Source: an uncultured Candidatus Cloacimonadota bacterium (lineage in GTDB: Bacteria > Cloacimonadota > Cloacimonadia > Cloacimonadales > JAJBBL01). Taken from it: a stretch of 64,000 bases of DNA. The stretch's first letter is position 1, and the number at the start of each line of letters is the position of its first letter. The stretch spans positions 5,035-69,034 of the forward strand of contig CAYXFD010000014.1 in NCBI GenBank assembly GCA_964464175.1, given 5' to 3'. Of this stretch, positions 1 through 64,000 are shown piece by piece. A model generated the notes under the pieces. The model worked only from the letters and a program-made list of their open reading frames with translations. It was not told the origin of the DNA and did no database searches. Position numbers and translations under genes: made by a program.

Positions 1-3000
1 AAAACTGCTGCATAACCGGTTTGGTTATTAGAGAAGATATTATTAATAAACCTCATTTCGGAACAGCCGGTTCCCTTTTCGAAAGCCGATGAAGTTCCCT
101 GGGCATTGTAATGGGTGAAACGGAAGGTGTTATTGACGATATCGGTCTTATTGGCATTAGCGATATACAAGTTCCTCTCGGGATCCAGGAGGTTTTGGTG
201 ATCATTCCTGATAAAGTTGTTGTAGATGTAATTAGTAAGTCCCGGTTCCTGATGAAGCCCGTCGAGATAGACTCCATACCCGCCCCTGTGATTGATATAA
301 TTGCCGAAAATCTGAAGCTTTCCGTTCATATTCAAGGCATCAATTGCGGTATTGGCAATCGGATCAAAATAGTTTCTTTGAATGGTAATGTTGTTCAGGT
401 TCCGCAGGTAGAGTCCACGAGTGAGGTTAATGAAAGCATTCCAATAAACAACCAAATCATTATAATATTCTGTATCTGTCAGCCCGACGGCATAAAGAGC
501 CGTGCCGCCGTCTGTAAAGGAACAGTCTTCAATAAGCAGTCCGTCAAAAACTTCACTATTGATTCTGATAAATGATCTCTCAACGTTAGTCGTACTTACA
601 GCCAGGGCGCTGAAATCGCAGCTTTCGATGGAGATGTTTCTGTTAATACCCGTCAGTTCAACCGCAGTATGGAAGTCAGCATTAGGTATGTCGATATTAA
701 AACCTTTTAAGGTAAAGAAATCCACTCCTCTCAGATTGAACAGATAGTTATCAGCAGCAGATGAAGGGTTATGGGAGAGAGTCACATCAGTTCCGGTAGA
801 AGGGGCAACTCTTACTATCCTGTCCGGAGATGAAAGGGGGAATGGTCTGACGATGTAATTCTCGCCGATCAGGTCTTCGCTTACATAAATGCTTGTATTA
901 TTACTGACTCCCCGCCGTGATACGGCATCTAATGCTGCCTGAAGAGTTGGATAGTGTTCTCCGACGTTAATGACAGCAGCTACAGGAGTCAGATTATATT
1001 CCGGTACAATCCGGTTAGCCCCGATATCACGGCTCGTAATGAAGGAGTTTCCGTCCACGTCCTGATGGAAAGAGGCAACAGTTCCTTTTCCTTTCAGGAA
1101 CTCAGATTTCACCATCCCTTCGGTATCGAGGAAAGGGTGAAGATAATATGATTCGGCACCCAATCCGGTGGCAGTGTGCCAGGCCTCGATACTGTCATAA
1201 TTTATTCCGTCAAGAGTGGCTAAGAGAGTGCTGAGTGAGTAGAGAACGTTATTGCTCATTGTCAAGCCGGAGGCAGTAGAAGCCTGGAAAGCTTTTCCGC
1301 TCCCTTCCAGTACGAGAACGTTGTTGCGGATATTGTAACTGCCTGCTGATGAGATATTTAGAGAAATGTTCGTACCTGACTTATTTGTTTTTTCCAGATA
1401 GAGGGTATTGTGATCTATGTCCATATTGGCGACATTATTCAGGTCAACCCCTGTCAGGTTGGAATTGGAGTTATTGAGAGCGAGCAGAATATTGGATTGA
1501 AAAGCATTATTCTCTCCACTCAGATTAGAAAAAGAGATGAGGGTATGATTACTGAAAGTACCGGAAAGATTTGCAACATAGACTTTATTCTGTCTGACTA
1601 TTGCATTATCATTGGAGTTGGAAATACTAATGGCTCTGAGAATGCCGCTCATGGTATTTTCTTTAATTAGAATGCTGTTCAACTGTGACGTTTCAACAGG
1701 AAATCTGACTTCGGAGAATTGATTGCCGGAAATTGAAAGTCCTGAAGGCTGCAGAAGAGGAGTGGCTGAAGAATGGCGGCTTTGAGAGTAACCGGTTTCG
1801 AAGTTAACAAATCCGGAGTCTTTTATCCTGATCCCGTTGACATAAGAAGTCCGGGCATTGACGGCAGTTGTTGCAGAGGTAAAAGAGCTTAAAGAGAAAG
1901 AACAATCAGAGAATACGATATCTCTGCTTTTTTGGGTAAGATTGACTGCATGACGGTTTATAGTAGTTAAGCCCTGGAAATCGATCTGCTTTAGAACAAC
2001 CCGTTCAGCATTCCTGAAGGTAAACACAGCCTGATCGGCACCCATTCCGTCGGGAGCGGAAAAAAGGGGATTGGAGCGACCCGGTTCGATGGGCATGATC
2101 TTAAGATAGCCACCGGTCTCATCATTATATACTGCAGCAGGACGGGGGATATAGTTAAGCCGGTATTGATCATTTCTGACGCTGTTATCTAATTTGAGAT
2201 AGAGGGTATCGGCAGTTGTTATTCCGATCCTTTCTATCTCTGTCAAGGCATCGTGCAGGTCTTCGAACTCAAGTCCCTGACCTACTGTGATCTCATTACC
2301 GGTAAACTGGTAAAAGCTGTGATAGAATGGAAACTCATAAGCTCCGATATCATAGGGAACATCTCTGAAACTACCCCAGTGATCGATCGTGACCCTGTTT
2401 GTCCAGAATGCTTTATCTTTAACCCAGGGGGAGTTTGACTGCATGGTTTCGGTAAAGAAGGGGTTAGCTATGTGTGAGTTCGCATCAAAATCGGGGAAAG
2501 CTGCTCTGAAATCGTTTAACGTGACATAAGACTGCTGGATTTTAGTTAAATATATCTCTTCCGAATAGTAGCAGTTATAATCTATTACCAGATTGGCTCC
2601 GCTTCCGGGAAGCTGGGCAAAATCAAGGATCAAGCCGTTGATTGCCCTGATGGCATTGTTGATGATCCTGCTATTCGTCGGGAGAGAATACCCCCCAATA
2701 CCTTTAGCATTCGTTCCCGAAACGTCTATACTGTTGTGAAGAATGTCAAGATGATTTGAATTGCCGAACATCTTTATACCTTCAGGTCCGCCGTTGTTAG
2801 GTCCGATAATTCTGATTATGTTATTGGCTATCAGATTGGTGTAGTTACCTTCTGTATCTACGGAACCGCTACAACTACTTAACAGAATACCACTGTTGTT
2901 GTTTATTGAATCAATCTTGTTACAGGTAACCCGAAAGCCAGAAAGATTGTTCAGGCTGATGTTGTTGAAGAAGCTATTAATAAACTGATTGTTATCGATA

Positions 3001-4988
3001 ACAATATCATCGGTCAAGATAATATGAACAGGTTTGTAATTTCCGGTAAACTGAGAATTTTTTAGGACAAGGTTATTACTTCCGGTATGAGGAGAAATGT
3101 ATAATCCGTAAGTATTATTCAGGAATTCACACCCGTTAAACTCGATGTTTTCGATGACCGAGTCAGAAGCTGCGTAATAAGCACTCCGGGTTAAGCTTTC
3201 CTGCATAACACCGGAACCGATAAAGGTAGAATTGTTGAAAGTAACATCGGAGACAAAGCCGTAAGTCCGGACAAGATTGGAGTGAGTTGTGTTCTGATTC
3301 GAAAAGGTAACGTTCTGAAAATGAACGTAGCTGCTTCTTGCCAGGGTAACGAGATAGTTATCATCTGCTCCTGCCGGGTTATGAGAGATCGTATTGATTG
3401 CGTTCCCTTCTATTTGCAGCACGTTATCTGCTGAAGCTCCCGGGATTTTGCGGAGTGTAACATTTCCTGTATAAGGCTCAGCTAATACGAAGAAGACATC
3501 GGCGCTTATCCCTCTGAGAGCTGCCTGCTCGAGAGCAACATCAAGACTACCTAACAGATGCAGAGAACCAATCTGATAGGTTCCGGCTAACGGGGCATAG
3601 TCTTCATTGTATTCAGATTCGTAAGCACCGATATCGGGATTGGTTTCGTTTCTCTCCGTTCCGGCGATATCAGTTGTTATAAAATCAATCTGAGTTCCCT
3701 TGTTCTGCAAATATATGCTATAGAGCAGATAGTCATCTTCATCTTCGTCCTCGAAAACCGGGTCAAGTGACATTGAGTTCCTGAGGAGAGAGTTGGCAGC
3801 GAGGTAATCGGTATAATTAACGTAGTTGATGTTATTGTTGCGGATAGTGAATTTGCTCAGAGCAAAGATATTATTGTAGTCTTCTCCTGCTCTATCGGTG
3901 TTTCCCAGATTCAGAGCCATTCCTGTACCATACGCGATAATCTGGTTGTTCAGATAACTACCCTCTGTGTTGTTTGTAAAAGAAGCGGCATACGAACTCA
4001 ATGAGGTTTCGGTTTTGAGGATCAAAGTATTATGAAACACTTTTGCATAGTTGCAGCCGGTGACATTAAGGGCATCTGCCTGCAGATTAAAAGCAGTTCC
4101 TTGATCGTTGAGACCGGAAACGGTAACAATGTTGTTATAGACGGCATTCGTATGCATTGCAGTCAAGGCAAAAGCAACGGAAGTGAGCTTTATACCGTGA
4201 CTGCGGGTAGAGAGACGATTGTTGAAGATGTTGGGGTAAGCTCCGTTATTCATCTCAATTCCGAACTTAATGTCGGCTATAATATTGTTATTGATGACTG
4301 CGTAGTATGAGCGGTCAAGGTGAATAGCTTTGATCCCGTTGTTGAAGATATTGTCCGAGATCTCTATATTATGGAGATTCAATACGGCAGTACTTGTGGT
4401 AGAATGCAGGTGTATCTGAAAACCGCCGTCATGAAATTCATTACCGGTAATAACAATATCATCTATCCTGTCCGGATCAGAATCGGACAGCATGTAGATG
4501 AGGCTGTGGTGAACAGGATCAATGATGTCAAAACCGGAAAACTTGTTTTCTGCTATTGTTATCTCTGAAGAATCTCCGGCGACATAAATAGCTGTTCCGT
4601 AGAAGAGCTGGCTCTGAAACTTCAGCCCGCTGAAGGATAATCTGCTTGAGTTATCGACTTTGATGATGAAGTTATTGAAGCTGGAAGCGTTGGAATTGGT
4701 CAGTACAACATCACCCAACTCAGTTCCCTCAGCACGGCTAAGCTGAATCGAGTATAATCCTGAGGGATTTAATCCTGTTATCTCGATCTGTTCGTCATAG
4801 GTTCCGGAGTTAACAGAAAGGATAATGTCTCCGGCCATTCCATTTGTCTGAAGAGCATCTATAGCACTCTGGATAGTAGTGAAATCACTAGCAATTCCTC
4901 CGATAGTGTAAGCGCCTATCATAGGAGTTGCCAAAAGACAAGAAATACTTACAAAGCTGAAGAAAAGCAATAAAATAGAGTTTTTCAT
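1..4988 (-). CDS. Large secreted right-handed beta-helix (pectin-lyase-like fold) repeat protein, >1660 aa, 3' end outside the window
   Basis: Not in the ORF track because it runs off the edge. Manual translation from ATG at 4988 (GAGGT Shine-Dalgarno upstream) gives MKNSILLLFFSFVSISCLLA-TPMIGAYTIGGIASDFTTIQSAIDALQTNGMAGDIILSVNSGTYDEQI. The same frame still reads as protein at the window edge (EMRFINNIFSNNQTGYAAV). About 430-aa modules end in DIGAYE/DIGAN motifs near 3625, 2345 and 1020. Frame was spot-checked, not read codon by codon. Confidence 0.85.
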   Translation of the reverse strand, partial: MKNSILLLFFSFVSISCLLATPMIGAYTIGGIASDFTTIQSAIDALQTNGMAGDIILSVNSGTYDEQIEITGLNPSGLYSIQLSRAEGTELGDVVLTNSNASSFNNFIIKVDNSSRLSFSGLKFQSQLFYGTAIYVAGDSSEITIAENKFSGFDIIDPVHHSLIYMLSDSDPDRIDDIVITGNEFHDGGFQIHLHSTTSTAVLNLHNIEISDNIFNNGIKAIHLDRSYYAVINNNIIADIKFGIEMNNGAYPNIFNNRLSTRSHGIKLTSVAFALTAMHTNAVYNNIVTVSGLNDQGTAFNLQADALNVTGCNYAKVFHNTLILKTETSLSSYAASFTNNTEGSYLNNQIIAYGTGMALNLGNTDRAGEDYNNIFALSKFTIRNNNINYVNYTDYLAANSLLRNSMSLDPVFEDEDEDDYLLYSIYLQNKGTQIDFITTDIAGTERNETNPDIGAYESEYNEDYAPLAGTYQIGSLHLLGSLDVALEQAALRGISADVFFVLAEPYTGNVTLRKIPGASADNVLQIEGNAINTISHNPAGADDNYLVTLARSSYVHFQNVTFSNQNTTHSNLVRTYGFVSDVTFNNSTFIGSGVMQESLTRSAYYAASDSVIENIEFNGCEFLNNTYGLYISPHTGSNNLVLKNSQFTGNYKPVHIILTDDIVIDNNQFINSFFNNISLNNLSGFRVTCNKIDSINNNSGILLSSCSGSVDTEGNYTNLIANNIIRIIGPNNGGPEGIKMFGNSNHLDILHNSIDVSGTNAKGIGGYSLPTNSRIINNAIRAINGLILDFAQLPGSGANLVIDYNCYYSEEIYLTKIQQSYVTLNDFRAAFPDFDANSHIANPFFTETMQSNSPWVKDKAFWTNRVTIDHWGSFRDVPYDIGAYEFPFYHSFYQFTGNEITVGQGLEFEDLHDALTEIERIGITTADTLYLKLDNSVRNDQYRLNYIPRPAAVYNDETGGYLKIMPIEPGRSNPLFSAPDGMGADQAVFTFRNAERVVLKQIDFQGLTTINRHAVNLTQKSRDIVFSDCSFSLSSFTSATTAVNARTSYVNGIRIKDSGFVNFETGYSQSRHSSATPLLQPSGLSISGNQFSEVRFPVETSQLNSILIKENTMSGILRAISISNSNDNAIVRQNKVYVANLSGTFSNHTLISFSNLSGENNAFQSNILLALNNSNSNLTGVDLNNVANMDIDHNTLYLEKTNKSGTNISLNISSAGSYNIRNNVLVLEGSGKAFQASTASGLTMSNNVLYSLSTLLATLDGINYDSIEAWHTATGLGAESYYLHPFLDTEGMVKSEFLKGKGTVASFHQDVDGNSFITSRDIGANRIVPEYNLTPVAAVINVGEHYPTLQAALDAVSRRGVSNNTSIYVSEDLIGENYIVRPFPLSSPDRIVRVAPSTGTDVTLSHNPSSAADNYLFNLRGVDFFTLKGFNIDIPNADFHTAVELTGINRNISIESCDFSALAVSTTNVERSFIRINSEVFDGLLIEDCSFTDGGTALYAVGLTDTEYYNDLVVYWNAFINLTRGLYLRNLNNITIQRNYFDPIANTAIDALNMNGKLQIFGNYINHRGGYGVYLDGLHQEPGLTNYIYNNFIRNDHQNLLDPERNLYIANANKTDIVNNTFRFTHYNAQGTSSAFEKGTGCSEMRFINNIFSNNQTGYAAV

Positions 4989-5212
4989 TAAGTGTACCTC
5001 GTTATTCAATGTTTTGGAAAATCATCAGTTTTTGGGGCTTAATAGCTGTCAATCTCCAATTCGACAGTTGTTAAAGAACCAATACGAGGTATAATGCCTA
5101 TGTTATAGAGAATAAACATAGTTAGGCAGAGAAAAACAAAGAAGCGGAGGCTCCCTTTTTATCTGCCGGAAAGACATATCATTGATCAGAGTAGAGAATC
5201 ATCTAAAGAAAA

Positions 5213-8200
5213 TCAATCATCCAGTTCTTCAAAGAGGACTTCGACAGCCTTTTTTATCTGCACATCATCCCTGTTTATAATATTTTCAGGAGTCATTTCT
5301 ATTTGAATATCGGGCTGGGCTCCCGTACCTTCCATGTTGATCAGATCCTTCGTAAACCAGCCGTGACCGGGCATACGCATGGAAGAACCGTCCATTAGCT
5401 GGTAATGTCCGGTGCCGATGACCCCGCCGCCTGTCGGCATTCCGATAACTTTGCCGAGTTGTTTCTGCTGAAAAAGAATAGGGAAGATCTCAGCATCGGA
5501 AAAGGAGTTTTCGTCAATAAGCAGAGCAATTGGTTTATCCCAAACAAGAGAAGGAGATGCTATAAGCTCATTGTTGTAAGCCCTTGAAGTGGTAAAAGCC
5601 GTGGAACGCCTGGTCAGAGTATCTATCAGCCAGTCACTGAGATTCCCGCCCCCGTTTCCTCTGACATCGATGATAATAGCATCTTTATCATAGTTTCTGG
5701 CAAACAGGTCATCAAGGAAGGGTTCAACGCGTGTGTGGGACATTTGTGGTATGTGAAGATAACCGATTTTGTTATCACTAAGCTCTTCGACTAATTCTCT
5801 GTTACGGTTAACCAGATCATCATAAAAGAGTTCATAAATGTCCCATAACGCTAAACCTTTAACAAAAACGTCTTTAGTTCCGGTGGAAGTTGCGATCTTG
5901 AGATGGATCTCTTTTCCCAGTTTATCTTCCAGCAGATCCTCTATACTTACATAGGGATTGATTTCCGTGTTATCAATGCTCAGGAGAAGATCTCCCTCTC
6001 TTATCCCGTATTTCTGATAGAGGGTTGACCCCCGATAGACATCACGAAAGCGAATCCCTTTCTCCAGGAGAGTACTATTGTCAAAAGAACAGGCTAAGTT
6101 AGCAAATTGAGTTTGATCTCTGCGTCCTTCACGGCGGGGATAAAAGCCGGTATGAGAGGCATCCAGTTCTCCGATCATTTCATCAACAATACTGGAAAAG
6201 TAACCCATGTTATAGGAGTGTTCAACGTAAGGTCTGTAGCGCTCATACATCTCATTCCAGTCACGACCGTGCATAGCGGGGTCATAAAACTCGTAACCGA
6301 ATTCAGCCCACAGTTCATCAAATACACTTCTGTTCAATGCTATTACATCATATTCGTAGCTAAACTCGTTTTTGACTATCTCTTTTTTTCCGCTTTGAGG
6401 GTTAATCTTCAGCAGCTGATTATCGAGAACAAGGTAGAAATGCTCATTCTCCTGGTGATACTTGAAGTCGGTTTGAAAGTCGTTTATCCTTCCTGAAAGC
6501 GAGACAATCTCTTTATCGTTCTCACCTTCGTAATTAATTTTTCTGATGCTATAATTATTCTCCAGATAGTTCCAGTTTACATAGTAAAGAGTTGAATCGG
6601 ACTCTATATGAACAGGATAATTGTAACCGGGTTTGTCGCTAATAGTCTTTATTCTTTTATCTATTCCTGCAATCTGGACCCGGAAAGTCCGTTCCTTTAG
6701 CGATTCTTCTATGGCGAGCCGTGCTTTTCTTGCCTCCGGCAGCTCTGCGAGAATATCATCCCAATGATCTTCAATCTTATTAAAATCAGGTTTGGGTATC
6801 AGATCAATCCTTACCAGCTCTTCTCCTAACGACATAAACAGCGTTTTCAGATCTTTGCCGAGATAAAGCCTCCCGATGTAGCTCGTACTGCTGAATAACC
6901 GACTGCTTGTCTTGTTGTGGAAATCGTAAAGTTTGAGATGCCTGCTATCATTCTGAGGATCTCCGACAACGTAAAACGCATAGTCCAGTTCGGGAGTAAA
7001 AGCCAAAAACCAAGACCAGACAGGTTCTTCTTGGAGGAATTCAGTTACCTGACCGGTTACGACGTCGAGCATTGCTACCCTATAATACTCTTCATCATCT
7101 TTGTAATGAATTGCAATCTTTTCCGGTGAGACAAGAAAGATCCGCTCGGTGTATTTACCTTCCGACCAGCTGTTCTTATGTATTATCTCCGGATCATTGA
7201 TATCAAGCCAAAAGATCTCTAAACTACCTTGTTCTCTTTTGGTGAAGTAAACAGTTCGATTATCTTCCAGGATCAGGATTTGATCTATTCCTTTCTGGTC
7301 AAAAGTTAGCCTTCTTACCTCTCCGCCCTTTTCCGGCATAGCGAACAGGTCGTATTTATAGGAGAAAGCTATCAGTTTTCCATTGGGAGAGACAGCGGCA
7401 TTGGAGGCGACATTAGAGTACTTCTCCTTCTTGATAAAATCAGGGAGAAAGTCTTGTTTGATAATGAGATCTAGTTCTTCGGCAATACCTGTTTCCGGAT
7501 CATATTTCCAGATCTTATCGAACTTCTCAAAGACAATTCTGTCGTTTTCACGTGCTATCGAGATACAGCGAACAGACCAGTCAGCAAAAGAGGTTAACTG
7601 TTCCGGATTAGCGAAATCATAATCCTCAACCCGGAAGAGTTGAAATTTTTCTCCGTCCGAAGCGGCATAATAGATATAGGGATCAACGTGCGAATAGACC
7701 GGATATCTTGCTGTAGTATCGGTGAAAGTGAGCTGAGTATAACTCCCTGTCTCGGTATTGTACTCCCAGAGATTCCCTGCAATGCTCCCTCTGTAAGCCG
7801 GTCTGTAGGGATCACCCTTCAGATTGAAGACTATCTTCTTTTCACAGGGTGAAAGTTTGCTAAACCGATGTGAGATGGGAGTTATTTCTCTTGCTCTCTT
7901 GCCGTCAGGAAAGAGCTCATACTGACTCCAGCCGGTGTGATAATGGTATTTTGTTCCCATGAGACGCTCACTGTCCTGATACCAATCGCTAAGCGATATG
8001 TCGCTACCCTGGTAAACCGGTTGAGCAAAACCACCCTCCGAAGGTATGAGATAGATACCCTCTTTTCCCTGCCGTTCCGAGATAAAAGCTATCCATTTCC
8101 CGTCGGGAGAGAAGATGGGAAAACTATCCTGCCCCTCCGAAACCGTTATCCGTTTAGCCTCTCCACCTTCAAAAGGAACCAGCCAGAGATCGGACATATA

Positions 8201-8317
8201 GCTAAAGCAGACCATGCTGCCGTCGGGTGATATTCCCGGAGTTTTCATAAAGCTTGGACTATAAGCAAGCAGACTGTTAGTTATTAAAACGATCAGAACT
8301 GTTAGCATTGATTTCAT
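5213..8317 (-). CDS. Secreted tricorn-like protease (peptidase S41: PD40/beta-propellers, PDZ, protease domain)
   Basis: Signal peptide; SPDG-type propeller repeats; ELDASH catalytic His region; IGYLHI, DVRGNGGG and SFSDAEIF catalytic Ser motif; GxxPDI C-terminus. Confidence 0.93.
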   Translation of the reverse strand: MKSMLTVLIVLITNSLLAYSPSFMKTPGISPDGSMVCFSYMSDLWLVPFEGGEAKRITVSEGQDSFPIFSPDGKWIAFISERQGKEGIYLIPSEGGFAQPVYQGSDISLSDWYQDSERLMGTKYHYHTGWSQYELFPDGKRAREITPISHRFSKLSPCEKKIVFNLKGDPYRPAYRGSIAGNLWEYNTETGSYTQLTFTDTTARYPVYSHVDPYIYYAASDGEKFQLFRVEDYDFANPEQLTSFADWSVRCISIARENDRIVFEKFDKIWKYDPETGIAEELDLIIKQDFLPDFIKKEKYSNVASNAAVSPNGKLIAFSYKYDLFAMPEKGGEVRRLTFDQKGIDQILILEDNRTVYFTKREQGSLEIFWLDINDPEIIHKNSWSEGKYTERIFLVSPEKIAIHYKDDEEYYRVAMLDVVTGQVTEFLQEEPVWSWFLAFTPELDYAFYVVGDPQNDSRHLKLYDFHNKTSSRLFSSTSYIGRLYLGKDLKTLFMSLGEELVRIDLIPKPDFNKIEDHWDDILAELPEARKARLAIEESLKERTFRVQIAGIDKRIKTISDKPGYNYPVHIESDSTLYYVNWNYLENNYSIRKINYEGENDKEIVSLSGRINDFQTDFKYHQENEHFYLVLDNQLLKINPQSGKKEIVKNEFSYEYDVIALNRSVFDELWAEFGYEFYDPAMHGRDWNEMYERYRPYVEHSYNMGYFSSIVDEMIGELDASHTGFYPRREGRRDQTQFANLACSFDNSTLLEKGIRFRDVYRGSTLYQKYGIREGDLLLSIDNTEINPYVSIEDLLEDKLGKEIHLKIATSTGTKDVFVKGLALWDIYELFYDDLVNRNRELVEELSDNKIGYLHIPQMSHTRVEPFLDDLFARNYDKDAIIIDVRGNGGGNLSDWLIDTLTRRSTAFTTSRAYNNELIASPSLVWDKPIALLIDENSFSDAEIFPILFQQKQLGKVIGMPTGGGVIGTGHYQLMDGSSMRMPGHGWFTKDLINMEGTGAQPDIQIEMTPENIINRDDVQIKKAVEVLFEELDD

Positions 8318-8480
8318 GTTCTTTACCTCTATCTATTGCTTTTTAAAACTGATTTTTCATCTTTAAAACCGTGTATATAAATCTAAAAGATGATCAGATG
8401 AAGGAAGAAAAATCTGGGGAAACCTGTCAAGAATCAATATCAGTCTTCCGGGAGCTTCTGACCAAAGGAGCAGGATCTCC

Positions 8481-8864
8481 CGCAGAGGGAGAGGGGAGAC
8501 AAGTGAAGGAAAGCGGTTCCTTGTCAGAAATACTGAGATTGGACATGAAAAAATGTATATCAAGAAAAACCCCTTCTCAAGCTGGCAGAGAAGGGGTTTA
8601 ACTTCGCTGTTTTGACCACCTAAAACAGTCATTTAACAGCTTTTTTTATCGTATCATCTTTACCGATTATCTGGTAACGGGTAAGGGTGAAGCGACAACA
8701 CGATAATAACGACGGTTAGATGCTGCTTCGCTGTATGTTGTTACGGAACTATCCTGGTGCATCAACAATTGCCACCCTTGCAGCGGGTCAGATTCATTAG
8801 TTACCGGCTCAGATCTGGCATATATCTTGTAGGAATTGGCACCTTCCACGGTATTCCAGTTAAG
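8481..8864. repeat. 3' arm of duplicated module, copy 1 (last ~65 codons of giant gene, 3' UTR, terminator, ~85 bp beyond)
   Basis: Colinear high nucleotide similarity to 21712-22098, e.g. cgcagagggagaggggaga-aagtgaaggaaagcgg and taacgacggttagatgctgcttcgctgtatgttgtta. Confidence 0.92.
8565..8599 (-). terminator. Rho-independent terminator of giant gene 1
   Basis: 12-bp stem AAACCCCTTCTC / GAGAAGGGGTTT with a 9-nt loop, ending in a U-run on the minus strand, ~70 bp after the stop. Confidence 0.85.
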
Positions 8865-11800
8865 GTAGAAGACTCCATTCTCCAGGTAAGCGGAGCTGAT
8901 AATCGGAGTTGCCAGCACTGATGCGGTCTCTCTGGTGTGAATATTACTGAGATGGAAATTTATCTCCGGATCAATTCCACTCGGTCTTTCCATATAAAAA
9001 CCGAGTTTGACGGTTCCTTCCACTCCCGAAAGACTTACTATAACCTGTTCTCCGCCGGCTGCAACCGGATCACCATTCAAACCGGAAAGTGAATATATCG
9101 TGTTGCTTGCCGACCAGGTTACACCGTTATCAGAGGATACTACAACTGCAAAGAAGTCCTGCGTTCCAAGTTGAGCCGGTTCTTCGCTATTCAACTCTGT
9201 CACGGCAATATCGAAGACAAGTTCGTAGTCTGCCTCTAAATCGTTCATATCGATCGGAGGGCTTATGAACCAACGGTGAACTGATTCCGAGGTAGCAACT
9301 CTCAATCTGATCCTTGCTCCCCAATCATTTTCCGGATTATTGGCGAAAGATGCACTGACCCAATCTGCGCTTGAGCTTGGCGAAAACTCGCTGTTTTCAG
9401 TTAAAACTCCGAAAGGCTTTTCCCAGTCTGTCGGTGGGAAGGGCATCAGATTAACCGTAAATGGAACTGAAATTGTCGGATCGTAACCGGTTCCGGATAA
9501 AGATATCTGATAATCACTCCTCGGAACAGGAATGTCTTCAGTATTACCATGCAGGGAGGCAGAGGGAGTAATGGAAATGCGTTCGGAGAGTTCTTCACTG
9601 ATCACGATAGAGGCGTTTTTCGAACCTTCCGAGTCAGGGGAGAACCTTACTCCGATAACAGCAGTATCGTGGAGGATCAGATGAACGGTTTCTTCTAAAT
9701 TATCAAGGATGAATTGATCGGGATTATCTCCCGTCAGACTTATCTGCGAAGGATCTATAGTCAAAGTTCCTGTTCCTGCATTACTGATGATGAACTCCTG
9801 GATGACACTTTCCGTATAAAGATTCTGGACACCGAAATCCATCTCATTGAGCGAGACTTCCAATACCGGGTTTTCAGGTATCTCTGAAACCGAGAAATTA
9901 GTTACATAAAAGCGGTTATTGGGAGTTAATCCGAAAGGTCTTTCGGCATAAAAACCGATCTTTACGGTACCGGCAATGCTTTCCAGATCGATCGAAACAG
10001 TCTCGCCGGCAGGAGAAATCGTCTCGGGAAACTCCCAGCTTTTCAGGATATTGTTCTGACTCCAGGTAACGCCGTCATCATAAGAGATAACGACAGCGAT
10101 CAGGTCATTTTCACCTAAATCAGTTTGCTCGGAACCGGCGGAAGGGGTCAAAGCTATATCGAATTCTAAGCGCTTGTTACCGGAACCAAGATCTATGGGG
10201 GGTGTTACCAGCCAGTGATTTCTTGCCCCCACTATTTGAATATGAGCGCTGTTGTTAACTTCACCGGTGTTGGCAAAAGGATGATGGTTCCAGACGGAGG
10301 ATGCCGGAGTCAGTTCACTGTTTTCAGTCAGCAGTCCTGAGTATATTTTCCATTCGAGAGGGGGGAAGAGGGAGCCTGTAAACGCTTCTGTATGTGGCGG
10401 GATTATAGTTCCGTCATAACCAATACCTTCTAATGTTATATCGTATGAAGTTCTTTGAGTATTATCTGACCTGGGGTTTCTTGTCACATTGCTTGAGAAT
10501 CTCACCTCTTCACCAAACGGATCCTCTATTCTTAGTATTGCATTTTTTGCGCCAAGGGAGAGGGGAGAGAAAGAGACGGAGAAGCTGAATGATTCACTCA
10601 TGCCTAAATAGATCGTCTCTAAGAAGTTGTGAGAAAACTCAGCAGCATGGTCTCCAGTTAAAGAAATATCCTCAGGTCTGACTTCGAGTAAACCACCTCC
10701 TGTGTTTGTAATCGTGATCAGTTCGATATTGCTTGTCTGGTTGATATGAACTGCATTAAAGTCAAGATGATCAGGATTATATGAGAATTCAGGAATAACA
10801 GGGAAGGGTTCGAAGTTTACATTCAGAGTAAAAGGAGTAGTTTGTTGCCCTTGACTCGTCGAAACTATCAGATAATAGAAGCCGGGATCAAGAACAAAGC
10901 TTTCGATAGCAGCAGTTGAAGCAAGATTTACAGCATAGGCAAGAAGCGGTGCCGGAGAACCAGGATCAGGTGTATTCTGCATCAGGAAGATGCCCACCAT
11001 GCTCGTTCCAGTGATATCTGCAGAAAACCACCCTTCGTCAAAAACTTCAAACTGAGCGACAAAATCATTACCGCCAATAAACATGCTGTTAGGGAGAATA
11101 TCGGTACTGGAATAATCATTACCGTAATGCTCGGTATGATCCTGATAGTTAGTCAAGGGGAAGCTTTCAATGACAAATGGGTTCTCCCATGTTGAACCGG
11201 CAGGTCTTGGCAAAGCCTCTCCGGTGAGATTTATTGTGGAAAGACTTCTTTGGGAAGCACTGCGGTCTCTTTTACTTTGCTCAAGTGATATATTACTCTC
11301 CCTGAGCGGGATATCACTGCTAAAGATTTCTACATAAGCACTCTTTGGTCCTGCAGTATCAGGGGCAAAAGTTACTCCGATGTTGGCGGTGGTATCTCCG
11401 CTAAGTACTATTGTTTCGGTTATTTCGCTCAGAGTAAAGTCGAGATAGTCATCACCCATAAGCATCACATTCCCCGGGTTTATGGTAATTGTTCCATCTC
11501 CTGCATTGGAAAGAGTGAATTCCTGAACAGTCGATTCGCTGTTTACTCTGATCTCTCCAAAATCATGGGAACTGGGTGTTATGACAAGTTCGGGAGGTAA
11601 GGGCTGCCAAATCGTTATATCGTCTATTGCGAACCCTTCATCAGTTATAGATGAGTTAGAGAGAAATCTGAAACGGAACATGATCATTTCCTGATTGGCC
11701 AGTTCCGAAGGTAAAGCGGTTGAGTAAAGCGTCCAACCGTCGGAAGTGCCTGACCACATAGGCAGGGGGAAAGACCCGATGCCCTCATCATTGTTATAGA

Positions 11801-14800
11801 AACCTTCTGCTACATAAACATAATACCAGGAGGTACCATAATCTATCGAAGTCTCCAGAATAAGATAATCTTGATCTTCTTCCGTGCGGAAATTCATCCG
11901 GACAGAGAGGTGAGGGTTATCCAATTCGGAAAAATCAAAGACGGGAGAAACTAACCAAACATCCGAAAGATTTACATAATCGTATTCGAGAATGGTCATC
12001 CAGCAGGTCGTGCCGCTATACGCTGAATTGATCTCTGCTTGAGCAGGTGTGCCTAACTCCCAGAGATACATGCTGCTGTTTGCGTCTCCGCTCCAGTTGC
12101 CATGACCATTCTCGAAGTCTTCAAAGTAGGGGAATTGACTTATTCGAACAGGCTCTTCTTCATAGGTAAAAGACCAGATCGGACAATTCAGGGCATCTTC
12201 ACGGCTCCTGTTTCCGGTTCTCTCTCTGCCCGGAGGATCGGTCGTAGGGATTACCTGCCAGTAGTAAGTCTGACCAAAAGTGACTTCGAAGAAGGGACTT
12301 ATTTCATGGTAACCCGTTCCACCGACGACGTAGGTTTCGGCATAACCCTGCATATCGGGTTCTGTGCTTGCTCTGACTCTGAACCCGATGGGATCGGAGT
12401 AAGTCGGTGTATTTGAATAAATCCAGGCCAGTTTGGAATGAACCGATACGTTTTCAGAGTTATCGGCAGGGGAGGGGGTGTGAGCGATATAGGGGTATGG
12501 GGGATAATTGACTACTTTAACGTCATCAATGAACCAGTGGTTCAGATCATAGGGAAGACCTGAGAAGACCCAGGCTATGCGCAAACTGTCGGAGCCTACA
12601 CCATGCTCAAGGTCGGTCAGGGTCAAACGGACTGCCTCTTCTATTATAGAACTGCTGACGTTTTCCCATTCCTGAACCGGGTATTCGTCTAATCTGTCGA
12701 TTGCTAAGACTTTCAGGGTAAAAGAGTTAGAATAATGATCACAAGAGTGCTTAAAGGCAAGCTCAAGCTCAACGTAGTCAGATGTATCAAGATAAGGGGA
12801 GTATAAGTAGTATTCGCCTGATGGTTGGTGTGACCACTCATATCTCATCTCCGGTGCCTCTCCACCCGCTAAGCTGCTGTTTGTGACATACCAGTATGTA
12901 TCGTCTCTCTCCCAGTCCGCAGGGATCGTATTGAGAGCTACATCCGAAAAATCTTCATCGAGCAGGAGATTGACGATTCTTTCTATTCCCTCTCCGTAAA
13001 GGGAAACATTGTGAATATCTCTTGTCCGGTTATTATAGGCAGGTTGATTGCTTCTTACAACGGAAAGGTCTCTTGCTCCGTTAAGATTATCGTTTATTTG
13101 CAGGGATGCTTCTTTGAGTCCTATAGAAGTTGGAGCAAAACTTACCCAGACAAATACCGATTCTCCTGAGTATATAGGCAGAGTTTCAGTAAAGGGGATG
13201 TACAGATCGAACTGAGAAGCGTCTATACCGGTGATTTCGAGGTCGGAAGGAGATAATTCAATGACTCCGTATCCTGTATTTGTGATTTCAAATTCAACTT
13301 CTCTGGTGATCCTTCCCTCTTCTATCATACCGAAATCATAAGACAGAGGATAGATAGTCATTTCGGGAGTAGCTGCATCCCAGATTGAGATATCGTCAAT
13401 AGCGATGCCGTCGTAACTGACTGTGGAGTTGGAAACGAAACGAAATCTCAAATAAACTATGTATTCGTTTTCCAAACCGTCTAAGGAAGTACTGAATTCT
13501 CTCCATACTCCATCTATTCCGGGAGAGTTACCTGACCATTTAGGGGGTGATAATGAGCCGCTGCTGCCGGTATTATTGTAAAAGCCAGTATCCCCTGTTA
13601 CTTTCTGCCAGCTGTTTCCCCAGTCAACAGAAGACTCCAGTATCATTCCGTCATAGCTGTCTTCACACCAGATGTTTAACCAGACAGAGAACATAGGGAG
13701 ATGAACTTCCGAAAAGCTCAGCGGGGGAGAGATTAACCAGCTGTCGGCATTATGGTCATAGTCTGCATCTAAATAGGTCATCCAGGCATTAAAATCACTA
13801 TAGGCGCTATTGATGACACTGTTAAATTCATCAGGGCTTCCCAGTTGCCATTGATCATTGCCTGCGTCAGCACCACTATACCAGCCTGCAGCTCCGGCTT
13901 CAAAATTCTCGAAATACGGGTAGTCTGTCAGGACAGCTAAACCGGAAAGAGGAATCTCATGGATCTCTCTTGTTACGGCTTCTCTGGCAATTGGAGTTAT
14001 TTCCGTAATATTCAGATTACCGCTGCGGCTTAGATTGTCGTTTATACTTAGAGCAGCCGTTTTTTGACCTATGCTGCCGGGTAAGAAAGTAACACTGATA
14101 ACAGCAGATTCCGAATTATCAAGATAGGTAGTCTGAGTGATGTTATCAAGATAAAACTCTAAGGCATCGGGTCCGGTTATCTCAATATCCCAGGGATTTA
14201 AAACAATCGTACCATCTCCGAGATTAGTAATAAGGAATATCTGTTCATAAGAAACAGAACCCGGTTCTACTATCCCGAAATGGCCAAAGGGGGGAACGAT
14301 ATGAAATTGCGGAAATACAGGGTCCCAGTGAATAGTACCATAATACCCCGTGTCATGATAATCTTCTCCGGCAAACATTCCCGAGTAATTACTAAAGGTT
14401 ACCGAGTTCCAGGGATTGATACGCTGCACATTGTATAAACTGCCCCAGGTATTCTCAGGAAATCTAGCCCCGGTTATATTGTATTCTCCGGTTGCATTAA
14501 ATCGGAAAAGCGTTCCGCCACTTTCTCCGTTGCGGAAAGTACAGCCGGTGAAGGTGTGGTCGGTATCAACATAGGAACCGTTGCCAATATTGATACCGGT
14601 TAAATCCATCCGCTCGAAAACTGTGTATTCGGCTCCGATAAGAGAGTTATTATTTGCCGTAAAGGAATAATATCCGTCACTGCTGGTAATGAGAACCGGT
14701 TCTGCAGGAGTTCCGAGAGAGTAGAACTGCCCACCGGAATCAATAGTAAGAGATGAATTGTCAAACAAATCAAGAACAGAGTTGCCGGCTAAAGAGAATT

Positions 14801-17800
14801 TTGCATCAGCTCCGACAGTTAAACTACCTTCGAAAGCTAAAGTATGACCATTGAGGTTAATTAGTCCTGAGTCAAGGCTTAATGTCGTCCAACCGGTCAG
14901 ATTGACATCTCCGGAAATGTCGACAATACTTTCCTCACTTTTATCAATCAGTAAGGAACCCATCTGAGCATTTCCTTTCACATAAAAATCTATGTCGCTT
15001 TCATCTATGAGTTTAACTATACCGGTATCATCATTAAAGGAACCGTTTGACTCTACCAGAAAGTCTCCGTGGAATTCCTTTGCTCTTCCGGATAGTCCGT
15101 ATGACCAATCTCCATTTAGAATCTTGAAGTCACCCGTTACAATTGTGTCTTTGAAAGGCTTGACACTACCTCCGGTTTTATCGACAATAAGATCAGCAAA
15201 GAAGAAATGCGCAGCATAGTCGCTATTTAAGGTCTGATTCGTACTGCCGTTCAAAATCACTCTGTTGTTAGTTGCAGCATTGAAACCGGTAGGGTAAGAG
15301 AAGAGGTCATTTCCGTCATAGAGATTACCTGAGAGGCGGAGAGTGTTTAAGGTCTCTGAAGAAGTAATGTCCAGACCGCCACCATCCATTATGCCAAGGT
15401 TACCCCTAACATCAAGGGTAGAACCATCACCCAGCTTCATCAATCCGAAAGTGATGCCCAACCATCCTTTTACTGTCATTGTTGCGTCGTTCATTATCGT
15501 CAATTCTACCAGGTCAGGGGTACTCTTGTTAACTCCAACATTGTTGAATGATTCAGTGGAGACTTGAGCATTGCGGTCGAAATTGAAGTTAACTATGCCG
15601 TTCCCTTCAACAAACCTGTTTGCTCCAGTATCATTTATCCAGCTTCCTTTCAGATTGATAACAGAAGATTCATTTGAGCCGTTCAAATACCCTCCGGTAA
15701 GATTTACATTGCCGTTAACATTCAGGGTATGATTCAGAACACCAAAGGTACCTGAGTTTATCGTCAGATTATTGATAGTTATATCGCTGCTCAGATAACA
15801 CGCGCCTGAGCCGGTTTTGCTGATAATCAGATCATTAAGATAGTTTCCGGCAAGCATCTGTATGTCAGCAGACAAAGGACCGATCAGTTCAATAGCTCCG
15901 CTATTCTGTTGAAAACCAGGTTGCATAGCTCTGATACCCCAACCGACTTTTACCGTACCACCATTGATTGTGAGGTTACTTCCCGTTCCGAATTGCATAC
16001 CGCCGTTGGTGATTTCTAATGAACCTCCATTGATAACGGTCTCTCCGGCAAAGCTATGGTAAGCTCCGGTATAATCAGCCTGTATATCACAAAATCCGCT
16101 GTTGATAGTAAGAGTAGAGCTTGCTCCCTGAAAGAGGGTATCATAAATTGTTATACCTCCGCCAGTGATGAGTAGATTACCATATATAGCCAATTCTGAG
16201 CAGGATAGCGAACTTTCTTCGGAGAGCACAAAGTCTATACTGTTAGTGCTTACGGAAAAGATGCCTTCTACCCATAGGGAAGTGTTGTTCAGTGAAAGCC
16301 TGTTGTTGTCGGCAATAGTAAAGTCCCCGTTTACATCGATAAAACCATTTTCATTGCTGACAGTATTATTGATCTGTGGTGAGACAGGATTGTTTTTTGC
16401 TATTAGCACATTCCCGAATTTCTGTGAACCGGTAATACTATGGATTGCTTTTGGTTCAGTACCTTTGAAAACAACTAAGTTGTTTCCTTGTAAAGATGCT
16501 AAGCCCCCATTGAAGTACCAGTCACCGTAAACATCAATCTGACCGTTATTTACATCTGCAGATGAACCGCTAAGCCATTTGACATCCCGCATTACTTTGA
16601 GCAGATCGTTTGCTGAGTTCATTCTAAGAATACCGGTTATGAGCAGATCATTTTCAATAGTGACTGTCTTGCCGCTGATGTCCAATATTCCTGAGTAGAT
16701 ATCGAGATCATTATCAATTGCAATGTTTGATAAAAGGCTTACGACGGGATTAGATCTATCCTGATTGTTATCTCGTTCTACTCTGGAAGCACTGCCTTTG
16801 TTGATTATCAGATTGTTGAAGGCAGTGGCGTTTGCTGAGAAGATTGAGCTGTTCTCTGCTCCGGCAATTTCTATAGTTCCATAAGCAAAATAGAGATTCA
16901 ATCTTTCGTTTCTGAAGTTCCCATAGGAAATAATTTTCCCTCCTGAGATACCGTTAACCAGACTGTAACCATTATCCTCGAAAGTTATCCCGTTATCTAT
17001 GATGTTGAGATTACCTCCGCTCATTGTCAGGTTACAGTTACGATTGAATGGTATTCTGGCATCTCCGTTGCCGCCATAGATATTCAGGTTACCATAAGAA
17101 ATATTGAAATCAGCTTCCAGATTGATTGTTTGGGCTGAATCCTGATAAAGATTTATGGTTCCGGACTCGAGAATATAGCCCCCTTTTACTCCGTTCCCTT
17201 CGAGATCATAAGCTGTAAAAATGCCGTTGTTCCGTACTCTGATACCACCGGATGTCCATTTGTAGATATTGCACTCAACTTCGGAATCATTAATAATCAG
17301 GTTACCACTGCTGCTGTTCTCAAGTGTATCAAAGCTGACGTCCTGAATGATCTGATCTCCTGTTCCGCTGAATTTTACAGTGCTGTTAGCTCCGGCGAAA
17401 TTGGTCGGTAATCCTGACAGGTTGTGCCAGTTACCCTTTATCTCAATAATTCTGTTATGACCAAACATTACCGTTTGATTACGAAACTCAATATTGCCGT
17501 GTAATAAGATATTGGAGGCAAGAGTGATGAATGAGTTTTCCAGAGCCAGATTGTTTATTCTACTGCCGACAGAGATTGAGAAAGCACTATCGGAGATACC
17601 TTTGAGGATTAGTTCGCCGGAGTTGAAAACGATATCTCCAGTAACCTGATAAAGAGTATTGATGGTTATATCACCATTATAGTCGTTTTGAAAACAGCCT
17701 TCTGCAGAGACTACTAATCCCTGCTGTAAAAATAGATCAGAAGTTGAGTCAGATAAGTAGATAGCCCTGGCACTACCTGATTTATTGACAGTTAGCTTCC

Positions 17801-20612
17801 TGATAGTAGCCACAGGGGAAGAATTGAGCAGAATCTCAGAGTCAGAAGAGCCGGAAAAGGTCAGGTTAAGTCTGTCTAAACTGACAGTTGCTCCTTGCAT
17901 TATGTTAAAGTCTCCGGCAACATTCATCTCGATTGGATTCGCTATAATCACTGATCCTAATTCACCAACGCTTAGACTACCACCAAGGTTGGTTGTTGCT
18001 GTGTTTCCCAAAAAGGTAAGCAATCCGCTAACTGCGATATTTCCGGTTACATTGATGGTCGGTTCAGTTAGTGTGAGTGTATTGTTAGGGGTGATAATAA
18101 TAGAGCCGGCATTAATCGTGGTGTTTGTCAGGCTGCCGGCATATTGACTGAAGATTTTTAATCCTCCCCCTATGTTAAATGTCAATGGCTGATGATCACT
18201 ATAAATCCTTCCTGTAATAGTAAAATCGGTATTGATATTAGTCGTGCTGTTGTAAAAAGTAACGTCAGAGTTCTTCAAGATAGTTAAACTGTTGATGTCG
18301 ATAACAGTGCCTGAGGGTACTATTGGCATATTATTGCTAAGGGACGTAATGATAACATCGGTATTCTGTCCCGGAATAGTGTTCATAGCCCAGTTATCCG
18401 GATTGTTCCAGTCTTCATCAACACCGCCGATCCAGCTCCCTTCCGAGAAGTATGATATATCTAATGAAGCATGAGCAGACTCGTTACTCCAAACGACAAG
18501 AGCATAATGCCCGGCTTGAGATATATTTACAGTACTTTCAGCTAAACCGTCTTGCATGTTAGCAGAAAAGAGGTTATTACTCTTAGCTTTATAAGGGTCG
18601 TCATTTGAGCTGTACAATGCCATGCCCAGATTTTGATGACCTTCACTATGAATTCCTGCGAAATGATACTGCCCCGGACTCAGATAGACGCTATATATCT
18701 TCACTACTTCATTAGGTTGCATGACCAGAGTTGTTTTTTGGTTTTTTGTCAGATATTCATTCCCTACAGCTCTGGTAACATTAGCGGGGGCATTGTTTGT
18801 AATGTTTCTAATCTTAAAACCTCTTTCATGGGGAGAAACTAATGACTGGTCAAAAACGATGAAATTCGCTCCCTGCACTGCAAGAGATTTTTCAACAGTG
18901 CTGTTGAATGTTGGGCTGTTGTGCAATTCCAGATAAAACCTCGCTGCCGGATCAAATCCTCTGACCCCGATCACTTCCCAGACATTGGATTGATTGATGG
19001 TATTGCAGGCGATATAGTACTGTGGATTATTGTCCGTTTGCTGCGAATAGTTTATGTCTTCAACTGTTCCGCCGGGTCTAATTCGGAAATTTCCCTTAGA
19101 ACCGTCTCCACCGAGGATATCAGTTCCATCATAAGCCTGAACTGCTATTCTCCCCTGTTCTGTTGGTGTGCCGGGAATAATCCAGTCATACCAGTACTGA
19201 TCGGTTATCCCTTCTGCCAGAACTTCCCAGGTCGATAGAGAACCGCTTCCTCCGTCAGAGCTGTAGAATATTCTGAAGTCCTGATTAAGAGAAGATGCTT
19301 CCCAGAGTATTTCCCGTGCTTCTCCGCTGAACCATTCTTCTGCTCCATTTTCATCACCGTGCCAATCAGTAACCCCGTGTGGATGTAGAATTTTTAGATG
19401 AATACCATACCCATCACCGGGCAGTATTTTACTTACATCATCGAATTCACTGGAATGAAGATTCTCTATCCAGGGTCTATTAGGATCATGAACAGCTACG
19501 TAAGTGCTGTCGGCTGCATATCCCATTGCCGTTACAGAATGTCTCGGTATATTGCTGATAGTAGGTCTGTTTTCGTTGATACAACTGACCTGATAGTTAT
19601 AGTTAAATGATCCTCCGCCTGCATAGGTGCTGCCGGTATAGCCGTTCTGATTTAAGATATTGCAGATTCCCGGAGCGGTCATATTGGATTGTGTACCGCC
19701 GGTACTTTCGTTTGTTTCCATTACTATTGCTAATTCCTGAGTAAGATTAGGAACCCGGTGATCATGATGTTCCTCGACAGGATCCCATCTGAAAGCATGA
19801 TAATCGATAAGATTGGAGTATATTTGCGAGGAGTGTACGGCATTTACTGAGTTATAGTCATACCAACCTAATAGAATAGCCCCTGCTGTCGGCGAGCAAC
19901 CGTAAGACCATTGATAAAAGGGCATATATTCATGATTTGAGATATAGGTATAAGAACGTGAGACGGTTCTTCCATTGTTCAGGAATTCGTCCCACTCTCT
20001 ACTGAACTCGGACAGCTCGGAGGGTTCTTTTAGGCTTCTCAGGTCTTTTACAGTATCCCGGAATTGATCTTCGTCCATCAAGCCTGCCGGAGGCAGGATC
20101 TTTAGATAGAGCTTTTCCCCTTTTGCTAATACTTCATACCAAATATAAGCCTGATTAATGTAGATAATATTGCCAAAACTGTATTCAGATATTCCTTCCT
20201 GAGCGAGAATTCTCTCTCTCACCCGGTAAGTACTGTATTCGTGAGAAAGTCCTTTAGAATACTGTCTGATAACCGGCATATCCTTCCGGGCACTGACAAC
20301 CATGTTAGCAAATTCTTCGCCTACCCAATCAGCATGCCATAATCCTTCTGCCTCGTTGTTTATCCTTTCCAGTAAAATTTCACGGTCAGGAAACTGATTA
20401 TCAACAGAAAAGTTAAATCGCCAGCCTATCAGTTTACCATTTTCATCGTGATAGGGCAGAGGCTCATCACTATAGCAATCACCCCAAAGATGTTTCGCGT
20501 TGCGGAAAGCAATCTCAGTTGCCTCTGTCAAAGATATGGTTGTGTCATCACCAAAAAGGGTGGTTGCAACAACCAGCAACAATACCAGAAAATATAGAAT
20601 TCTCTTAATCAT
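8667..20612 (-). CDS. Giant secreted protein (3981 aa): signal peptide, prodomain, papain-fold C39/C10-like cysteine peptidase, Ig and PPC-like domains, long beta-helix, alternating choice-of-anchor-D/ASH Ig, MAM/cleaved-adhesin-like and FN3-like domains, conserved C-terminal domain
   Basis: AGGAGG SD; hydrophobic N-terminus; FYQWSYGCSPTAGA (C239), RHSVTAMGY (H358), VHDPN (D376); WIGGVDEDWNNPDNW motif opening the beta-helix; repeated DFG..V.....F.I.N.G.G Ig motifs and YFE.FE...W...WLxSP jelly-roll motifs. Confidence 0.88.
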   Translation of the reverse strand: MIKRILYFLVLLLVVATTLFGDDTTISLTEATEIAFRNAKHLWGDCYSDEPLPYHDENGKLIGWRFNFSVDNQFPDREILLERINNEAEGLWHADWVGEEFANMVVSARKDMPVIRQYSKGLSHEYSTYRVRERILAQEGISEYSFGNIIYINQAYIWYEVLAKGEKLYLKILPPAGLMDEDQFRDTVKDLRSLKEPSELSEFSREWDEFLNNGRTVSRSYTYISNHEYMPFYQWSYGCSPTAGAILLGWYDYNSVNAVHSSQIYSNLIDYHAFRWDPVEEHHDHRVPNLTQELAIVMETNESTGGTQSNMTAPGICNILNQNGYTGSTYAGGGSFNYNYQVSCINENRPTISNIPRHSVTAMGYAADSTYVAVHDPNRPWIENLHSSEFDDVSKILPGDGYGIHLKILHPHGVTDWHGDENGAEEWFSGEAREILWEASSLNQDFRIFYSSDGGSGSLSTWEVLAEGITDQYWYDWIIPGTPTEQGRIAVQAYDGTDILGGDGSKGNFRIRPGGTVEDINYSQQTDNNPQYYIACNTINQSNVWEVIGVRGFDPAARFYLELHNSPTFNSTVEKSLAVQGANFIVFDQSLVSPHERGFKIRNITNNAPANVTRAVGNEYLTKNQKTTLVMQPNEVVKIYSVYLSPGQYHFAGIHSEGHQNLGMALYSSNDDPYKAKSNNLFSANMQDGLAESTVNISQAGHYALVVWSNESAHASLDISYFSEGSWIGGVDEDWNNPDNWAMNTIPGQNTDVIITSLSNNMPIVPSGTVIDINSLTILKNSDVTFYNSTTNINTDFTITGRIYSDHQPLTFNIGGGLKIFSQYAGSLTNTTINAGSIIITPNNTLTLTEPTINVTGNIAVSGLLTFLGNTATTNLGGSLSVGELGSVIIANPIEMNVAGDFNIMQGATVSLDRLNLTFSGSSDSEILLNSSPVATIRKLTVNKSGSARAIYLSDSTSDLFLQQGLVVSAEGCFQNDYNGDITINTLYQVTGDIVFNSGELILKGISDSAFSISVGSRINNLALENSFITLASNILLHGNIEFRNQTVMFGHNRIIEIKGNWHNLSGLPTNFAGANSTVKFSGTGDQIIQDVSFDTLENSSSGNLIINDSEVECNIYKWTSGGIRVRNNGIFTAYDLEGNGVKGGYILESGTINLYQDSAQTINLEADFNISYGNLNIYGGNGDARIPFNRNCNLTMSGGNLNIIDNGITFEDNGYSLVNGISGGKIISYGNFRNERLNLYFAYGTIEIAGAENSSIFSANATAFNNLIINKGSASRVERDNNQDRSNPVVSLLSNIAIDNDLDIYSGILDISGKTVTIENDLLITGILRMNSANDLLKVMRDVKWLSGSSADVNNGQIDVYGDWYFNGGLASLQGNNLVVFKGTEPKAIHSITGSQKFGNVLIAKNNPVSPQINNTVSNENGFIDVNGDFTIADNNRLSLNNTSLWVEGIFSVSTNSIDFVLSEESSLSCSELAIYGNLLITGGGITIYDTLFQGASSTLTINSGFCDIQADYTGAYHSFAGETVINGGSLEITNGGMQFGTGSNLTINGGTVKVGWGIRAMQPGFQQNSGAIELIGPLSADIQMLAGNYLNDLIISKTGSGACYLSSDITINNLTINSGTFGVLNHTLNVNGNVNLTGGYLNGSNESSVINLKGSWINDTGANRFVEGNGIVNFNFDRNAQVSTESFNNVGVNKSTPDLVELTIMNDATMTVKGWLGITFGLMKLGDGSTLDVRGNLGIMDGGGLDITSSETLNTLRLSGNLYDGNDLFSYPTGFNAATNNRVILNGSTNQTLNSDYAAHFFFADLIVDKTGGSVKPFKDTIVTGDFKILNGDWSYGLSGRAKEFHGDFLVESNGSFNDDTGIVKLIDESDIDFYVKGNAQMGSLLIDKSEESIVDISGDVNLTGWTTLSLDSGLINLNGHTLAFEGSLTVGADAKFSLAGNSVLDLFDNSSLTIDSGGQFYSLGTPAEPVLITSSDGYYSFTANNNSLIGAEYTVFERMDLTGINIGNGSYVDTDHTFTGCTFRNGESGGTLFRFNATGEYNITGARFPENTWGSLYNVQRINPWNSVTFSNYSGMFAGEDYHDTGYYGTIHWDPVFPQFHIVPPFGHFGIVEPGSVSYEQIFLITNLGDGTIVLNPWDIEITGPDALEFYLDNITQTTYLDNSESAVISVTFLPGSIGQKTAALSINDNLSRSGNLNITEITPIAREAVTREIHEIPLSGLAVLTDYPYFENFEAGAAGWYSGADAGNDQWQLGSPDEFNSVINSAYSDFNAWMTYLDADYDHNADSWLISPPLSFSEVHLPMFSVWLNIWCEDSYDGMILESSVDWGNSWQKVTGDTGFYNNTGSSGSLSPPKWSGNSPGIDGVWREFSTSLDGLENEYIVYLRFRFVSNSTVSYDGIAIDDISIWDAATPEMTIYPLSYDFGMIEEGRITREVEFEITNTGYGVIELSPSDLEITGIDASQFDLYIPFTETLPIYSGESVFVWVSFAPTSIGLKEASLQINDNLNGARDLSVVRSNQPAYNNRTRDIHNVSLYGEGIERIVNLLLDEDFSDVALNTIPADWERDDTYWYVTNSSLAGGEAPEMRYEWSHQPSGEYYLYSPYLDTSDYVELELAFKHSCDHYSNSFTLKVLAIDRLDEYPVQEWENVSSSIIEEAVRLTLTDLEHGVGSDSLRIAWVFSGLPYDLNHWFIDDVKVVNYPPYPYIAHTPSPADNSENVSVHSKLAWIYSNTPTYSDPIGFRVRASTEPDMQGYAETYVVGGTGYHEISPFFEVTFGQTYYWQVIPTTDPPGRERTGNRSREDALNCPIWSFTYEEEPVRISQFPYFEDFENGHGNWSGDANSSMYLWELGTPAQAEINSAYSGTTCWMTILEYDYVNLSDVWLVSPVFDFSELDNPHLSVRMNFRTEEDQDYLILETSIDYGTSWYYVYVAEGFYNNDEGIGSFPLPMWSGTSDGWTLYSTALPSELANQEMIMFRFRFLSNSSITDEGFAIDDITIWQPLPPELVITPSSHDFGEIRVNSESTVQEFTLSNAGDGTITINPGNVMLMGDDYLDFTLSEITETIVLSGDTTANIGVTFAPDTAGPKSAYVEIFSSDIPLRESNISLEQSKRDRSASQRSLSTINLTGEALPRPAGSTWENPFVIESFPLTNYQDHTEHYGNDYSSTDILPNSMFIGGNDFVAQFEVFDEGWFSADITGTSMVGIFLMQNTPDPGSPAPLLAYAVNLASTAAIESFVLDPGFYYLIVSTSQGQQTTPFTLNVNFEPFPVIPEFSYNPDHLDFNAVHINQTSNIELITITNTGGGLLEVRPEDISLTGDHAAEFSHNFLETIYLGMSESFSFSVSFSPLSLGAKNAILRIEDPFGEEVRFSSNVTRNPRSDNTQRTSYDITLEGIGYDGTIIPPHTEAFTGSLFPPLEWKIYSGLLTENSELTPASSVWNHHPFANTGEVNNSAHIQIVGARNHWLVTPPIDLGSGNKRLEFDIALTPSAGSEQTDLGENDLIAVVISYDDGVTWSQNNILKSWEFPETISPAGETVSIDLESIAGTVKIGFYAERPFGLTPNNRFYVTNFSVSEIPENPVLEVSLNEMDFGVQNLYTESVIQEFIISNAGTGTLTIDPSQISLTGDNPDQFILDNLEETVHLILHDTAVIGVRFSPDSEGSKNASIVISEELSERISITPSASLHGNTEDIPVPRSDYQISLSGTGYDPTISVPFTVNLMPFPPTDWEKPFGVLTENSEFSPSSSADWVSASFANNPENDWGARIRLRVATSESVHRWFISPPIDMNDLEADYELVFDIAVTELNSEEPAQLGTQDFFAVVVSSDNGVTWSASNTIYSLSGLNGDPVAAGGEQVIVSLSGVEGTVKLGFYMERPSGIDPEINFHLSNIHTRETASVLATPIISSAYLENGVFYLNWNTVEGANSYKIYARSEPVTNESDPLQGWQLLMHQDSSVTTYSEAASNRRYYRVVASPLPVTR

Positions 20613-20693
20613 TAATCCTCCTGTGGACTAGTAATCGCTTTATTTTTTTTGAATGAATTTACATTAACTTCTCGGCTTTGGTTGAGGCTCTCT

Positions 20694-21092
20694 CTATTGT
20701 GAGATGTTGTTCCCGAATTCTGTTTTTTGGGTCTGTTCATCATTCTCCTGTTCTGGCTTAGGGGAGAATAGTGAGTTCAATTGATTCAAACGGTAGGGGT
20801 GTTTCAGAGAGGTAAAGACTCCATAACGGACATTATCTATCGTATTGCAAAGACCTGAATCGCTCACAATAACAACTCTTACAGCGGGATAGGTCTTGTT
20901 AATGTAACGGATAATGCTGAAATCATCAAGATTCGATAAACAATAAAGCACAGCCTCAATAGCTCCTCCGGCGAGTATCTGAAAAATTGCCTGCTTAGTT
21001 ACTGCTGCATAGACTTCACACTTATAGGTCTGGAAGTAGTCTCTCAATTCTGTTTCTTCAGACTGATTTGCTTTAGCAATGAGAATCTTCAT
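20694..21092 (-). CDS. Degenerate (Asp-less) response-regulator receiver domain protein, copy 1
   Basis: CheY-like pattern MKILIA...AVLY(C)...YPAVRVVIVS...G...LKHPY; acidic pocket and phospho-Asp absent; TAAGGA SD; near-identical duplicate at 32829-33227. Confidence 0.78.
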   Translation of the reverse strand: MKILIAKANQSEETELRDYFQTYKCEVYAAVTKQAIFQILAGGAIEAVLYCLSNLDDFSIIRYINKTYPAVRVVIVSDSGLCNTIDNVRYGVFTSLKHPYRLNQLNSLFSPKPEQENDEQTQKTEFGNNISQ

Positions 21093-21173
21093 CTTTTATC
21101 CTTACTATTTTTCTTTGGTATCTCTTATGCATTCTTATCTTCTAATGGTTACAGATATCTAATTTAGACAATA

Positions 21174-21190
21174 ACCAACATTTGTGCCAA
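21174..21190 (-). promoter_or_regulatory. Putative sigma-54 (-24/-12) promoter, module 1
   Basis: Minus strand reads TTGGCAC-AAATG-TTGGT versus consensus TGGCAC-N5-TTGCW (-12 imperfect); same position in copy 2; sigma-54 activator encoded in the locus. Confidence 0.68.
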
Positions 21191-21210
21191 TTGGTTATTG
21201 TGTTCTGAGG

Positions 21211-21220
21211 CAATAAGTTA
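21211..21220. promoter_or_regulatory. IHF-like site between promoter and enhancer, module 1
   Basis: CAA-TAAG-TTA matches the CAA-N4-TTR core of the IHF consensus; copy 2 has CAA-GAAG-TTA at the same 27-bp offset from the -24 box. Confidence 0.4.
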
Positions 21221-21254
21221 AGGATTTATCGATAGTTCAGGTATTTTTCCTCAT

Positions 21255-21359
21255 TATCCGGTTTCGGATAGTGGTACGGCAATATAGCAGCGTAAGTAGT
21301 AATGGAGTTGCAAGTTAAGGTTTTTATCCGAATTCGGATAACATATCCGATTTCGGATA
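21255..21359. promoter_or_regulatory. Three palindromic TATCCG-N4-CGGATA sites, putative bEBP enhancer (UAS), module 1
   Basis: Perfect inverted repeats at 21255-21270, 21325-21340 and 21344-21359, about 65-170 bp upstream of the -24 box. Confidence 0.78.
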
Positions 21360-21711
21360 GTGGGTTCAGGGGAAGTTCGACTCTATTTTCAGTTAGAGAT
21401 AGAAAACTATGCTAAAATATTCAGTAGCTTTTGATTATTGAGACCAAGCAAAGCAATTTCTACGATACTAAAACTTTCTCAAAGCCTGCACTTTTAGCAG
21501 GTAAAATTTTCGCTATTAAAAGAACAGAACCGACAGTAGTGAGTTCATGCTTATGCCTATGCAGCTCTTTTTTACTCAGTATCAAAACCGGGTTCATGAA
21601 GCTAAAGATAATCAGAGGAAGAGACATAAAACTATCCAAAAGATGTAAAGATTCAATATCTTTCTTCCGTTGAGTGTTTCGAAAGTTTATGAACAACTGA
21701 ATATGATATCT

Positions 21712-22098
21712 CGCAGAGGGAGAGGGGAGAGAAGTGAAGGAAAGCGGCTCTTTGTCACATTTAATCAGAGTTGGCATGAAAATGTATATATCAAGAAAAA
21801 ACCCCTTCTCCAGCTGGCAGAGAAGGGGTTTTCAGTTTGCTGTTTTGACCAGCTAAAAACAGTCCAATACAGCGTTATTTTATTAGATCATGTCTACCGG
21901 TTATCTGGTAACGGGTAAAGGTGAAGCTACTACCCGGTAATAACGACGGTTAGATGCTGCTTCGCTGTATGTTGTTAAGGAACTATCCTGCTGCATCAAC
22001 AATTGCCACCCATTCAGTGGGTCAGTTTCATTAGTTACCGGCTCAGACCTGGCATATATCTTGTAGGAGTTGGCACCTTCCACAGCATCCCAGCTTAA
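21712..22098. repeat. 3' arm of duplicated module, copy 2
   Basis: Homologous to 8481-8864. Confidence 0.92.
21796..21832 (-). terminator. Rho-independent terminator of giant gene 2
   Basis: Stem AAAACCCCTTCTC / GAGAAGGGGTTTT ending in a U-run on the minus strand. Confidence 0.85.
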
Positions 22099-25000
22099 AT
22101 AGACGGTACTCCCTGCTACACTGATAGTAACATTCTGAGGGGATTGAAGAGCTCCGGAAACTTGCGGAGTTGCTTCAACGGTGTTAGAATGTCCCGATTC
22201 TCCTTCTTCGTAAACTGCCGTAACGTAGTACTCGTAAGTAACGCCATTTACAACATTATTATCCGTATATTCCGTTCCTTCCACCGGTTCTTCGTTGATC
22301 TGTTCACTATTCCGGTAAACATTGTAACCCAGGAAAGAGATGCGGGAGCTTCTCTGTTGGAAATAGTCCTTATCTGAGTTCAAATTTATATCGTTTCCGT
22401 CCGGCCTTACAGGAGGGTTAATGTCATCCCAGCTCAGATCAACGGCTCCGTCCCTCGCTGTAGCTGCAAGGTTTTGAGGAACCGGTAAACTGAGAGTGGT
22501 AAAAGACATAACTTCACTCCAGGCTCTGCCTCTCGGATTGTCTGCAAAGGCAATGTAGTAAATGTCACTTCCCTGTTCCAGGTTTTCGGCTAAGGCGGAA
22601 AAACTCTCCCCGGGACTGCTGGAATTAACTAATAAACCAGAATTAGCCGGGTCAGGATCGGTGTCATAGTAGAAACCTTTTTCCAGGATGGGGAGATCTC
22701 CCGTTGAGGTTATTTGAGCATTTAATACTGCCTCAAAATAGTTAACCTCTGTAGCAGCATTTGTTATAACAGCAGGAGAGTCTCCACCCAGAATAATCCC
22801 ATCCAGATGCCAGCCGGTTATGTTATAGCTATTACCGTCGAAAACCCAGGCAAGTCGCAGATTGTCAGCTCCCACTCCATGTTCTGCTGTGGTCAAAAGA
22901 TAATCCAGTTCTTGAGCAGCGAGACTGGAATCCACATTCAACCATTCCTGAATCAGGTAGCTGTCAGTATCAACGATGGAATAGATCCGGAGATCGAATA
23001 CACCGTCAAGATGATCCACCTGCTGTTTGAACGTTAGATCGATCTGACTGAGACCGGAGGTATCGAAAAGAGGAGAGAGGAGAGTCACTTCACCGATGAT
23101 GTGAGGATCGAAACTGAAGAGCATTTCAGGGCTTTCAGAACCGGCTTGGCTGGTGCCGCTGACCCACCAGTTGAGATGACTGCTTTCCCAGCCTGCGGGG
23201 AGGCTTCCCTCATCTTCGATACTGAAGCCTTCATAGTAGGGAACATTTTCTGTTACAAGTTGATAGCCAAAACCGGTTATCCCAATGGAATGAATTTCGC
23301 GCTCAAATGACCTGCTGTGGTTTTTGATAAATAATTCCCGACCCGGTGCACTTCCCTCAACAATATTGATCACGGCTTCTTTTTGTCCGGTTTCATTGGG
23401 TCTGAATTTAGCTCCGATCGTTGTACTCTGACCGGAACTCAATTCAACAGGAGAACTTAGGTTGATCAGTTCAAATTCAGCCGGATGCCAGCCAGCGAGA
23501 GAAATATCATCCGGACTGAGATACAACAATCCTTCTCCCGTATTGGTTATCTCAAAATACTGAACAGGTGAACTCTCGTCCACTTCTACTCTCCCGAAGT
23601 CATGTGAGGAAGGATTGAGAGTAAGAATCGAATACTCACGTTCCCAAATCCGGATATCATCAATAGCAAATCCTTCTTCTGTGACCGATTCGTTAGAGGC
23701 AAAACGGAAACGGAGCCGTACCTGCGGTTGGTGTGCCAAAGATGAAAGAGAAGTGCTGAATTCTGTCCAGCCTCCGCTATTGCCAGACCATTTGGGTACG
23801 TTAAGCGGTCCCAGTAAAGAGGTATTGTTGTAAAATCCTGTATCGGCTTCCACATAGAACCAGTTGCTGCCGCCGTCTATTGTAGCTTCCAGGATCATAC
23901 CGTCATAATCAGGCTCAGTCTGATGATTTATCCGGACGGAAAACATCGGCTCATCCAAAGCTGTAAAATCAAAGAGTGGGGAACGGAGCCAGATATCAGC
24001 ACCGTTCATATAATTTCCCCCTAAGTTTGTCATCCAGGCATAATCTCCGCTATAGGCACTGTTGATAACCGTCTGAGACGGTTCTCCCTGCTGCCAGATA
24101 TTCATACCGGAGATCCTGCCCCCTTTCCAGCCGCCGTCACTCAGTTCGAAATCTTCGAAATAGGGAAAAATTTCAATAGCAGTTGCATCTGCCAGGAGGG
24201 TGAATGACCAGATAGGGCAGTTTTCCGCCGAACTGCGGATGGAAGCATTTTCTCGCAGCACATTATACTGCAAGGGGTGTGATAACTCCGGATTCTCGTC
24301 CCGAAGGAGACTGCGGGTGTGTTCTTCTCCGGAAGCTGATGGGATGACCTGCCAGTAATAGGTCTGACCATATTCAAGTGTGAAAAATGGAGGCATGGAA
24401 TGGGTTCCGGGACCACCCCAAAGTACATCTGATTGATAGGTCGCGAGGGTTGGATCTGTTCCGGCTCTGATCTGATAAACTACCGGATCGGTATAACCCT
24501 CCTGTGAAGTGTAAGTCCATTCCAAAAAAGTCTCCATAGGAACATCGATAGCTCCGTCTTCAGGTTGCGGAGAATGAGCTGTTGCGGGCGGAGCGATGGT
24601 GTTCCAGATGCGGAAATCGTCAATAGCGATTCCTTCATCTACATAAGCTTCACCGTAATCTCCGTCGGAAGTAAAACGAAAACAGAACCAAACCTGAGGT
24701 TCATTTGCTAAAAACGGTAAAGAAGTACTGTACTCTGTCCAGATACCGTCAACTTCTTCTGTTCTGCCGGACCAGTTAGGATGGCTGGGAGCCGGTAAGC
24801 TCATCCGGTTGTAGAATCCGTCATCTCCAATCACTTGCTGCCAACTGCTGTTATCGAGAGAGTATTCCAGGATCATTCCGTCGTAAGAGGCTTCACTCCA
24901 GATATTCAGCCAGACCGAGAGGTTGGGATCATCCAATTCGCTGAAATCGAAAACCGGAGATTTGAGCCAGGTATCAGCTTCATTTTCATAGTTTTGATCT

Positions 25001-33585: not shown

Positions 33586-34971
33586 TTATAAAATGAGGGT
33601 TAGGTTGTGTTTTTTTAATCTCCTTTCAAGGGTCTGCCAGGTAATATTGAGGAGTTTAGCCGCCTGAAGTTTGTTATTATCTGTATGCTTAAGGGCTCGT
33701 TGAATTGTTTCTCTTTCAATATCTTCCAAATCAAACCGCGAATTCTGATCATAGATATTATCTCCCTTATCATCGGGAAACAGAGATTCAAAAACGAAAT
33801 GTTTTTTCTGCAGTTTGGAGCCTTTACACAGGATAACAGCCCGTTCAACCATATTTTTAAGTTCCCGGACATTTCCGGGAAAATGGTATCTGTTCAGTTT
33901 ATCCATCAGAGATGTTTCTATACCGGTAATCGGTTTATTTGTTTTAATGGCAAAGGCCTTAACAAACTGTTCTATCAAAAGAGGTATATCTTCCTTTCTT
34001 TCTCTCAGAGGGGGGATGAATATCTTATAGGTGTTTATCCTATGATAAAGATCCTGTCTGAATTTCCCTTCCTTGAGCAATTGAACGATATCTTGGTTCG
34101 TGGCGGTCATTATTCTGGTGTTGAATCTGATATCCGAATTTGAGCCGAGTCTTCTTACTTTTCCATCTTCGGAGATCCGGAGAAGCTTAGCCTGCATCAT
34201 TGGCTGCATATCACCGATCTCATCGAGGAAGAGGGTTCCTTTATCGGCTATCTCAAACCATCCCGGTTTATTGGTCAGAGCATTAGTAAAAGCTCCTTTT
34301 ACATAACCGAAAAACTCGCTTTCAAAGAGGTTTTCAGGGATAGCAGCACAATTGACAGCATGGAAAAAACCGTTCTTTCTGGGACTGAGATGGTGAATAG
34401 TACGGGCTATGAGCTCTTTTCCGGTTCCACTCTCACCTGTGATCATAACAGGCAGATCAGGATTCTCTGCTGCCAGTTTGATCATTTCTACTACTTTCAG
34501 GATAGCCTGGCTTTTTCCGATAATGCGAAGACCTACATTGTCGAAGAGTTCTTCCAGAAGAGAGTCGTAATTCTTTCTGATCTGAGAGTAATTACGGGAA
34601 AGATATATGTATCTTTTGGTTCGTTCAATGGCATTCATTACTTCCGAGAGTCTGACCGGTTTGTTAAAAAAATCGGCTGCCCCATATCTCATCGCTTCGA
34701 TGGCGACTTCCATACTACCCTGACCGGTTATGATCAGTACCTCGATATCAGGATCAAATTCTTTGATCTCCTGAAGTACCGTCAGTCCGTCCTTTTCCGG
34801 GAGGTTAATGTCAACTATTGCAATATCGATCTGGTGTTTTCGGTAGATTTTTTCGGCTTCATAAGGTGTACCGGCATTATAAGTAAGATAACCGTTATCA
34901 TTAAAAAAATCGACGAGTTCTTCCCGAATTCGTTTTTCGTCATCAAGAACAAGAATGCTCAGCTTTTCCAT
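33586..34971 (-). CDS. Sigma-54-dependent NtrC/AtoC-family response regulator (REC-AAA+-Fis HTH)
   Basis: LDDE...IVDINLP receiver; GESGTGKE Walker A; ESEFFG..KGAFTNA loop; LFLDEIG; FRQDLYHR; FPGNVREL; AAKLLNI HTH. Confidence 0.96.
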   Translation of the reverse strand: MEKLSILVLDDEKRIREELVDFFNDNGYLTYNAGTPYEAEKIYRKHQIDIAIVDINLPEKDGLTVLQEIKEFDPDIEVLIITGQGSMEVAIEAMRYGAADFFNKPVRLSEVMNAIERTKRYIYLSRNYSQIRKNYDSLLEELFDNVGLRIIGKSQAILKVVEMIKLAAENPDLPVMITGESGTGKELIARTIHHLSPRKNGFFHAVNCAAIPENLFESEFFGYVKGAFTNALTNKPGWFEIADKGTLFLDEIGDMQPMMQAKLLRISEDGKVRRLGSNSDIRFNTRIMTATNQDIVQLLKEGKFRQDLYHRINTYKIFIPPLRERKEDIPLLIEQFVKAFAIKTNKPITGIETSLMDKLNRYHFPGNVRELKNMVERAVILCKGSKLQKKHFVFESLFPDDKGDNIYDQNSRFDLEDIERETIQRALKHTDNNKLQAAKLLNITWQTLERRLKKHNLTLIL

Positions 34972-34973
34972 GG

Positions 34974-37310
34974 TTAAAACTCCTTAAGTAATGCGAAACA
35001 GATAGTGATTTCTGTAAAAAGGTTAACTTCACTCCGGACAGAAATCTCACCATCCATTTCCCGGATAATACCGTAACTGATCGATAAACCTAAACCTGTT
35101 CCCTTATCAGGTGTTTTGGTAGTAAAGAAAGGATCATAGATCTTATCGATAATCTCTTTCGGTATCCCTGTACCGTTGTCAGTTATCTCTATTACTGCCT
35201 GCTTCTCCTTGATCTTTGTGCTTATCCTGATACTCTTTTTATGATTGGATTCACTCCCGGCAGCGGCTTTTTCTTCTATTGCATCTTTGGCATTACTTAC
35301 CAGGTTCAATAAAACTTGTTCCAGTTTGTATCTATCACCGGAGATCGGAAGTTCGCTCTTGATTAATCTTAGTTCTAAATCAATTCCACTTTTTGAGATT
35401 GTATGATGGATCAGGCTAACAGCACTTTTCACAACTTCATTTAATTCAATCTGTTCAACCAGACTGTCATTCTGATTTCTGGAGAAAAGTCTCACATGTT
35501 CGATGATCTTTCTTATCCGCAGAATGTCTTCTTGAGTATTGCTGCATTTATTTGTTAAATAGTCATTACTAAGGAGTCCCAACTTTACTTTGTTCTGAAT
35601 GTTATCAATGCTCATGGAGATTGCTGATAGTGGTTGATTGATCTCGTGGGCTATTCCGGCAGCAAAATTTCCCAGAGATTCCAATTTCGATTTCTGGGCA
35701 ATAATTTGCTGATGTTTCTGATAATCAGCTACTGCTTTATTGATCTTGGTTTCGAGTTCCTGATTCAGCGTTTCGAGCTCTTTCTGGACTTGCCTTCTCT
35801 TTTTTACCTCTTTCTGCTTTGCTCTATAAAGCAGAGCCAGACTCAATGCAACAGCTCCGATAGCCAGGGTGAGATAAAGAATTCTTAACTTGGCTCTGAT
35901 CTGTTGCGCTATTTTTTCTTCCTGAATCTGCTGTTGAGTTTTTAGCACAAAGATCTCTTCAGTCTTTTTTTCGGTTTCGAAACGAACCATCATCTCAGCT
36001 ATTACATCCTTCTTTTCGATAGCATAAACATCCAGGTCTAACTCTATATAGTCTTTGTAAGCCTCGACAGCCCGCCTATAATCACCCTGCTCTTCATAGA
36101 TTATAGCAAATTGTCTTAGATTATTCAGCTGCATTTTCTGATCGTTAATCAAAAGGGAATATTCATAAGATTTTTCTGCATTCAGCAATGCTTCAGTTAA
36201 ATCTCCGCTTAAGATCAGCAATTCACTGATATTGTTGTGAGTAGTAGCAATACCTTCATAGTCATTCAAGCGTTCCTTAATACTAATAGCTTCGTAATAA
36301 TAACTTAGAGCTTCAGAGAATTCTCTTCTTCTCAGGTAGGTGTTTCCAAGATTATTTAATACTCTGCTCTGCTCTCTGAGCATATTATAAGTAACAAAGA
36401 TATCAAGAGCTTCTTGATTATATGTTAAAGCTGTTTCAGTTCGATTAAGATCATTGTAGGTAGAGCCAAGATTTGCTTTGACTTGTGCAGCATTGATCGT
36501 ATCTCCAATTGTGCTATACAATTCCAGAGCTTTTTCGTAGTATGCTATGGCTTTAACATAATCTGTGGCTGTGTAATAAAGGTTACCAAGATTAGTATTC
36601 GCTGCCGCTAATTCGTTGTCATCTCCATAAGTCTCTTTGATTCTCAGGGATATGATATATGCTTCACCCGCTGCTGCTGTATCTCCGGATTTCAAAAGGG
36701 CATTACCGAGATTATTGAAAATTGCTGCTGAGAGTTTCGGATGCTGAGTTTGATCAGTCATTTCAGCAGCAGCCTGAAAGAAGTGAATAGCCTGTTGATA
36801 CTCCTGCTGTTCCCAGTAAATGAGTCCGATACTATTCAGGGAGGAACTTTCATCCTCTCTGGTGGGAAGGTCTTGCCGATAGGAGAGAGATTTGTGCAGG
36901 TTTTCCAGAGCAGATGAATAACTACCGGTATTAGTATAAGACCTGCCCAAATTATAATAAAGATCTCCCAGTAGTTTGTTATCTGAAGACTCGTGAGCCG
37001 GAGCTAAAGCAGAGGAATAATAGTTGAGTGCTGGCTCCATTTCTCCCCTGATAAAATGAATGTTTCCTTTAATCTTGAGGGCTAATCCTATCTCATAATC
37101 GAGTTTCAAGGCGGCTGCCAGTTTTTCAGCCCGTTCAGCGTACTCAGCAGCACGGTCAAGATCGCTTTGTAATGATTCTTCAGCAATTTGCAGTAAGTAT
37201 CCCGTTTCCAGTTCCTGGTCGGGGTAGTCATCCAAGCGGTCAGATTCAACCGAAGTGAAGAGCATTCCCAGCGATAGGGTAAAGATACAAACAAGCATTA
37301 TGCATTTCAT
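34974..37310 (-). CDS. Membrane sensor histidine kinase with extracytoplasmic TPR array (probable start ATG 37310; ORF track uses TTG 37346)
   Basis: N-terminal hydrophobic segment; about 8 TPRs (NNLGN motifs); TM helix; AGIAHEINQPL H-box; NLVSNAKDA, DNGTG, DPFFTTK, GTGLGL; ends 2 bp before the NtrC gene. Confidence 0.93.
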   Translation of the reverse strand: MKCIMLVCIFTLSLGMLFTSVESDRLDDYPDQELETGYLLQIAEESLQSDLDRAAEYAERAEKLAAALKLDYEIGLALKIKGNIHFIRGEMEPALNYYSSALAPAHESSDNKLLGDLYYNLGRSYTNTGSYSSALENLHKSLSYRQDLPTREDESSSLNSIGLIYWEQQEYQQAIHFFQAAAEMTDQTQHPKLSAAIFNNLGNALLKSGDTAAAGEAYIISLRIKETYGDDNELAAANTNLGNLYYTATDYVKAIAYYEKALELYSTIGDTINAAQVKANLGSTYNDLNRTETALTYNQEALDIFVTYNMLREQSRVLNNLGNTYLRRREFSEALSYYYEAISIKERLNDYEGIATTHNNISELLILSGDLTEALLNAEKSYEYSLLINDQKMQLNNLRQFAIIYEEQGDYRRAVEAYKDYIELDLDVYAIEKKDVIAEMMVRFETEKKTEEIFVLKTQQQIQEEKIAQQIRAKLRILYLTLAIGAVALSLALLYRAKQKEVKKRRQVQKELETLNQELETKINKAVADYQKHQQIIAQKSKLESLGNFAAGIAHEINQPLSAISMSIDNIQNKVKLGLLSNDYLTNKCSNTQEDILRIRKIIEHVRLFSRNQNDSLVEQIELNEVVKSAVSLIHHTISKSGIDLELRLIKSELPISGDRYKLEQVLLNLVSNAKDAIEEKAAAGSESNHKKSIRISTKIKEKQAVIEITDNGTGIPKEIIDKIYDPFFTTKTPDKGTGLGLSISYGIIREMDGEISVRSEVNLFTEITICFALLKEF

Positions 37311-37428
37311 GAGCTCTTTTAATGGTATAGTGATATAATCTGTCAAATTATTTGTTGAACACCTGAGCGGGATATCAGTAAAAGAACAGTACGATGAAAG
37401 CTAACGATTTGCTGCTTTGTTCTATCTA

Positions 37429-39303
37429 TTACTTGATTTCTCCGAGGATATTACCGGCATTTTCATGGCCTAATTCCGCTGCCTTTTTCAAATATTCCAG
37501 GCTCAGCTCATATTCTTCCGTCAAGTAATAGGTGAGAGAAAGATTATTGTAGGGGATTGGGTTATCAGGTTTGAGTTCGATAGCTTTAAGGTATGCCTTT
37601 TTTGCTTCCTCGTAATTACCGAGCATCCTGTAACAATCAGCTTTATTAGAGTAAGTATAGGGATCATCTCGATCAATTGCCAGTGCTAATAGATAGTTTT
37701 CAATTGCTACTTCGAAGTCACCGAGATTTTTGTGATAGTTACCGATATTGAAATAAACTCTGCTATATCCCGGTTCCAATTCTAAGACTTTCTGATAATA
37801 AATCAGGGCTGTTTCCCAGTTCTGCAACTCATGATAAGAGGCAGCCAGATTGAAGAGGGCATTGGGATAGCCGGGTTGTATTTCCAGTGCTAATTGATAA
37901 TAATGAACGGCATCTTCATAGTTTTCTAAGCGGAAGGAAGCATTACCAAGGTTGAAGAATACTTCGGGATAAATAAAGGAGGACTGCAATGCTTTCCGGT
38001 AATAAGCGATTGCTTCTTCATATCGTTCCGACCTAAAAAGAGCATTTCCTATTCTGAAATATGTCAGGTCATTATCGGGATCACTATCAATGACTTTTCT
38101 ATAGATATTGATCGCTTCATCATATTCATTCAGTTGGTAGAAACAATCGGCAAGATTGAGCAATGCTCGCGGATTATCAGGATTAAGGTTTATTGATCCG
38201 CGATAAAAATAGACGGCTTCCCAGTACGAATGCTGTTTAAAACAGACGTCACCCAGCATTTGAAAAAGTTGGTGATCCCGAGGGTAATGAAGCAACAATC
38301 TTTTTAGAACCGGAACTACTTCTGGTAACAGATTCTGATCTATCAGTAAAAGGGCAAGCTCCCGATCGGTTTCAGCGTATTCTTTTTGATTATCGGCAGC
38401 AATTTTCGCATAGCTGCTAACTTTTTTGCTTTGTCCGATTTGCTCATAGTAGCGGGCAAGGAAAAAAGCAGCTTCCGGATATCTTTTATCCAGTTCAAGC
38501 AGTTTTTCGTAAAGAGATACTGCCTTCTCCGTTTCCCCTTTTTCTTCCAGATACTTGCCCTTCAGTAACAGGGCATCTTGATCCCCGGGAATGGTCTCAA
38601 GCCAGGTTTTTAAGGTTAAAACTGCTTTCTCTGTATCATCCAGCAGTTGAAAAGTGTCATAGAGTTTGTGAAAAATCTGTCCCTGAGCAGGATTGATTGC
38701 TAACGCACTGTCGTAATGAGCCACTGCCTGTTCAAAGTCCTTAATAGAATAATCTTTATCACCGAGAAACATATAGTGATTAGCTTTGATTTCCCTTAAG
38801 TAGAATTCAAGATCAGCAAGCAGGTAGTCTTTTGTTTCATCTGCCACGTAAGATATAAGAGAAGTATTAATTAAGATGAGATTGGAGAAGAGAGACTTAT
38901 AGTAATCAAGCAGACCGGAGATTTCCCGGGGAGAAAGTGATAAGAGGTATTTGATGTCGTTACTGTCTCTGAGCGAGATATCTGCTTTGATAATCAAACG
39001 TTCATCTTTGATTGTCTCCGAAAAATCTTCCTGATTAAACAAGAGAGGTATTAGATAAAGGATCTCTTGTTTAGTGACCGGCAGATGTTGGCGGTCACTC
39101 TTTGGCAACTCAGCAATTAAGCCGGCAACGTGTTCGGACAACTGTAAGGAAAGCTGATAAATCGTATATTCATAGGCATAAAAATGGAGCAGTGAATAAT
39201 CAATTCCGGATATTAGCTCAAAGGAGTTGCAGCGGGATATTTCCATTCCTGTTAAGGAACCGAACAGAAGCAAGATAAGAATAAAAAAAAGATATCTTTT
39301 CAT
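37429..39303 (-). CDS. Exported tetratricopeptide-repeat protein
   Basis: Signal-peptide-like N-terminus; more than 10 consecutive TPRs (e.g. YFRIGNALF...YEEAIAYYRKAL). Confidence 0.88.
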   Translation of the reverse strand: MKRYLFFILILLLFGSLTGMEISRCNSFELISGIDYSLLHFYAYEYTIYQLSLQLSEHVAGLIAELPKSDRQHLPVTKQEILYLIPLLFNQEDFSETIKDERLIIKADISLRDSNDIKYLLSLSPREISGLLDYYKSLFSNLILINTSLISYVADETKDYLLADLEFYLREIKANHYMFLGDKDYSIKDFEQAVAHYDSALAINPAQGQIFHKLYDTFQLLDDTEKAVLTLKTWLETIPGDQDALLLKGKYLEEKGETEKAVSLYEKLLELDKRYPEAAFFLARYYEQIGQSKKVSSYAKIAADNQKEYAETDRELALLLIDQNLLPEVVPVLKRLLLHYPRDHQLFQMLGDVCFKQHSYWEAVYFYRGSINLNPDNPRALLNLADCFYQLNEYDEAINIYRKVIDSDPDNDLTYFRIGNALFRSERYEEAIAYYRKALQSSFIYPEVFFNLGNASFRLENYEDAVHYYQLALEIQPGYPNALFNLAASYHELQNWETALIYYQKVLELEPGYSRVYFNIGNYHKNLGDFEVAIENYLLALAIDRDDPYTYSNKADCYRMLGNYEEAKKAYLKAIELKPDNPIPYNNLSLTYYLTEEYELSLEYLKKAAELGHENAGNILGEIK

Positions 39304-39374
39304 GATTTTTGATAAATTAGTTTAGATATAACAATGATACCCTGCTAATGAGCTGCATATTAGTCCCCTGTTAG

Positions 39375-40343
39375 TTAGCCGACTACTCCGGCTCTGATCA
39401 AATCATGCATATGGAGAATACCTATCGGGTTGCGCTTTACATCAGTTACCGGCAGCATAGTTATCTTGTGATCTTCCATCAGAGTCAGAGCAGCAACAGC
39501 TAATGATTCCGGGGAGATTGATTTTGGCTCTTTGGTCATTGCTTCTTGGGCTGAACATTCAAGTATATCTCCCCCTTTAGTCATTAATCTCCGTAAATCT
39601 CCGTCAGTAATTATTCCAATCAAAGTTCCTTCTTCGTTTACCACATTCGTACAACCGAGCCCTTTTTCGGTCATGGTAAGAATAACGTCTTTCATCTTTT
39701 CCCGGGCTTGAACAAGCGGATTTTCTTTTCCCTGATGCATCAGATCTTCAACCTTTAAAAGGAGTTTTTTGCCAATAGTTCCACCCGGATGAAACCTGGC
39801 AAGATCTTGGATCTGGAAATTCCTTTTCTTTAATAAAGCTACGGCTAAAGCATCGCCAATGGCTAAAGCAACCGTAGTACTGGCAGTCGGTACCAGATTA
39901 AAGGGTTCGCTGCCTGAGGGGACAGAAGAATCCAGAACTACGTCAGCACTCTTTGCCAGTTGGGAATCCGGATTCCCTGTTATCGCTATAATAGGGATCT
40001 GCAGGAACTTGATATAGGGAATAATGGCCAGTAGTTCCTGGGTATTACCACTGTAAGATACTGCTAAAACCACGTCATCCCTGTGGAGGATGCCAAGATC
40101 TCCATGAATGCCTTCGGCTGCATGCAGGAAGATAGAGGTTGAACCGGTACTGGCAAGGGTAGCTGAAATCTTTCTTCCGATTAATCCTGTTTTACCCATT
40201 CCGGTAACGACTGTTTTCCCCGGAGAACTATAGATCAACCCGACTGCTTTTTCCATGCGAGCATCAATTTTATCCGCTGCTCTTTCAATGGCATCGGCAG
40301 CCAATTTCATTTCCCGTTTAACTTCACTAATTAAGTCGCTCAT
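39375..40343 (-). CDS. kdsD: Arabinose-5-phosphate isomerase (KpsF/GutQ family, SIS + CBS)
   Basis: TGMGKTG, HAAEGIHGDLG, PTASTT, FHPGG, C-terminal CBS pair ending LHMHDL. Confidence 0.93.
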   Translation of the reverse strand: MSDLISEVKREMKLAADAIERAADKIDARMEKAVGLIYSSPGKTVVTGMGKTGLIGRKISATLASTGSTSIFLHAAEGIHGDLGILHRDDVVLAVSYSGNTQELLAIIPYIKFLQIPIIAITGNPDSQLAKSADVVLDSSVPSGSEPFNLVPTASTTVALAIGDALAVALLKKRNFQIQDLARFHPGGTIGKKLLLKVEDLMHQGKENPLVQAREKMKDVILTMTEKGLGCTNVVNEEGTLIGIITDGDLRRLMTKGGDILECSAQEAMTKEPKSISPESLAVAALTLMEDHKITMLPVTDVKRNPIGILHMHDLIRAGVVG

Positions 40344-40466
40344 TTCCTATAATCCTCAATAACAATTGAATAAGCTCTTTTGTCTCCGGTATAAAAAAAC
40401 TTCTGACTAACTAATAAAAAAAACATCAAAGGGCAGAAAAGGTAAACCCGGTCTTAAGTTCTACAG

Positions 40467-42374
40467 TTACTCCAATTCATTTCTCAATTCAGTTACTGCT
40501 TCATCGAAAGAATAGCTTCCTAAATCACCCATCTTATGTTTCCTCAAAGAGAGAGTGTTATTGTCTTCTTCTCTTTGTCCGAGAATCACCATGTAAGGGA
40601 TTTTTTTCAGCTCGGCATCTCTGATTTTATAACCGACCTTCTCGTTCCGGGGATCAGTTTTGACCCGGAATCCCTGTCTTGCTAACTTTTCACAGATCCT
40701 GACAGCATACCTTTCATAAAGCTCTGAAACAGGGAGTACCATAATTTGAACGGGAGCTAACCAGAAAGGGAAATCACCGGCATGGTATTCGATCAAAGTA
40801 CCGAAAAATCTCTCCATTGAGCCCAACAGCGCCCGGTGAATCATATAAGGTCTGTGAGCTTTATTATCTGCTCCGATATATTCCATAGAGAAACGTTCGG
40901 GCAGATTAAAGTCGAACTGGATGGTTGAACACTGCCAGGAACGGTTAAGGGCATCTTTTATCTTGATATCAATCTTGGGTCCGTAAAATGCTCCGCCCCC
41001 TTCATCCAGCGAATACTCCAGTTTTTGGTTATCCAGTGCTTCTCTTAAAGCCTTAGCAGCATTTTCCCACATTGATTCGTCACCTACGGATTTTTCCGGT
41101 TTGGTGGCTAAGCAAATCTCGAAATCCTGAAATCCGAATTTACGGAGCATGGAGAGAGAGAATGTGATCAATTTATCCACCTCGACCTCAAGTTGCTCCG
41201 GAGTACAGATGACATGGGCATCATCCTGAGTGAAACCCCTGACTCTCATCAATCCATGCAAAACTCCCGATCTTTCATAACGGTAAACAGTACCCATTTC
41301 GGCAAAACGAAGCGGTAATTCTCTGTAACTGTGTTTATCGGATTTATAGATCATTATGTGAAATGGACAGTTCATCGGTTTCAGATAATACATTTGTCCT
41401 TCTACTTCAATAGGGGCAAACATACTATCAGAGTAAAAACCAAGATGTCCGCTCGTCTTCCACAAATCTGCTTTTCCGATGTGCGGAGTATTGACTACCT
41501 GATAACCGGCTTCAAAATGCTGTTTTTTCCAATAGTCTTCGATCAGGGAACGGATCATTGAGCCGTTAGGATGCCAGAGAACGAGTCCGGGACCAATCTC
41601 ATCATTGATTGAGAAGAGATCCAGTTCTTTACCGAGTTTCCGGTGGTCTCTTTTTTTCCGCTCTTCCAGGTCTTCCAGAAACTGATTCAATTCTTTCTTG
41701 GCTGGAAAACTGATGCCGTAAATTCTTGCCAGCATCTTATTCTGTTCATCACCACGCCAGTAAGCTCCGGAAGTTTTCAGCAGCTTCACCGCTTTTATCT
41801 TTCCGGTATGGGGGAGATGAGGACCGCGGCAGAGATCTGTAAAATCTCCCTGTGAATATAGTGACAATTTCTCTCCCGGGGGAAGGTCCTCGATAATCTC
41901 TACCTTATATGTCTCTCCCATTTTCTTGAAGAGAGAGATTGCCTGTTTTTTTGTCATTTCCTTTCTGGTGAAAGGGAGACGTTCTTTGATCAGTTCTTTC
42001 ATTATTTTTTCGATATTGATCAGATCATCGTCAGTGAATGGAGTTTCCTTATCGAAGTCATAATAAAAACCCTCTTCTATGGCCGGACCAATAGTTACCT
42101 TGACTTCCGGGAAGAGCTTTTTGACCGCATGAGCCATCAAATGTGCGGTACTATGCCAATAGATCTCTCTCCCTTTAGAGGTCTCGAATGAATGAAAGAT
42201 CAACTCTCCATCTTCATTCAAAGGAAGATCAAGATCGATCATTGCTCCGTTAAATTCTGCTGCAAGAGCTTTGATCGAAACCTCTTTATCAAACTCCCGG
42301 GCAACTTCTGCCGGGGTTATTCCTTGAGAAAACTCCCTGATATTTCCATCTGGTAAAGTAACTTTAATGTTCAT
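40467..42374 (-). CDS. thrS: Threonyl-tRNA synthetase
   Basis: TGS domain; HSTAHLMA; DLCRGPH; RDHRKLG; KPMNCP; RVRGFTQDDAH; CSTIQFDF. Confidence 0.98.
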   Translation of the reverse strand: MNIKVTLPDGNIREFSQGITPAEVAREFDKEVSIKALAAEFNGAMIDLDLPLNEDGELIFHSFETSKGREIYWHSTAHLMAHAVKKLFPEVKVTIGPAIEEGFYYDFDKETPFTDDDLINIEKIMKELIKERLPFTRKEMTKKQAISLFKKMGETYKVEIIEDLPPGEKLSLYSQGDFTDLCRGPHLPHTGKIKAVKLLKTSGAYWRGDEQNKMLARIYGISFPAKKELNQFLEDLEERKKRDHRKLGKELDLFSINDEIGPGLVLWHPNGSMIRSLIEDYWKKQHFEAGYQVVNTPHIGKADLWKTSGHLGFYSDSMFAPIEVEGQMYYLKPMNCPFHIMIYKSDKHSYRELPLRFAEMGTVYRYERSGVLHGLMRVRGFTQDDAHVICTPEQLEVEVDKLITFSLSMLRKFGFQDFEICLATKPEKSVGDESMWENAAKALREALDNQKLEYSLDEGGGAFYGPKIDIKIKDALNRSWQCSTIQFDFNLPERFSMEYIGADNKAHRPYMIHRALLGSMERFFGTLIEYHAGDFPFWLAPVQIMVLPVSELYERYAVRICEKLARQGFRVKTDPRNEKVGYKIRDAELKKIPYMVILGQREEDNNTLSLRKHKMGDLGSYSFDEAVTELRNELE

Positions 42375-42472
42375 TTATAATTCCTCTTTATGTAATTGCT
42401 ATCCTATAGATCTTACGAGACGTTTTGTTTGGTTATTTTCTCGTAACAATCTTTCTTTAATATAGTCTTATT

Positions 42473-43780
42473 CTATTCATCTTCTTCCAGAGCAAAGGGG
42501 GACTTAACCTCTTTCTTTTCAATCATTTCCGTTAATCTATCGGCTGCTTCCTTCAGAGCTTCCCTGGTACCTATCCTACCCCTGAGAACTCTTTCCAAAA
42601 CTCGTTCTTCCAGATATCTTCTAATCTCGAACCATTCGGGAATCGGTGGTTCGAAAGTGGCATAGTTTAACTGATCATAGACATCTGCCATCTCAGGATT
42701 GAGCTCCAGACGTTTGCTCAGTACAGGTACCTCAAAAGCACTCTTGCGAACCGGCATGTAATATGTTTTGTGAGACCAGCGTGCCGTCTGTTCTGTGTCG
42801 GTAAACCATTTAATAAACTCCCAGGCAGCTCTATGTCTCTCTTCATCTTTCGTGTCAAAAATGCAGATATTTGTTCCGCTGATAACATTTCTGTTAGTCT
42901 CTTTTATAGGCAGGGCAGCAATACCGAGTAAAAAATCAATTCCTGCCCGCTCCATATAAACAGCGGAAACACTTGAGCCTTCGACCATGGCGATCTCACT
43001 TGCCAGTAGATCGTTCTGCCATTCGAATCCTGCCGATAGATATGCAGTTTTATCTACATTTAACAGAGTGTTCAGGTGCTCCATAGCTTCAACTCCCGGT
43101 TCCAGATGGAAAAGTGGTCTTCTGAAATCAGGTGTCATCATATCGCCGCCAGCCTGCAGCAAGAGATTAGCGAACATCCAGACACTTGTAGAGAAAGTAG
43201 TACCATGCTGATCAATCTTTCCATCACCGGTAGTATCACGAGTCATTATCCGGCAAATTTCCCTGAATTCTGCCCAGGTTCGGGGTGGCTGATGGGGATT
43301 CAATCCCTCTCGGAAGAACATATCTTTATTATAGTATAAGACTCGAACGCTTTTGTTAAAAGGGAAAGACCAAATCTTCCCATCAATCATGCTGCTGTCG
43401 AGAAATACCTGATAGATATCGGCAAAATCATCCTCACCGAAATCTTCGTCTTCACTGATCAGATCATCCAAGGGAACTAAGACACCGCCTGTTACCAATC
43501 CGGCAGTCCAGGATTCAAACACCTGGGCCAGATCAGGCTGAGTCCCAGCCTGGATCGAGGCCATGAGTTTTTGGGACAGAGCTGTGTAATTACCCATAGA
43601 AATAGCATGAATATGAATATCAGGATGAGAGGCATTAAATTCATCAATCAGTTCAATCAAGGCATCACCTAAAGGTCCTCCTAAGGCATGCCAGAATTCC
43701 AGTTCGGCCGGACGTTCTTTCTGTCCGCAGCCGGTAAGCAATAACGCCAAAACGATCAATATATATACGAGATATCGCAT
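42473..43780 (-). CDS. ABC transporter substrate-binding lipoprotein (UgpB-like / CUT1 family)
   Basis: Lipobox LTGC; FWHALGG; SFPFNKS..LYYNKD; AAWEFIKWF. Confidence 0.9.
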   Translation of the reverse strand: MRYLVYILIVLALLLTGCGQKERPAELEFWHALGGPLGDALIELIDEFNASHPDIHIHAISMGNYTALSQKLMASIQAGTQPDLAQVFESWTAGLVTGGVLVPLDDLISEDEDFGEDDFADIYQVFLDSSMIDGKIWSFPFNKSVRVLYYNKDMFFREGLNPHQPPRTWAEFREICRIMTRDTTGDGKIDQHGTTFSTSVWMFANLLLQAGGDMMTPDFRRPLFHLEPGVEAMEHLNTLLNVDKTAYLSAGFEWQNDLLASEIAMVEGSSVSAVYMERAGIDFLLGIAALPIKETNRNVISGTNICIFDTKDEERHRAAWEFIKWFTDTEQTARWSHKTYYMPVRKSAFEVPVLSKRLELNPEMADVYDQLNYATFEPPIPEWFEIRRYLEERVLERVLRGRIGTREALKEAADRLTEMIEKKEVKSPFALEEDE

Positions 43781-43980
43781 CTGTTATCCTCCGCTAAATG
43801 ACTATAGGCAAAGTAAAAATTGAATAGTTAACGTCAATGATTTTTTAAAATAATTGTCTAATGATCACCGCTCAATGAGCATAGTGGATTCTCACGGGTG
43901 GAGAAAAAATAGCTCTCATGTTTCCATACAAAGTCGAAAACCGTTCTTTCCTGAATGGTAAGTAAAATTACCGGGAAGAG

Positions 43981-45039
43981 CTAATTTGTATTTATATAGA
44001 GTTTAATTGACTCGGTTTTCCCTCTTACCTTGAGTTCATTGTAATAACTGAATTGTGAAAAGGTATCTCTGTTAGCTCGGGCAAGAGTAGCTTCTGAGAT
44101 CAAGAGCCGGTTTACAGGACTCAGTTTTTCGATCCGGGCTGCTGTATTTACTGCATCTCCGATAACTGTCAGATCCTTTCTGTTAACGGTACCTATATCT
44201 CCTTGGATTACGGTTCCGCTGTTAATTCCTATTCTGATGTTGATCCCCTCTTTACCTTTTTCCTGCAACCGCTTATTTAGTGAAACCAAACCTTCATTAA
44301 TGATCTTCAAAGCACTATTTATCGCATCGTTAGCATCAGTAAATATTGCCATAACTGCGTCACCGATGTACTTATCAATATCTCCGAAACATTCCCTGGT
44401 GATAACATCGCAGATCTCAAAAAGACTGTTCAACATCTCCACTGTCTCTTCCGGCTCATTTTGTTCGGTAAAGGCAGTAAAGCCGACAACATCGATATAC
44501 ATAATTGTTACATCGATCTGCTGGGATTTGATGGCAGTGTTCTCATCTTTGATCTGGATTCTGACTTCATCATAAGTCTTATTGGATACATATCTTTTGA
44601 TCAGGTTAGTGAACTTTTCCTGCAAGATCCTATAGTTTTCCTGGGATGAAATATCACGAAAGACCTCAATAGCACCGGCAATACGGCCATCATCATCATA
44701 GATAGCCGAGATATGGGTTTCTACCGGAAATCTCTTCCCGTTTTTATGCTTAGGATATACCTTAGCACTGATCGGTTTACCGTCAGACATAACTTTGACA
44801 ATGGGACAGTTATTCTGACAGAGCAGCACTCCGTTCTCATCAATATGATTCAAAATATTCTCTGAACAGCGGCACCCTTTAACTTCCTCAGATCTGAAGC
44901 CGGTAAGGTCTTCACTCCCTTTGTTCCAAAAGATTATCTCTCTCTTTTCATCAACTATATAAACTCCATCAAAGAGATGGTTAAGAGTCAGATCAAAAAT
45001 CTTATCATCACTTATCTGTTGAGCGATTTGATTTTTCAT
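43981..45039 (-). CDS. PAS-domain class III adenylate cyclase
   Basis: PAS/PAC N-terminus; IDVVGFT, DKYIGDAVMA, RIGINSG, TVIGDAVNTAARIE; Lys/Thr specificity residues indicate ATP. Confidence 0.9.
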   Translation of the reverse strand: MKNQIAQQISDDKIFDLTLNHLFDGVYIVDEKREIIFWNKGSEDLTGFRSEEVKGCRCSENILNHIDENGVLLCQNNCPIVKVMSDGKPISAKVYPKHKNGKRFPVETHISAIYDDDGRIAGAIEVFRDISSQENYRILQEKFTNLIKRYVSNKTYDEVRIQIKDENTAIKSQQIDVTIMYIDVVGFTAFTEQNEPEETVEMLNSLFEICDVITRECFGDIDKYIGDAVMAIFTDANDAINSALKIINEGLVSLNKRLQEKGKEGINIRIGINSGTVIQGDIGTVNRKDLTVIGDAVNTAARIEKLSPVNRLLISEATLARANRDTFSQFSYYNELKVRGKTESIKLYINTN

Positions 45040-45530
45040 AGGCTACTCCTTAATCATAGGATAAAAAATTGCATTCAGAGATTTTTGTCAAGAGACAAAG
45101 CGATAAAAAAGGTCTCGTTTGTTTGACAGCACAACTCTTCTTCGTCTCCCTAACTGAGAACGATGATGGTTTTTTTCACTTCAACTTGGGAAGAAGTATT
45201 AACTGACGACAGATTTATCCCGGTTATGGTAACTAAAGGAGTCTATTCATAACAAAATCAGGCTACAATTAACCTCTCTTTCTTCGCAGTCATGGCAGAG
45301 TAAGCGACTTTCTCCGGTATATTTTCTTTCTTTATAATATTAGGTTAGCAGAGGGAAAGAGCTGAGTCGGCTGGAGAAGTCTTAGCTGGTTCACTATGCT
45401 AACCTTGAGATATGATAGGTTTTCATGATGGCAGAGAACAGTCTCAACGATTGAGTAATAGATAAAAAGAATAATTCATTTGACAGAAAAGTGCTGACTT
45501 TTCATCCATCAAAGAAAAAATGGATAAACT

Positions 45531-46490
45531 ATGATAGAGATTCTATTCTTCATCGTCGGGTTTGTTTTTTTGGTCAAGGGTGCTGATTTACTCGTTGACG
45601 GCTCATATTTTGTGGCAAGGCATCTCCGGATTTCTGAGTTGGCAATCGGACTGACAGTAGTAGCTTTTGGTACTTCTCTTCCCGAATTGGTGGTTAATCT
45701 CTCAGCAAGTTTCCGGGGAGCTTCCGACTTAGCGATTGGGAATGTCTTTGGCAGCAACATTGCCAATGTTCTGCTGATACTGGGCGTGAGTGCCATTCTC
45801 TGCCCTTTGCCCTTGCAGAAAAAGACAATTGTCTCCGAGATACCCTTTACCCTGATCGCTGCCTTGTTAGTAGGTTTCCTGGCCAATGCTGCCCTGTTCA
45901 ATGATGAAAAGACCATGCTTCTCAGCCGCTGGGACGGACTTATTCTTCTTTTCTTTTTTGGCCTATATTTGGTTTATATTGTCAAAACTGCCAAGGAAAA
46001 TGAAGATACCCTTTATGATAAAGAGGTCAAGACACTCAATCTAAAAAAATCAGTTATCTACATCATTCTCGGAGTTATCGGTCTGTTTCTCGGAGGTAAA
46101 TGGATCGTTGACGGTGCGGTTTATATTGCCGGCATTCTAGATTTGAGTGAAGGTTTTATCGGCTTAACAGTCGTAGCTATAGGAACTTCATTACCGGAAC
46201 TCGTAACTTCGGTAACGGCTGCAATGAAGGGAAACATTGATATCTCCATCGGTAATATCATCGGCTCTAACATCTTCAACCTTCTCTGGGTATTGGCGAT
46301 CAGTTCAATCATAAAACCTCTCCCTTTTTCCGGAATAAACAACATTGATATCATTATTATGGTCTTTTCCTGCACTTTGATAATCATTGCTATGGCTACC
46401 GGTGTGAGAAATGCCATTGACCGTAAAAACGGCTTTCTCTTTCTGGTCATCTATTTTGCTTATCTGATATATCTCTTTTACCGTGGTTGA
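45531..46490 (+). CDS. Calcium/sodium:proton antiporter (YrbG family)
   Basis: Two GTSLPE...GN..GSN alpha repeats; about 10 TM helices. Confidence 0.93.
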   Translation: MIEILFFIVGFVFLVKGADLLVDGSYFVARHLRISELAIGLTVVAFGTSLPELVVNLSASFRGASDLAIGNVFGSNIANVLLILGVSAILCPLPLQKKTIVSEIPFTLIAALLVGFLANAALFNDEKTMLLSRWDGLILLFFFGLYLVYIVKTAKENEDTLYDKEVKTLNLKKSVIYIILGVIGLFLGGKWIVDGAVYIAGILDLSEGFIGLTVVAIGTSLPELVTSVTAAMKGNIDISIGNIIGSNIFNLLWVLAISSIIKPLPFSGINNIDIIIMVFSCTLIIIAMATGVRNAIDRKNGFLFLVIYFAYLIYLFYRG

Positions 46491-46555
46491 TGGAGCGGGA
46501 AAGAGATATCTGTTTTTTGCTTGCAATTCAACTAAAAGAATATTAAGATCTCGGT

Positions 46556-47650
46556 ATGAAAAACAAGAGTAGAGTAGCTGTCGGATTGAGTGGTGGAATT
46601 GATTCTGCCATGACTGCTTATCTCTTATTGAAAGAAGGATACGATGTTATCGGACTCACCATGTCAACCTGGGATGAGAGTTATACCTCGCAACAGCCTC
46701 TCAGGAGCGGTTGTTTTGGTCCGGGAGAGAGCGAAGACATTGAATCGGCAGAACGGATCTGCCGTTCTTTTCGGATTCCCCATTATGTGGTGGACTTGAA
46801 GACGGAATACAGGGAGACCGTACTTGACTATTTTCAGGGTGTTTATCTTTCAGGAGAGACTCCCAATCCCTGTGTGGTTTGCAACAGAGAGATTAAATTT
46901 TCCCAGCTTCCCGAAAAAGCAAGAGAGATGGGACTGAATTTCGATCTGTTTGCCACGGGGCATTATTCCCGGAGGATTTTGCACGAGGGTAAGTATTATA
47001 TAGCTAAAGGTGTTGATAACCAAAAAGATCAATCATATTTTCTTTGCCGCCTGGATCAGTCTGTTTTAAGAAGAATACTTCTTCCGCTCGGTAACTACCA
47101 GAAGAAAGAGATAAAGGAAATCGCCCAACAAGAGGGATTTCATGATCTCAGCAAAAGAAAAGAGAGTCAGGATTTCATCGAATCGGAAGATTATGGCTTC
47201 ATTTTCGGGGAGAAAGGAAGAGATCCGGGGGATATTGTTGATGGGAATGGTAATATTATTGGAACGCATAAAGGGATAATCTACTATACAGTGGGACAAA
47301 GAAGAGGATTGAATCTTTCGGGTCTTCCGGAACCATATTATGTCCTCGGAATTGATCCCTGCAGCAACAAGATCATTGCAGGAGAAAAAGAGAAACTGTT
47401 CAAGAGAAAATTAATTGCCGGCAAAGTAATCTGGGTCGATGATAAGGAGAGAGATGAACCTCTGTTTCTGGAAGCGAAGATCAGGCTCCAACACCAGCCG
47501 GCAAGTTGTGAAATTATTCCCCAGGGTAAGGACAGATGCGAAGTGAACTTTGATGAACCTCAATTATCGATAACCCCCGGTCAGATAGTTGCTTTTTATG
47601 ATAAGGAGCGGGTAATCGGGAGTGGAGTAATTTCAAAAGAGCAGTGCTGA
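46556..47650 (+). CDS. mnmA: tRNA 2-thiouridine(34) synthase
   Basis: SGGIDS PP-loop; TPNPCVVCN; ATGHY; KDQSYFL; YTVGQRRG; ITPGQ. Confidence 0.95.
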   Translation: MKNKSRVAVGLSGGIDSAMTAYLLLKEGYDVIGLTMSTWDESYTSQQPLRSGCFGPGESEDIESAERICRSFRIPHYVVDLKTEYRETVLDYFQGVYLSGETPNPCVVCNREIKFSQLPEKAREMGLNFDLFATGHYSRRILHEGKYYIAKGVDNQKDQSYFLCRLDQSVLRRILLPLGNYQKKEIKEIAQQEGFHDLSKRKESQDFIESEDYGFIFGEKGRDPGDIVDGNGNIIGTHKGIIYYTVGQRRGLNLSGLPEPYYVLGIDPCSNKIIAGEKEKLFKRKLIAGKVIWVDDKERDEPLFLEAKIRLQHQPASCEIIPQGKDRCEVNFDEPQLSITPGQIVAFYDKERVIGSGVISKEQC

Positions 47651-47700
47651 TACTCTTCTCACTACTTAAAGTAGAAACTTAGATAGATGGAGTTAATTAG

Positions 47701-48750
47701 TTGAAAAAAAAAGAGATAGTTGAATTACTAAGCTTGAAAGAACCTGAAGCTGTCAGGAGTTTATATGAACGGGCGTATGCAACGAAGTTAAAGACTGTAG
47801 GTAATAAGGTCTATTTCCGGGGCATCATTGAGTACAGCAACATTTGTACAAAGAATTGTTATTATTGTGGAATTAGACGGGAAAATCAGAAAAACAGCAG
47901 ATACGAGATGAGCAGTAAAGAGGTTATTGAGGCAGGTCTTTGGGCATTCGAGAACAGATATGGTTCAGTGGTCATTCAATCGGGAGAGCGAAACGATAAA
48001 CAGTTTGTTGATAAAATCAAGGGGATTATCAAAGAGTTAAAAACACTAACCTCCGGGAAACTCGGCATTACCCTATCATTGGGCGAACAAAGCAGGGAAG
48101 TTTTCGAAGAATGGTATGTTGCCGGTGCCCACAGATACCTGCTTCGGATTGAAACCACCAATCCGGAACTTTACAGTAAATGTCATCCCTCTGATCATTC
48201 AATGCTGAAGAGATTGGATTGTCTCCGGATCTTAAAAGAGATCGGCTATCAGACCGGTACCGGAGTTATGATCGGATTACCCGGGCAGACCTTGTCTCAT
48301 CTTGCTGATGATATCCTCTTTTTCCGGGATTTTGATATAGACATGATCGGTATGGGACCTTATGTCATTCATCAGGAGACACCTTTTTCCAGATACAAGG
48401 ACAAGGTCGATCATGAAGAAAACCTCCAATTGTCTTTGAAGATGATTGCGATTACCAGGTTGATTATGCCTGACATCAACATAGCATCGACAACCGCTTT
48501 GCAGGCGATCAATCCTCAGGGGCGGGAGATGGGTTTAAAGGCAGGAGCCAATATCATTATGCCTGTAATAACCGATATTAAATACCGGAAATCTTATCAA
48601 TTATATAACAACAAGCCCTGTCTTGACGAGAATTCTGATATGTGTAAAAGCTGTTTAGAGGGGAGAATAGCGACTATCGGAGAAGAGATCGGATACAGTG
48701 AGTGGGGGGACTCGCCTCATTTCACCGGCAGAAAGAACGATAAGGTCTAA
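47701..48750 (+). CDS. hydE: [FeFe]-hydrogenase H-cluster radical SAM maturase HydE
   Basis: RGIIEYSNICTKNCYYC radical SAM motif; RYLLRIET; GTGVMIGLPGQ; C-terminal YQLY and CX7CX2C. Confidence 0.85.
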   Translation: MKKKEIVELLSLKEPEAVRSLYERAYATKLKTVGNKVYFRGIIEYSNICTKNCYYCGIRRENQKNSRYEMSSKEVIEAGLWAFENRYGSVVIQSGERNDKQFVDKIKGIIKELKTLTSGKLGITLSLGEQSREVFEEWYVAGAHRYLLRIETTNPELYSKCHPSDHSMLKRLDCLRILKEIGYQTGTGVMIGLPGQTLSHLADDILFFRDFDIDMIGMGPYVIHQETPFSRYKDKVDHEENLQLSLKMIAITRLIMPDINIASTTALQAINPQGREMGLKAGANIIMPVITDIKYRKSYQLYNNKPCLDENSDMCKSCLEGRIATIGEEIGYSEWGDSPHFTGRKNDKV

Positions 48751-48821
48751 AAGAAATCAGTTTTACCGGTTTTTTTCTTGTTAAGTTTGTTTTGCTCTGG
48801 GGAGTTTAGTTTTCAGGGAGG

Positions 48822-50636
48822 TCATTTTTGGAGCTCTTGGATGATGAGCCTGGCAGTTTTGCTGCCGATCCCCTTAACAACTTGTAACTCCTCTTCCGAA
48901 GCTTTCTTCAGATTCTCAACCGAACCAAAATGCTTCAGTAGAAGAAATTTCGTACTCTTTCCAATACCTTTTATGGCATCCAGTTCACTCTTAATAGTAC
49001 GGGAAGACCTTCGTTTACGATGAAAGCTGATCGCAAAGCGATGTGCTTCATCGCGTATATTCACTAATAATCTCAAAGCGGAAGAGGAACGAGGGAGGAA
49101 AACCGGCTCTGATCTGTCCGACAGATATACCTCTTCTAACCTTTTTGCTAAAGATATCAGAGCAATTTCGGGATAATTCTTCATAATTGTCAGTACGGAG
49201 TGCAATTGTCCCTTTCCGCCATCTACGATCAGCAGGTCAGGTTTTACCTCCTCCGTAATCCGGGCAAAATACCGATCCAGCGTCTCTCTCATTGCAGCAT
49301 AATCATCCTGCCCCTGAACAGATTTGATAATGAAGTGCCTGTATTCCCGTTTCAGGGGTTTGCCGTTAGTAAAGTAAACAATCGCGGCAACCGTATCACT
49401 GCCCTGAATTGTGGAGATATCGAGACAGATTATCTTTCGGGGTAACCTGGGTAAAGAGAGTTTCTCCTTCAGCTCCTGGATCGGAAAGACAGTCCTGCTC
49501 GCTTTCCGCAGATGACTCAATCGTATCGTTTCCATGAAATTGAAAGCATTTTTGGCAGCTACCTTGATCAGAAATCTGTTTTCACCCCTCTGAGGGATGT
49601 GCAGCTTATTTTTGAGCCATTTATTAAGACTCTCATAGTCATCCGGTTCTTCCGCTAAGAGTATTTTTTGGGGTAGTTCCTGCAGTTTTTCAGAATAGTA
49701 TTGATTGAGGAAAGCAGCTAAGATCTCCGGGATGTTAGCCTCTTCGGGACTGTTCAGGCGGTAGTTTTCTTTATTGAGTAGTTTCCCCCCGATAATTTTC
49801 AGAACTGTTACAACTACCAGATTTCCCTCTTTAGAGACTGCTATAATATCCCTGTCCTGCTCATCATGAAAATAGCTTGTTTTTGATTTCTGGATTCTTT
49901 CGAACATCTTGATCTGATCCCTTGTTTGAGCAGCTTTTTCATACTCCCTTTTTTCACTCTGCTCGGTCATTTCCTGCCGGAGGAGATCGATGATTTCCCG
50001 GTTTTTGCCGCTTAAGTAAGAGATCACCTTAGCAACTGATTTATTGTATTCTGCTTCACTTATCTTTCCGATACAGGGGGCAGGACATTTCCCTAACTGA
50101 TAATTAAAACAGGGTCTGTCATAACCGGATTTATCTAATCTTATCGTCCTCTTGCACGTTCGTAGCGGAAGCTGCCATTCGATAAAGCGTAAGGTCTTTT
50201 TTATAGCAGTTGCATCGGTGTAGGGACCGAAGTATTTGGATCCGTCTTTGGCCTTTTCCCGATCTATCAATACTCTTGGGAACGCTTCCTGGACTGTAAT
50301 TTTGATAAAGGGGTACTGCTTGTCATCTTTTAAGGCGACGTTGTAGGGGGGACGGTGTTGTTTGATCAGGTTGGCTTCAAGTATATAGGCTTCATCTTCG
50401 GTCGGTGTCAGAATATACTCGAAATCGGCAACCTGGCTCACCATCCGGTGTATACGTTTTTGATAGCTGTCATCGAGTTTGAGTTTTCCGGTGAAATATG
50501 ATTTAATCCGGTTTTTCAGAACAAGTGCCTTGCCGATATAGAGGATCTTACCGCTACGGTCTTTCATAATATAGACGCCGGGTGAAGCGGGAAGAAGTTT
50601 CAGCTTCTTTTTCAGGAACGGCGGAATTTTTTCCAT
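48822..50636 (-). CDS. uvrC: Excinuclease ABC subunit C
   Basis: GIY-YIG (PGVY...YIGKA), UVR domain, DISTIQG, VDGGKGQ, RDEAHRFA, HhH. Confidence 0.97.
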   Translation of the reverse strand: MEKIPPFLKKKLKLLPASPGVYIMKDRSGKILYIGKALVLKNRIKSYFTGKLKLDDSYQKRIHRMVSQVADFEYILTPTEDEAYILEANLIKQHRPPYNVALKDDKQYPFIKITVQEAFPRVLIDREKAKDGSKYFGPYTDATAIKKTLRFIEWQLPLRTCKRTIRLDKSGYDRPCFNYQLGKCPAPCIGKISEAEYNKSVAKVISYLSGKNREIIDLLRQEMTEQSEKREYEKAAQTRDQIKMFERIQKSKTSYFHDEQDRDIIAVSKEGNLVVVTVLKIIGGKLLNKENYRLNSPEEANIPEILAAFLNQYYSEKLQELPQKILLAEEPDDYESLNKWLKNKLHIPQRGENRFLIKVAAKNAFNFMETIRLSHLRKASRTVFPIQELKEKLSLPRLPRKIICLDISTIQGSDTVAAIVYFTNGKPLKREYRHFIIKSVQGQDDYAAMRETLDRYFARITEEVKPDLLIVDGGKGQLHSVLTIMKNYPEIALISLAKRLEEVYLSDRSEPVFLPRSSSALRLLVNIRDEAHRFAISFHRKRRSSRTIKSELDAIKGIGKSTKFLLLKHFGSVENLKKASEEELQVVKGIGSKTARLIIQELQK

Positions 50637-52174
50637 AAGATCTCTTTAATGTTGTTTATATATTCAACCCTGAGCAGATAGGTACCGAGAAAATAAAACA
50701 GAGCAGCAGCAATAAAAAAGATGCTTAGTTTAAGGAGTAAGCCGGTTATTCCCAATACTTCGAAATGACTGCTGGTGAAACGGATCCCCAGGTAGAGAAG
50801 AGAACTCATCAAGATAATCTTCCAAAGATTGTGGTTAAGATTCAGGATTGATAGTTCCGGCATCTTTTTTTTCAATACGGTCAGTAAGATGATAAAGTGC
50901 ACCAGAGCAGACAGAGAAGAAGCCAAAGCCAAACCGGCATGCTGCAAAAACTGCATAAGAATGACATTTAGAATAATATTCAGCATTACTATCAAAGCAG
51001 ATATTTTGACAGGTGTCTTAGTGTCTTTATTAGCATAAAATAGCGGGATCAGCGTCCGGGTTAAACTATAGAAGACAAGTCCGAACGAATAGAACACAAG
51101 GGCACGATAAGTCATGTCCAGGGCAAATTGATCAAATGCTCCCCGCATAAAGAGCAGTCGGATAATATCTTTTCCCAGAGTAACCGAGATTACTGTAATG
51201 GGAAGCATCAGATAGACCAGAGTGATGATACTGAAGCGGAGTGTTTCGGATAGATTCTTCCAATCCTTAGCAGCTGTATAGCGGGAAAACATGGGTAAGA
51301 CAGCAGAGCTTGCCGAGATACCGATTATTCCCAGGGGGAGCTGCATCAGCCTGTTACCGTACTGCAATGCTGCGATACTGCCGGAGATCAGGAAAGATGC
51401 CAGAATAAGATCTACAGCCAGATTAATCTCTCTGATCGCTAATCCTACCACTCCCGGGATAAACCGTCGCCAGAGATTATTAAGAGCCTCTCCTTTTAAA
51501 CTCAGGTTCAAACGGAGCTGATAACCGATCTTTTTTAGCAAGGGAAGGTTTACGGCAGTCTGTAAGACACCACCAAAGAGAACTCCCAGGGCGAGAACTA
51601 CTGCCTGTTCTTCCAGGTCAGCCTGCTGAACAAGAGAGAAAATCACTAAAAACATGATCATTCCGAGATTGAGAAATGCCGAAGACAAGCCGGGCAGGAA
51701 GAAATAATCATGAGAGTTGAGGATTGAAATCAGAGTTGAAGACAATCCGATCAGCAGGAGATACGGGAACATGATCCGCGTCAGTCTAACCGTTATCTGG
51801 TAACTCTGAGTATCGAAACCGGGAGCCAATAACCTGGTTATGACGGGGGCAAAGATTATTCCCAGTAGAGTCAGCAGTGTTAGAAAAAGGGTTAGCAGAG
51901 AGAGCATATTCAGAGCGAAACGGATCTGTTCCTGCCGCCCCTTCTTGACCTCTATTTCATTGTAAATCGGGATGAAAGCAGCTGATAAAGCCCCTTCTCC
52001 GAATAGTTTCCTCAAAAGATTAGGTATCTGGTAACCAACCTGAAAAGCATCCGCAACGTAAGAAGCTCCGAAGAATCCGGCAAAGATCATGTCTCTTGCC
52101 AAGCCTAAAAAGCGGCTGATTAAAACAGCTATGGACATCGACCCGATATTCTTTGCCAAGACCTTTGTAGCCAT
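50612..52174 (-). CDS. murJ: Lipid II flippase MurJ/MviN
   Basis: SRFLGLARD, IPNLLRKLFGEGALSAAFIP, RLMQLPLG; overlaps the uvrC start by 25 bp. Confidence 0.95.
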   Translation of the reverse strand: MATKVLAKNIGSMSIAVLISRFLGLARDMIFAGFFGASYVADAFQVGYQIPNLLRKLFGEGALSAAFIPIYNEIEVKKGRQEQIRFALNMLSLLTLFLTLLTLLGIIFAPVITRLLAPGFDTQSYQITVRLTRIMFPYLLLIGLSSTLISILNSHDYFFLPGLSSAFLNLGMIMFLVIFSLVQQADLEEQAVVLALGVLFGGVLQTAVNLPLLKKIGYQLRLNLSLKGEALNNLWRRFIPGVVGLAIREINLAVDLILASFLISGSIAALQYGNRLMQLPLGIIGISASSAVLPMFSRYTAAKDWKNLSETLRFSIITLVYLMLPITVISVTLGKDIIRLLFMRGAFDQFALDMTYRALVFYSFGLVFYSLTRTLIPLFYANKDTKTPVKISALIVMLNIILNVILMQFLQHAGLALASSLSALVHFIILLTVLKKKMPELSILNLNHNLWKIILMSSLLYLGIRFTSSHFEVLGITGLLLKLSIFFIAAALFYFLGTYLLRVEYINNIKEILWKKFRRS

Positions 52175-52400
52175 ATTTTGTTACTCTCTATTGGTCACCA
52201 GAAACAGAGCCTCTTTTTCAGAGATACCAGAGGTGAGTTTATTATTCACTTCATTATCAAAACCATAAAACCTGAATTCAATCATTACAGAGGGAGCAGT
52301 ATCAGATGGGTTAATAAAACTGACGTATAGAGAAAAAAGAGGTATCCAGGGCTAATATCCGGGGCTGAAAATCCTCAGGAATCATATTGCTATCAAACAA

Positions 52401-53255
52401 TCAACTGATTTCAATGTTATCTATCAGCCTTGTTCCAGCGAAAAACGCGGCTAAAACTACCCGGCACCCTGAAGTAAGAGAGGATAGATCTTCCAGAGTA
52501 TTACTGTCAATGACCGAGATATAATCGATCTCGCCCCCCTTCGCTTCGATCATTTCCTGCATTGTTGAGATAAGGCGGGAACTATCTCTTTCCCCCTGCC
52601 GGTAAAGCTGTTGTGCCAGGAGCAGTGATTGGTACAAAGAAGAAGCATCTTCCCGCGTCTTTGGTGATAGATAACTGTTCCGGGAGCTCATCGCCAGTCC
52701 ATTGGCTTCTCTTATTGTTGGACAGCGGACGAGATGTACCGGTAAGTCCAGATCAGAAAGCATCCTTTCTAAGATAACTACCTGCTGATAATCTTTCTCA
52801 CCCATGAACATCAGATCGGGAATAATAATATTCAACAGTTTCAGGACAATTGTGGCTACACCCTGAAAATGTCCGGGACGGCTTTTACCACATAATCTAT
52901 CTTCCAGTCCGCTCACCTTCACCCAGGTTAGGTGCTCCTGATCATACATTCTATCATTAGCAGGAATGAAAACTATATCCGCTTGATATTTGCCCAGGAG
53001 CTTGAGATCATTCCTACTGTCCCGGGGGTAACGGGAAAAATCTTCTCCCTGAGAGAATTGAGCCGGATTGACATAAATACTCACTACAACAATATCGGTT
53101 AGCTCTTTGGCTTTTTTTACCAGCTGCAGATGACCGGCATGAAGATAACCCATTGTCGGAACAAAACCAACAGTTTTTCCGCTTTTTCGAAGATGAGCTA
53201 TTTTCTCCCGGGCAGCTTCTTTCCCTGTTAAAACTTTAGGAGCAAAGGATTTCAT
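52401..53255 (-). CDS. panC: Pantoate-beta-alanine ligase
   Basis: VPTMGYLHAGH, YVNPAQF, RPGHFQGV, GEKDYQQ, GLAMSSRN, RLIDN. Confidence 0.97.
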   Translation of the reverse strand: MKSFAPKVLTGKEAAREKIAHLRKSGKTVGFVPTMGYLHAGHLQLVKKAKELTDIVVVSIYVNPAQFSQGEDFSRYPRDSRNDLKLLGKYQADIVFIPANDRMYDQEHLTWVKVSGLEDRLCGKSRPGHFQGVATIVLKLLNIIIPDLMFMGEKDYQQVVILERMLSDLDLPVHLVRCPTIREANGLAMSSRNSYLSPKTREDASSLYQSLLLAQQLYRQGERDSSRLISTMQEMIEAKGGEIDYISVIDSNTLEDLSSLTSGCRVVLAAFFAGTRLIDNIEIS

Positions 53256-53608
53256 AGTCTTTGTTCGATCTTATTGTTCTTATCGAGAATGAGTATTTCC
53301 GGTTGAAAGTTCGCAGCCTCTTTCTCGTCAAGAATACCGTAAGCTGCAATAATTATCTGATCTCCGGGATAGGCTAAGCGTGCTGCAGCACCGTTGACCC
53401 CGATAATCCCACTCCCTTTTTCTCCTTCTATAGCGTAAGTAGCAAAACGAGCGCCATTACTCATATTATAAACCTCGATTCTCTCATGCGGCTTGATTCC
53501 GGATTCTTCCAGCAGGTTCATATCTATCGTCAAACTACCCATATAATCGAGTTTAGTCTCTTTTACGGTTGCCCGGTGTATCTTGGCGATCAGGAAAGTT
53601 CTTAGCAT
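53252..53608 (-). CDS. panD: Aspartate 1-decarboxylase
   Basis: KIHRATV, YMG/SLTID autocleavage site, NGARFATY, NGAAARL. Confidence 0.97.
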   Translation of the reverse strand: MLRTFLIAKIHRATVKETKLDYMGSLTIDMNLLEESGIKPHERIEVYNMSNGARFATYAIEGEKGSGIIGVNGAAARLAYPGDQIIIAAYGILDEKEAANFQPEILILDKNNKIEQRL

Positions 53609-53988
53609 TAATCCTCCAATTATTGTCTTTTTTTCAATAATTTTCCGGCCGTCAGAATTGTAAACTTATTTCTCTCTTCTCTCCTTTAACAAAGCGATGT
53701 TATCAACTATTCAATCTCAACAGTTGAGAAAAACCTTTCTTACAAGACTCTGAAGCCACTGATAAAGCTCTATTCCGTCAGTTGTTTCTTTGAGAAAAGC
53801 TGTTTCAGAGAGGATTATCAGCAAAAAGACAGGTTTTAAGGGTTATGGATTATTATTTCAGGTTATTGTTTGCTCAGCGCAAGATACAAGATAACAAATC
53901 ATAAGATAGCAGGAGAGAAATGATTTCAGATGCAACAGAGAAGAAATCGAACTTGACATAAAACAATTTGGAGAAAAGTCTTACCGCT

Positions 53989-54525
53989 ATGAAAATAAGG
54001 GAAAAAAGTTACGAAGGGGTCAATTTTTGTCTGCAATGCGGAGCAATGATGGTGTTTTCTCATGATCATGAAGAAAAGTTGCGTAAGCGTTGCCCGGAGT
54101 GCGGCTGGACATACTACAAGAATCCGGTTCCGGCAGTAGCCTGTGTCGTGCTTAATGAGAAGAGAGAGATTTTGATCATCAAACGGTTAGTCGAGCCGCA
54201 GAAGGGATTGTGGGCTTTGCCGAGCGGTTATATCGAGATTAATCAGAGTCCGGAAGAGGCGGCGGTAGATGAGTTGGCAGAAGAGACCGGATTTGAGGGG
54301 AGAGTGGCGAGCTTTGTAGGTTATTATGACGGTACTTCACCGATTTATGAGAAGGTGCTCTCACTCGGTTTTTTTCTGGAGATAACTGGTGGAAAGCTGG
54401 AAGCAGGAGATGATGCAGAAGAGGCAAAATTTGTCCCTCTTTCTGAGTTACCGGAATTAGCATTTTCAGCTCATGAATTTTTTGTTGCTAAGATCAAGGA
54501 AGAGTTCGTCAAGAATCAGGAATAA
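53989..54525 (+). CDS. Zinc-ribbon NUDIX hydrolase (probable start ATG 53989)
   Basis: FCLQCG...CPECG...YKNP; PSGYIE...A..ELAEETG Nudix box; AGDDA. Confidence 0.88.
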   Translation: MKIREKSYEGVNFCLQCGAMMVFSHDHEEKLRKRCPECGWTYYKNPVPAVACVVLNEKREILIIKRLVEPQKGLWALPSGYIEINQSPEEAAVDELAEETGFEGRVASFVGYYDGTSPIYEKVLSLGFFLEITGGKLEAGDDAEEAKFVPLSELPELAFSAHEFFVAKIKEEFVKNQE

Positions 54526-54642
54526 GTGGAAAAGAGTTGGACTGAATATTTTTGATTGTGAGAGATTATGGGAGAGAGTGAACGTTTTTATAGCTGCAAA
54601 CTAAAGCAAATAAACTGATAAACAAGGGAGTAATTAAGGAAG

Positions 54643-64000: not shown

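What the first reader, a model, noticed from the sequence alone, without database searches (positions are those of the whole stretch)
8481..37310. Sigma-54/TPR-kinase-controlled tandem modules, each pairing a pseudo-receiver with a giant secreted peptidase-adhesin
Seen: a TPR-sensor kinase and NtrC-type activator, then two back-to-back units (~33545-21710 and ~21410-8480). Each unit has three TATCCG-N4-CGGATA palindromes, an IHF-like site, a TGGCAC-N5-TTG promoter, a 132-aa Asp-less receiver gene, a 3.5-4k aa secreted protein and a terminator. Established: bacterial enhancer-binding proteins bind tandem palindromes ~80-200 bp upstream of -24/-12 promoters, often with IHF looping. Inference: this is a self-contained circuit in which an extracytoplasmic protein or peptide cue, read by the TPR array, switches on two very costly ~400 kDa surface polyproteins. 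I do not recognise this arrangement as a described system.
Basis: partly seen in the sequence, partly recalled or inferred. Interest (0 to 1): 0.9.

Follow-up and report, generated by a model that had tools for sequence, protein, structure and literature searches.

The report
Sigma-54 circuit with pseudo-receiver genes
A membrane sensor kinase and its sigma-54 activator appear to switch on two neighbouring operons, each starting with a small, catalytically dead receiver-like protein followed by a giant secreted protein; the small protein belongs to an undescribed family that probably feeds back on the kinase.

Summary
A kinase with a predicted periplasmic TPR array and an NtrC-type activator lie upstream of two tandem units. 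Each unit has three TATCCG-N4-CGGATA palindromes, a -24/-12 box, a 132-aa gene, a 3530- or 3981-aa secreted protein and a strong terminator. rpoN is present. Only the IHF-like site is unsupported.

The small protein is a receiver fold that lacks the acidic pair, the phospho-acceptor Asp and the Lys. It belongs to a family of small stand-alone proteins that no Pfam or NCBIfam model captures above its cut-off.

In 232 Cloacimonadota genomes I found 30 such genes in 25 genomes. 29 of 30 have a TGGCAC-N5-TTGC-type box within 130 nt upstream (controls 1/30 and 4/30). 20 of the 27 loci outside this genome and G040 have a kinase and activator alongside. Sensor domains (TPR or PAS) and cargo (C39-like or M6 peptidase giants, FG-GAP, beta-helix, S74-tailed proteins) vary. 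The constant core is kinase, activator, sigma-54 promoter and pseudo-receiver.

Best reading: a local sigma-54 regulon whose first product feeds back on the kinase, as FixT and Osp do. The circuit is well supported by comparison. The feedback step is inferred (helix alpha1 signal; weak complex score). It is a new variant of a known kind.

The parts
34974..37346 (-). Sensor histidine kinase, 790 aa from the listed TTG start (probable ATG start at 37310). Layout: hydrophobic segment at about aa 11-35, TPR array, hydrophobic segment at about aa 485-509, HisKA, HATPase_c.
   Evidence: Pfam TPR_12 3e-43, HisKA 3.8e-8, HATPase_c 4.9e-22. Hydropathy places the TPR array between two TM-like segments. 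The His of AHEINQPL is invariant in 16 orthologs.
33586..34971 (-). NtrC-type sigma-54 activator (bacterial enhancer-binding protein), 461 aa. Its start overlaps the kinase's stop by 4 nt.
   Evidence: Response_reg 88 bits, Sigma54_activat 212 bits, AAA_lid_14 and HTH_8. Walker A GESGTGK and D54 are present; the loop reads GAFTNA where 8 of 10 orthologs have GAFTGA.
33389..33492 (.). Upstream activating sequence of unit 2: three palindromes at 33477-33492, 33459-33474 (1 mismatch) and 33389-33404.
   Evidence: Spacing of 18 and 70 bp compares with 19 and 70 in unit 1 and 18 and 72 in G040.
33309..33323 (-). -24/-12 box of unit 2, TGGCACTGTTATTGT, 96 nt upstream of the small gene's ATG.
32829..33227 (-). 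Pseudo-receiver gene 2 (132 aa, P0002).
   Evidence: 84-86% identical to P0001. From the alignment, counted by eye, 7 differences in the first 324 nt (5 synonymous, 2 not).
21901..32493 (-). Giant secreted protein 2 (3530 aa). Order of domains: signal-like N-terminus; degenerate C39-like domain (Cys to Ser, HDPN to YSSG); long central repeat region; MAM-like 'choice-of-anchor J' x3; 'choice-of-anchor D'; FN3-like C-terminal module.
   Evidence: 47% identical over its whole length to the giant of G134.
21798..21832 (-). Intrinsic terminator of unit 2 (GC-rich hairpin followed by a T-run).
   Evidence: -23.4 kcal/mol, z -3.72, 0 of 200 shuffles fold as well.
21255..21359 (.). Upstream activating sequence of unit 1: three perfect palindromes at 21344-21359, 21325-21340 and 21255-21270.
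21175..21189 (-). -24/-12 box of unit 1, TGGCACAAATGTTGG, 97 nt upstream of the small gene's ATG.
20694..21092 (-). Pseudo-receiver gene 1 (132 aa, P0001). It has a (beta-alpha)5 receiver fold, Cys at the phospho-acceptor position, no acidic pair, no Lys, and a disordered tail after about residue 110.
8667..20612 (-). Giant secreted protein 1 (3981 aa). Order of domains: signal-like N-terminus; C39-like cysteine-peptidase domain with Cys and His; central region with beta-helix-like leads; MAM-like 'choice-of-anchor J' x5; 'choice-of-anchor D' x5; FN3-like C-terminal module.
8567..8599 (-). Intrinsic terminator of unit 1, nearly identical in sequence to that of unit 2.
   Evidence: -34.7 kcal/mol for the 107-nt stretch, z -4.92.

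Best explanation
This is a self-contained, local sigma-54 regulon of a Cloacimonadota bacterium.

Proposed mechanism:
1. A membrane histidine kinase with a predicted periplasmic TPR array senses an unknown extracytoplasmic cue.
2. The kinase phosphorylates the adjacent NtrC-type activator.
3. The activator binds the three TATCCG-N4-CGGATA palindromes about 100-190 bp upstream of two sigma-54 promoters.
4. It then drives two tandem operons, each encoding a small pseudo-receiver followed by a giant Sec-exported protein with a cysteine-peptidase-like head, and each closed by a terminator.
5. The pseudo-receiver is a receiver fold that cannot be phosphorylated. As the first product of the induced operon it most likely docks on the kinase's DHp/CA core through helix alpha1 and modulates kinase output. 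This would be a feedback loop of the FixT/Osp type, most simply negative, limiting production of the very costly giants.

What rests on what: the gene content, motifs, fold and conserved linkage are shown by computation. Activator binding and sigma-54 dependence are inferred from comparison. Pseudo-receiver docking, and the sign of the feedback, are inference.

My own odds: circuit about 0.85; pseudo-receiver acting on the kinase about 0.45.
For: CIRCUIT
- Domains of the kinase and activator.
- rpoN present: PF04552 at 164.7 bits in a 523-aa open frame.
- Palindromes: 6 at up to 1 mismatch in the two intergenic regions against 0.06 expected in the window. Genome-wide the exact 16-mer occurs 5 times here and once inside an ORF.
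- G040, from another family of the order, has the same layout: kinase (787 aa), activator (458 aa), three palindromes spaced 18 and 72 bp, TGGAAT-N5-TTGA, small gene (56% identical), 2086-aa giant.
- 29 of 30 small genes found in 232 genomes have a TGG-N9-TG box within 130 nt upstream. Controls: 1 of 30 on the antisense strand and 4 of 30 at -430..-300. The column consensus is TGGCAC-N5-TTGC.
- Strict TGGCAC-N5-TTG occurs only 16 times in the genome. 7 of these lie outside ORFs of 200 aa or more, including the two here.
- The HTH helix and the half-site change together: NITWQ/NISWQ with (A/C)TCCG in 6 loci, NITRQ with GCCCG in 2, NISRS with GTTCG/GACCG in 3 of 4, NISW[YH] with ATGCG/CGTCG in 2.
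- Terminators. No hairpin lies between small gene 1 and giant 1.

PSEUDO-RECEIVER
- AlphaFold model: (beta-alpha)5, pLDDT 71.7.
- Foldseek top hits are Spo0F and the FleR and NtrC1 receiver domains, at TM about 0.70.
- Aligned with the activator's own receiver, DD is replaced by KA/QP, D54 by C/N next to a 2-residue deletion, and the Lys is lost.
- The family comprises 133 representatives at E <= 1e-3, mostly 105-140 aa.
- Kinase and activator are adjacent in 20 of 27 loci outside G000 and G040.

FEEDBACK ON THE KINASE
- Similarity between the small protein and its own locus's receiver exceeds similarity to other loci's receivers only in helix alpha1: 0.271 against 0.216, with 32 of 5000 permutations as high. 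No such signal appears in alpha3, alpha4-beta5, beta5-alpha5 or the whole length. That alpha1 is the main kinase-specificity surface is recalled knowledge.
- Complex prediction, kinase residues 520-790 as a dimer plus small protein residues 1-112: verdict 'weak support'. Score 0.48; best of 3 controls 0.00. The mark was reached by 58 of 80 solved complexes and 2 of 110 mismatched pairs, but a score of 0.60 or under was seen in only 7 of those 80 solved complexes and in both mismatches that passed. The runs agree in at least 84% of contacts and the partner's pLDDT is at least 75.
- Precedents: FixT inhibits FixL and is induced by the system it inhibits (abstract and section 13 read). Osp lacks the acidic pair and the Lys, binds CckA's transmitter domain, and is induced by CtrA (abstract and passages read).
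Against: - There are no expression, transcription-start or binding data: no RNA run was listed.
- The window's -12 elements read TTGG and TTGT rather than TTGC.
- The activator's sigma-54 contact loop is GAFTNA, where 8 of 10 orthologs have GAFTGA.
- The complex score is weak by the tool's own calibration. It may also reflect likeness to solved kinase-receiver complexes, and it used my own alignments with a dimer, unlike the calibration set.
- The alpha1 signal rests on 17 pairs, many of them close kin. Local gene conversion between the activator gene and the small gene could produce it too.
- 4 small-gene loci (L046, L054, L058, L062) have no kinase or activator in the 5 kb or more fetched upstream.
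- In 8 loci of one genus the small gene precedes the activator gene and no cargo follows. The neighbouring C25 peptidase gene there has no sigma-54 box.
- 5 further loci have no large ORF behind the small gene.
- The cue is unknown.
Confidence: 0.55

Rival explanations
1. The circuit is the same, but the pseudo-receiver acts on the activator rather than the kinase. It would pair with the activator's receiver domain, or touch its AAA+ ring, and so hold it off or on. That makes it an anti-activator or co-activator, in the manner of PspA acting on PspF (recalled).
For: The family profile matches the receiver domains of NtrC-type activators next best (50-75 bits), so it derives from them. NtrC-family receivers dimerise through alpha4-beta5 (passage read in PMC12632262). 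In 8 loci of one genus the small gene and the activator gene share one sigma-54 promoter, which would give roughly matched amounts of both.
Against: Similarity between the small protein and its own locus's receiver is not raised in alpha4-beta5 (0.152 against 0.159) or beta5-alpha5 (0.176 against 0.175), only in alpha1. Co-evolving partners need not resemble each other, so this counts only weakly. No complex job was available to test this pair.
Confidence: 0.2
2. The small protein serves the cargo, not the signalling pathway. It would be a cytoplasmic chaperone, export pilot or maturation factor for the giant secreted protein encoded just downstream.
For: The small gene lies immediately upstream of, and is probably co-transcribed with, an ORF of 900 aa or more in 12 of 27 other loci, plus G040 and both window units. 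The gaps are often under 30 nt, or the genes overlap.
Against: The cargo families are unrelated to one another: C39-like and M6 giants, FG-GAP, beta-helix/PMP/PKD, and S74-tailed proteins. 8 loci have the activator gene downstream and no cargo, and 5 have no large ORF. The fold is a receiver domain closest to activator receivers.
Confidence: 0.08
3. The two operons are not controlled by this kinase/activator pair or by sigma-54. The palindromes would bind another regulator, and the -24/-12 boxes would be chance or vestigial.
For: The -12 elements deviate from the consensus (TTGG, TTGT). In the window alone the box pattern is not significant (5 matches against 2.09 expected). The activator has a GAFTNA loop. 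A weak sigma-70-like match overlaps the box.
Against: 29 of 30 loci have the box at a fixed distance, against 1 of 30 and 4 of 30 in controls. The half-site changes together with the HTH helix. Palindrome clusters occur nowhere else in the genome. The palindrome arrangement is conserved in G040.
Confidence: 0.05
4. The small genes are decaying remnants of a duplicated activator receiver domain and have no function.
For: All catalytic residues are lost. The C-terminal tails diverge freely.
Against: Intact ORFs occur in 25 of 232 genomes, spanning 7 families in two orders. Family-specific motifs are conserved (ELxEFF, YINxNYP). Between the two window copies, 5 of the 7 differences in the first 324 nt are synonymous (read by eye from the alignment). 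The position behind a sigma-54 box is conserved.
Confidence: 0.03

Closest known systems
Classical sigma-54 two-component regulons (NtrB/NtrC, DctB/DctD, ZraS/ZraR; recalled)
   Same: A histidine kinase plus a receiver-AAA+-HTH_8 activator. Tandem palindromic upstream sites about 100-190 bp from a -24/-12 promoter. The regulon is local and sits next to the regulator genes.
   Different: The sensor is a predicted periplasmic TPR array. The targets are 3.5-4k aa secreted proteins. Each target operon opens with a stand-alone pseudo-receiver. No IHF-type site was found.
FixT, single-domain receiver that inhibits the kinase FixL (PMC7078487; abstract and section 13 read)
   Same: A small stand-alone receiver-type protein that is induced by the system it regulates and inhibits that system's kinase, giving negative feedback.
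   Different: FixT is alphaproteobacterial, binds an Fe-S cluster through a 4-Cys motif, and is not linked to sigma-54. No conserved Cys motif appears in this family's alignment. Sequence homology to FixT was not tested here.
Osp, response-regulator-like inhibitor of CckA in Rhodobacter sphaeroides (PMC9430884; abstract and passages read)
   Same: A (beta-alpha)5 protein lacking the acidic pair and the Lys, and not phosphorylated. It binds the kinase's transmitter domain. Its gene is activated by the pathway's own regulator.
   Different: Osp keeps the Asp (D51). It acts in a phosphorelay with a CtrA-type regulator, without sigma-54. The family here has lost the Asp as well, and sits directly behind the activator-dependent promoter as the first gene of a cargo operon.
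Pseudo-receiver / aspartate-less receiver domains in general (PMC12632262, passages read; PMC4395418, search listing only)
   Same: A receiver fold lacking the residues needed for phosphotransfer.
   Different: Every example named in the one passage I read that lists any (CsgD, FleQ, RitR, VpsT) is, from memory, fused to an output domain. The family here is stand-alone, falls below Pfam's Response_reg cut-off for the window's proteins, and has a fixed genomic context.
PspA-PspF (recalled)
   Same: The first gene of a sigma-54 operon encodes a protein that feeds back on the operon's own activation machinery.
   Different: PspA is a coiled-coil protein that binds the activator's AAA+ domain. There is no receiver fold and no kinase.

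Membership tests
NtrC-type bacterial enhancer-binding protein | AAA+ sigma-54 interaction domain with Walker A | tested here: met
   PF00158 at 212.3 bits (cut-off 20.2), matching profile positions 1-167 of 168. GESGTGK at residue 179.
NtrC-type bacterial enhancer-binding protein | GAFTGA sigma-54 contact loop (motif recalled) | tested here: inconclusive
   The window protein reads GAFTNA. F and T are invariant in 10 orthologs; 8 of 10 read GAFTGA and 1 reads GAFTDA.
NtrC-type bacterial enhancer-binding protein | Phosphorylatable receiver domain and Fis-type HTH | tested here: met
   Response_reg 88.3 bits and HTH_8 47.2 bits. DD and D54 are invariant; T82 is nearly invariant (at least 90%) and is Thr in the window protein; K104 is invariant.
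Sigma-54 promoter | GG at -24 and GC at -12 with fixed spacing (TGGCAC-N5-TTGC; recalled) | tested here: inconclusive
   TGGCAC and the spacing are met in both units, but the -12 elements read TTGG and TTGT. Among the 29 loci with a box, the last position is C in 19.
Sigma-54 promoter | rpoN present in the genome | tested here: met
   PF04552 at 164.7 bits in a 523-aa frame on contig C6. RpoN-box variant SRRVIQKYR.
Sigma-54 promoter | Transcription start about 12 nt downstream of the -12 element, dependent on rpoN | not testable with these tools
   No RNA run was listed.
Receiver domain (Response_reg, PF00072) | (beta-alpha)5 CheY-like fold | tested here: met
   The AlphaFold model has five strand-helix pairs, pLDDT 71.7. 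120 PDB matches at E <= 1e-3; the top 50 I saw were all receiver domains, at TM 0.61-0.72.
Receiver domain (Response_reg, PF00072) | Score above Pfam's gathering threshold | tested here: not met
   P0001 scores 12.8 bits against a cut-off of 30.2. No hit at E <= 1e-3 for P0001, P0002 or the G040 ortholog. 27 of 38 family members match at E <= 1, best 4.4e-9.
Receiver domain (Response_reg, PF00072) | Acidic pair after beta1, phospho-acceptor Asp at the end of beta3, Lys at the end of beta5 | tested here: not met
   KA/QP replaces DD. C51 (N, K, H, S and others in relatives; possibly Glu in L049) replaces the Asp, next to a 2-residue deletion. The Lys is not in register. It is therefore a pseudo-receiver.
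FixT/Osp-type feedback inhibitors of histidine kinases | Stand-alone receiver-like protein whose gene is induced by its own two-component system | tested here: inconclusive
   It is stand-alone, and it sits behind the activator's palindromes and a sigma-54 box. Induction itself has not been measured.
FixT/Osp-type feedback inhibitors of histidine kinases | Direct binding to, and inhibition of, the kinase's transmitter domain | not testable with these tools
   There are only the weak complex score (0.48 against a best control of 0.00) and the alpha1 similarity signal.
FixT/Osp-type feedback inhibitors of histidine kinases | Sequence homology to FixT or Osp | not tested
Peptidase_C39_2 (papain-fold cysteine peptidases) | Domain match plus catalytic Cys and His | tested here: inconclusive
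   Giant 1 scores 22.5 bits against a cut-off of 24, and has Cys in YGCSPT and His in HSVTAMGY. All 7 homologs match at E <= 0.1, best 4.6e-11. Giant 2 scores E 0.049 and has Ser in place of the Cys. The structure model of this region is too poor to use.
Type IX secretion cargo | C-terminal Por_Secre_tail domain | tested here: not met
   116 matches in the genome, none inside either giant. No such hit in the NCBIfam scan of the giants.
IHF-assisted enhancer looping | IHF consensus site between the upstream sites and the promoter | tested here: not met
   No WATCAANNNNTTR match at up to 1 mismatch in 21190-21254 or 33324-33388.

The most novel reading that the evidence does not exclude
Kinase, sigma-54 activator and decoy receiver form a portable three-part expression cassette that Cloacimonadota plug in front of whichever large surface or secreted protein they need. 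The decoy receiver is an obligatory timing or limiting element.

In tandem units the near-identical head (palindromes, promoter, small gene) and tail (last ~65 codons, terminator, flank) are kept alike by gene conversion. They act as recombination handles through which highly diverged giant-gene bodies, and even their peptidase heads (C39-like or M6), are swapped. That would be a cassette system for varying surface proteins under constant regulation.
Probability: 0.15. Interest if true: 0.75.

Novelty: new variant of a known kind. Interest (0 to 1): 0.55.

Why it matters
Pseudo-receivers are common, but how most of them work is described as a mystery in the 2025 perspective (abstract as shown in the search listing, PMC12632262). 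This family offers a clean, repeated natural experiment:
- a stand-alone pseudo-receiver with a fixed genomic logic, sitting behind a sigma-54 promoter and next to one kinase and one activator;
- many diverged examples available for co-evolution analysis;
- a direct biochemical test, namely whether it changes the kinase's activities.

It also shows how an uncultured, protein-degrading lineage may ration 400-kDa secreted proteins. The window's two units give an example of regulatory heads and tails kept alike while the genes between them diverge. If the feedback role holds, FixT/Osp-type control extends from Alphaproteobacteria to sigma-54 systems of a distant phylum.

Tried and rejected
- **IHF site.** The consensus search found nothing between the palindromes and the promoters, so I dropped it.
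- **Terminator scanner.** It found none. Direct folding showed both hairpins; the scanner's criteria (loop limited to 3-8 nt) probably explain the miss.
- **Palindrome on contig C16.** It lies inside a 516-aa ORF and stands alone, so I treat it as chance.
- **ORFs 32506-32808 (100 aa) and 21460-21777 (105 aa).** Neither has a Pfam hit. Both lie in the spacer or in the duplicated 3' flank. I consider them spurious.
- **Single-sequence word search.** It returned only the window's own two proteins. The full profile search was needed to find the family.
- **Giant 1 N-terminal model.** Mean pLDDT is 58 and under 55 across the putative peptidase core. Foldseek gave 0 matches at E <= 1e-3 and a best TM of 0.12, so it was uninformative. 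A sequence search of the PDB gave nothing at E below 0.3.
- **Atlas search of giant 1's centre.** The top hit was an unnamed cluster (0.94). Beta-helix families scored only 0.80-0.82, which are leads rather than evidence.
- **RNA runs.** No RNA holder was listed.
- **Rfam.** No family reached its threshold in 8300-37500. The leaders fold no better than shuffled sequence.
- **Type B loci.** No sigma-54 box lies upstream of the C25 peptidase gene cluster. Matches are at chance level (6 against 5.5 expected, and 8 against 6.0) and none falls in an intergenic gap.
- **T9SS tail.** Absent from both giants.
- **Supplementary files of papers.** Not consulted (closed). The supplementary tables of PMC12632262 may list stand-alone pseudo-receivers that I could not see.

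Full report
**What is in the window**

On the minus strand, from 37346 down to about 8560, lie a kinase gene, an activator gene and two tandem units.

The kinase is a 790-aa histidine kinase with TPR repeats, HisKA and HATPase_c. The activator is a 461-aa NtrC-type protein with Response_reg, a Sigma54_activat domain at 212 bits, and HTH_8. The kinase has two hydrophobic segments, at about residues 11-35 and 485-509, with the whole TPR array between them and the kinase core after the second. The TPR array is therefore predicted to be extracytoplasmic.

The activator has an intact Walker A and the receiver Asp. Its sigma-54 contact loop reads GAFTNA, where 8 of 10 orthologs read GAFTGA.

The genome is 2.9 Mb in 56 contigs, with 42% G+C. 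It encodes sigma-54 (PF04552 at 164.7 bits) and seven clear sigma-54 activators plus one weak match.

**The two units**

Each unit has these parts in order:
- three TATCCG-N4-CGGATA palindromes (one of the six has a single mismatch);
- a TGGCAC-N5-TTG box;
- a 132-aa gene;
- a giant gene of 3530 or 3981 aa with a hydrophobic signal-like N-terminus;
- a strong hairpin plus T-run terminator.

The palindromes are far beyond chance: 7 window matches at up to 1 mismatch against 0.06 expected. Genome-wide the exact 16-mer occurs 5 times here and once inside an ORF elsewhere.

Measured from the -12 element, the palindrome centres lie roughly 100, 170 and 190 bp upstream. This is read from the coordinates.

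The claimed IHF-like site is not supported.

**Unit ends are alike, unit bodies are not**

The heads of the two units, 21409-20744 and 33543-32879, are 88% identical. The first 324 nt of the small genes differ at only 7 positions, 5 of them synonymous (read by eye from the alignment).

The tails, 8863-8365 and 22098-21584, are 81% identical. They comprise the last ~65 codons, the terminator and about 200 nt beyond it.

The giants between them are only 27% identical over their first ~1800 residues, and 40-50% identical in the repeated C-terminal modules.

Giant 2 is 47% identical over its whole length to the giant of G134, which belongs to another family of the order. The gene bodies therefore diverged long ago, while the heads and tails were homogenised, or exchanged, recently.

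Genome G169 also has two tandem units. Their heads are conserved, with small genes roughly 85% identical by eye in an alignment whose overall column identity is 81%. Their giants are 39% identical.

**The small protein**

It has no Pfam hit at E <= 1e-3. Its AlphaFold model is a (beta-alpha)5 fold with a disordered tail (pLDDT 71.7). The best PDB matches are Spo0F and the FleR and NtrC1 receiver domains, at TM about 0.70.

Aligned with the activator's own receiver domain, it lacks three things:
- the acidic pair;
- the phospho-acceptor Asp, replaced by Cys51 in the window and by N, K, H, S and others in relatives, next to a 2-residue deletion;
- the conserved Lys.

It is therefore a pseudo-receiver.

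A profile of three sequences found 133 representatives at E <= 1e-3 among 1.84 billion cluster representatives, mostly stand-alone proteins of 105-140 aa. Pfam's Response_reg model matches 27 of 38 family members at E <= 1, but gives the window's protein only 12.8 bits against a cut-off of 30.2.

Of the 9 proteins listed by the profile word search, one carried a source name, 'DNA-binding NtrC family response regulator', for a 113-aa protein.

**Conserved linkage**

A record title for G040 names a Candidatus Cloacimonadaceae MAG, which places the organism in Cloacimonadota.

Searching 232 genomes of the phylum with the family profile gave 30 strong hits (at least 84.8 bits, in small open frames) in 25 genomes. 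They fall in 6 families of the window's order and one family of another order. Weaker hits of 50-75 bits are the receiver domains of 450-490 aa activators.

I fetched about 20 kb around the 27 hits outside G000 and G040 and scored them with the window's proteins.
- **Kinase and activator:** 20 of 27 have both beside the small gene. Of the other 7, two end within 400 nt upstream (L048, L064), one is the second unit of a tandem pair (L050), and four have neither gene in the 5 kb or more fetched (L046, L054, L058, L062).
- **What follows the small gene:** an ORF of 900 aa or more in 12 loci; the activator gene in 8 loci, all from one genus, in the order kinase, small gene, activator; the contig end in 2; neither in 5.
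- **G040** repeats the window's layout exactly, including three palindromes spaced 18 and 72 bp.

**Promoter and enhancer evidence from comparison**

I used one relaxed pattern (TGG-N9-TG) and a fixed window of 130 nt upstream of the 5' end of each profile hit. 29 of 30 small genes have a box, mostly 37-65 nt upstream of that anchor. Controls gave 1 of 30 on the antisense strand and 4 of 30 at -430..-300.

The column counts give TGG(C21/29)A(C23/29)-N5-(T23/29)TG(C19/29), which matches the recalled sigma-54 consensus. Several loci are close kin, so the effective number is smaller than 30.

The palindrome half-site changes together with the recognition helix of the activator's HTH, in four groups. 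This is what one expects if the activator binds these sites.

Strict TGGCAC-N5-TTG boxes are rare in the genome: 16 in all, 7 of them outside long ORFs. One of those lies just downstream of another activator gene on contig C1.

**What varies**

The sensor domain is TPR in the window-like loci but PAS, or receiver plus PAS, in others.

The cargo varies as well:
- giants with a C39-like head, or with an M6 metalloprotease head (G040: TIGR03296, 7e-39);
- FG-GAP proteins with T9SS tails;
- a beta-helix/PMP/PKD protein with a T9SS tail;
- proteins ending in a Peptidase_S74 domain.

In the genus with the kinase, small gene, activator order, the neighbouring gene is a gingipain-like C25 peptidase with no sigma-54 box of its own.

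The constant core is therefore kinase core, activator, sigma-54 promoter and pseudo-receiver.

**The giants**

The N-terminal domain matches Peptidase_C39_2 in all 7 homologs tested (best E 4.6e-11). Giant 1 itself scores 22.5 bits against a cut-off of 24.

Cys is present in 6 of 7, His in 7 of 7, and the downstream motif (HDPN, or HDSN in two) in 6 of 7. Giant 2 is the exception on both counts, with Cys to Ser and HDPN to YSSG, so it is probably not a cysteine peptidase.

The C-terminal halves carry MAM-like 'choice-of-anchor J' and 'choice-of-anchor D' modules. Beta-helix character of the centre is only a lead.

Neither giant has a T9SS tail, although the genome has 116 such matches. Instead both end in an FN3-like module of about 70 aa that recurs at 10 or more other places in the genome.

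**How the pseudo-receiver most likely works**

Its fixed partners are a kinase and an activator, not a cargo type. That points to a signalling role.

Two results lean towards the kinase as its target. First, similarity to its own locus's activator receiver is raised only in helix alpha1: 0.271 against 0.216, with 32 of 5000 permutations as high, over 17 pairs, and no signal in four other regions. Helix alpha1 is the main kinase-docking determinant (recalled). Second, a complex prediction with the kinase's DHp/CA dimer gave 'weak support': score 0.48 against a best of 3 controls of 0.00, with run agreement of at least 84% and partner pLDDT of at least 75. The tool states that a pass at 0.60 or under is more often wrong than right unless the guess was likely beforehand, and that solved kinase-receiver complexes may be remembered.

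Both results are hints, not proof.

Precedents exist. FixT inhibits FixL and is induced by the FixLJ pathway. Osp lacks the acidic pair and the Lys, is not phosphorylated, binds CckA's transmitter domain, and is induced by CtrA.

By analogy, I propose that the pseudo-receiver, made first from the induced operon, competes for or re-sets the kinase and so limits or shapes expression of the giants. Action on the activator instead remains a live rival.

**Novelty**

I found no paper combining pseudo-receiver, sigma-54 and histidine kinase. None combined Cloacimonadota with sigma-54. Three papers mention both pseudo-receiver and enhancer-binding protein, none on this topic judging by title and abstract. 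Two mention Cloacimonadota with two-component systems, both unrelated.

The regulatory logic is a known kind. The pseudo-receiver family, its fixed place behind a sigma-54 promoter, and the homogenised heads and tails around diverged giant genes are new variants.

The script machine was lost.

Noticed in passing
window 8667-8880 and 21901-22110 (- strand); genome G000 contigs C20, C5, C26, C18, C4, C23, C2: The last ~70 aa of both giants form an FN3-like module (LSW..V.GA.SY.IYA ... R[FY]YR[VI].AS). It recurs by tblastn (E from 1e-12 to 0.1) at 10 other places in the genome, several of them running to a similar ...AS... end. It may be a lineage-specific C-terminal sorting or anchoring domain distinct from the T9SS tail.
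   Followed up: partly
genome G000, whole: There are 116 matches to the T9SS C-terminal sorting domain (TIGR04183) in a 2.9-Mb genome. This is a very large predicted T9SS secretome, with open frames of up to 6262 aa.
   Followed up: no
window 8365-8560 vs 21584-21790: About 200 nt beyond each terminator are still about 80% identical between the two units. The duplicated or converted tract therefore extends past the transcription unit. ORF 21460-21777 (105 aa, no Pfam hit) lies within it.
   Followed up: partly
window 32494-32828: Unit 2 has a 335-nt spacer between the small gene and giant 2, against 81 nt in unit 1. It holds a 100-aa ORF with no Pfam hit, no terminator-like site and no Rfam match.
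   Followed up: partly
window 37429-39303 (-): A 624-aa protein made almost entirely of TPR repeats, with an N-terminal hydrophobic segment, lies directly upstream of the kinase on the same strand. It is not conserved at this position in G040, where a PAS-adenylate cyclase sits instead.
   Followed up: no
window 5213-8317 (-) and 3-5009 (-): A tricorn-like S41 peptidase (1034 aa, with PD40, Tricorn_C1, PDZ and S41 domains) and a further ORF of more than 1669 aa lie just downstream of unit 1's terminator. The region is rich in large proteolytic or surface proteins.
   Followed up: no
G000:C1:268577 (-): A canonical TGGCACAGCTCTTGC box lies just downstream of another activator gene (C1:269288-269788). 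It is followed after 40 nt by a 119-aa ORF that is not receiver-like by eye. This is a second 'activator, sigma-54 box, small gene' arrangement in the same genome.
   Followed up: no
L014:13358-19618 (G040) vs window giants: Homologous giants carry different N-terminal peptidase heads: an M6 metalloprotease (HExxH) in G040, and a C39-like cysteine peptidase in the window. Both heads sit on the same central scaffold, which is 31-32% identical, implying a head swap.
   Followed up: partly
L056:9047-13972 and L054:1027-4206: In two genomes the cargo behind the small gene ends in a Peptidase_S74 domain (the intramolecular chaperone of endosialidase), a module typical of phage tail-fibre-like proteins.
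   Followed up: no
L049 (G152:C5), small protein: By eye in the printed sequence, one family member may have Glu at the position of the phospho-acceptor Asp (DLVILEF against DIVILDI), which could mimic the phosphorylated state. I did not check this in an alignment.
   Followed up: no

Follow-up and report, generated by a model that had tools for sequence, protein, structure and literature searches.

A papain-fold pro-peptidase head and its probable pseudo-peptidase twin in two giant proteins of an uncultured Candidatus Cloacimonadota bacterium

Introduction

The window analysed here, a stretch of 64,000 nucleotides from an uncultured Candidatus Cloacimonadota bacterium, carries two very large genes on the reverse strand: giant 1 (8667..20612, (-), 3981 aa) and its collinear paralog giant 2 (21901..32493, (-), 3530 aa), which are 27% identical across 1829 aligned columns. 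A first-pass annotation, made from the letters and their open reading frames, had read the start of both proteins as a papain-fold (C39/C10-like) peptidase in which the catalytic Cys of giant 1 is a Ser in giant 2, and had proposed that giant 2 is a pseudo-peptidase or a rare Ser-nucleophile variant kept under the same regulation. We asked which fold the two heads adopt, whether giant 2 has lost its catalytic site in a lasting manner, and what the surroundings of the genes suggest about their control.

Results

Heads of about 420 aa were modelled with AF2, and both models were confident (giant 1: pLDDT 88.4, pTM 0.87; giant 2: pLDDT 90.3, pTM 0.88) and of the same papain-type fold, as the earlier reading had anticipated. 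Foldseek returned identical top matches for the two heads. In VIA alignments, giant 1 matched the SpeB zymogen 1dki_D (Z 15.4, 238 residues aligned, rmsd 3.7), prostaphopain B 1x9y_A (Z 14.1) and prointerpain A (Z 13.1), together with the C39 domain of LahT 6mpz_D (Z 12.9, 128 of 141), 3erv (Z 12.1) and ComA PEP (Z 11.9); giant 2 matched 1pvj_A (Z 14.8), 1dki_D (14.7), 1x9y_A (13.9), 6mpz_A (13.2) and ComA PEP (Z 12.7-12.8). Against the SpeB zymogen and prostaphopain B, the alignment runs over residues 24-399/401 of the giant 1 model, and the zymogen architecture of pro-domain plus peptidase was present at Z 13.9-15.4 across residues 22/24 to 399-406. As both heads match SpeB and staphopain B zymogens as well as C39 domains, each is, according to its model, a zymogen-like pro-peptidase composed of a pro-domain and a papain-fold peptidase domain. 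From the AF2 model and VIA alignments, the pro-domain-like part of giant 1 covers about residues 21-215 (19968..20552, (-)), and sequence, profile and model place the peptidase domain at about residues 216-402 (19407..19967, (-)). The corresponding parts of giant 2 are the pro-domain-like part at about residues 20-212 (31858..32436, (-); model and VIA alignments) and the pseudo-peptidase domain at about residues 213-406 (31276..31857, (-); alignments and model). Giant 1 thus runs from a signal peptide through the pro-domain to the papain-fold peptidase with Cys-His-Asp, then through a long stretch without Pfam match (residues 401-2400), and after residue 2400 carries MAM-like/choice-of-anchor J and Ig-like/choice-of-anchor D domains.

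The sequence family of the heads was searched with profiles. PF13529 (Peptidase_C39_2) was found at E <= 0.01 in 29 of the 34 family members, with a best E of 3.5e-11; its gathering cut-off is 24 bits, and giant 1 scored just under it when a 420-450 aa piece was taken alone (22.5-22.8 bits) and 26.1 bits once its in-frame neighbours were included; giant 2 reached 14.6 bits (E 0.049). Peptidase_C10 (PF01640) matched only two of the 34 members, at E 0.0022 or worse, and neither giant at E <= 10; by sequence, the giants would not be counted in MEROPS C10 or C47. PF03412 was absent from the Pfam matches of the giants and of the family members, and the heads are not canonical ABC-transporter-fused C39 bacteriocin-processing peptidases, the domain being instead at the head of a secreted giant, after a signal peptide. 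The papain-fold (C39/C10-like) assignment of both proteins held, on the PF13529 matches and on the fold matches to SpeB and staphopain (Z 14-15) and to C39 domains (Z 12-13). The family counted 309 cluster representatives at E <= 0.001 in the representatives search. A profile of the peptidase part matched Mug105 (7oiy_A, E 4.1e-5) and GtgE (E 4.1e-4), and in it the family His and the Asp at +18 aligned to the His and Asp of both proteins; the catalytic residues described for GtgE include His151 and Asp169 (PMC5140068). Among 138 family sequences covering the site, the nucleophile column holds Cys in 132, Ser in four, Ala in one and Arg in one, and 128 of 131 have the catalytic His. The GC.P motif was read in 17 of the 18 copies of the phylum sample and in 9/9 further loci from the order search.

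In giant 1, the triad is made of C239 (codon TGC, 19896-19898, (-)), H358 (CAT, 19539-19541, (-)) and D376 (GAT, 19485-19487, (-)). C239 opens helix 239-257 of the AF2 model, H358 opens strand 358-366, and D376 comes directly after strand 371-375, such that the model has the clan CA layout, with Cys heading a helix, His heading a strand and Asp/Asn on the next strand; fold homology and these secondary-structure positions indicate that the three residues would lie close together. BLASTP of the first 450 aa of both giants (27% identity, E 5e-33) paired C239 with S236, H358 with H359 and D376 with a Ser, and MAFFT gave identical pairs in two separate alignments (A1, A5). In the AF2 models, S236 (codon TCC, 31786-31788, (-)) and H359 (CAC, 31417-31419, (-)) of giant 2 occupy the same structural places as C239 and H358 of giant 1. 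Giant 2 does not have an active clan CA triad: the Cys has become S236, a Ser stands where the Asp is expected, and His359 is retained. With the Cys counted in, it departs from five near-invariant columns (W232G, G235S, C236S, P238T and D249N), which are conserved in 125-133 of 136-138 sequences. The codons, coordinates and motifs first given for C239, H358, D376 and S236 were all verified, and so was the loss of the Asp with His359 kept. Two details concerning a Gln upstream of the Cys had to be amended: residue 233 of giant 1, read as Gln, is Tyr, the nearby Gln being Q234 (Q231 in giant 2), and this Gln is no signature of the family, in which its column holds D 69, E 18, L 12 and Q 8.

We then asked whether the Ser state is shared. 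Collection scans and protein searches yielded P0003 as the only giant 2 ortholog, with 71% identity across its 927 aa, and no further ones; the ortholog survey that had been proposed for the Ser was therefore answered by a single protein, which carries the SSET motif and the His, as giant 2 does. Identity between the two is highest within the head around Ser236 (80%, residues 216-260) and lowest around His359 (32%, residues 346-410), yet His359 is kept in both; past the head it is 76-82%. In the family tree, giant 2 and P0003 form a long-stemmed clade (support 1.0; stem length 1.09 substitutions per site) that sits inside a Cys-bearing clade. Ser also occupies the nucleophile position in P0032 and P0132, both without the His. 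Contigs of two other sludge runs (X6 and X8; 11,011 nt each) showed 0 differences over 30800-32958, and in a sediment relative 17 of 29 changed codons were synonymous, as read from a listed subset of 31 of the 172 differences. The fold is kept, the catalytic residues are lost and the state is common to the ortholog (n = 2 sequences), in agreement with the first proposal of a pseudo-peptidase; we consider the giant 2 head probably a fixed pseudo-peptidase paralog, its fixation being read from these two sequences. With its 80%-identical Ser segment and its retained His359, the site could still be in use.

Each giant has its own upstream cassette of palindromes, sigma-54-like promoter and receiver ORF, and the two cassettes are near-identical. 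The degenerate receiver-like ORFs, of 132 aa each (20694..21092, (-), upstream of giant 1; 32829..33227, (-), upstream of giant 2), share 86% aa identity and 96% nt identity over 300 nt. A sigma-54-like -24/-12 element is found in both, TGGCAC-N5-TTG at 21176..21189 (-) in the giant 1 cassette and its counterpart at 33310..33323 (-) in that of giant 2, and three palindromes TATCCGAwwyCGGATA, essentially unique in the genome, lie upstream of each (21255-21270, 21325-21340 and 21344-21359; 33389-33404, 33459-33474 and 33477-33492). A hairpin followed by a T run, 3' of the giant 2 stop (21797..21833, (-); MFE -23 kcal/mol, z -4.39), is terminator-like and would part the two units. The gene immediately 5' of the giant 2 cassette (33586..34971, (-)) codes for a response regulator that carries a sigma-54 interaction domain and HTH_8, a candidate activator, and the next one (34974..37346, (-)) for a TPR-histidine kinase, a candidate partner sensor. 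A Tricorn-like S41 protease is encoded next door to the giants. The C-terminal ~60 aa are near-identical between the two giants. At the level of the DNA, the duplicated upstream cassettes back the same regulation first claimed for the giants, which are probably under joint control.

Discussion

Both giants are predicted to be Sec-exported from a Cloacimonadota-type sludge bacterium. For giant 1 we propose, as the most likely role, that of a latent cysteine peptidase, activated on cleavage of its pro-domain, whose head would then act from the far end of a long stalk with binding domains. Giant 2 would descend from the same family with fold and pro-domain intact and catalysis lost, its head most likely serving as a non-catalytic binding or scaffold module; the loss of the Cys would be older than the split of giant 2 and P0003 and would have been maintained since. 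The twin sigma-54-type cassettes and the shared C-terminus suggest that the giants are probably induced jointly and treated in the same way. To this explanation as a whole, a live pro-peptidase in giant 1, a pseudo-peptidase in giant 2 and joint control, we give a probability of about 0.75.

The same site could also be read as that of a working enzyme, in which a Ser236 (or Ser235)-His359 dyad on the papain fold would act as a hydrolase or acyl-transferase of new specificity. Ser takes exactly the nucleophile spot at the N-terminal end of the helix and His359 opens its strand as usual, both residues are retained in P0003, the Ser segment is well conserved between the orthologs, and Ser-type papain-like SERA proteins exist, whose enzymatic status was once debated (PMC2878606). 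However, the Asp is lost, four near-invariant neighbours of the site (W232, G235, P238, D249) are altered, the His-bearing strand region is the least conserved, the Ser-bearing P0032 and P0132 have lost the His as well, and SERA5, the best-studied Ser-type papain fold, is regarded as a pseudoprotease (PMC5500368), all of which makes a Ser enzyme improbable. Cys246 in LFCWW (31756-31758, (-)), named earlier as a possible alternative nucleophile, is kept in P0003 (LLCWW), but in the AF2 model it lies ten residues into helix 236-252, which starts at S236; standard helix geometry would put it ~15 Å along the helix, inside the core, and its family column (G 61, A 44, S 14, W 9, C 3) is that of a small-residue packing position, so that a replacement nucleophile there is very hard to sustain. 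It is harder still to believe that the Ser stems from faulty sequencing or assembly, or that giant 2 is decaying as a pseudogene: a change from TGC to TCC needs one base, but the contigs of the two other runs are identical, the entire motif is changed (SSET against GCSP) in the same manner in P0003, the 10.6-kb frame is uninterrupted, and both the identity to P0003 past the head and the synonymous changes in the sediment relative argue against decay.

The target of the heads might be peptidoglycan and not proteins, in which case they would form the wall-lytic tip of a giant surface fibre. PF13529 has been listed as one of the enzymatically active domains that phage lysins carry (PMC8223927), and the fold matches obtained for giant 2 include the pseudomurein endoisopeptidase 8z4n_A (Z 13.6). 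The best matches to the whole module are, however, protein-cleaving proteases with a pro-domain (SpeB, staphopain, interpain), and the adjoining gene for the Tricorn-like protease may also point to proteolysis; we regard a wall-lytic role as unlikely. An extension of the pseudo-peptidase reading, which we hold to be a rather distant prospect, is that the dead head of giant 2 regulates the live head of giant 1, with co-induction from the twin sigma-54 cassettes: by binding to giant 1 or to substrates of giant 1, the pseudo-peptidase or the pro-domain of giant 2 would set the timing and place of proteolysis. The Spi inhibitor is related to the pro-domain of streptopain. If true, such a regulator would play on a bacterial surface a part like that of SERA5, or mirror the relation between Spi and the streptopain pro-domain.

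Among known systems, the zymogens of SpeB (C10; 1dki, 1pvj), staphopain B (C47; 1x9y) and interpain A (C10; 3bb7) have the same two-part build of pro-domain and papain fold, and the likeness covers residues 22/24 to about 400 of both giants (Z 13-15), although sequence identity is 11-14% and the SpeB-type enzymes are free, secreted 40-kDa proteins, whereas the giants carry the module as the head of a protein of 3500-4000 aa. C39-like peptidases (PF13529, 3erv; ComA PEP 3k8u, LahT 6mpz, PCAT1) are the best sequence family for the heads, with a fold likeness of Z 12-13 (rmsd 2.3-2.7 over 123-130 residues) and, as in giant 1, the order Cys...His...Asp with the Asp at His +18. Unlike the C39 domains of PCAT/AMS, the giants lack an ABC transporter and show no hint of a double-glycine leader system; unlike C39 peptidases they have a pro-domain, and in their family the Gln that precedes the Cys varies. 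The HlyB CLD (3zua) is described as a C39-type fold that has lost its catalytic Cys and is retained as a non-proteolytic module (PMC8277102). It shares with giant 2 a C39-type fold without the Cys; however, the change is Cys to Tyr in a cytoplasmic domain on a transporter, whereas giant 2 has Cys to Ser in a secreted giant beside an intact paralog. Plasmodium SERA proteins are papain-like paralogs with a Cys or a Ser at the nucleophile position, the Ser type being described as non-catalytic or regulatory (PMC5500368, PMC2878606). Both they and the giants comprise Cys-type and Ser-type paralogs within one papain-like family, but SERA proteins are eukaryotic, of another sub-family and without a giant stalk, and their homology to the giants is of the fold only. 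The principle of a dead papain-fold paralog is thus already known from the HlyB CLD and SERA5, and the giants are an ordinary enzyme/pseudo-enzyme pair in a so far undescribed family. The heads of this giant Cloacimonadota protein family are now assigned a fold, that of a zymogen-like pro-peptidase, and giant 1 and giant 2, a natural Cys-type/Ser-type pair in one genome with apparently identical controls, offer a convenient system for the role of a pseudo-protease beside its active twin.

Results

Catalytic residues of the two giants

Giant 1 (8667-20612, 3981 aa) and giant 2 (21901-32493, 3530 aa) are long minus-strand ORFs arranged in tandem, and their heads, the N-terminal ~420 aa of each, are homologous (27% identity, E 5e-33, BLASTP of the first 450 aa of each giant). 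The first-pass annotation had read these heads as an active/inactive pair, with a catalytic Cys in giant 1 and a Ser in giant 2. The feature is real and this reading is correct: a script check found C239 (TGC, 19896-19898), H358 (CAT, 19539-19541) and D376 (GAT, 19485-19487) of giant 1, and S236 (TCC, 31786-31788) and H359 (CAC, 31417-31419) of giant 2, all on the minus strand and all where they had been placed, and C239 paired with S236, H358 with H359 and D376 with a Ser in BLASTP and in two MAFFT alignments. The upstream Gln of giant 1, reported as Q233, is in fact Q234, residue 233 being a Tyr. These two are the only copies of the family in their own genome (2.9 Mb, 56 contigs, 100% complete by markers), and the giant 2 head recurs with 0 differences over 30800-32958 in contigs from two other sludge-metagenome runs.

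Predicted fold and family of the heads

AlphaFold2 gave confident models for residues 1-420 of giant 1 (pLDDT 88.4, pTM 0.87) and 1-421 of giant 2 (pLDDT 90.3, pTM 0.88), and Foldseek and VIA-align agreed for both. The fold matches included the SpeB zymogen (1dki_D, 1pvj_A; Z 15.4 for giant 1 and 14.7-14.8 for giant 2), prostaphopain B (1x9y_A; Z 14.1 and 13.9) and prointerpain A (3bb7; Z 13.1 and 13.6), the zymogen alignments spanning model residues 22/24 to about 400. The C39 domains of LahT, ComA and PCAT1, together with 3erv, matched giant 1 at Z about 12-13 (rmsd 2.3-2.7 over 123-130 residues); those of LahT, ComA and PCAT1 matched giant 2 within the same Z range, 3erv being listed for giant 1 only. 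Because the zymogen folds are matched, each head is predicted to begin with a signal peptide, followed by a pro-domain that reaches about residue 215 and, over about 216-402, a papain-fold peptidase domain, so that the papain fold proposed in the first-pass annotation is borne out by the models. In giant 1, helix 239-257 starts with C239 and strand 358-366 with H358, and D376 comes after strand 371-375; these are the canonical papain-fold places as modelled. S236 and H359 stand at equivalent places in the giant 2 model (helix 236-252, strand 355-367), whose fold matches include 2b1m_A, a seed protein of papain fold that lacks the Cys.

PF13529 (Peptidase_C39_2) was borderline on the head piece of giant 1 (22.5 bits, cut-off 24), reached 26.1 bits when the whole frame was read, and was weak on giant 2 (E 0.049). 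It matched 29 of the 34 members of a family alignment (best E 3.5e-11), none of which matched PF13734 at E <= 0.01. A profile of the peptidase part alone (19 sequences) matched the solved structures of two enzymes with a papain fold, Mug105, which is a ZUFSP-type deubiquitinase (7oiy_A, E 4.1e-5), and GtgE (E 4.1e-4); in both alignments the His of the family falls on the enzyme's His, and the Asp 18 positions further on falls on its Asp; His151 and Asp169 are described as catalytic in GtgE (PMC5140068). A phmmer search of PDB sequences with the giant 1 head gave chance matches only. The neighbour clusters of the homolog P0004 in the ESM Atlas were all PF13529 clusters; Inhibitor_I69, present on 14% of the members of one of them, is a lead only.

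The catalytic site across the family

A profile was searched exhaustively against 1.84 billion cluster representatives and returned 309 at E <= 0.001, the best 150 of which were re-aligned with giant 2, giving 162 matched stretches. In this set (best 150 of 309 plus giant 2), the Cys column read C 132, S 4, A 1 and R 1, with 24 stretches lacking coverage, and the His column held His in 128 of the 131 covering stretches. The column of the upstream Gln, which had been taken as part of the signature, is mostly Asp (D 69, E 18, L 12, Q 8) and cannot serve as one for the family. Ser replaces the Cys in giant 2, its ortholog P0003, P0032 and P0132, Ala in P0053 and Arg in P0073; the His is also gone in P0032, P0073 and P0132. 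The Cys of P0032, P0073, P0132 and P0053 was lost independently in other lineages of the family, so dead heads are a recurrent feature, at about 6 of 138 sequences (best 150 of 309 plus giant 2). Within the phylum, the family was present in 16 of 151 sampled genomes, GC.P was kept in 17 of the 18 aligned copies, and both copies had the Cys in the two other two-copy genomes of the sample. A search of the order (203 genomes) gave 22 matching places, and the nine other loci that were read all had GC.P and the His.

The giant 2 site has changed beyond C236S and the loss of the Asp, with W232G (W in 132 of 138), G235S (G 133), P238T (P 133) and D249N (D in 125 of 136) at near-invariant columns. Cys246 of its LFCWW motif lies ten residues further along the helix than the nucleophile position, in a column reading G 61, A 44, S 14, W 9 and C 3, and is a core packing position.

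Orthologs of giant 2 and the age of the Ser state

The sole giant 2 ortholog in the protein collections is P0003, a partial protein of 927 aa assigned by its source to a Cloacimonadaceae MAG. It is 71% identical to giant 2, reads MPLLQGMYSSETTAAAMLLCWW, keeps the His and has no HDPN. Identity is 56% over residues 116-215, 80% over the Ser helix (216-260), 54% over 261-345, 32% over the His and former Asp strands (346-410) and 76-82% downstream of the head. Scans of genome contigs and metagenome contigs found no more orthologs, one of them returning only four Bacteroidia loci, all of which matched a downstream repeat. None was found among proteins of 'near' length at E <= 1e-10, in 40 relatives or in the 203 genomes of the order (best non-self 550 bits vs self 2359), and the protein search at 'longer' lengths gave P0003 only.

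In a FastTree phylogeny (63 sequences, match columns), giant 2 groups with P0003 (support 1.0), and the stem leading to the pair measures 1.09 substitutions per site. The pair is nested (support 0.996) in a 22-tip clade that includes giant 1 and otherwise bears the Cys; their root-to-tip distances are 2.38 and 2.70 vs a median of 1.66. The survey of orthologs for a fixed Ser, suggested at the first pass, comprises two sequences in all, giant 2 and P0003, both with Ser. From the tree, the long stem and the shared Ser state, it appears that the Cys was lost once in this lineage, long ago and with a burst of change, and that its absence has been maintained since. Short contigs from two sediment runs (30800-32640) hold a giant 2 relative that differs at about one base in ten to twenty and carries two extra codons near residue 368, a place at which P0003 has an insertion as well; these fragments do not cover 31641-31815, which holds the Ser codon.

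Control regions and layout

A 132-aa minus-strand ORF precedes each giant (20694-21092 and 32829-33227), with a weak Response_reg match (E 0.1-0.14). The twins share 86% protein identity and 96% DNA identity over 300 nt, and look like degenerate receivers leading each giant's unit. By eye, KILIAKANQ stands in place of the receivers' acidic pair; a homolog, 36% identical, lies upstream of the giant in another locus (L023). Upstream of each small ORF are a TGGCAC-N5-TTG element, these two being the only ones in the window, and three palindromes, TATCCGAwwyCGGATA (21255-21359 on the giant 1 side, 33389-33492 on the giant 2 side). The whole 2.9-Mb genome has seven such sites, six of them at the twin cassettes, and none for the reversed-pattern control, so the palindrome is essentially private to the two giant promoters, and these two genes may make up the entire regulon of a single activator. 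The seventh (contig C16, one mismatch) falls inside a coding frame and was taken as chance. Genes for a TPR histidine kinase and for a response regulator that has a sigma-54 interaction domain lie directly upstream. Since a strong hairpin and then a T run follow the giant 2 stop codon, the giants are probably separate units under the same control. A search for RNA runs over 30800-33400 listed none. The giant 1 unit has nothing equivalent to a 100-aa ORF (32506-32808, minus) that lies between giant 2 and its small ORF; this ORF matches no family and is perhaps not a real gene.

The giants share about 92% identity over their last ~60 aa and 86% over their 3' DNA, with bodies at 27%, which points to homogenised ends around diverged bodies. 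Nucleotide identity is 80-96% between the 5' cassettes (20744-21341 vs 32879-33475) and 78-86% between the 3' ends with downstream DNA (8442-8869 vs 21673-22103), which suggests that the tandem units have undergone gene conversion or exchanged cassettes. G+C is 0.46-0.49 in the giant 2 body (22001-32000), 0.41-0.46 in giant 1 and 0.39-0.41 in intergenic and neighbouring DNA; the two heads do not come out as sisters in the tree. One of the giants may have been acquired by transfer. Downstream of giant 1, at 3-5009 and 5213-8317 (minus), are a Tricorn-like S41 protease carrying PD40 repeats and another large beta-helix protein, which runs past the window edge.

Discussion

The fold, the residues, the conservation pattern and the duplicated cassettes are established directly. 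We propose that giant 1 would be exported and kept latent by its pro-domain, in the manner of SpeB and staphopain. Cleavage would then turn it into a cysteine peptidase carried at the end of a long stalk. No Pfam domain matches the stalk over residues 401-2400, and MAM-like and Ig-like binding domains form its end. The neighbouring Tricorn-like S41 protease is in keeping with a theme of protein degradation. The substrate of the heads may be protein or peptidoglycan. PF13529 is also described as a lytic domain in phage lysins (PMC8223927). Giant 2 would present the same head without the chemistry, as a binder or scaffold. It could still be a Ser-His enzyme because the Ser, the His and the Ser helix are all well kept, a reading that we consider unlikely.

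Our literature search on Cloacimonadota, peptidase and C39, supplements aside, found nothing. Dead papain-fold and C39-type domains are already known: the C39-like domain of HlyB is reported to have a Tyr in place of the Cys (PMC8277102), and among the Ser-type SERA proteins, SERA5 is regarded as a pseudoprotease (PMC5500368; PMC2878606). No database names such a zymogen-like head on Cloacimonadota giants, and it is this family context, together with the tidy twin arrangement, that is new.
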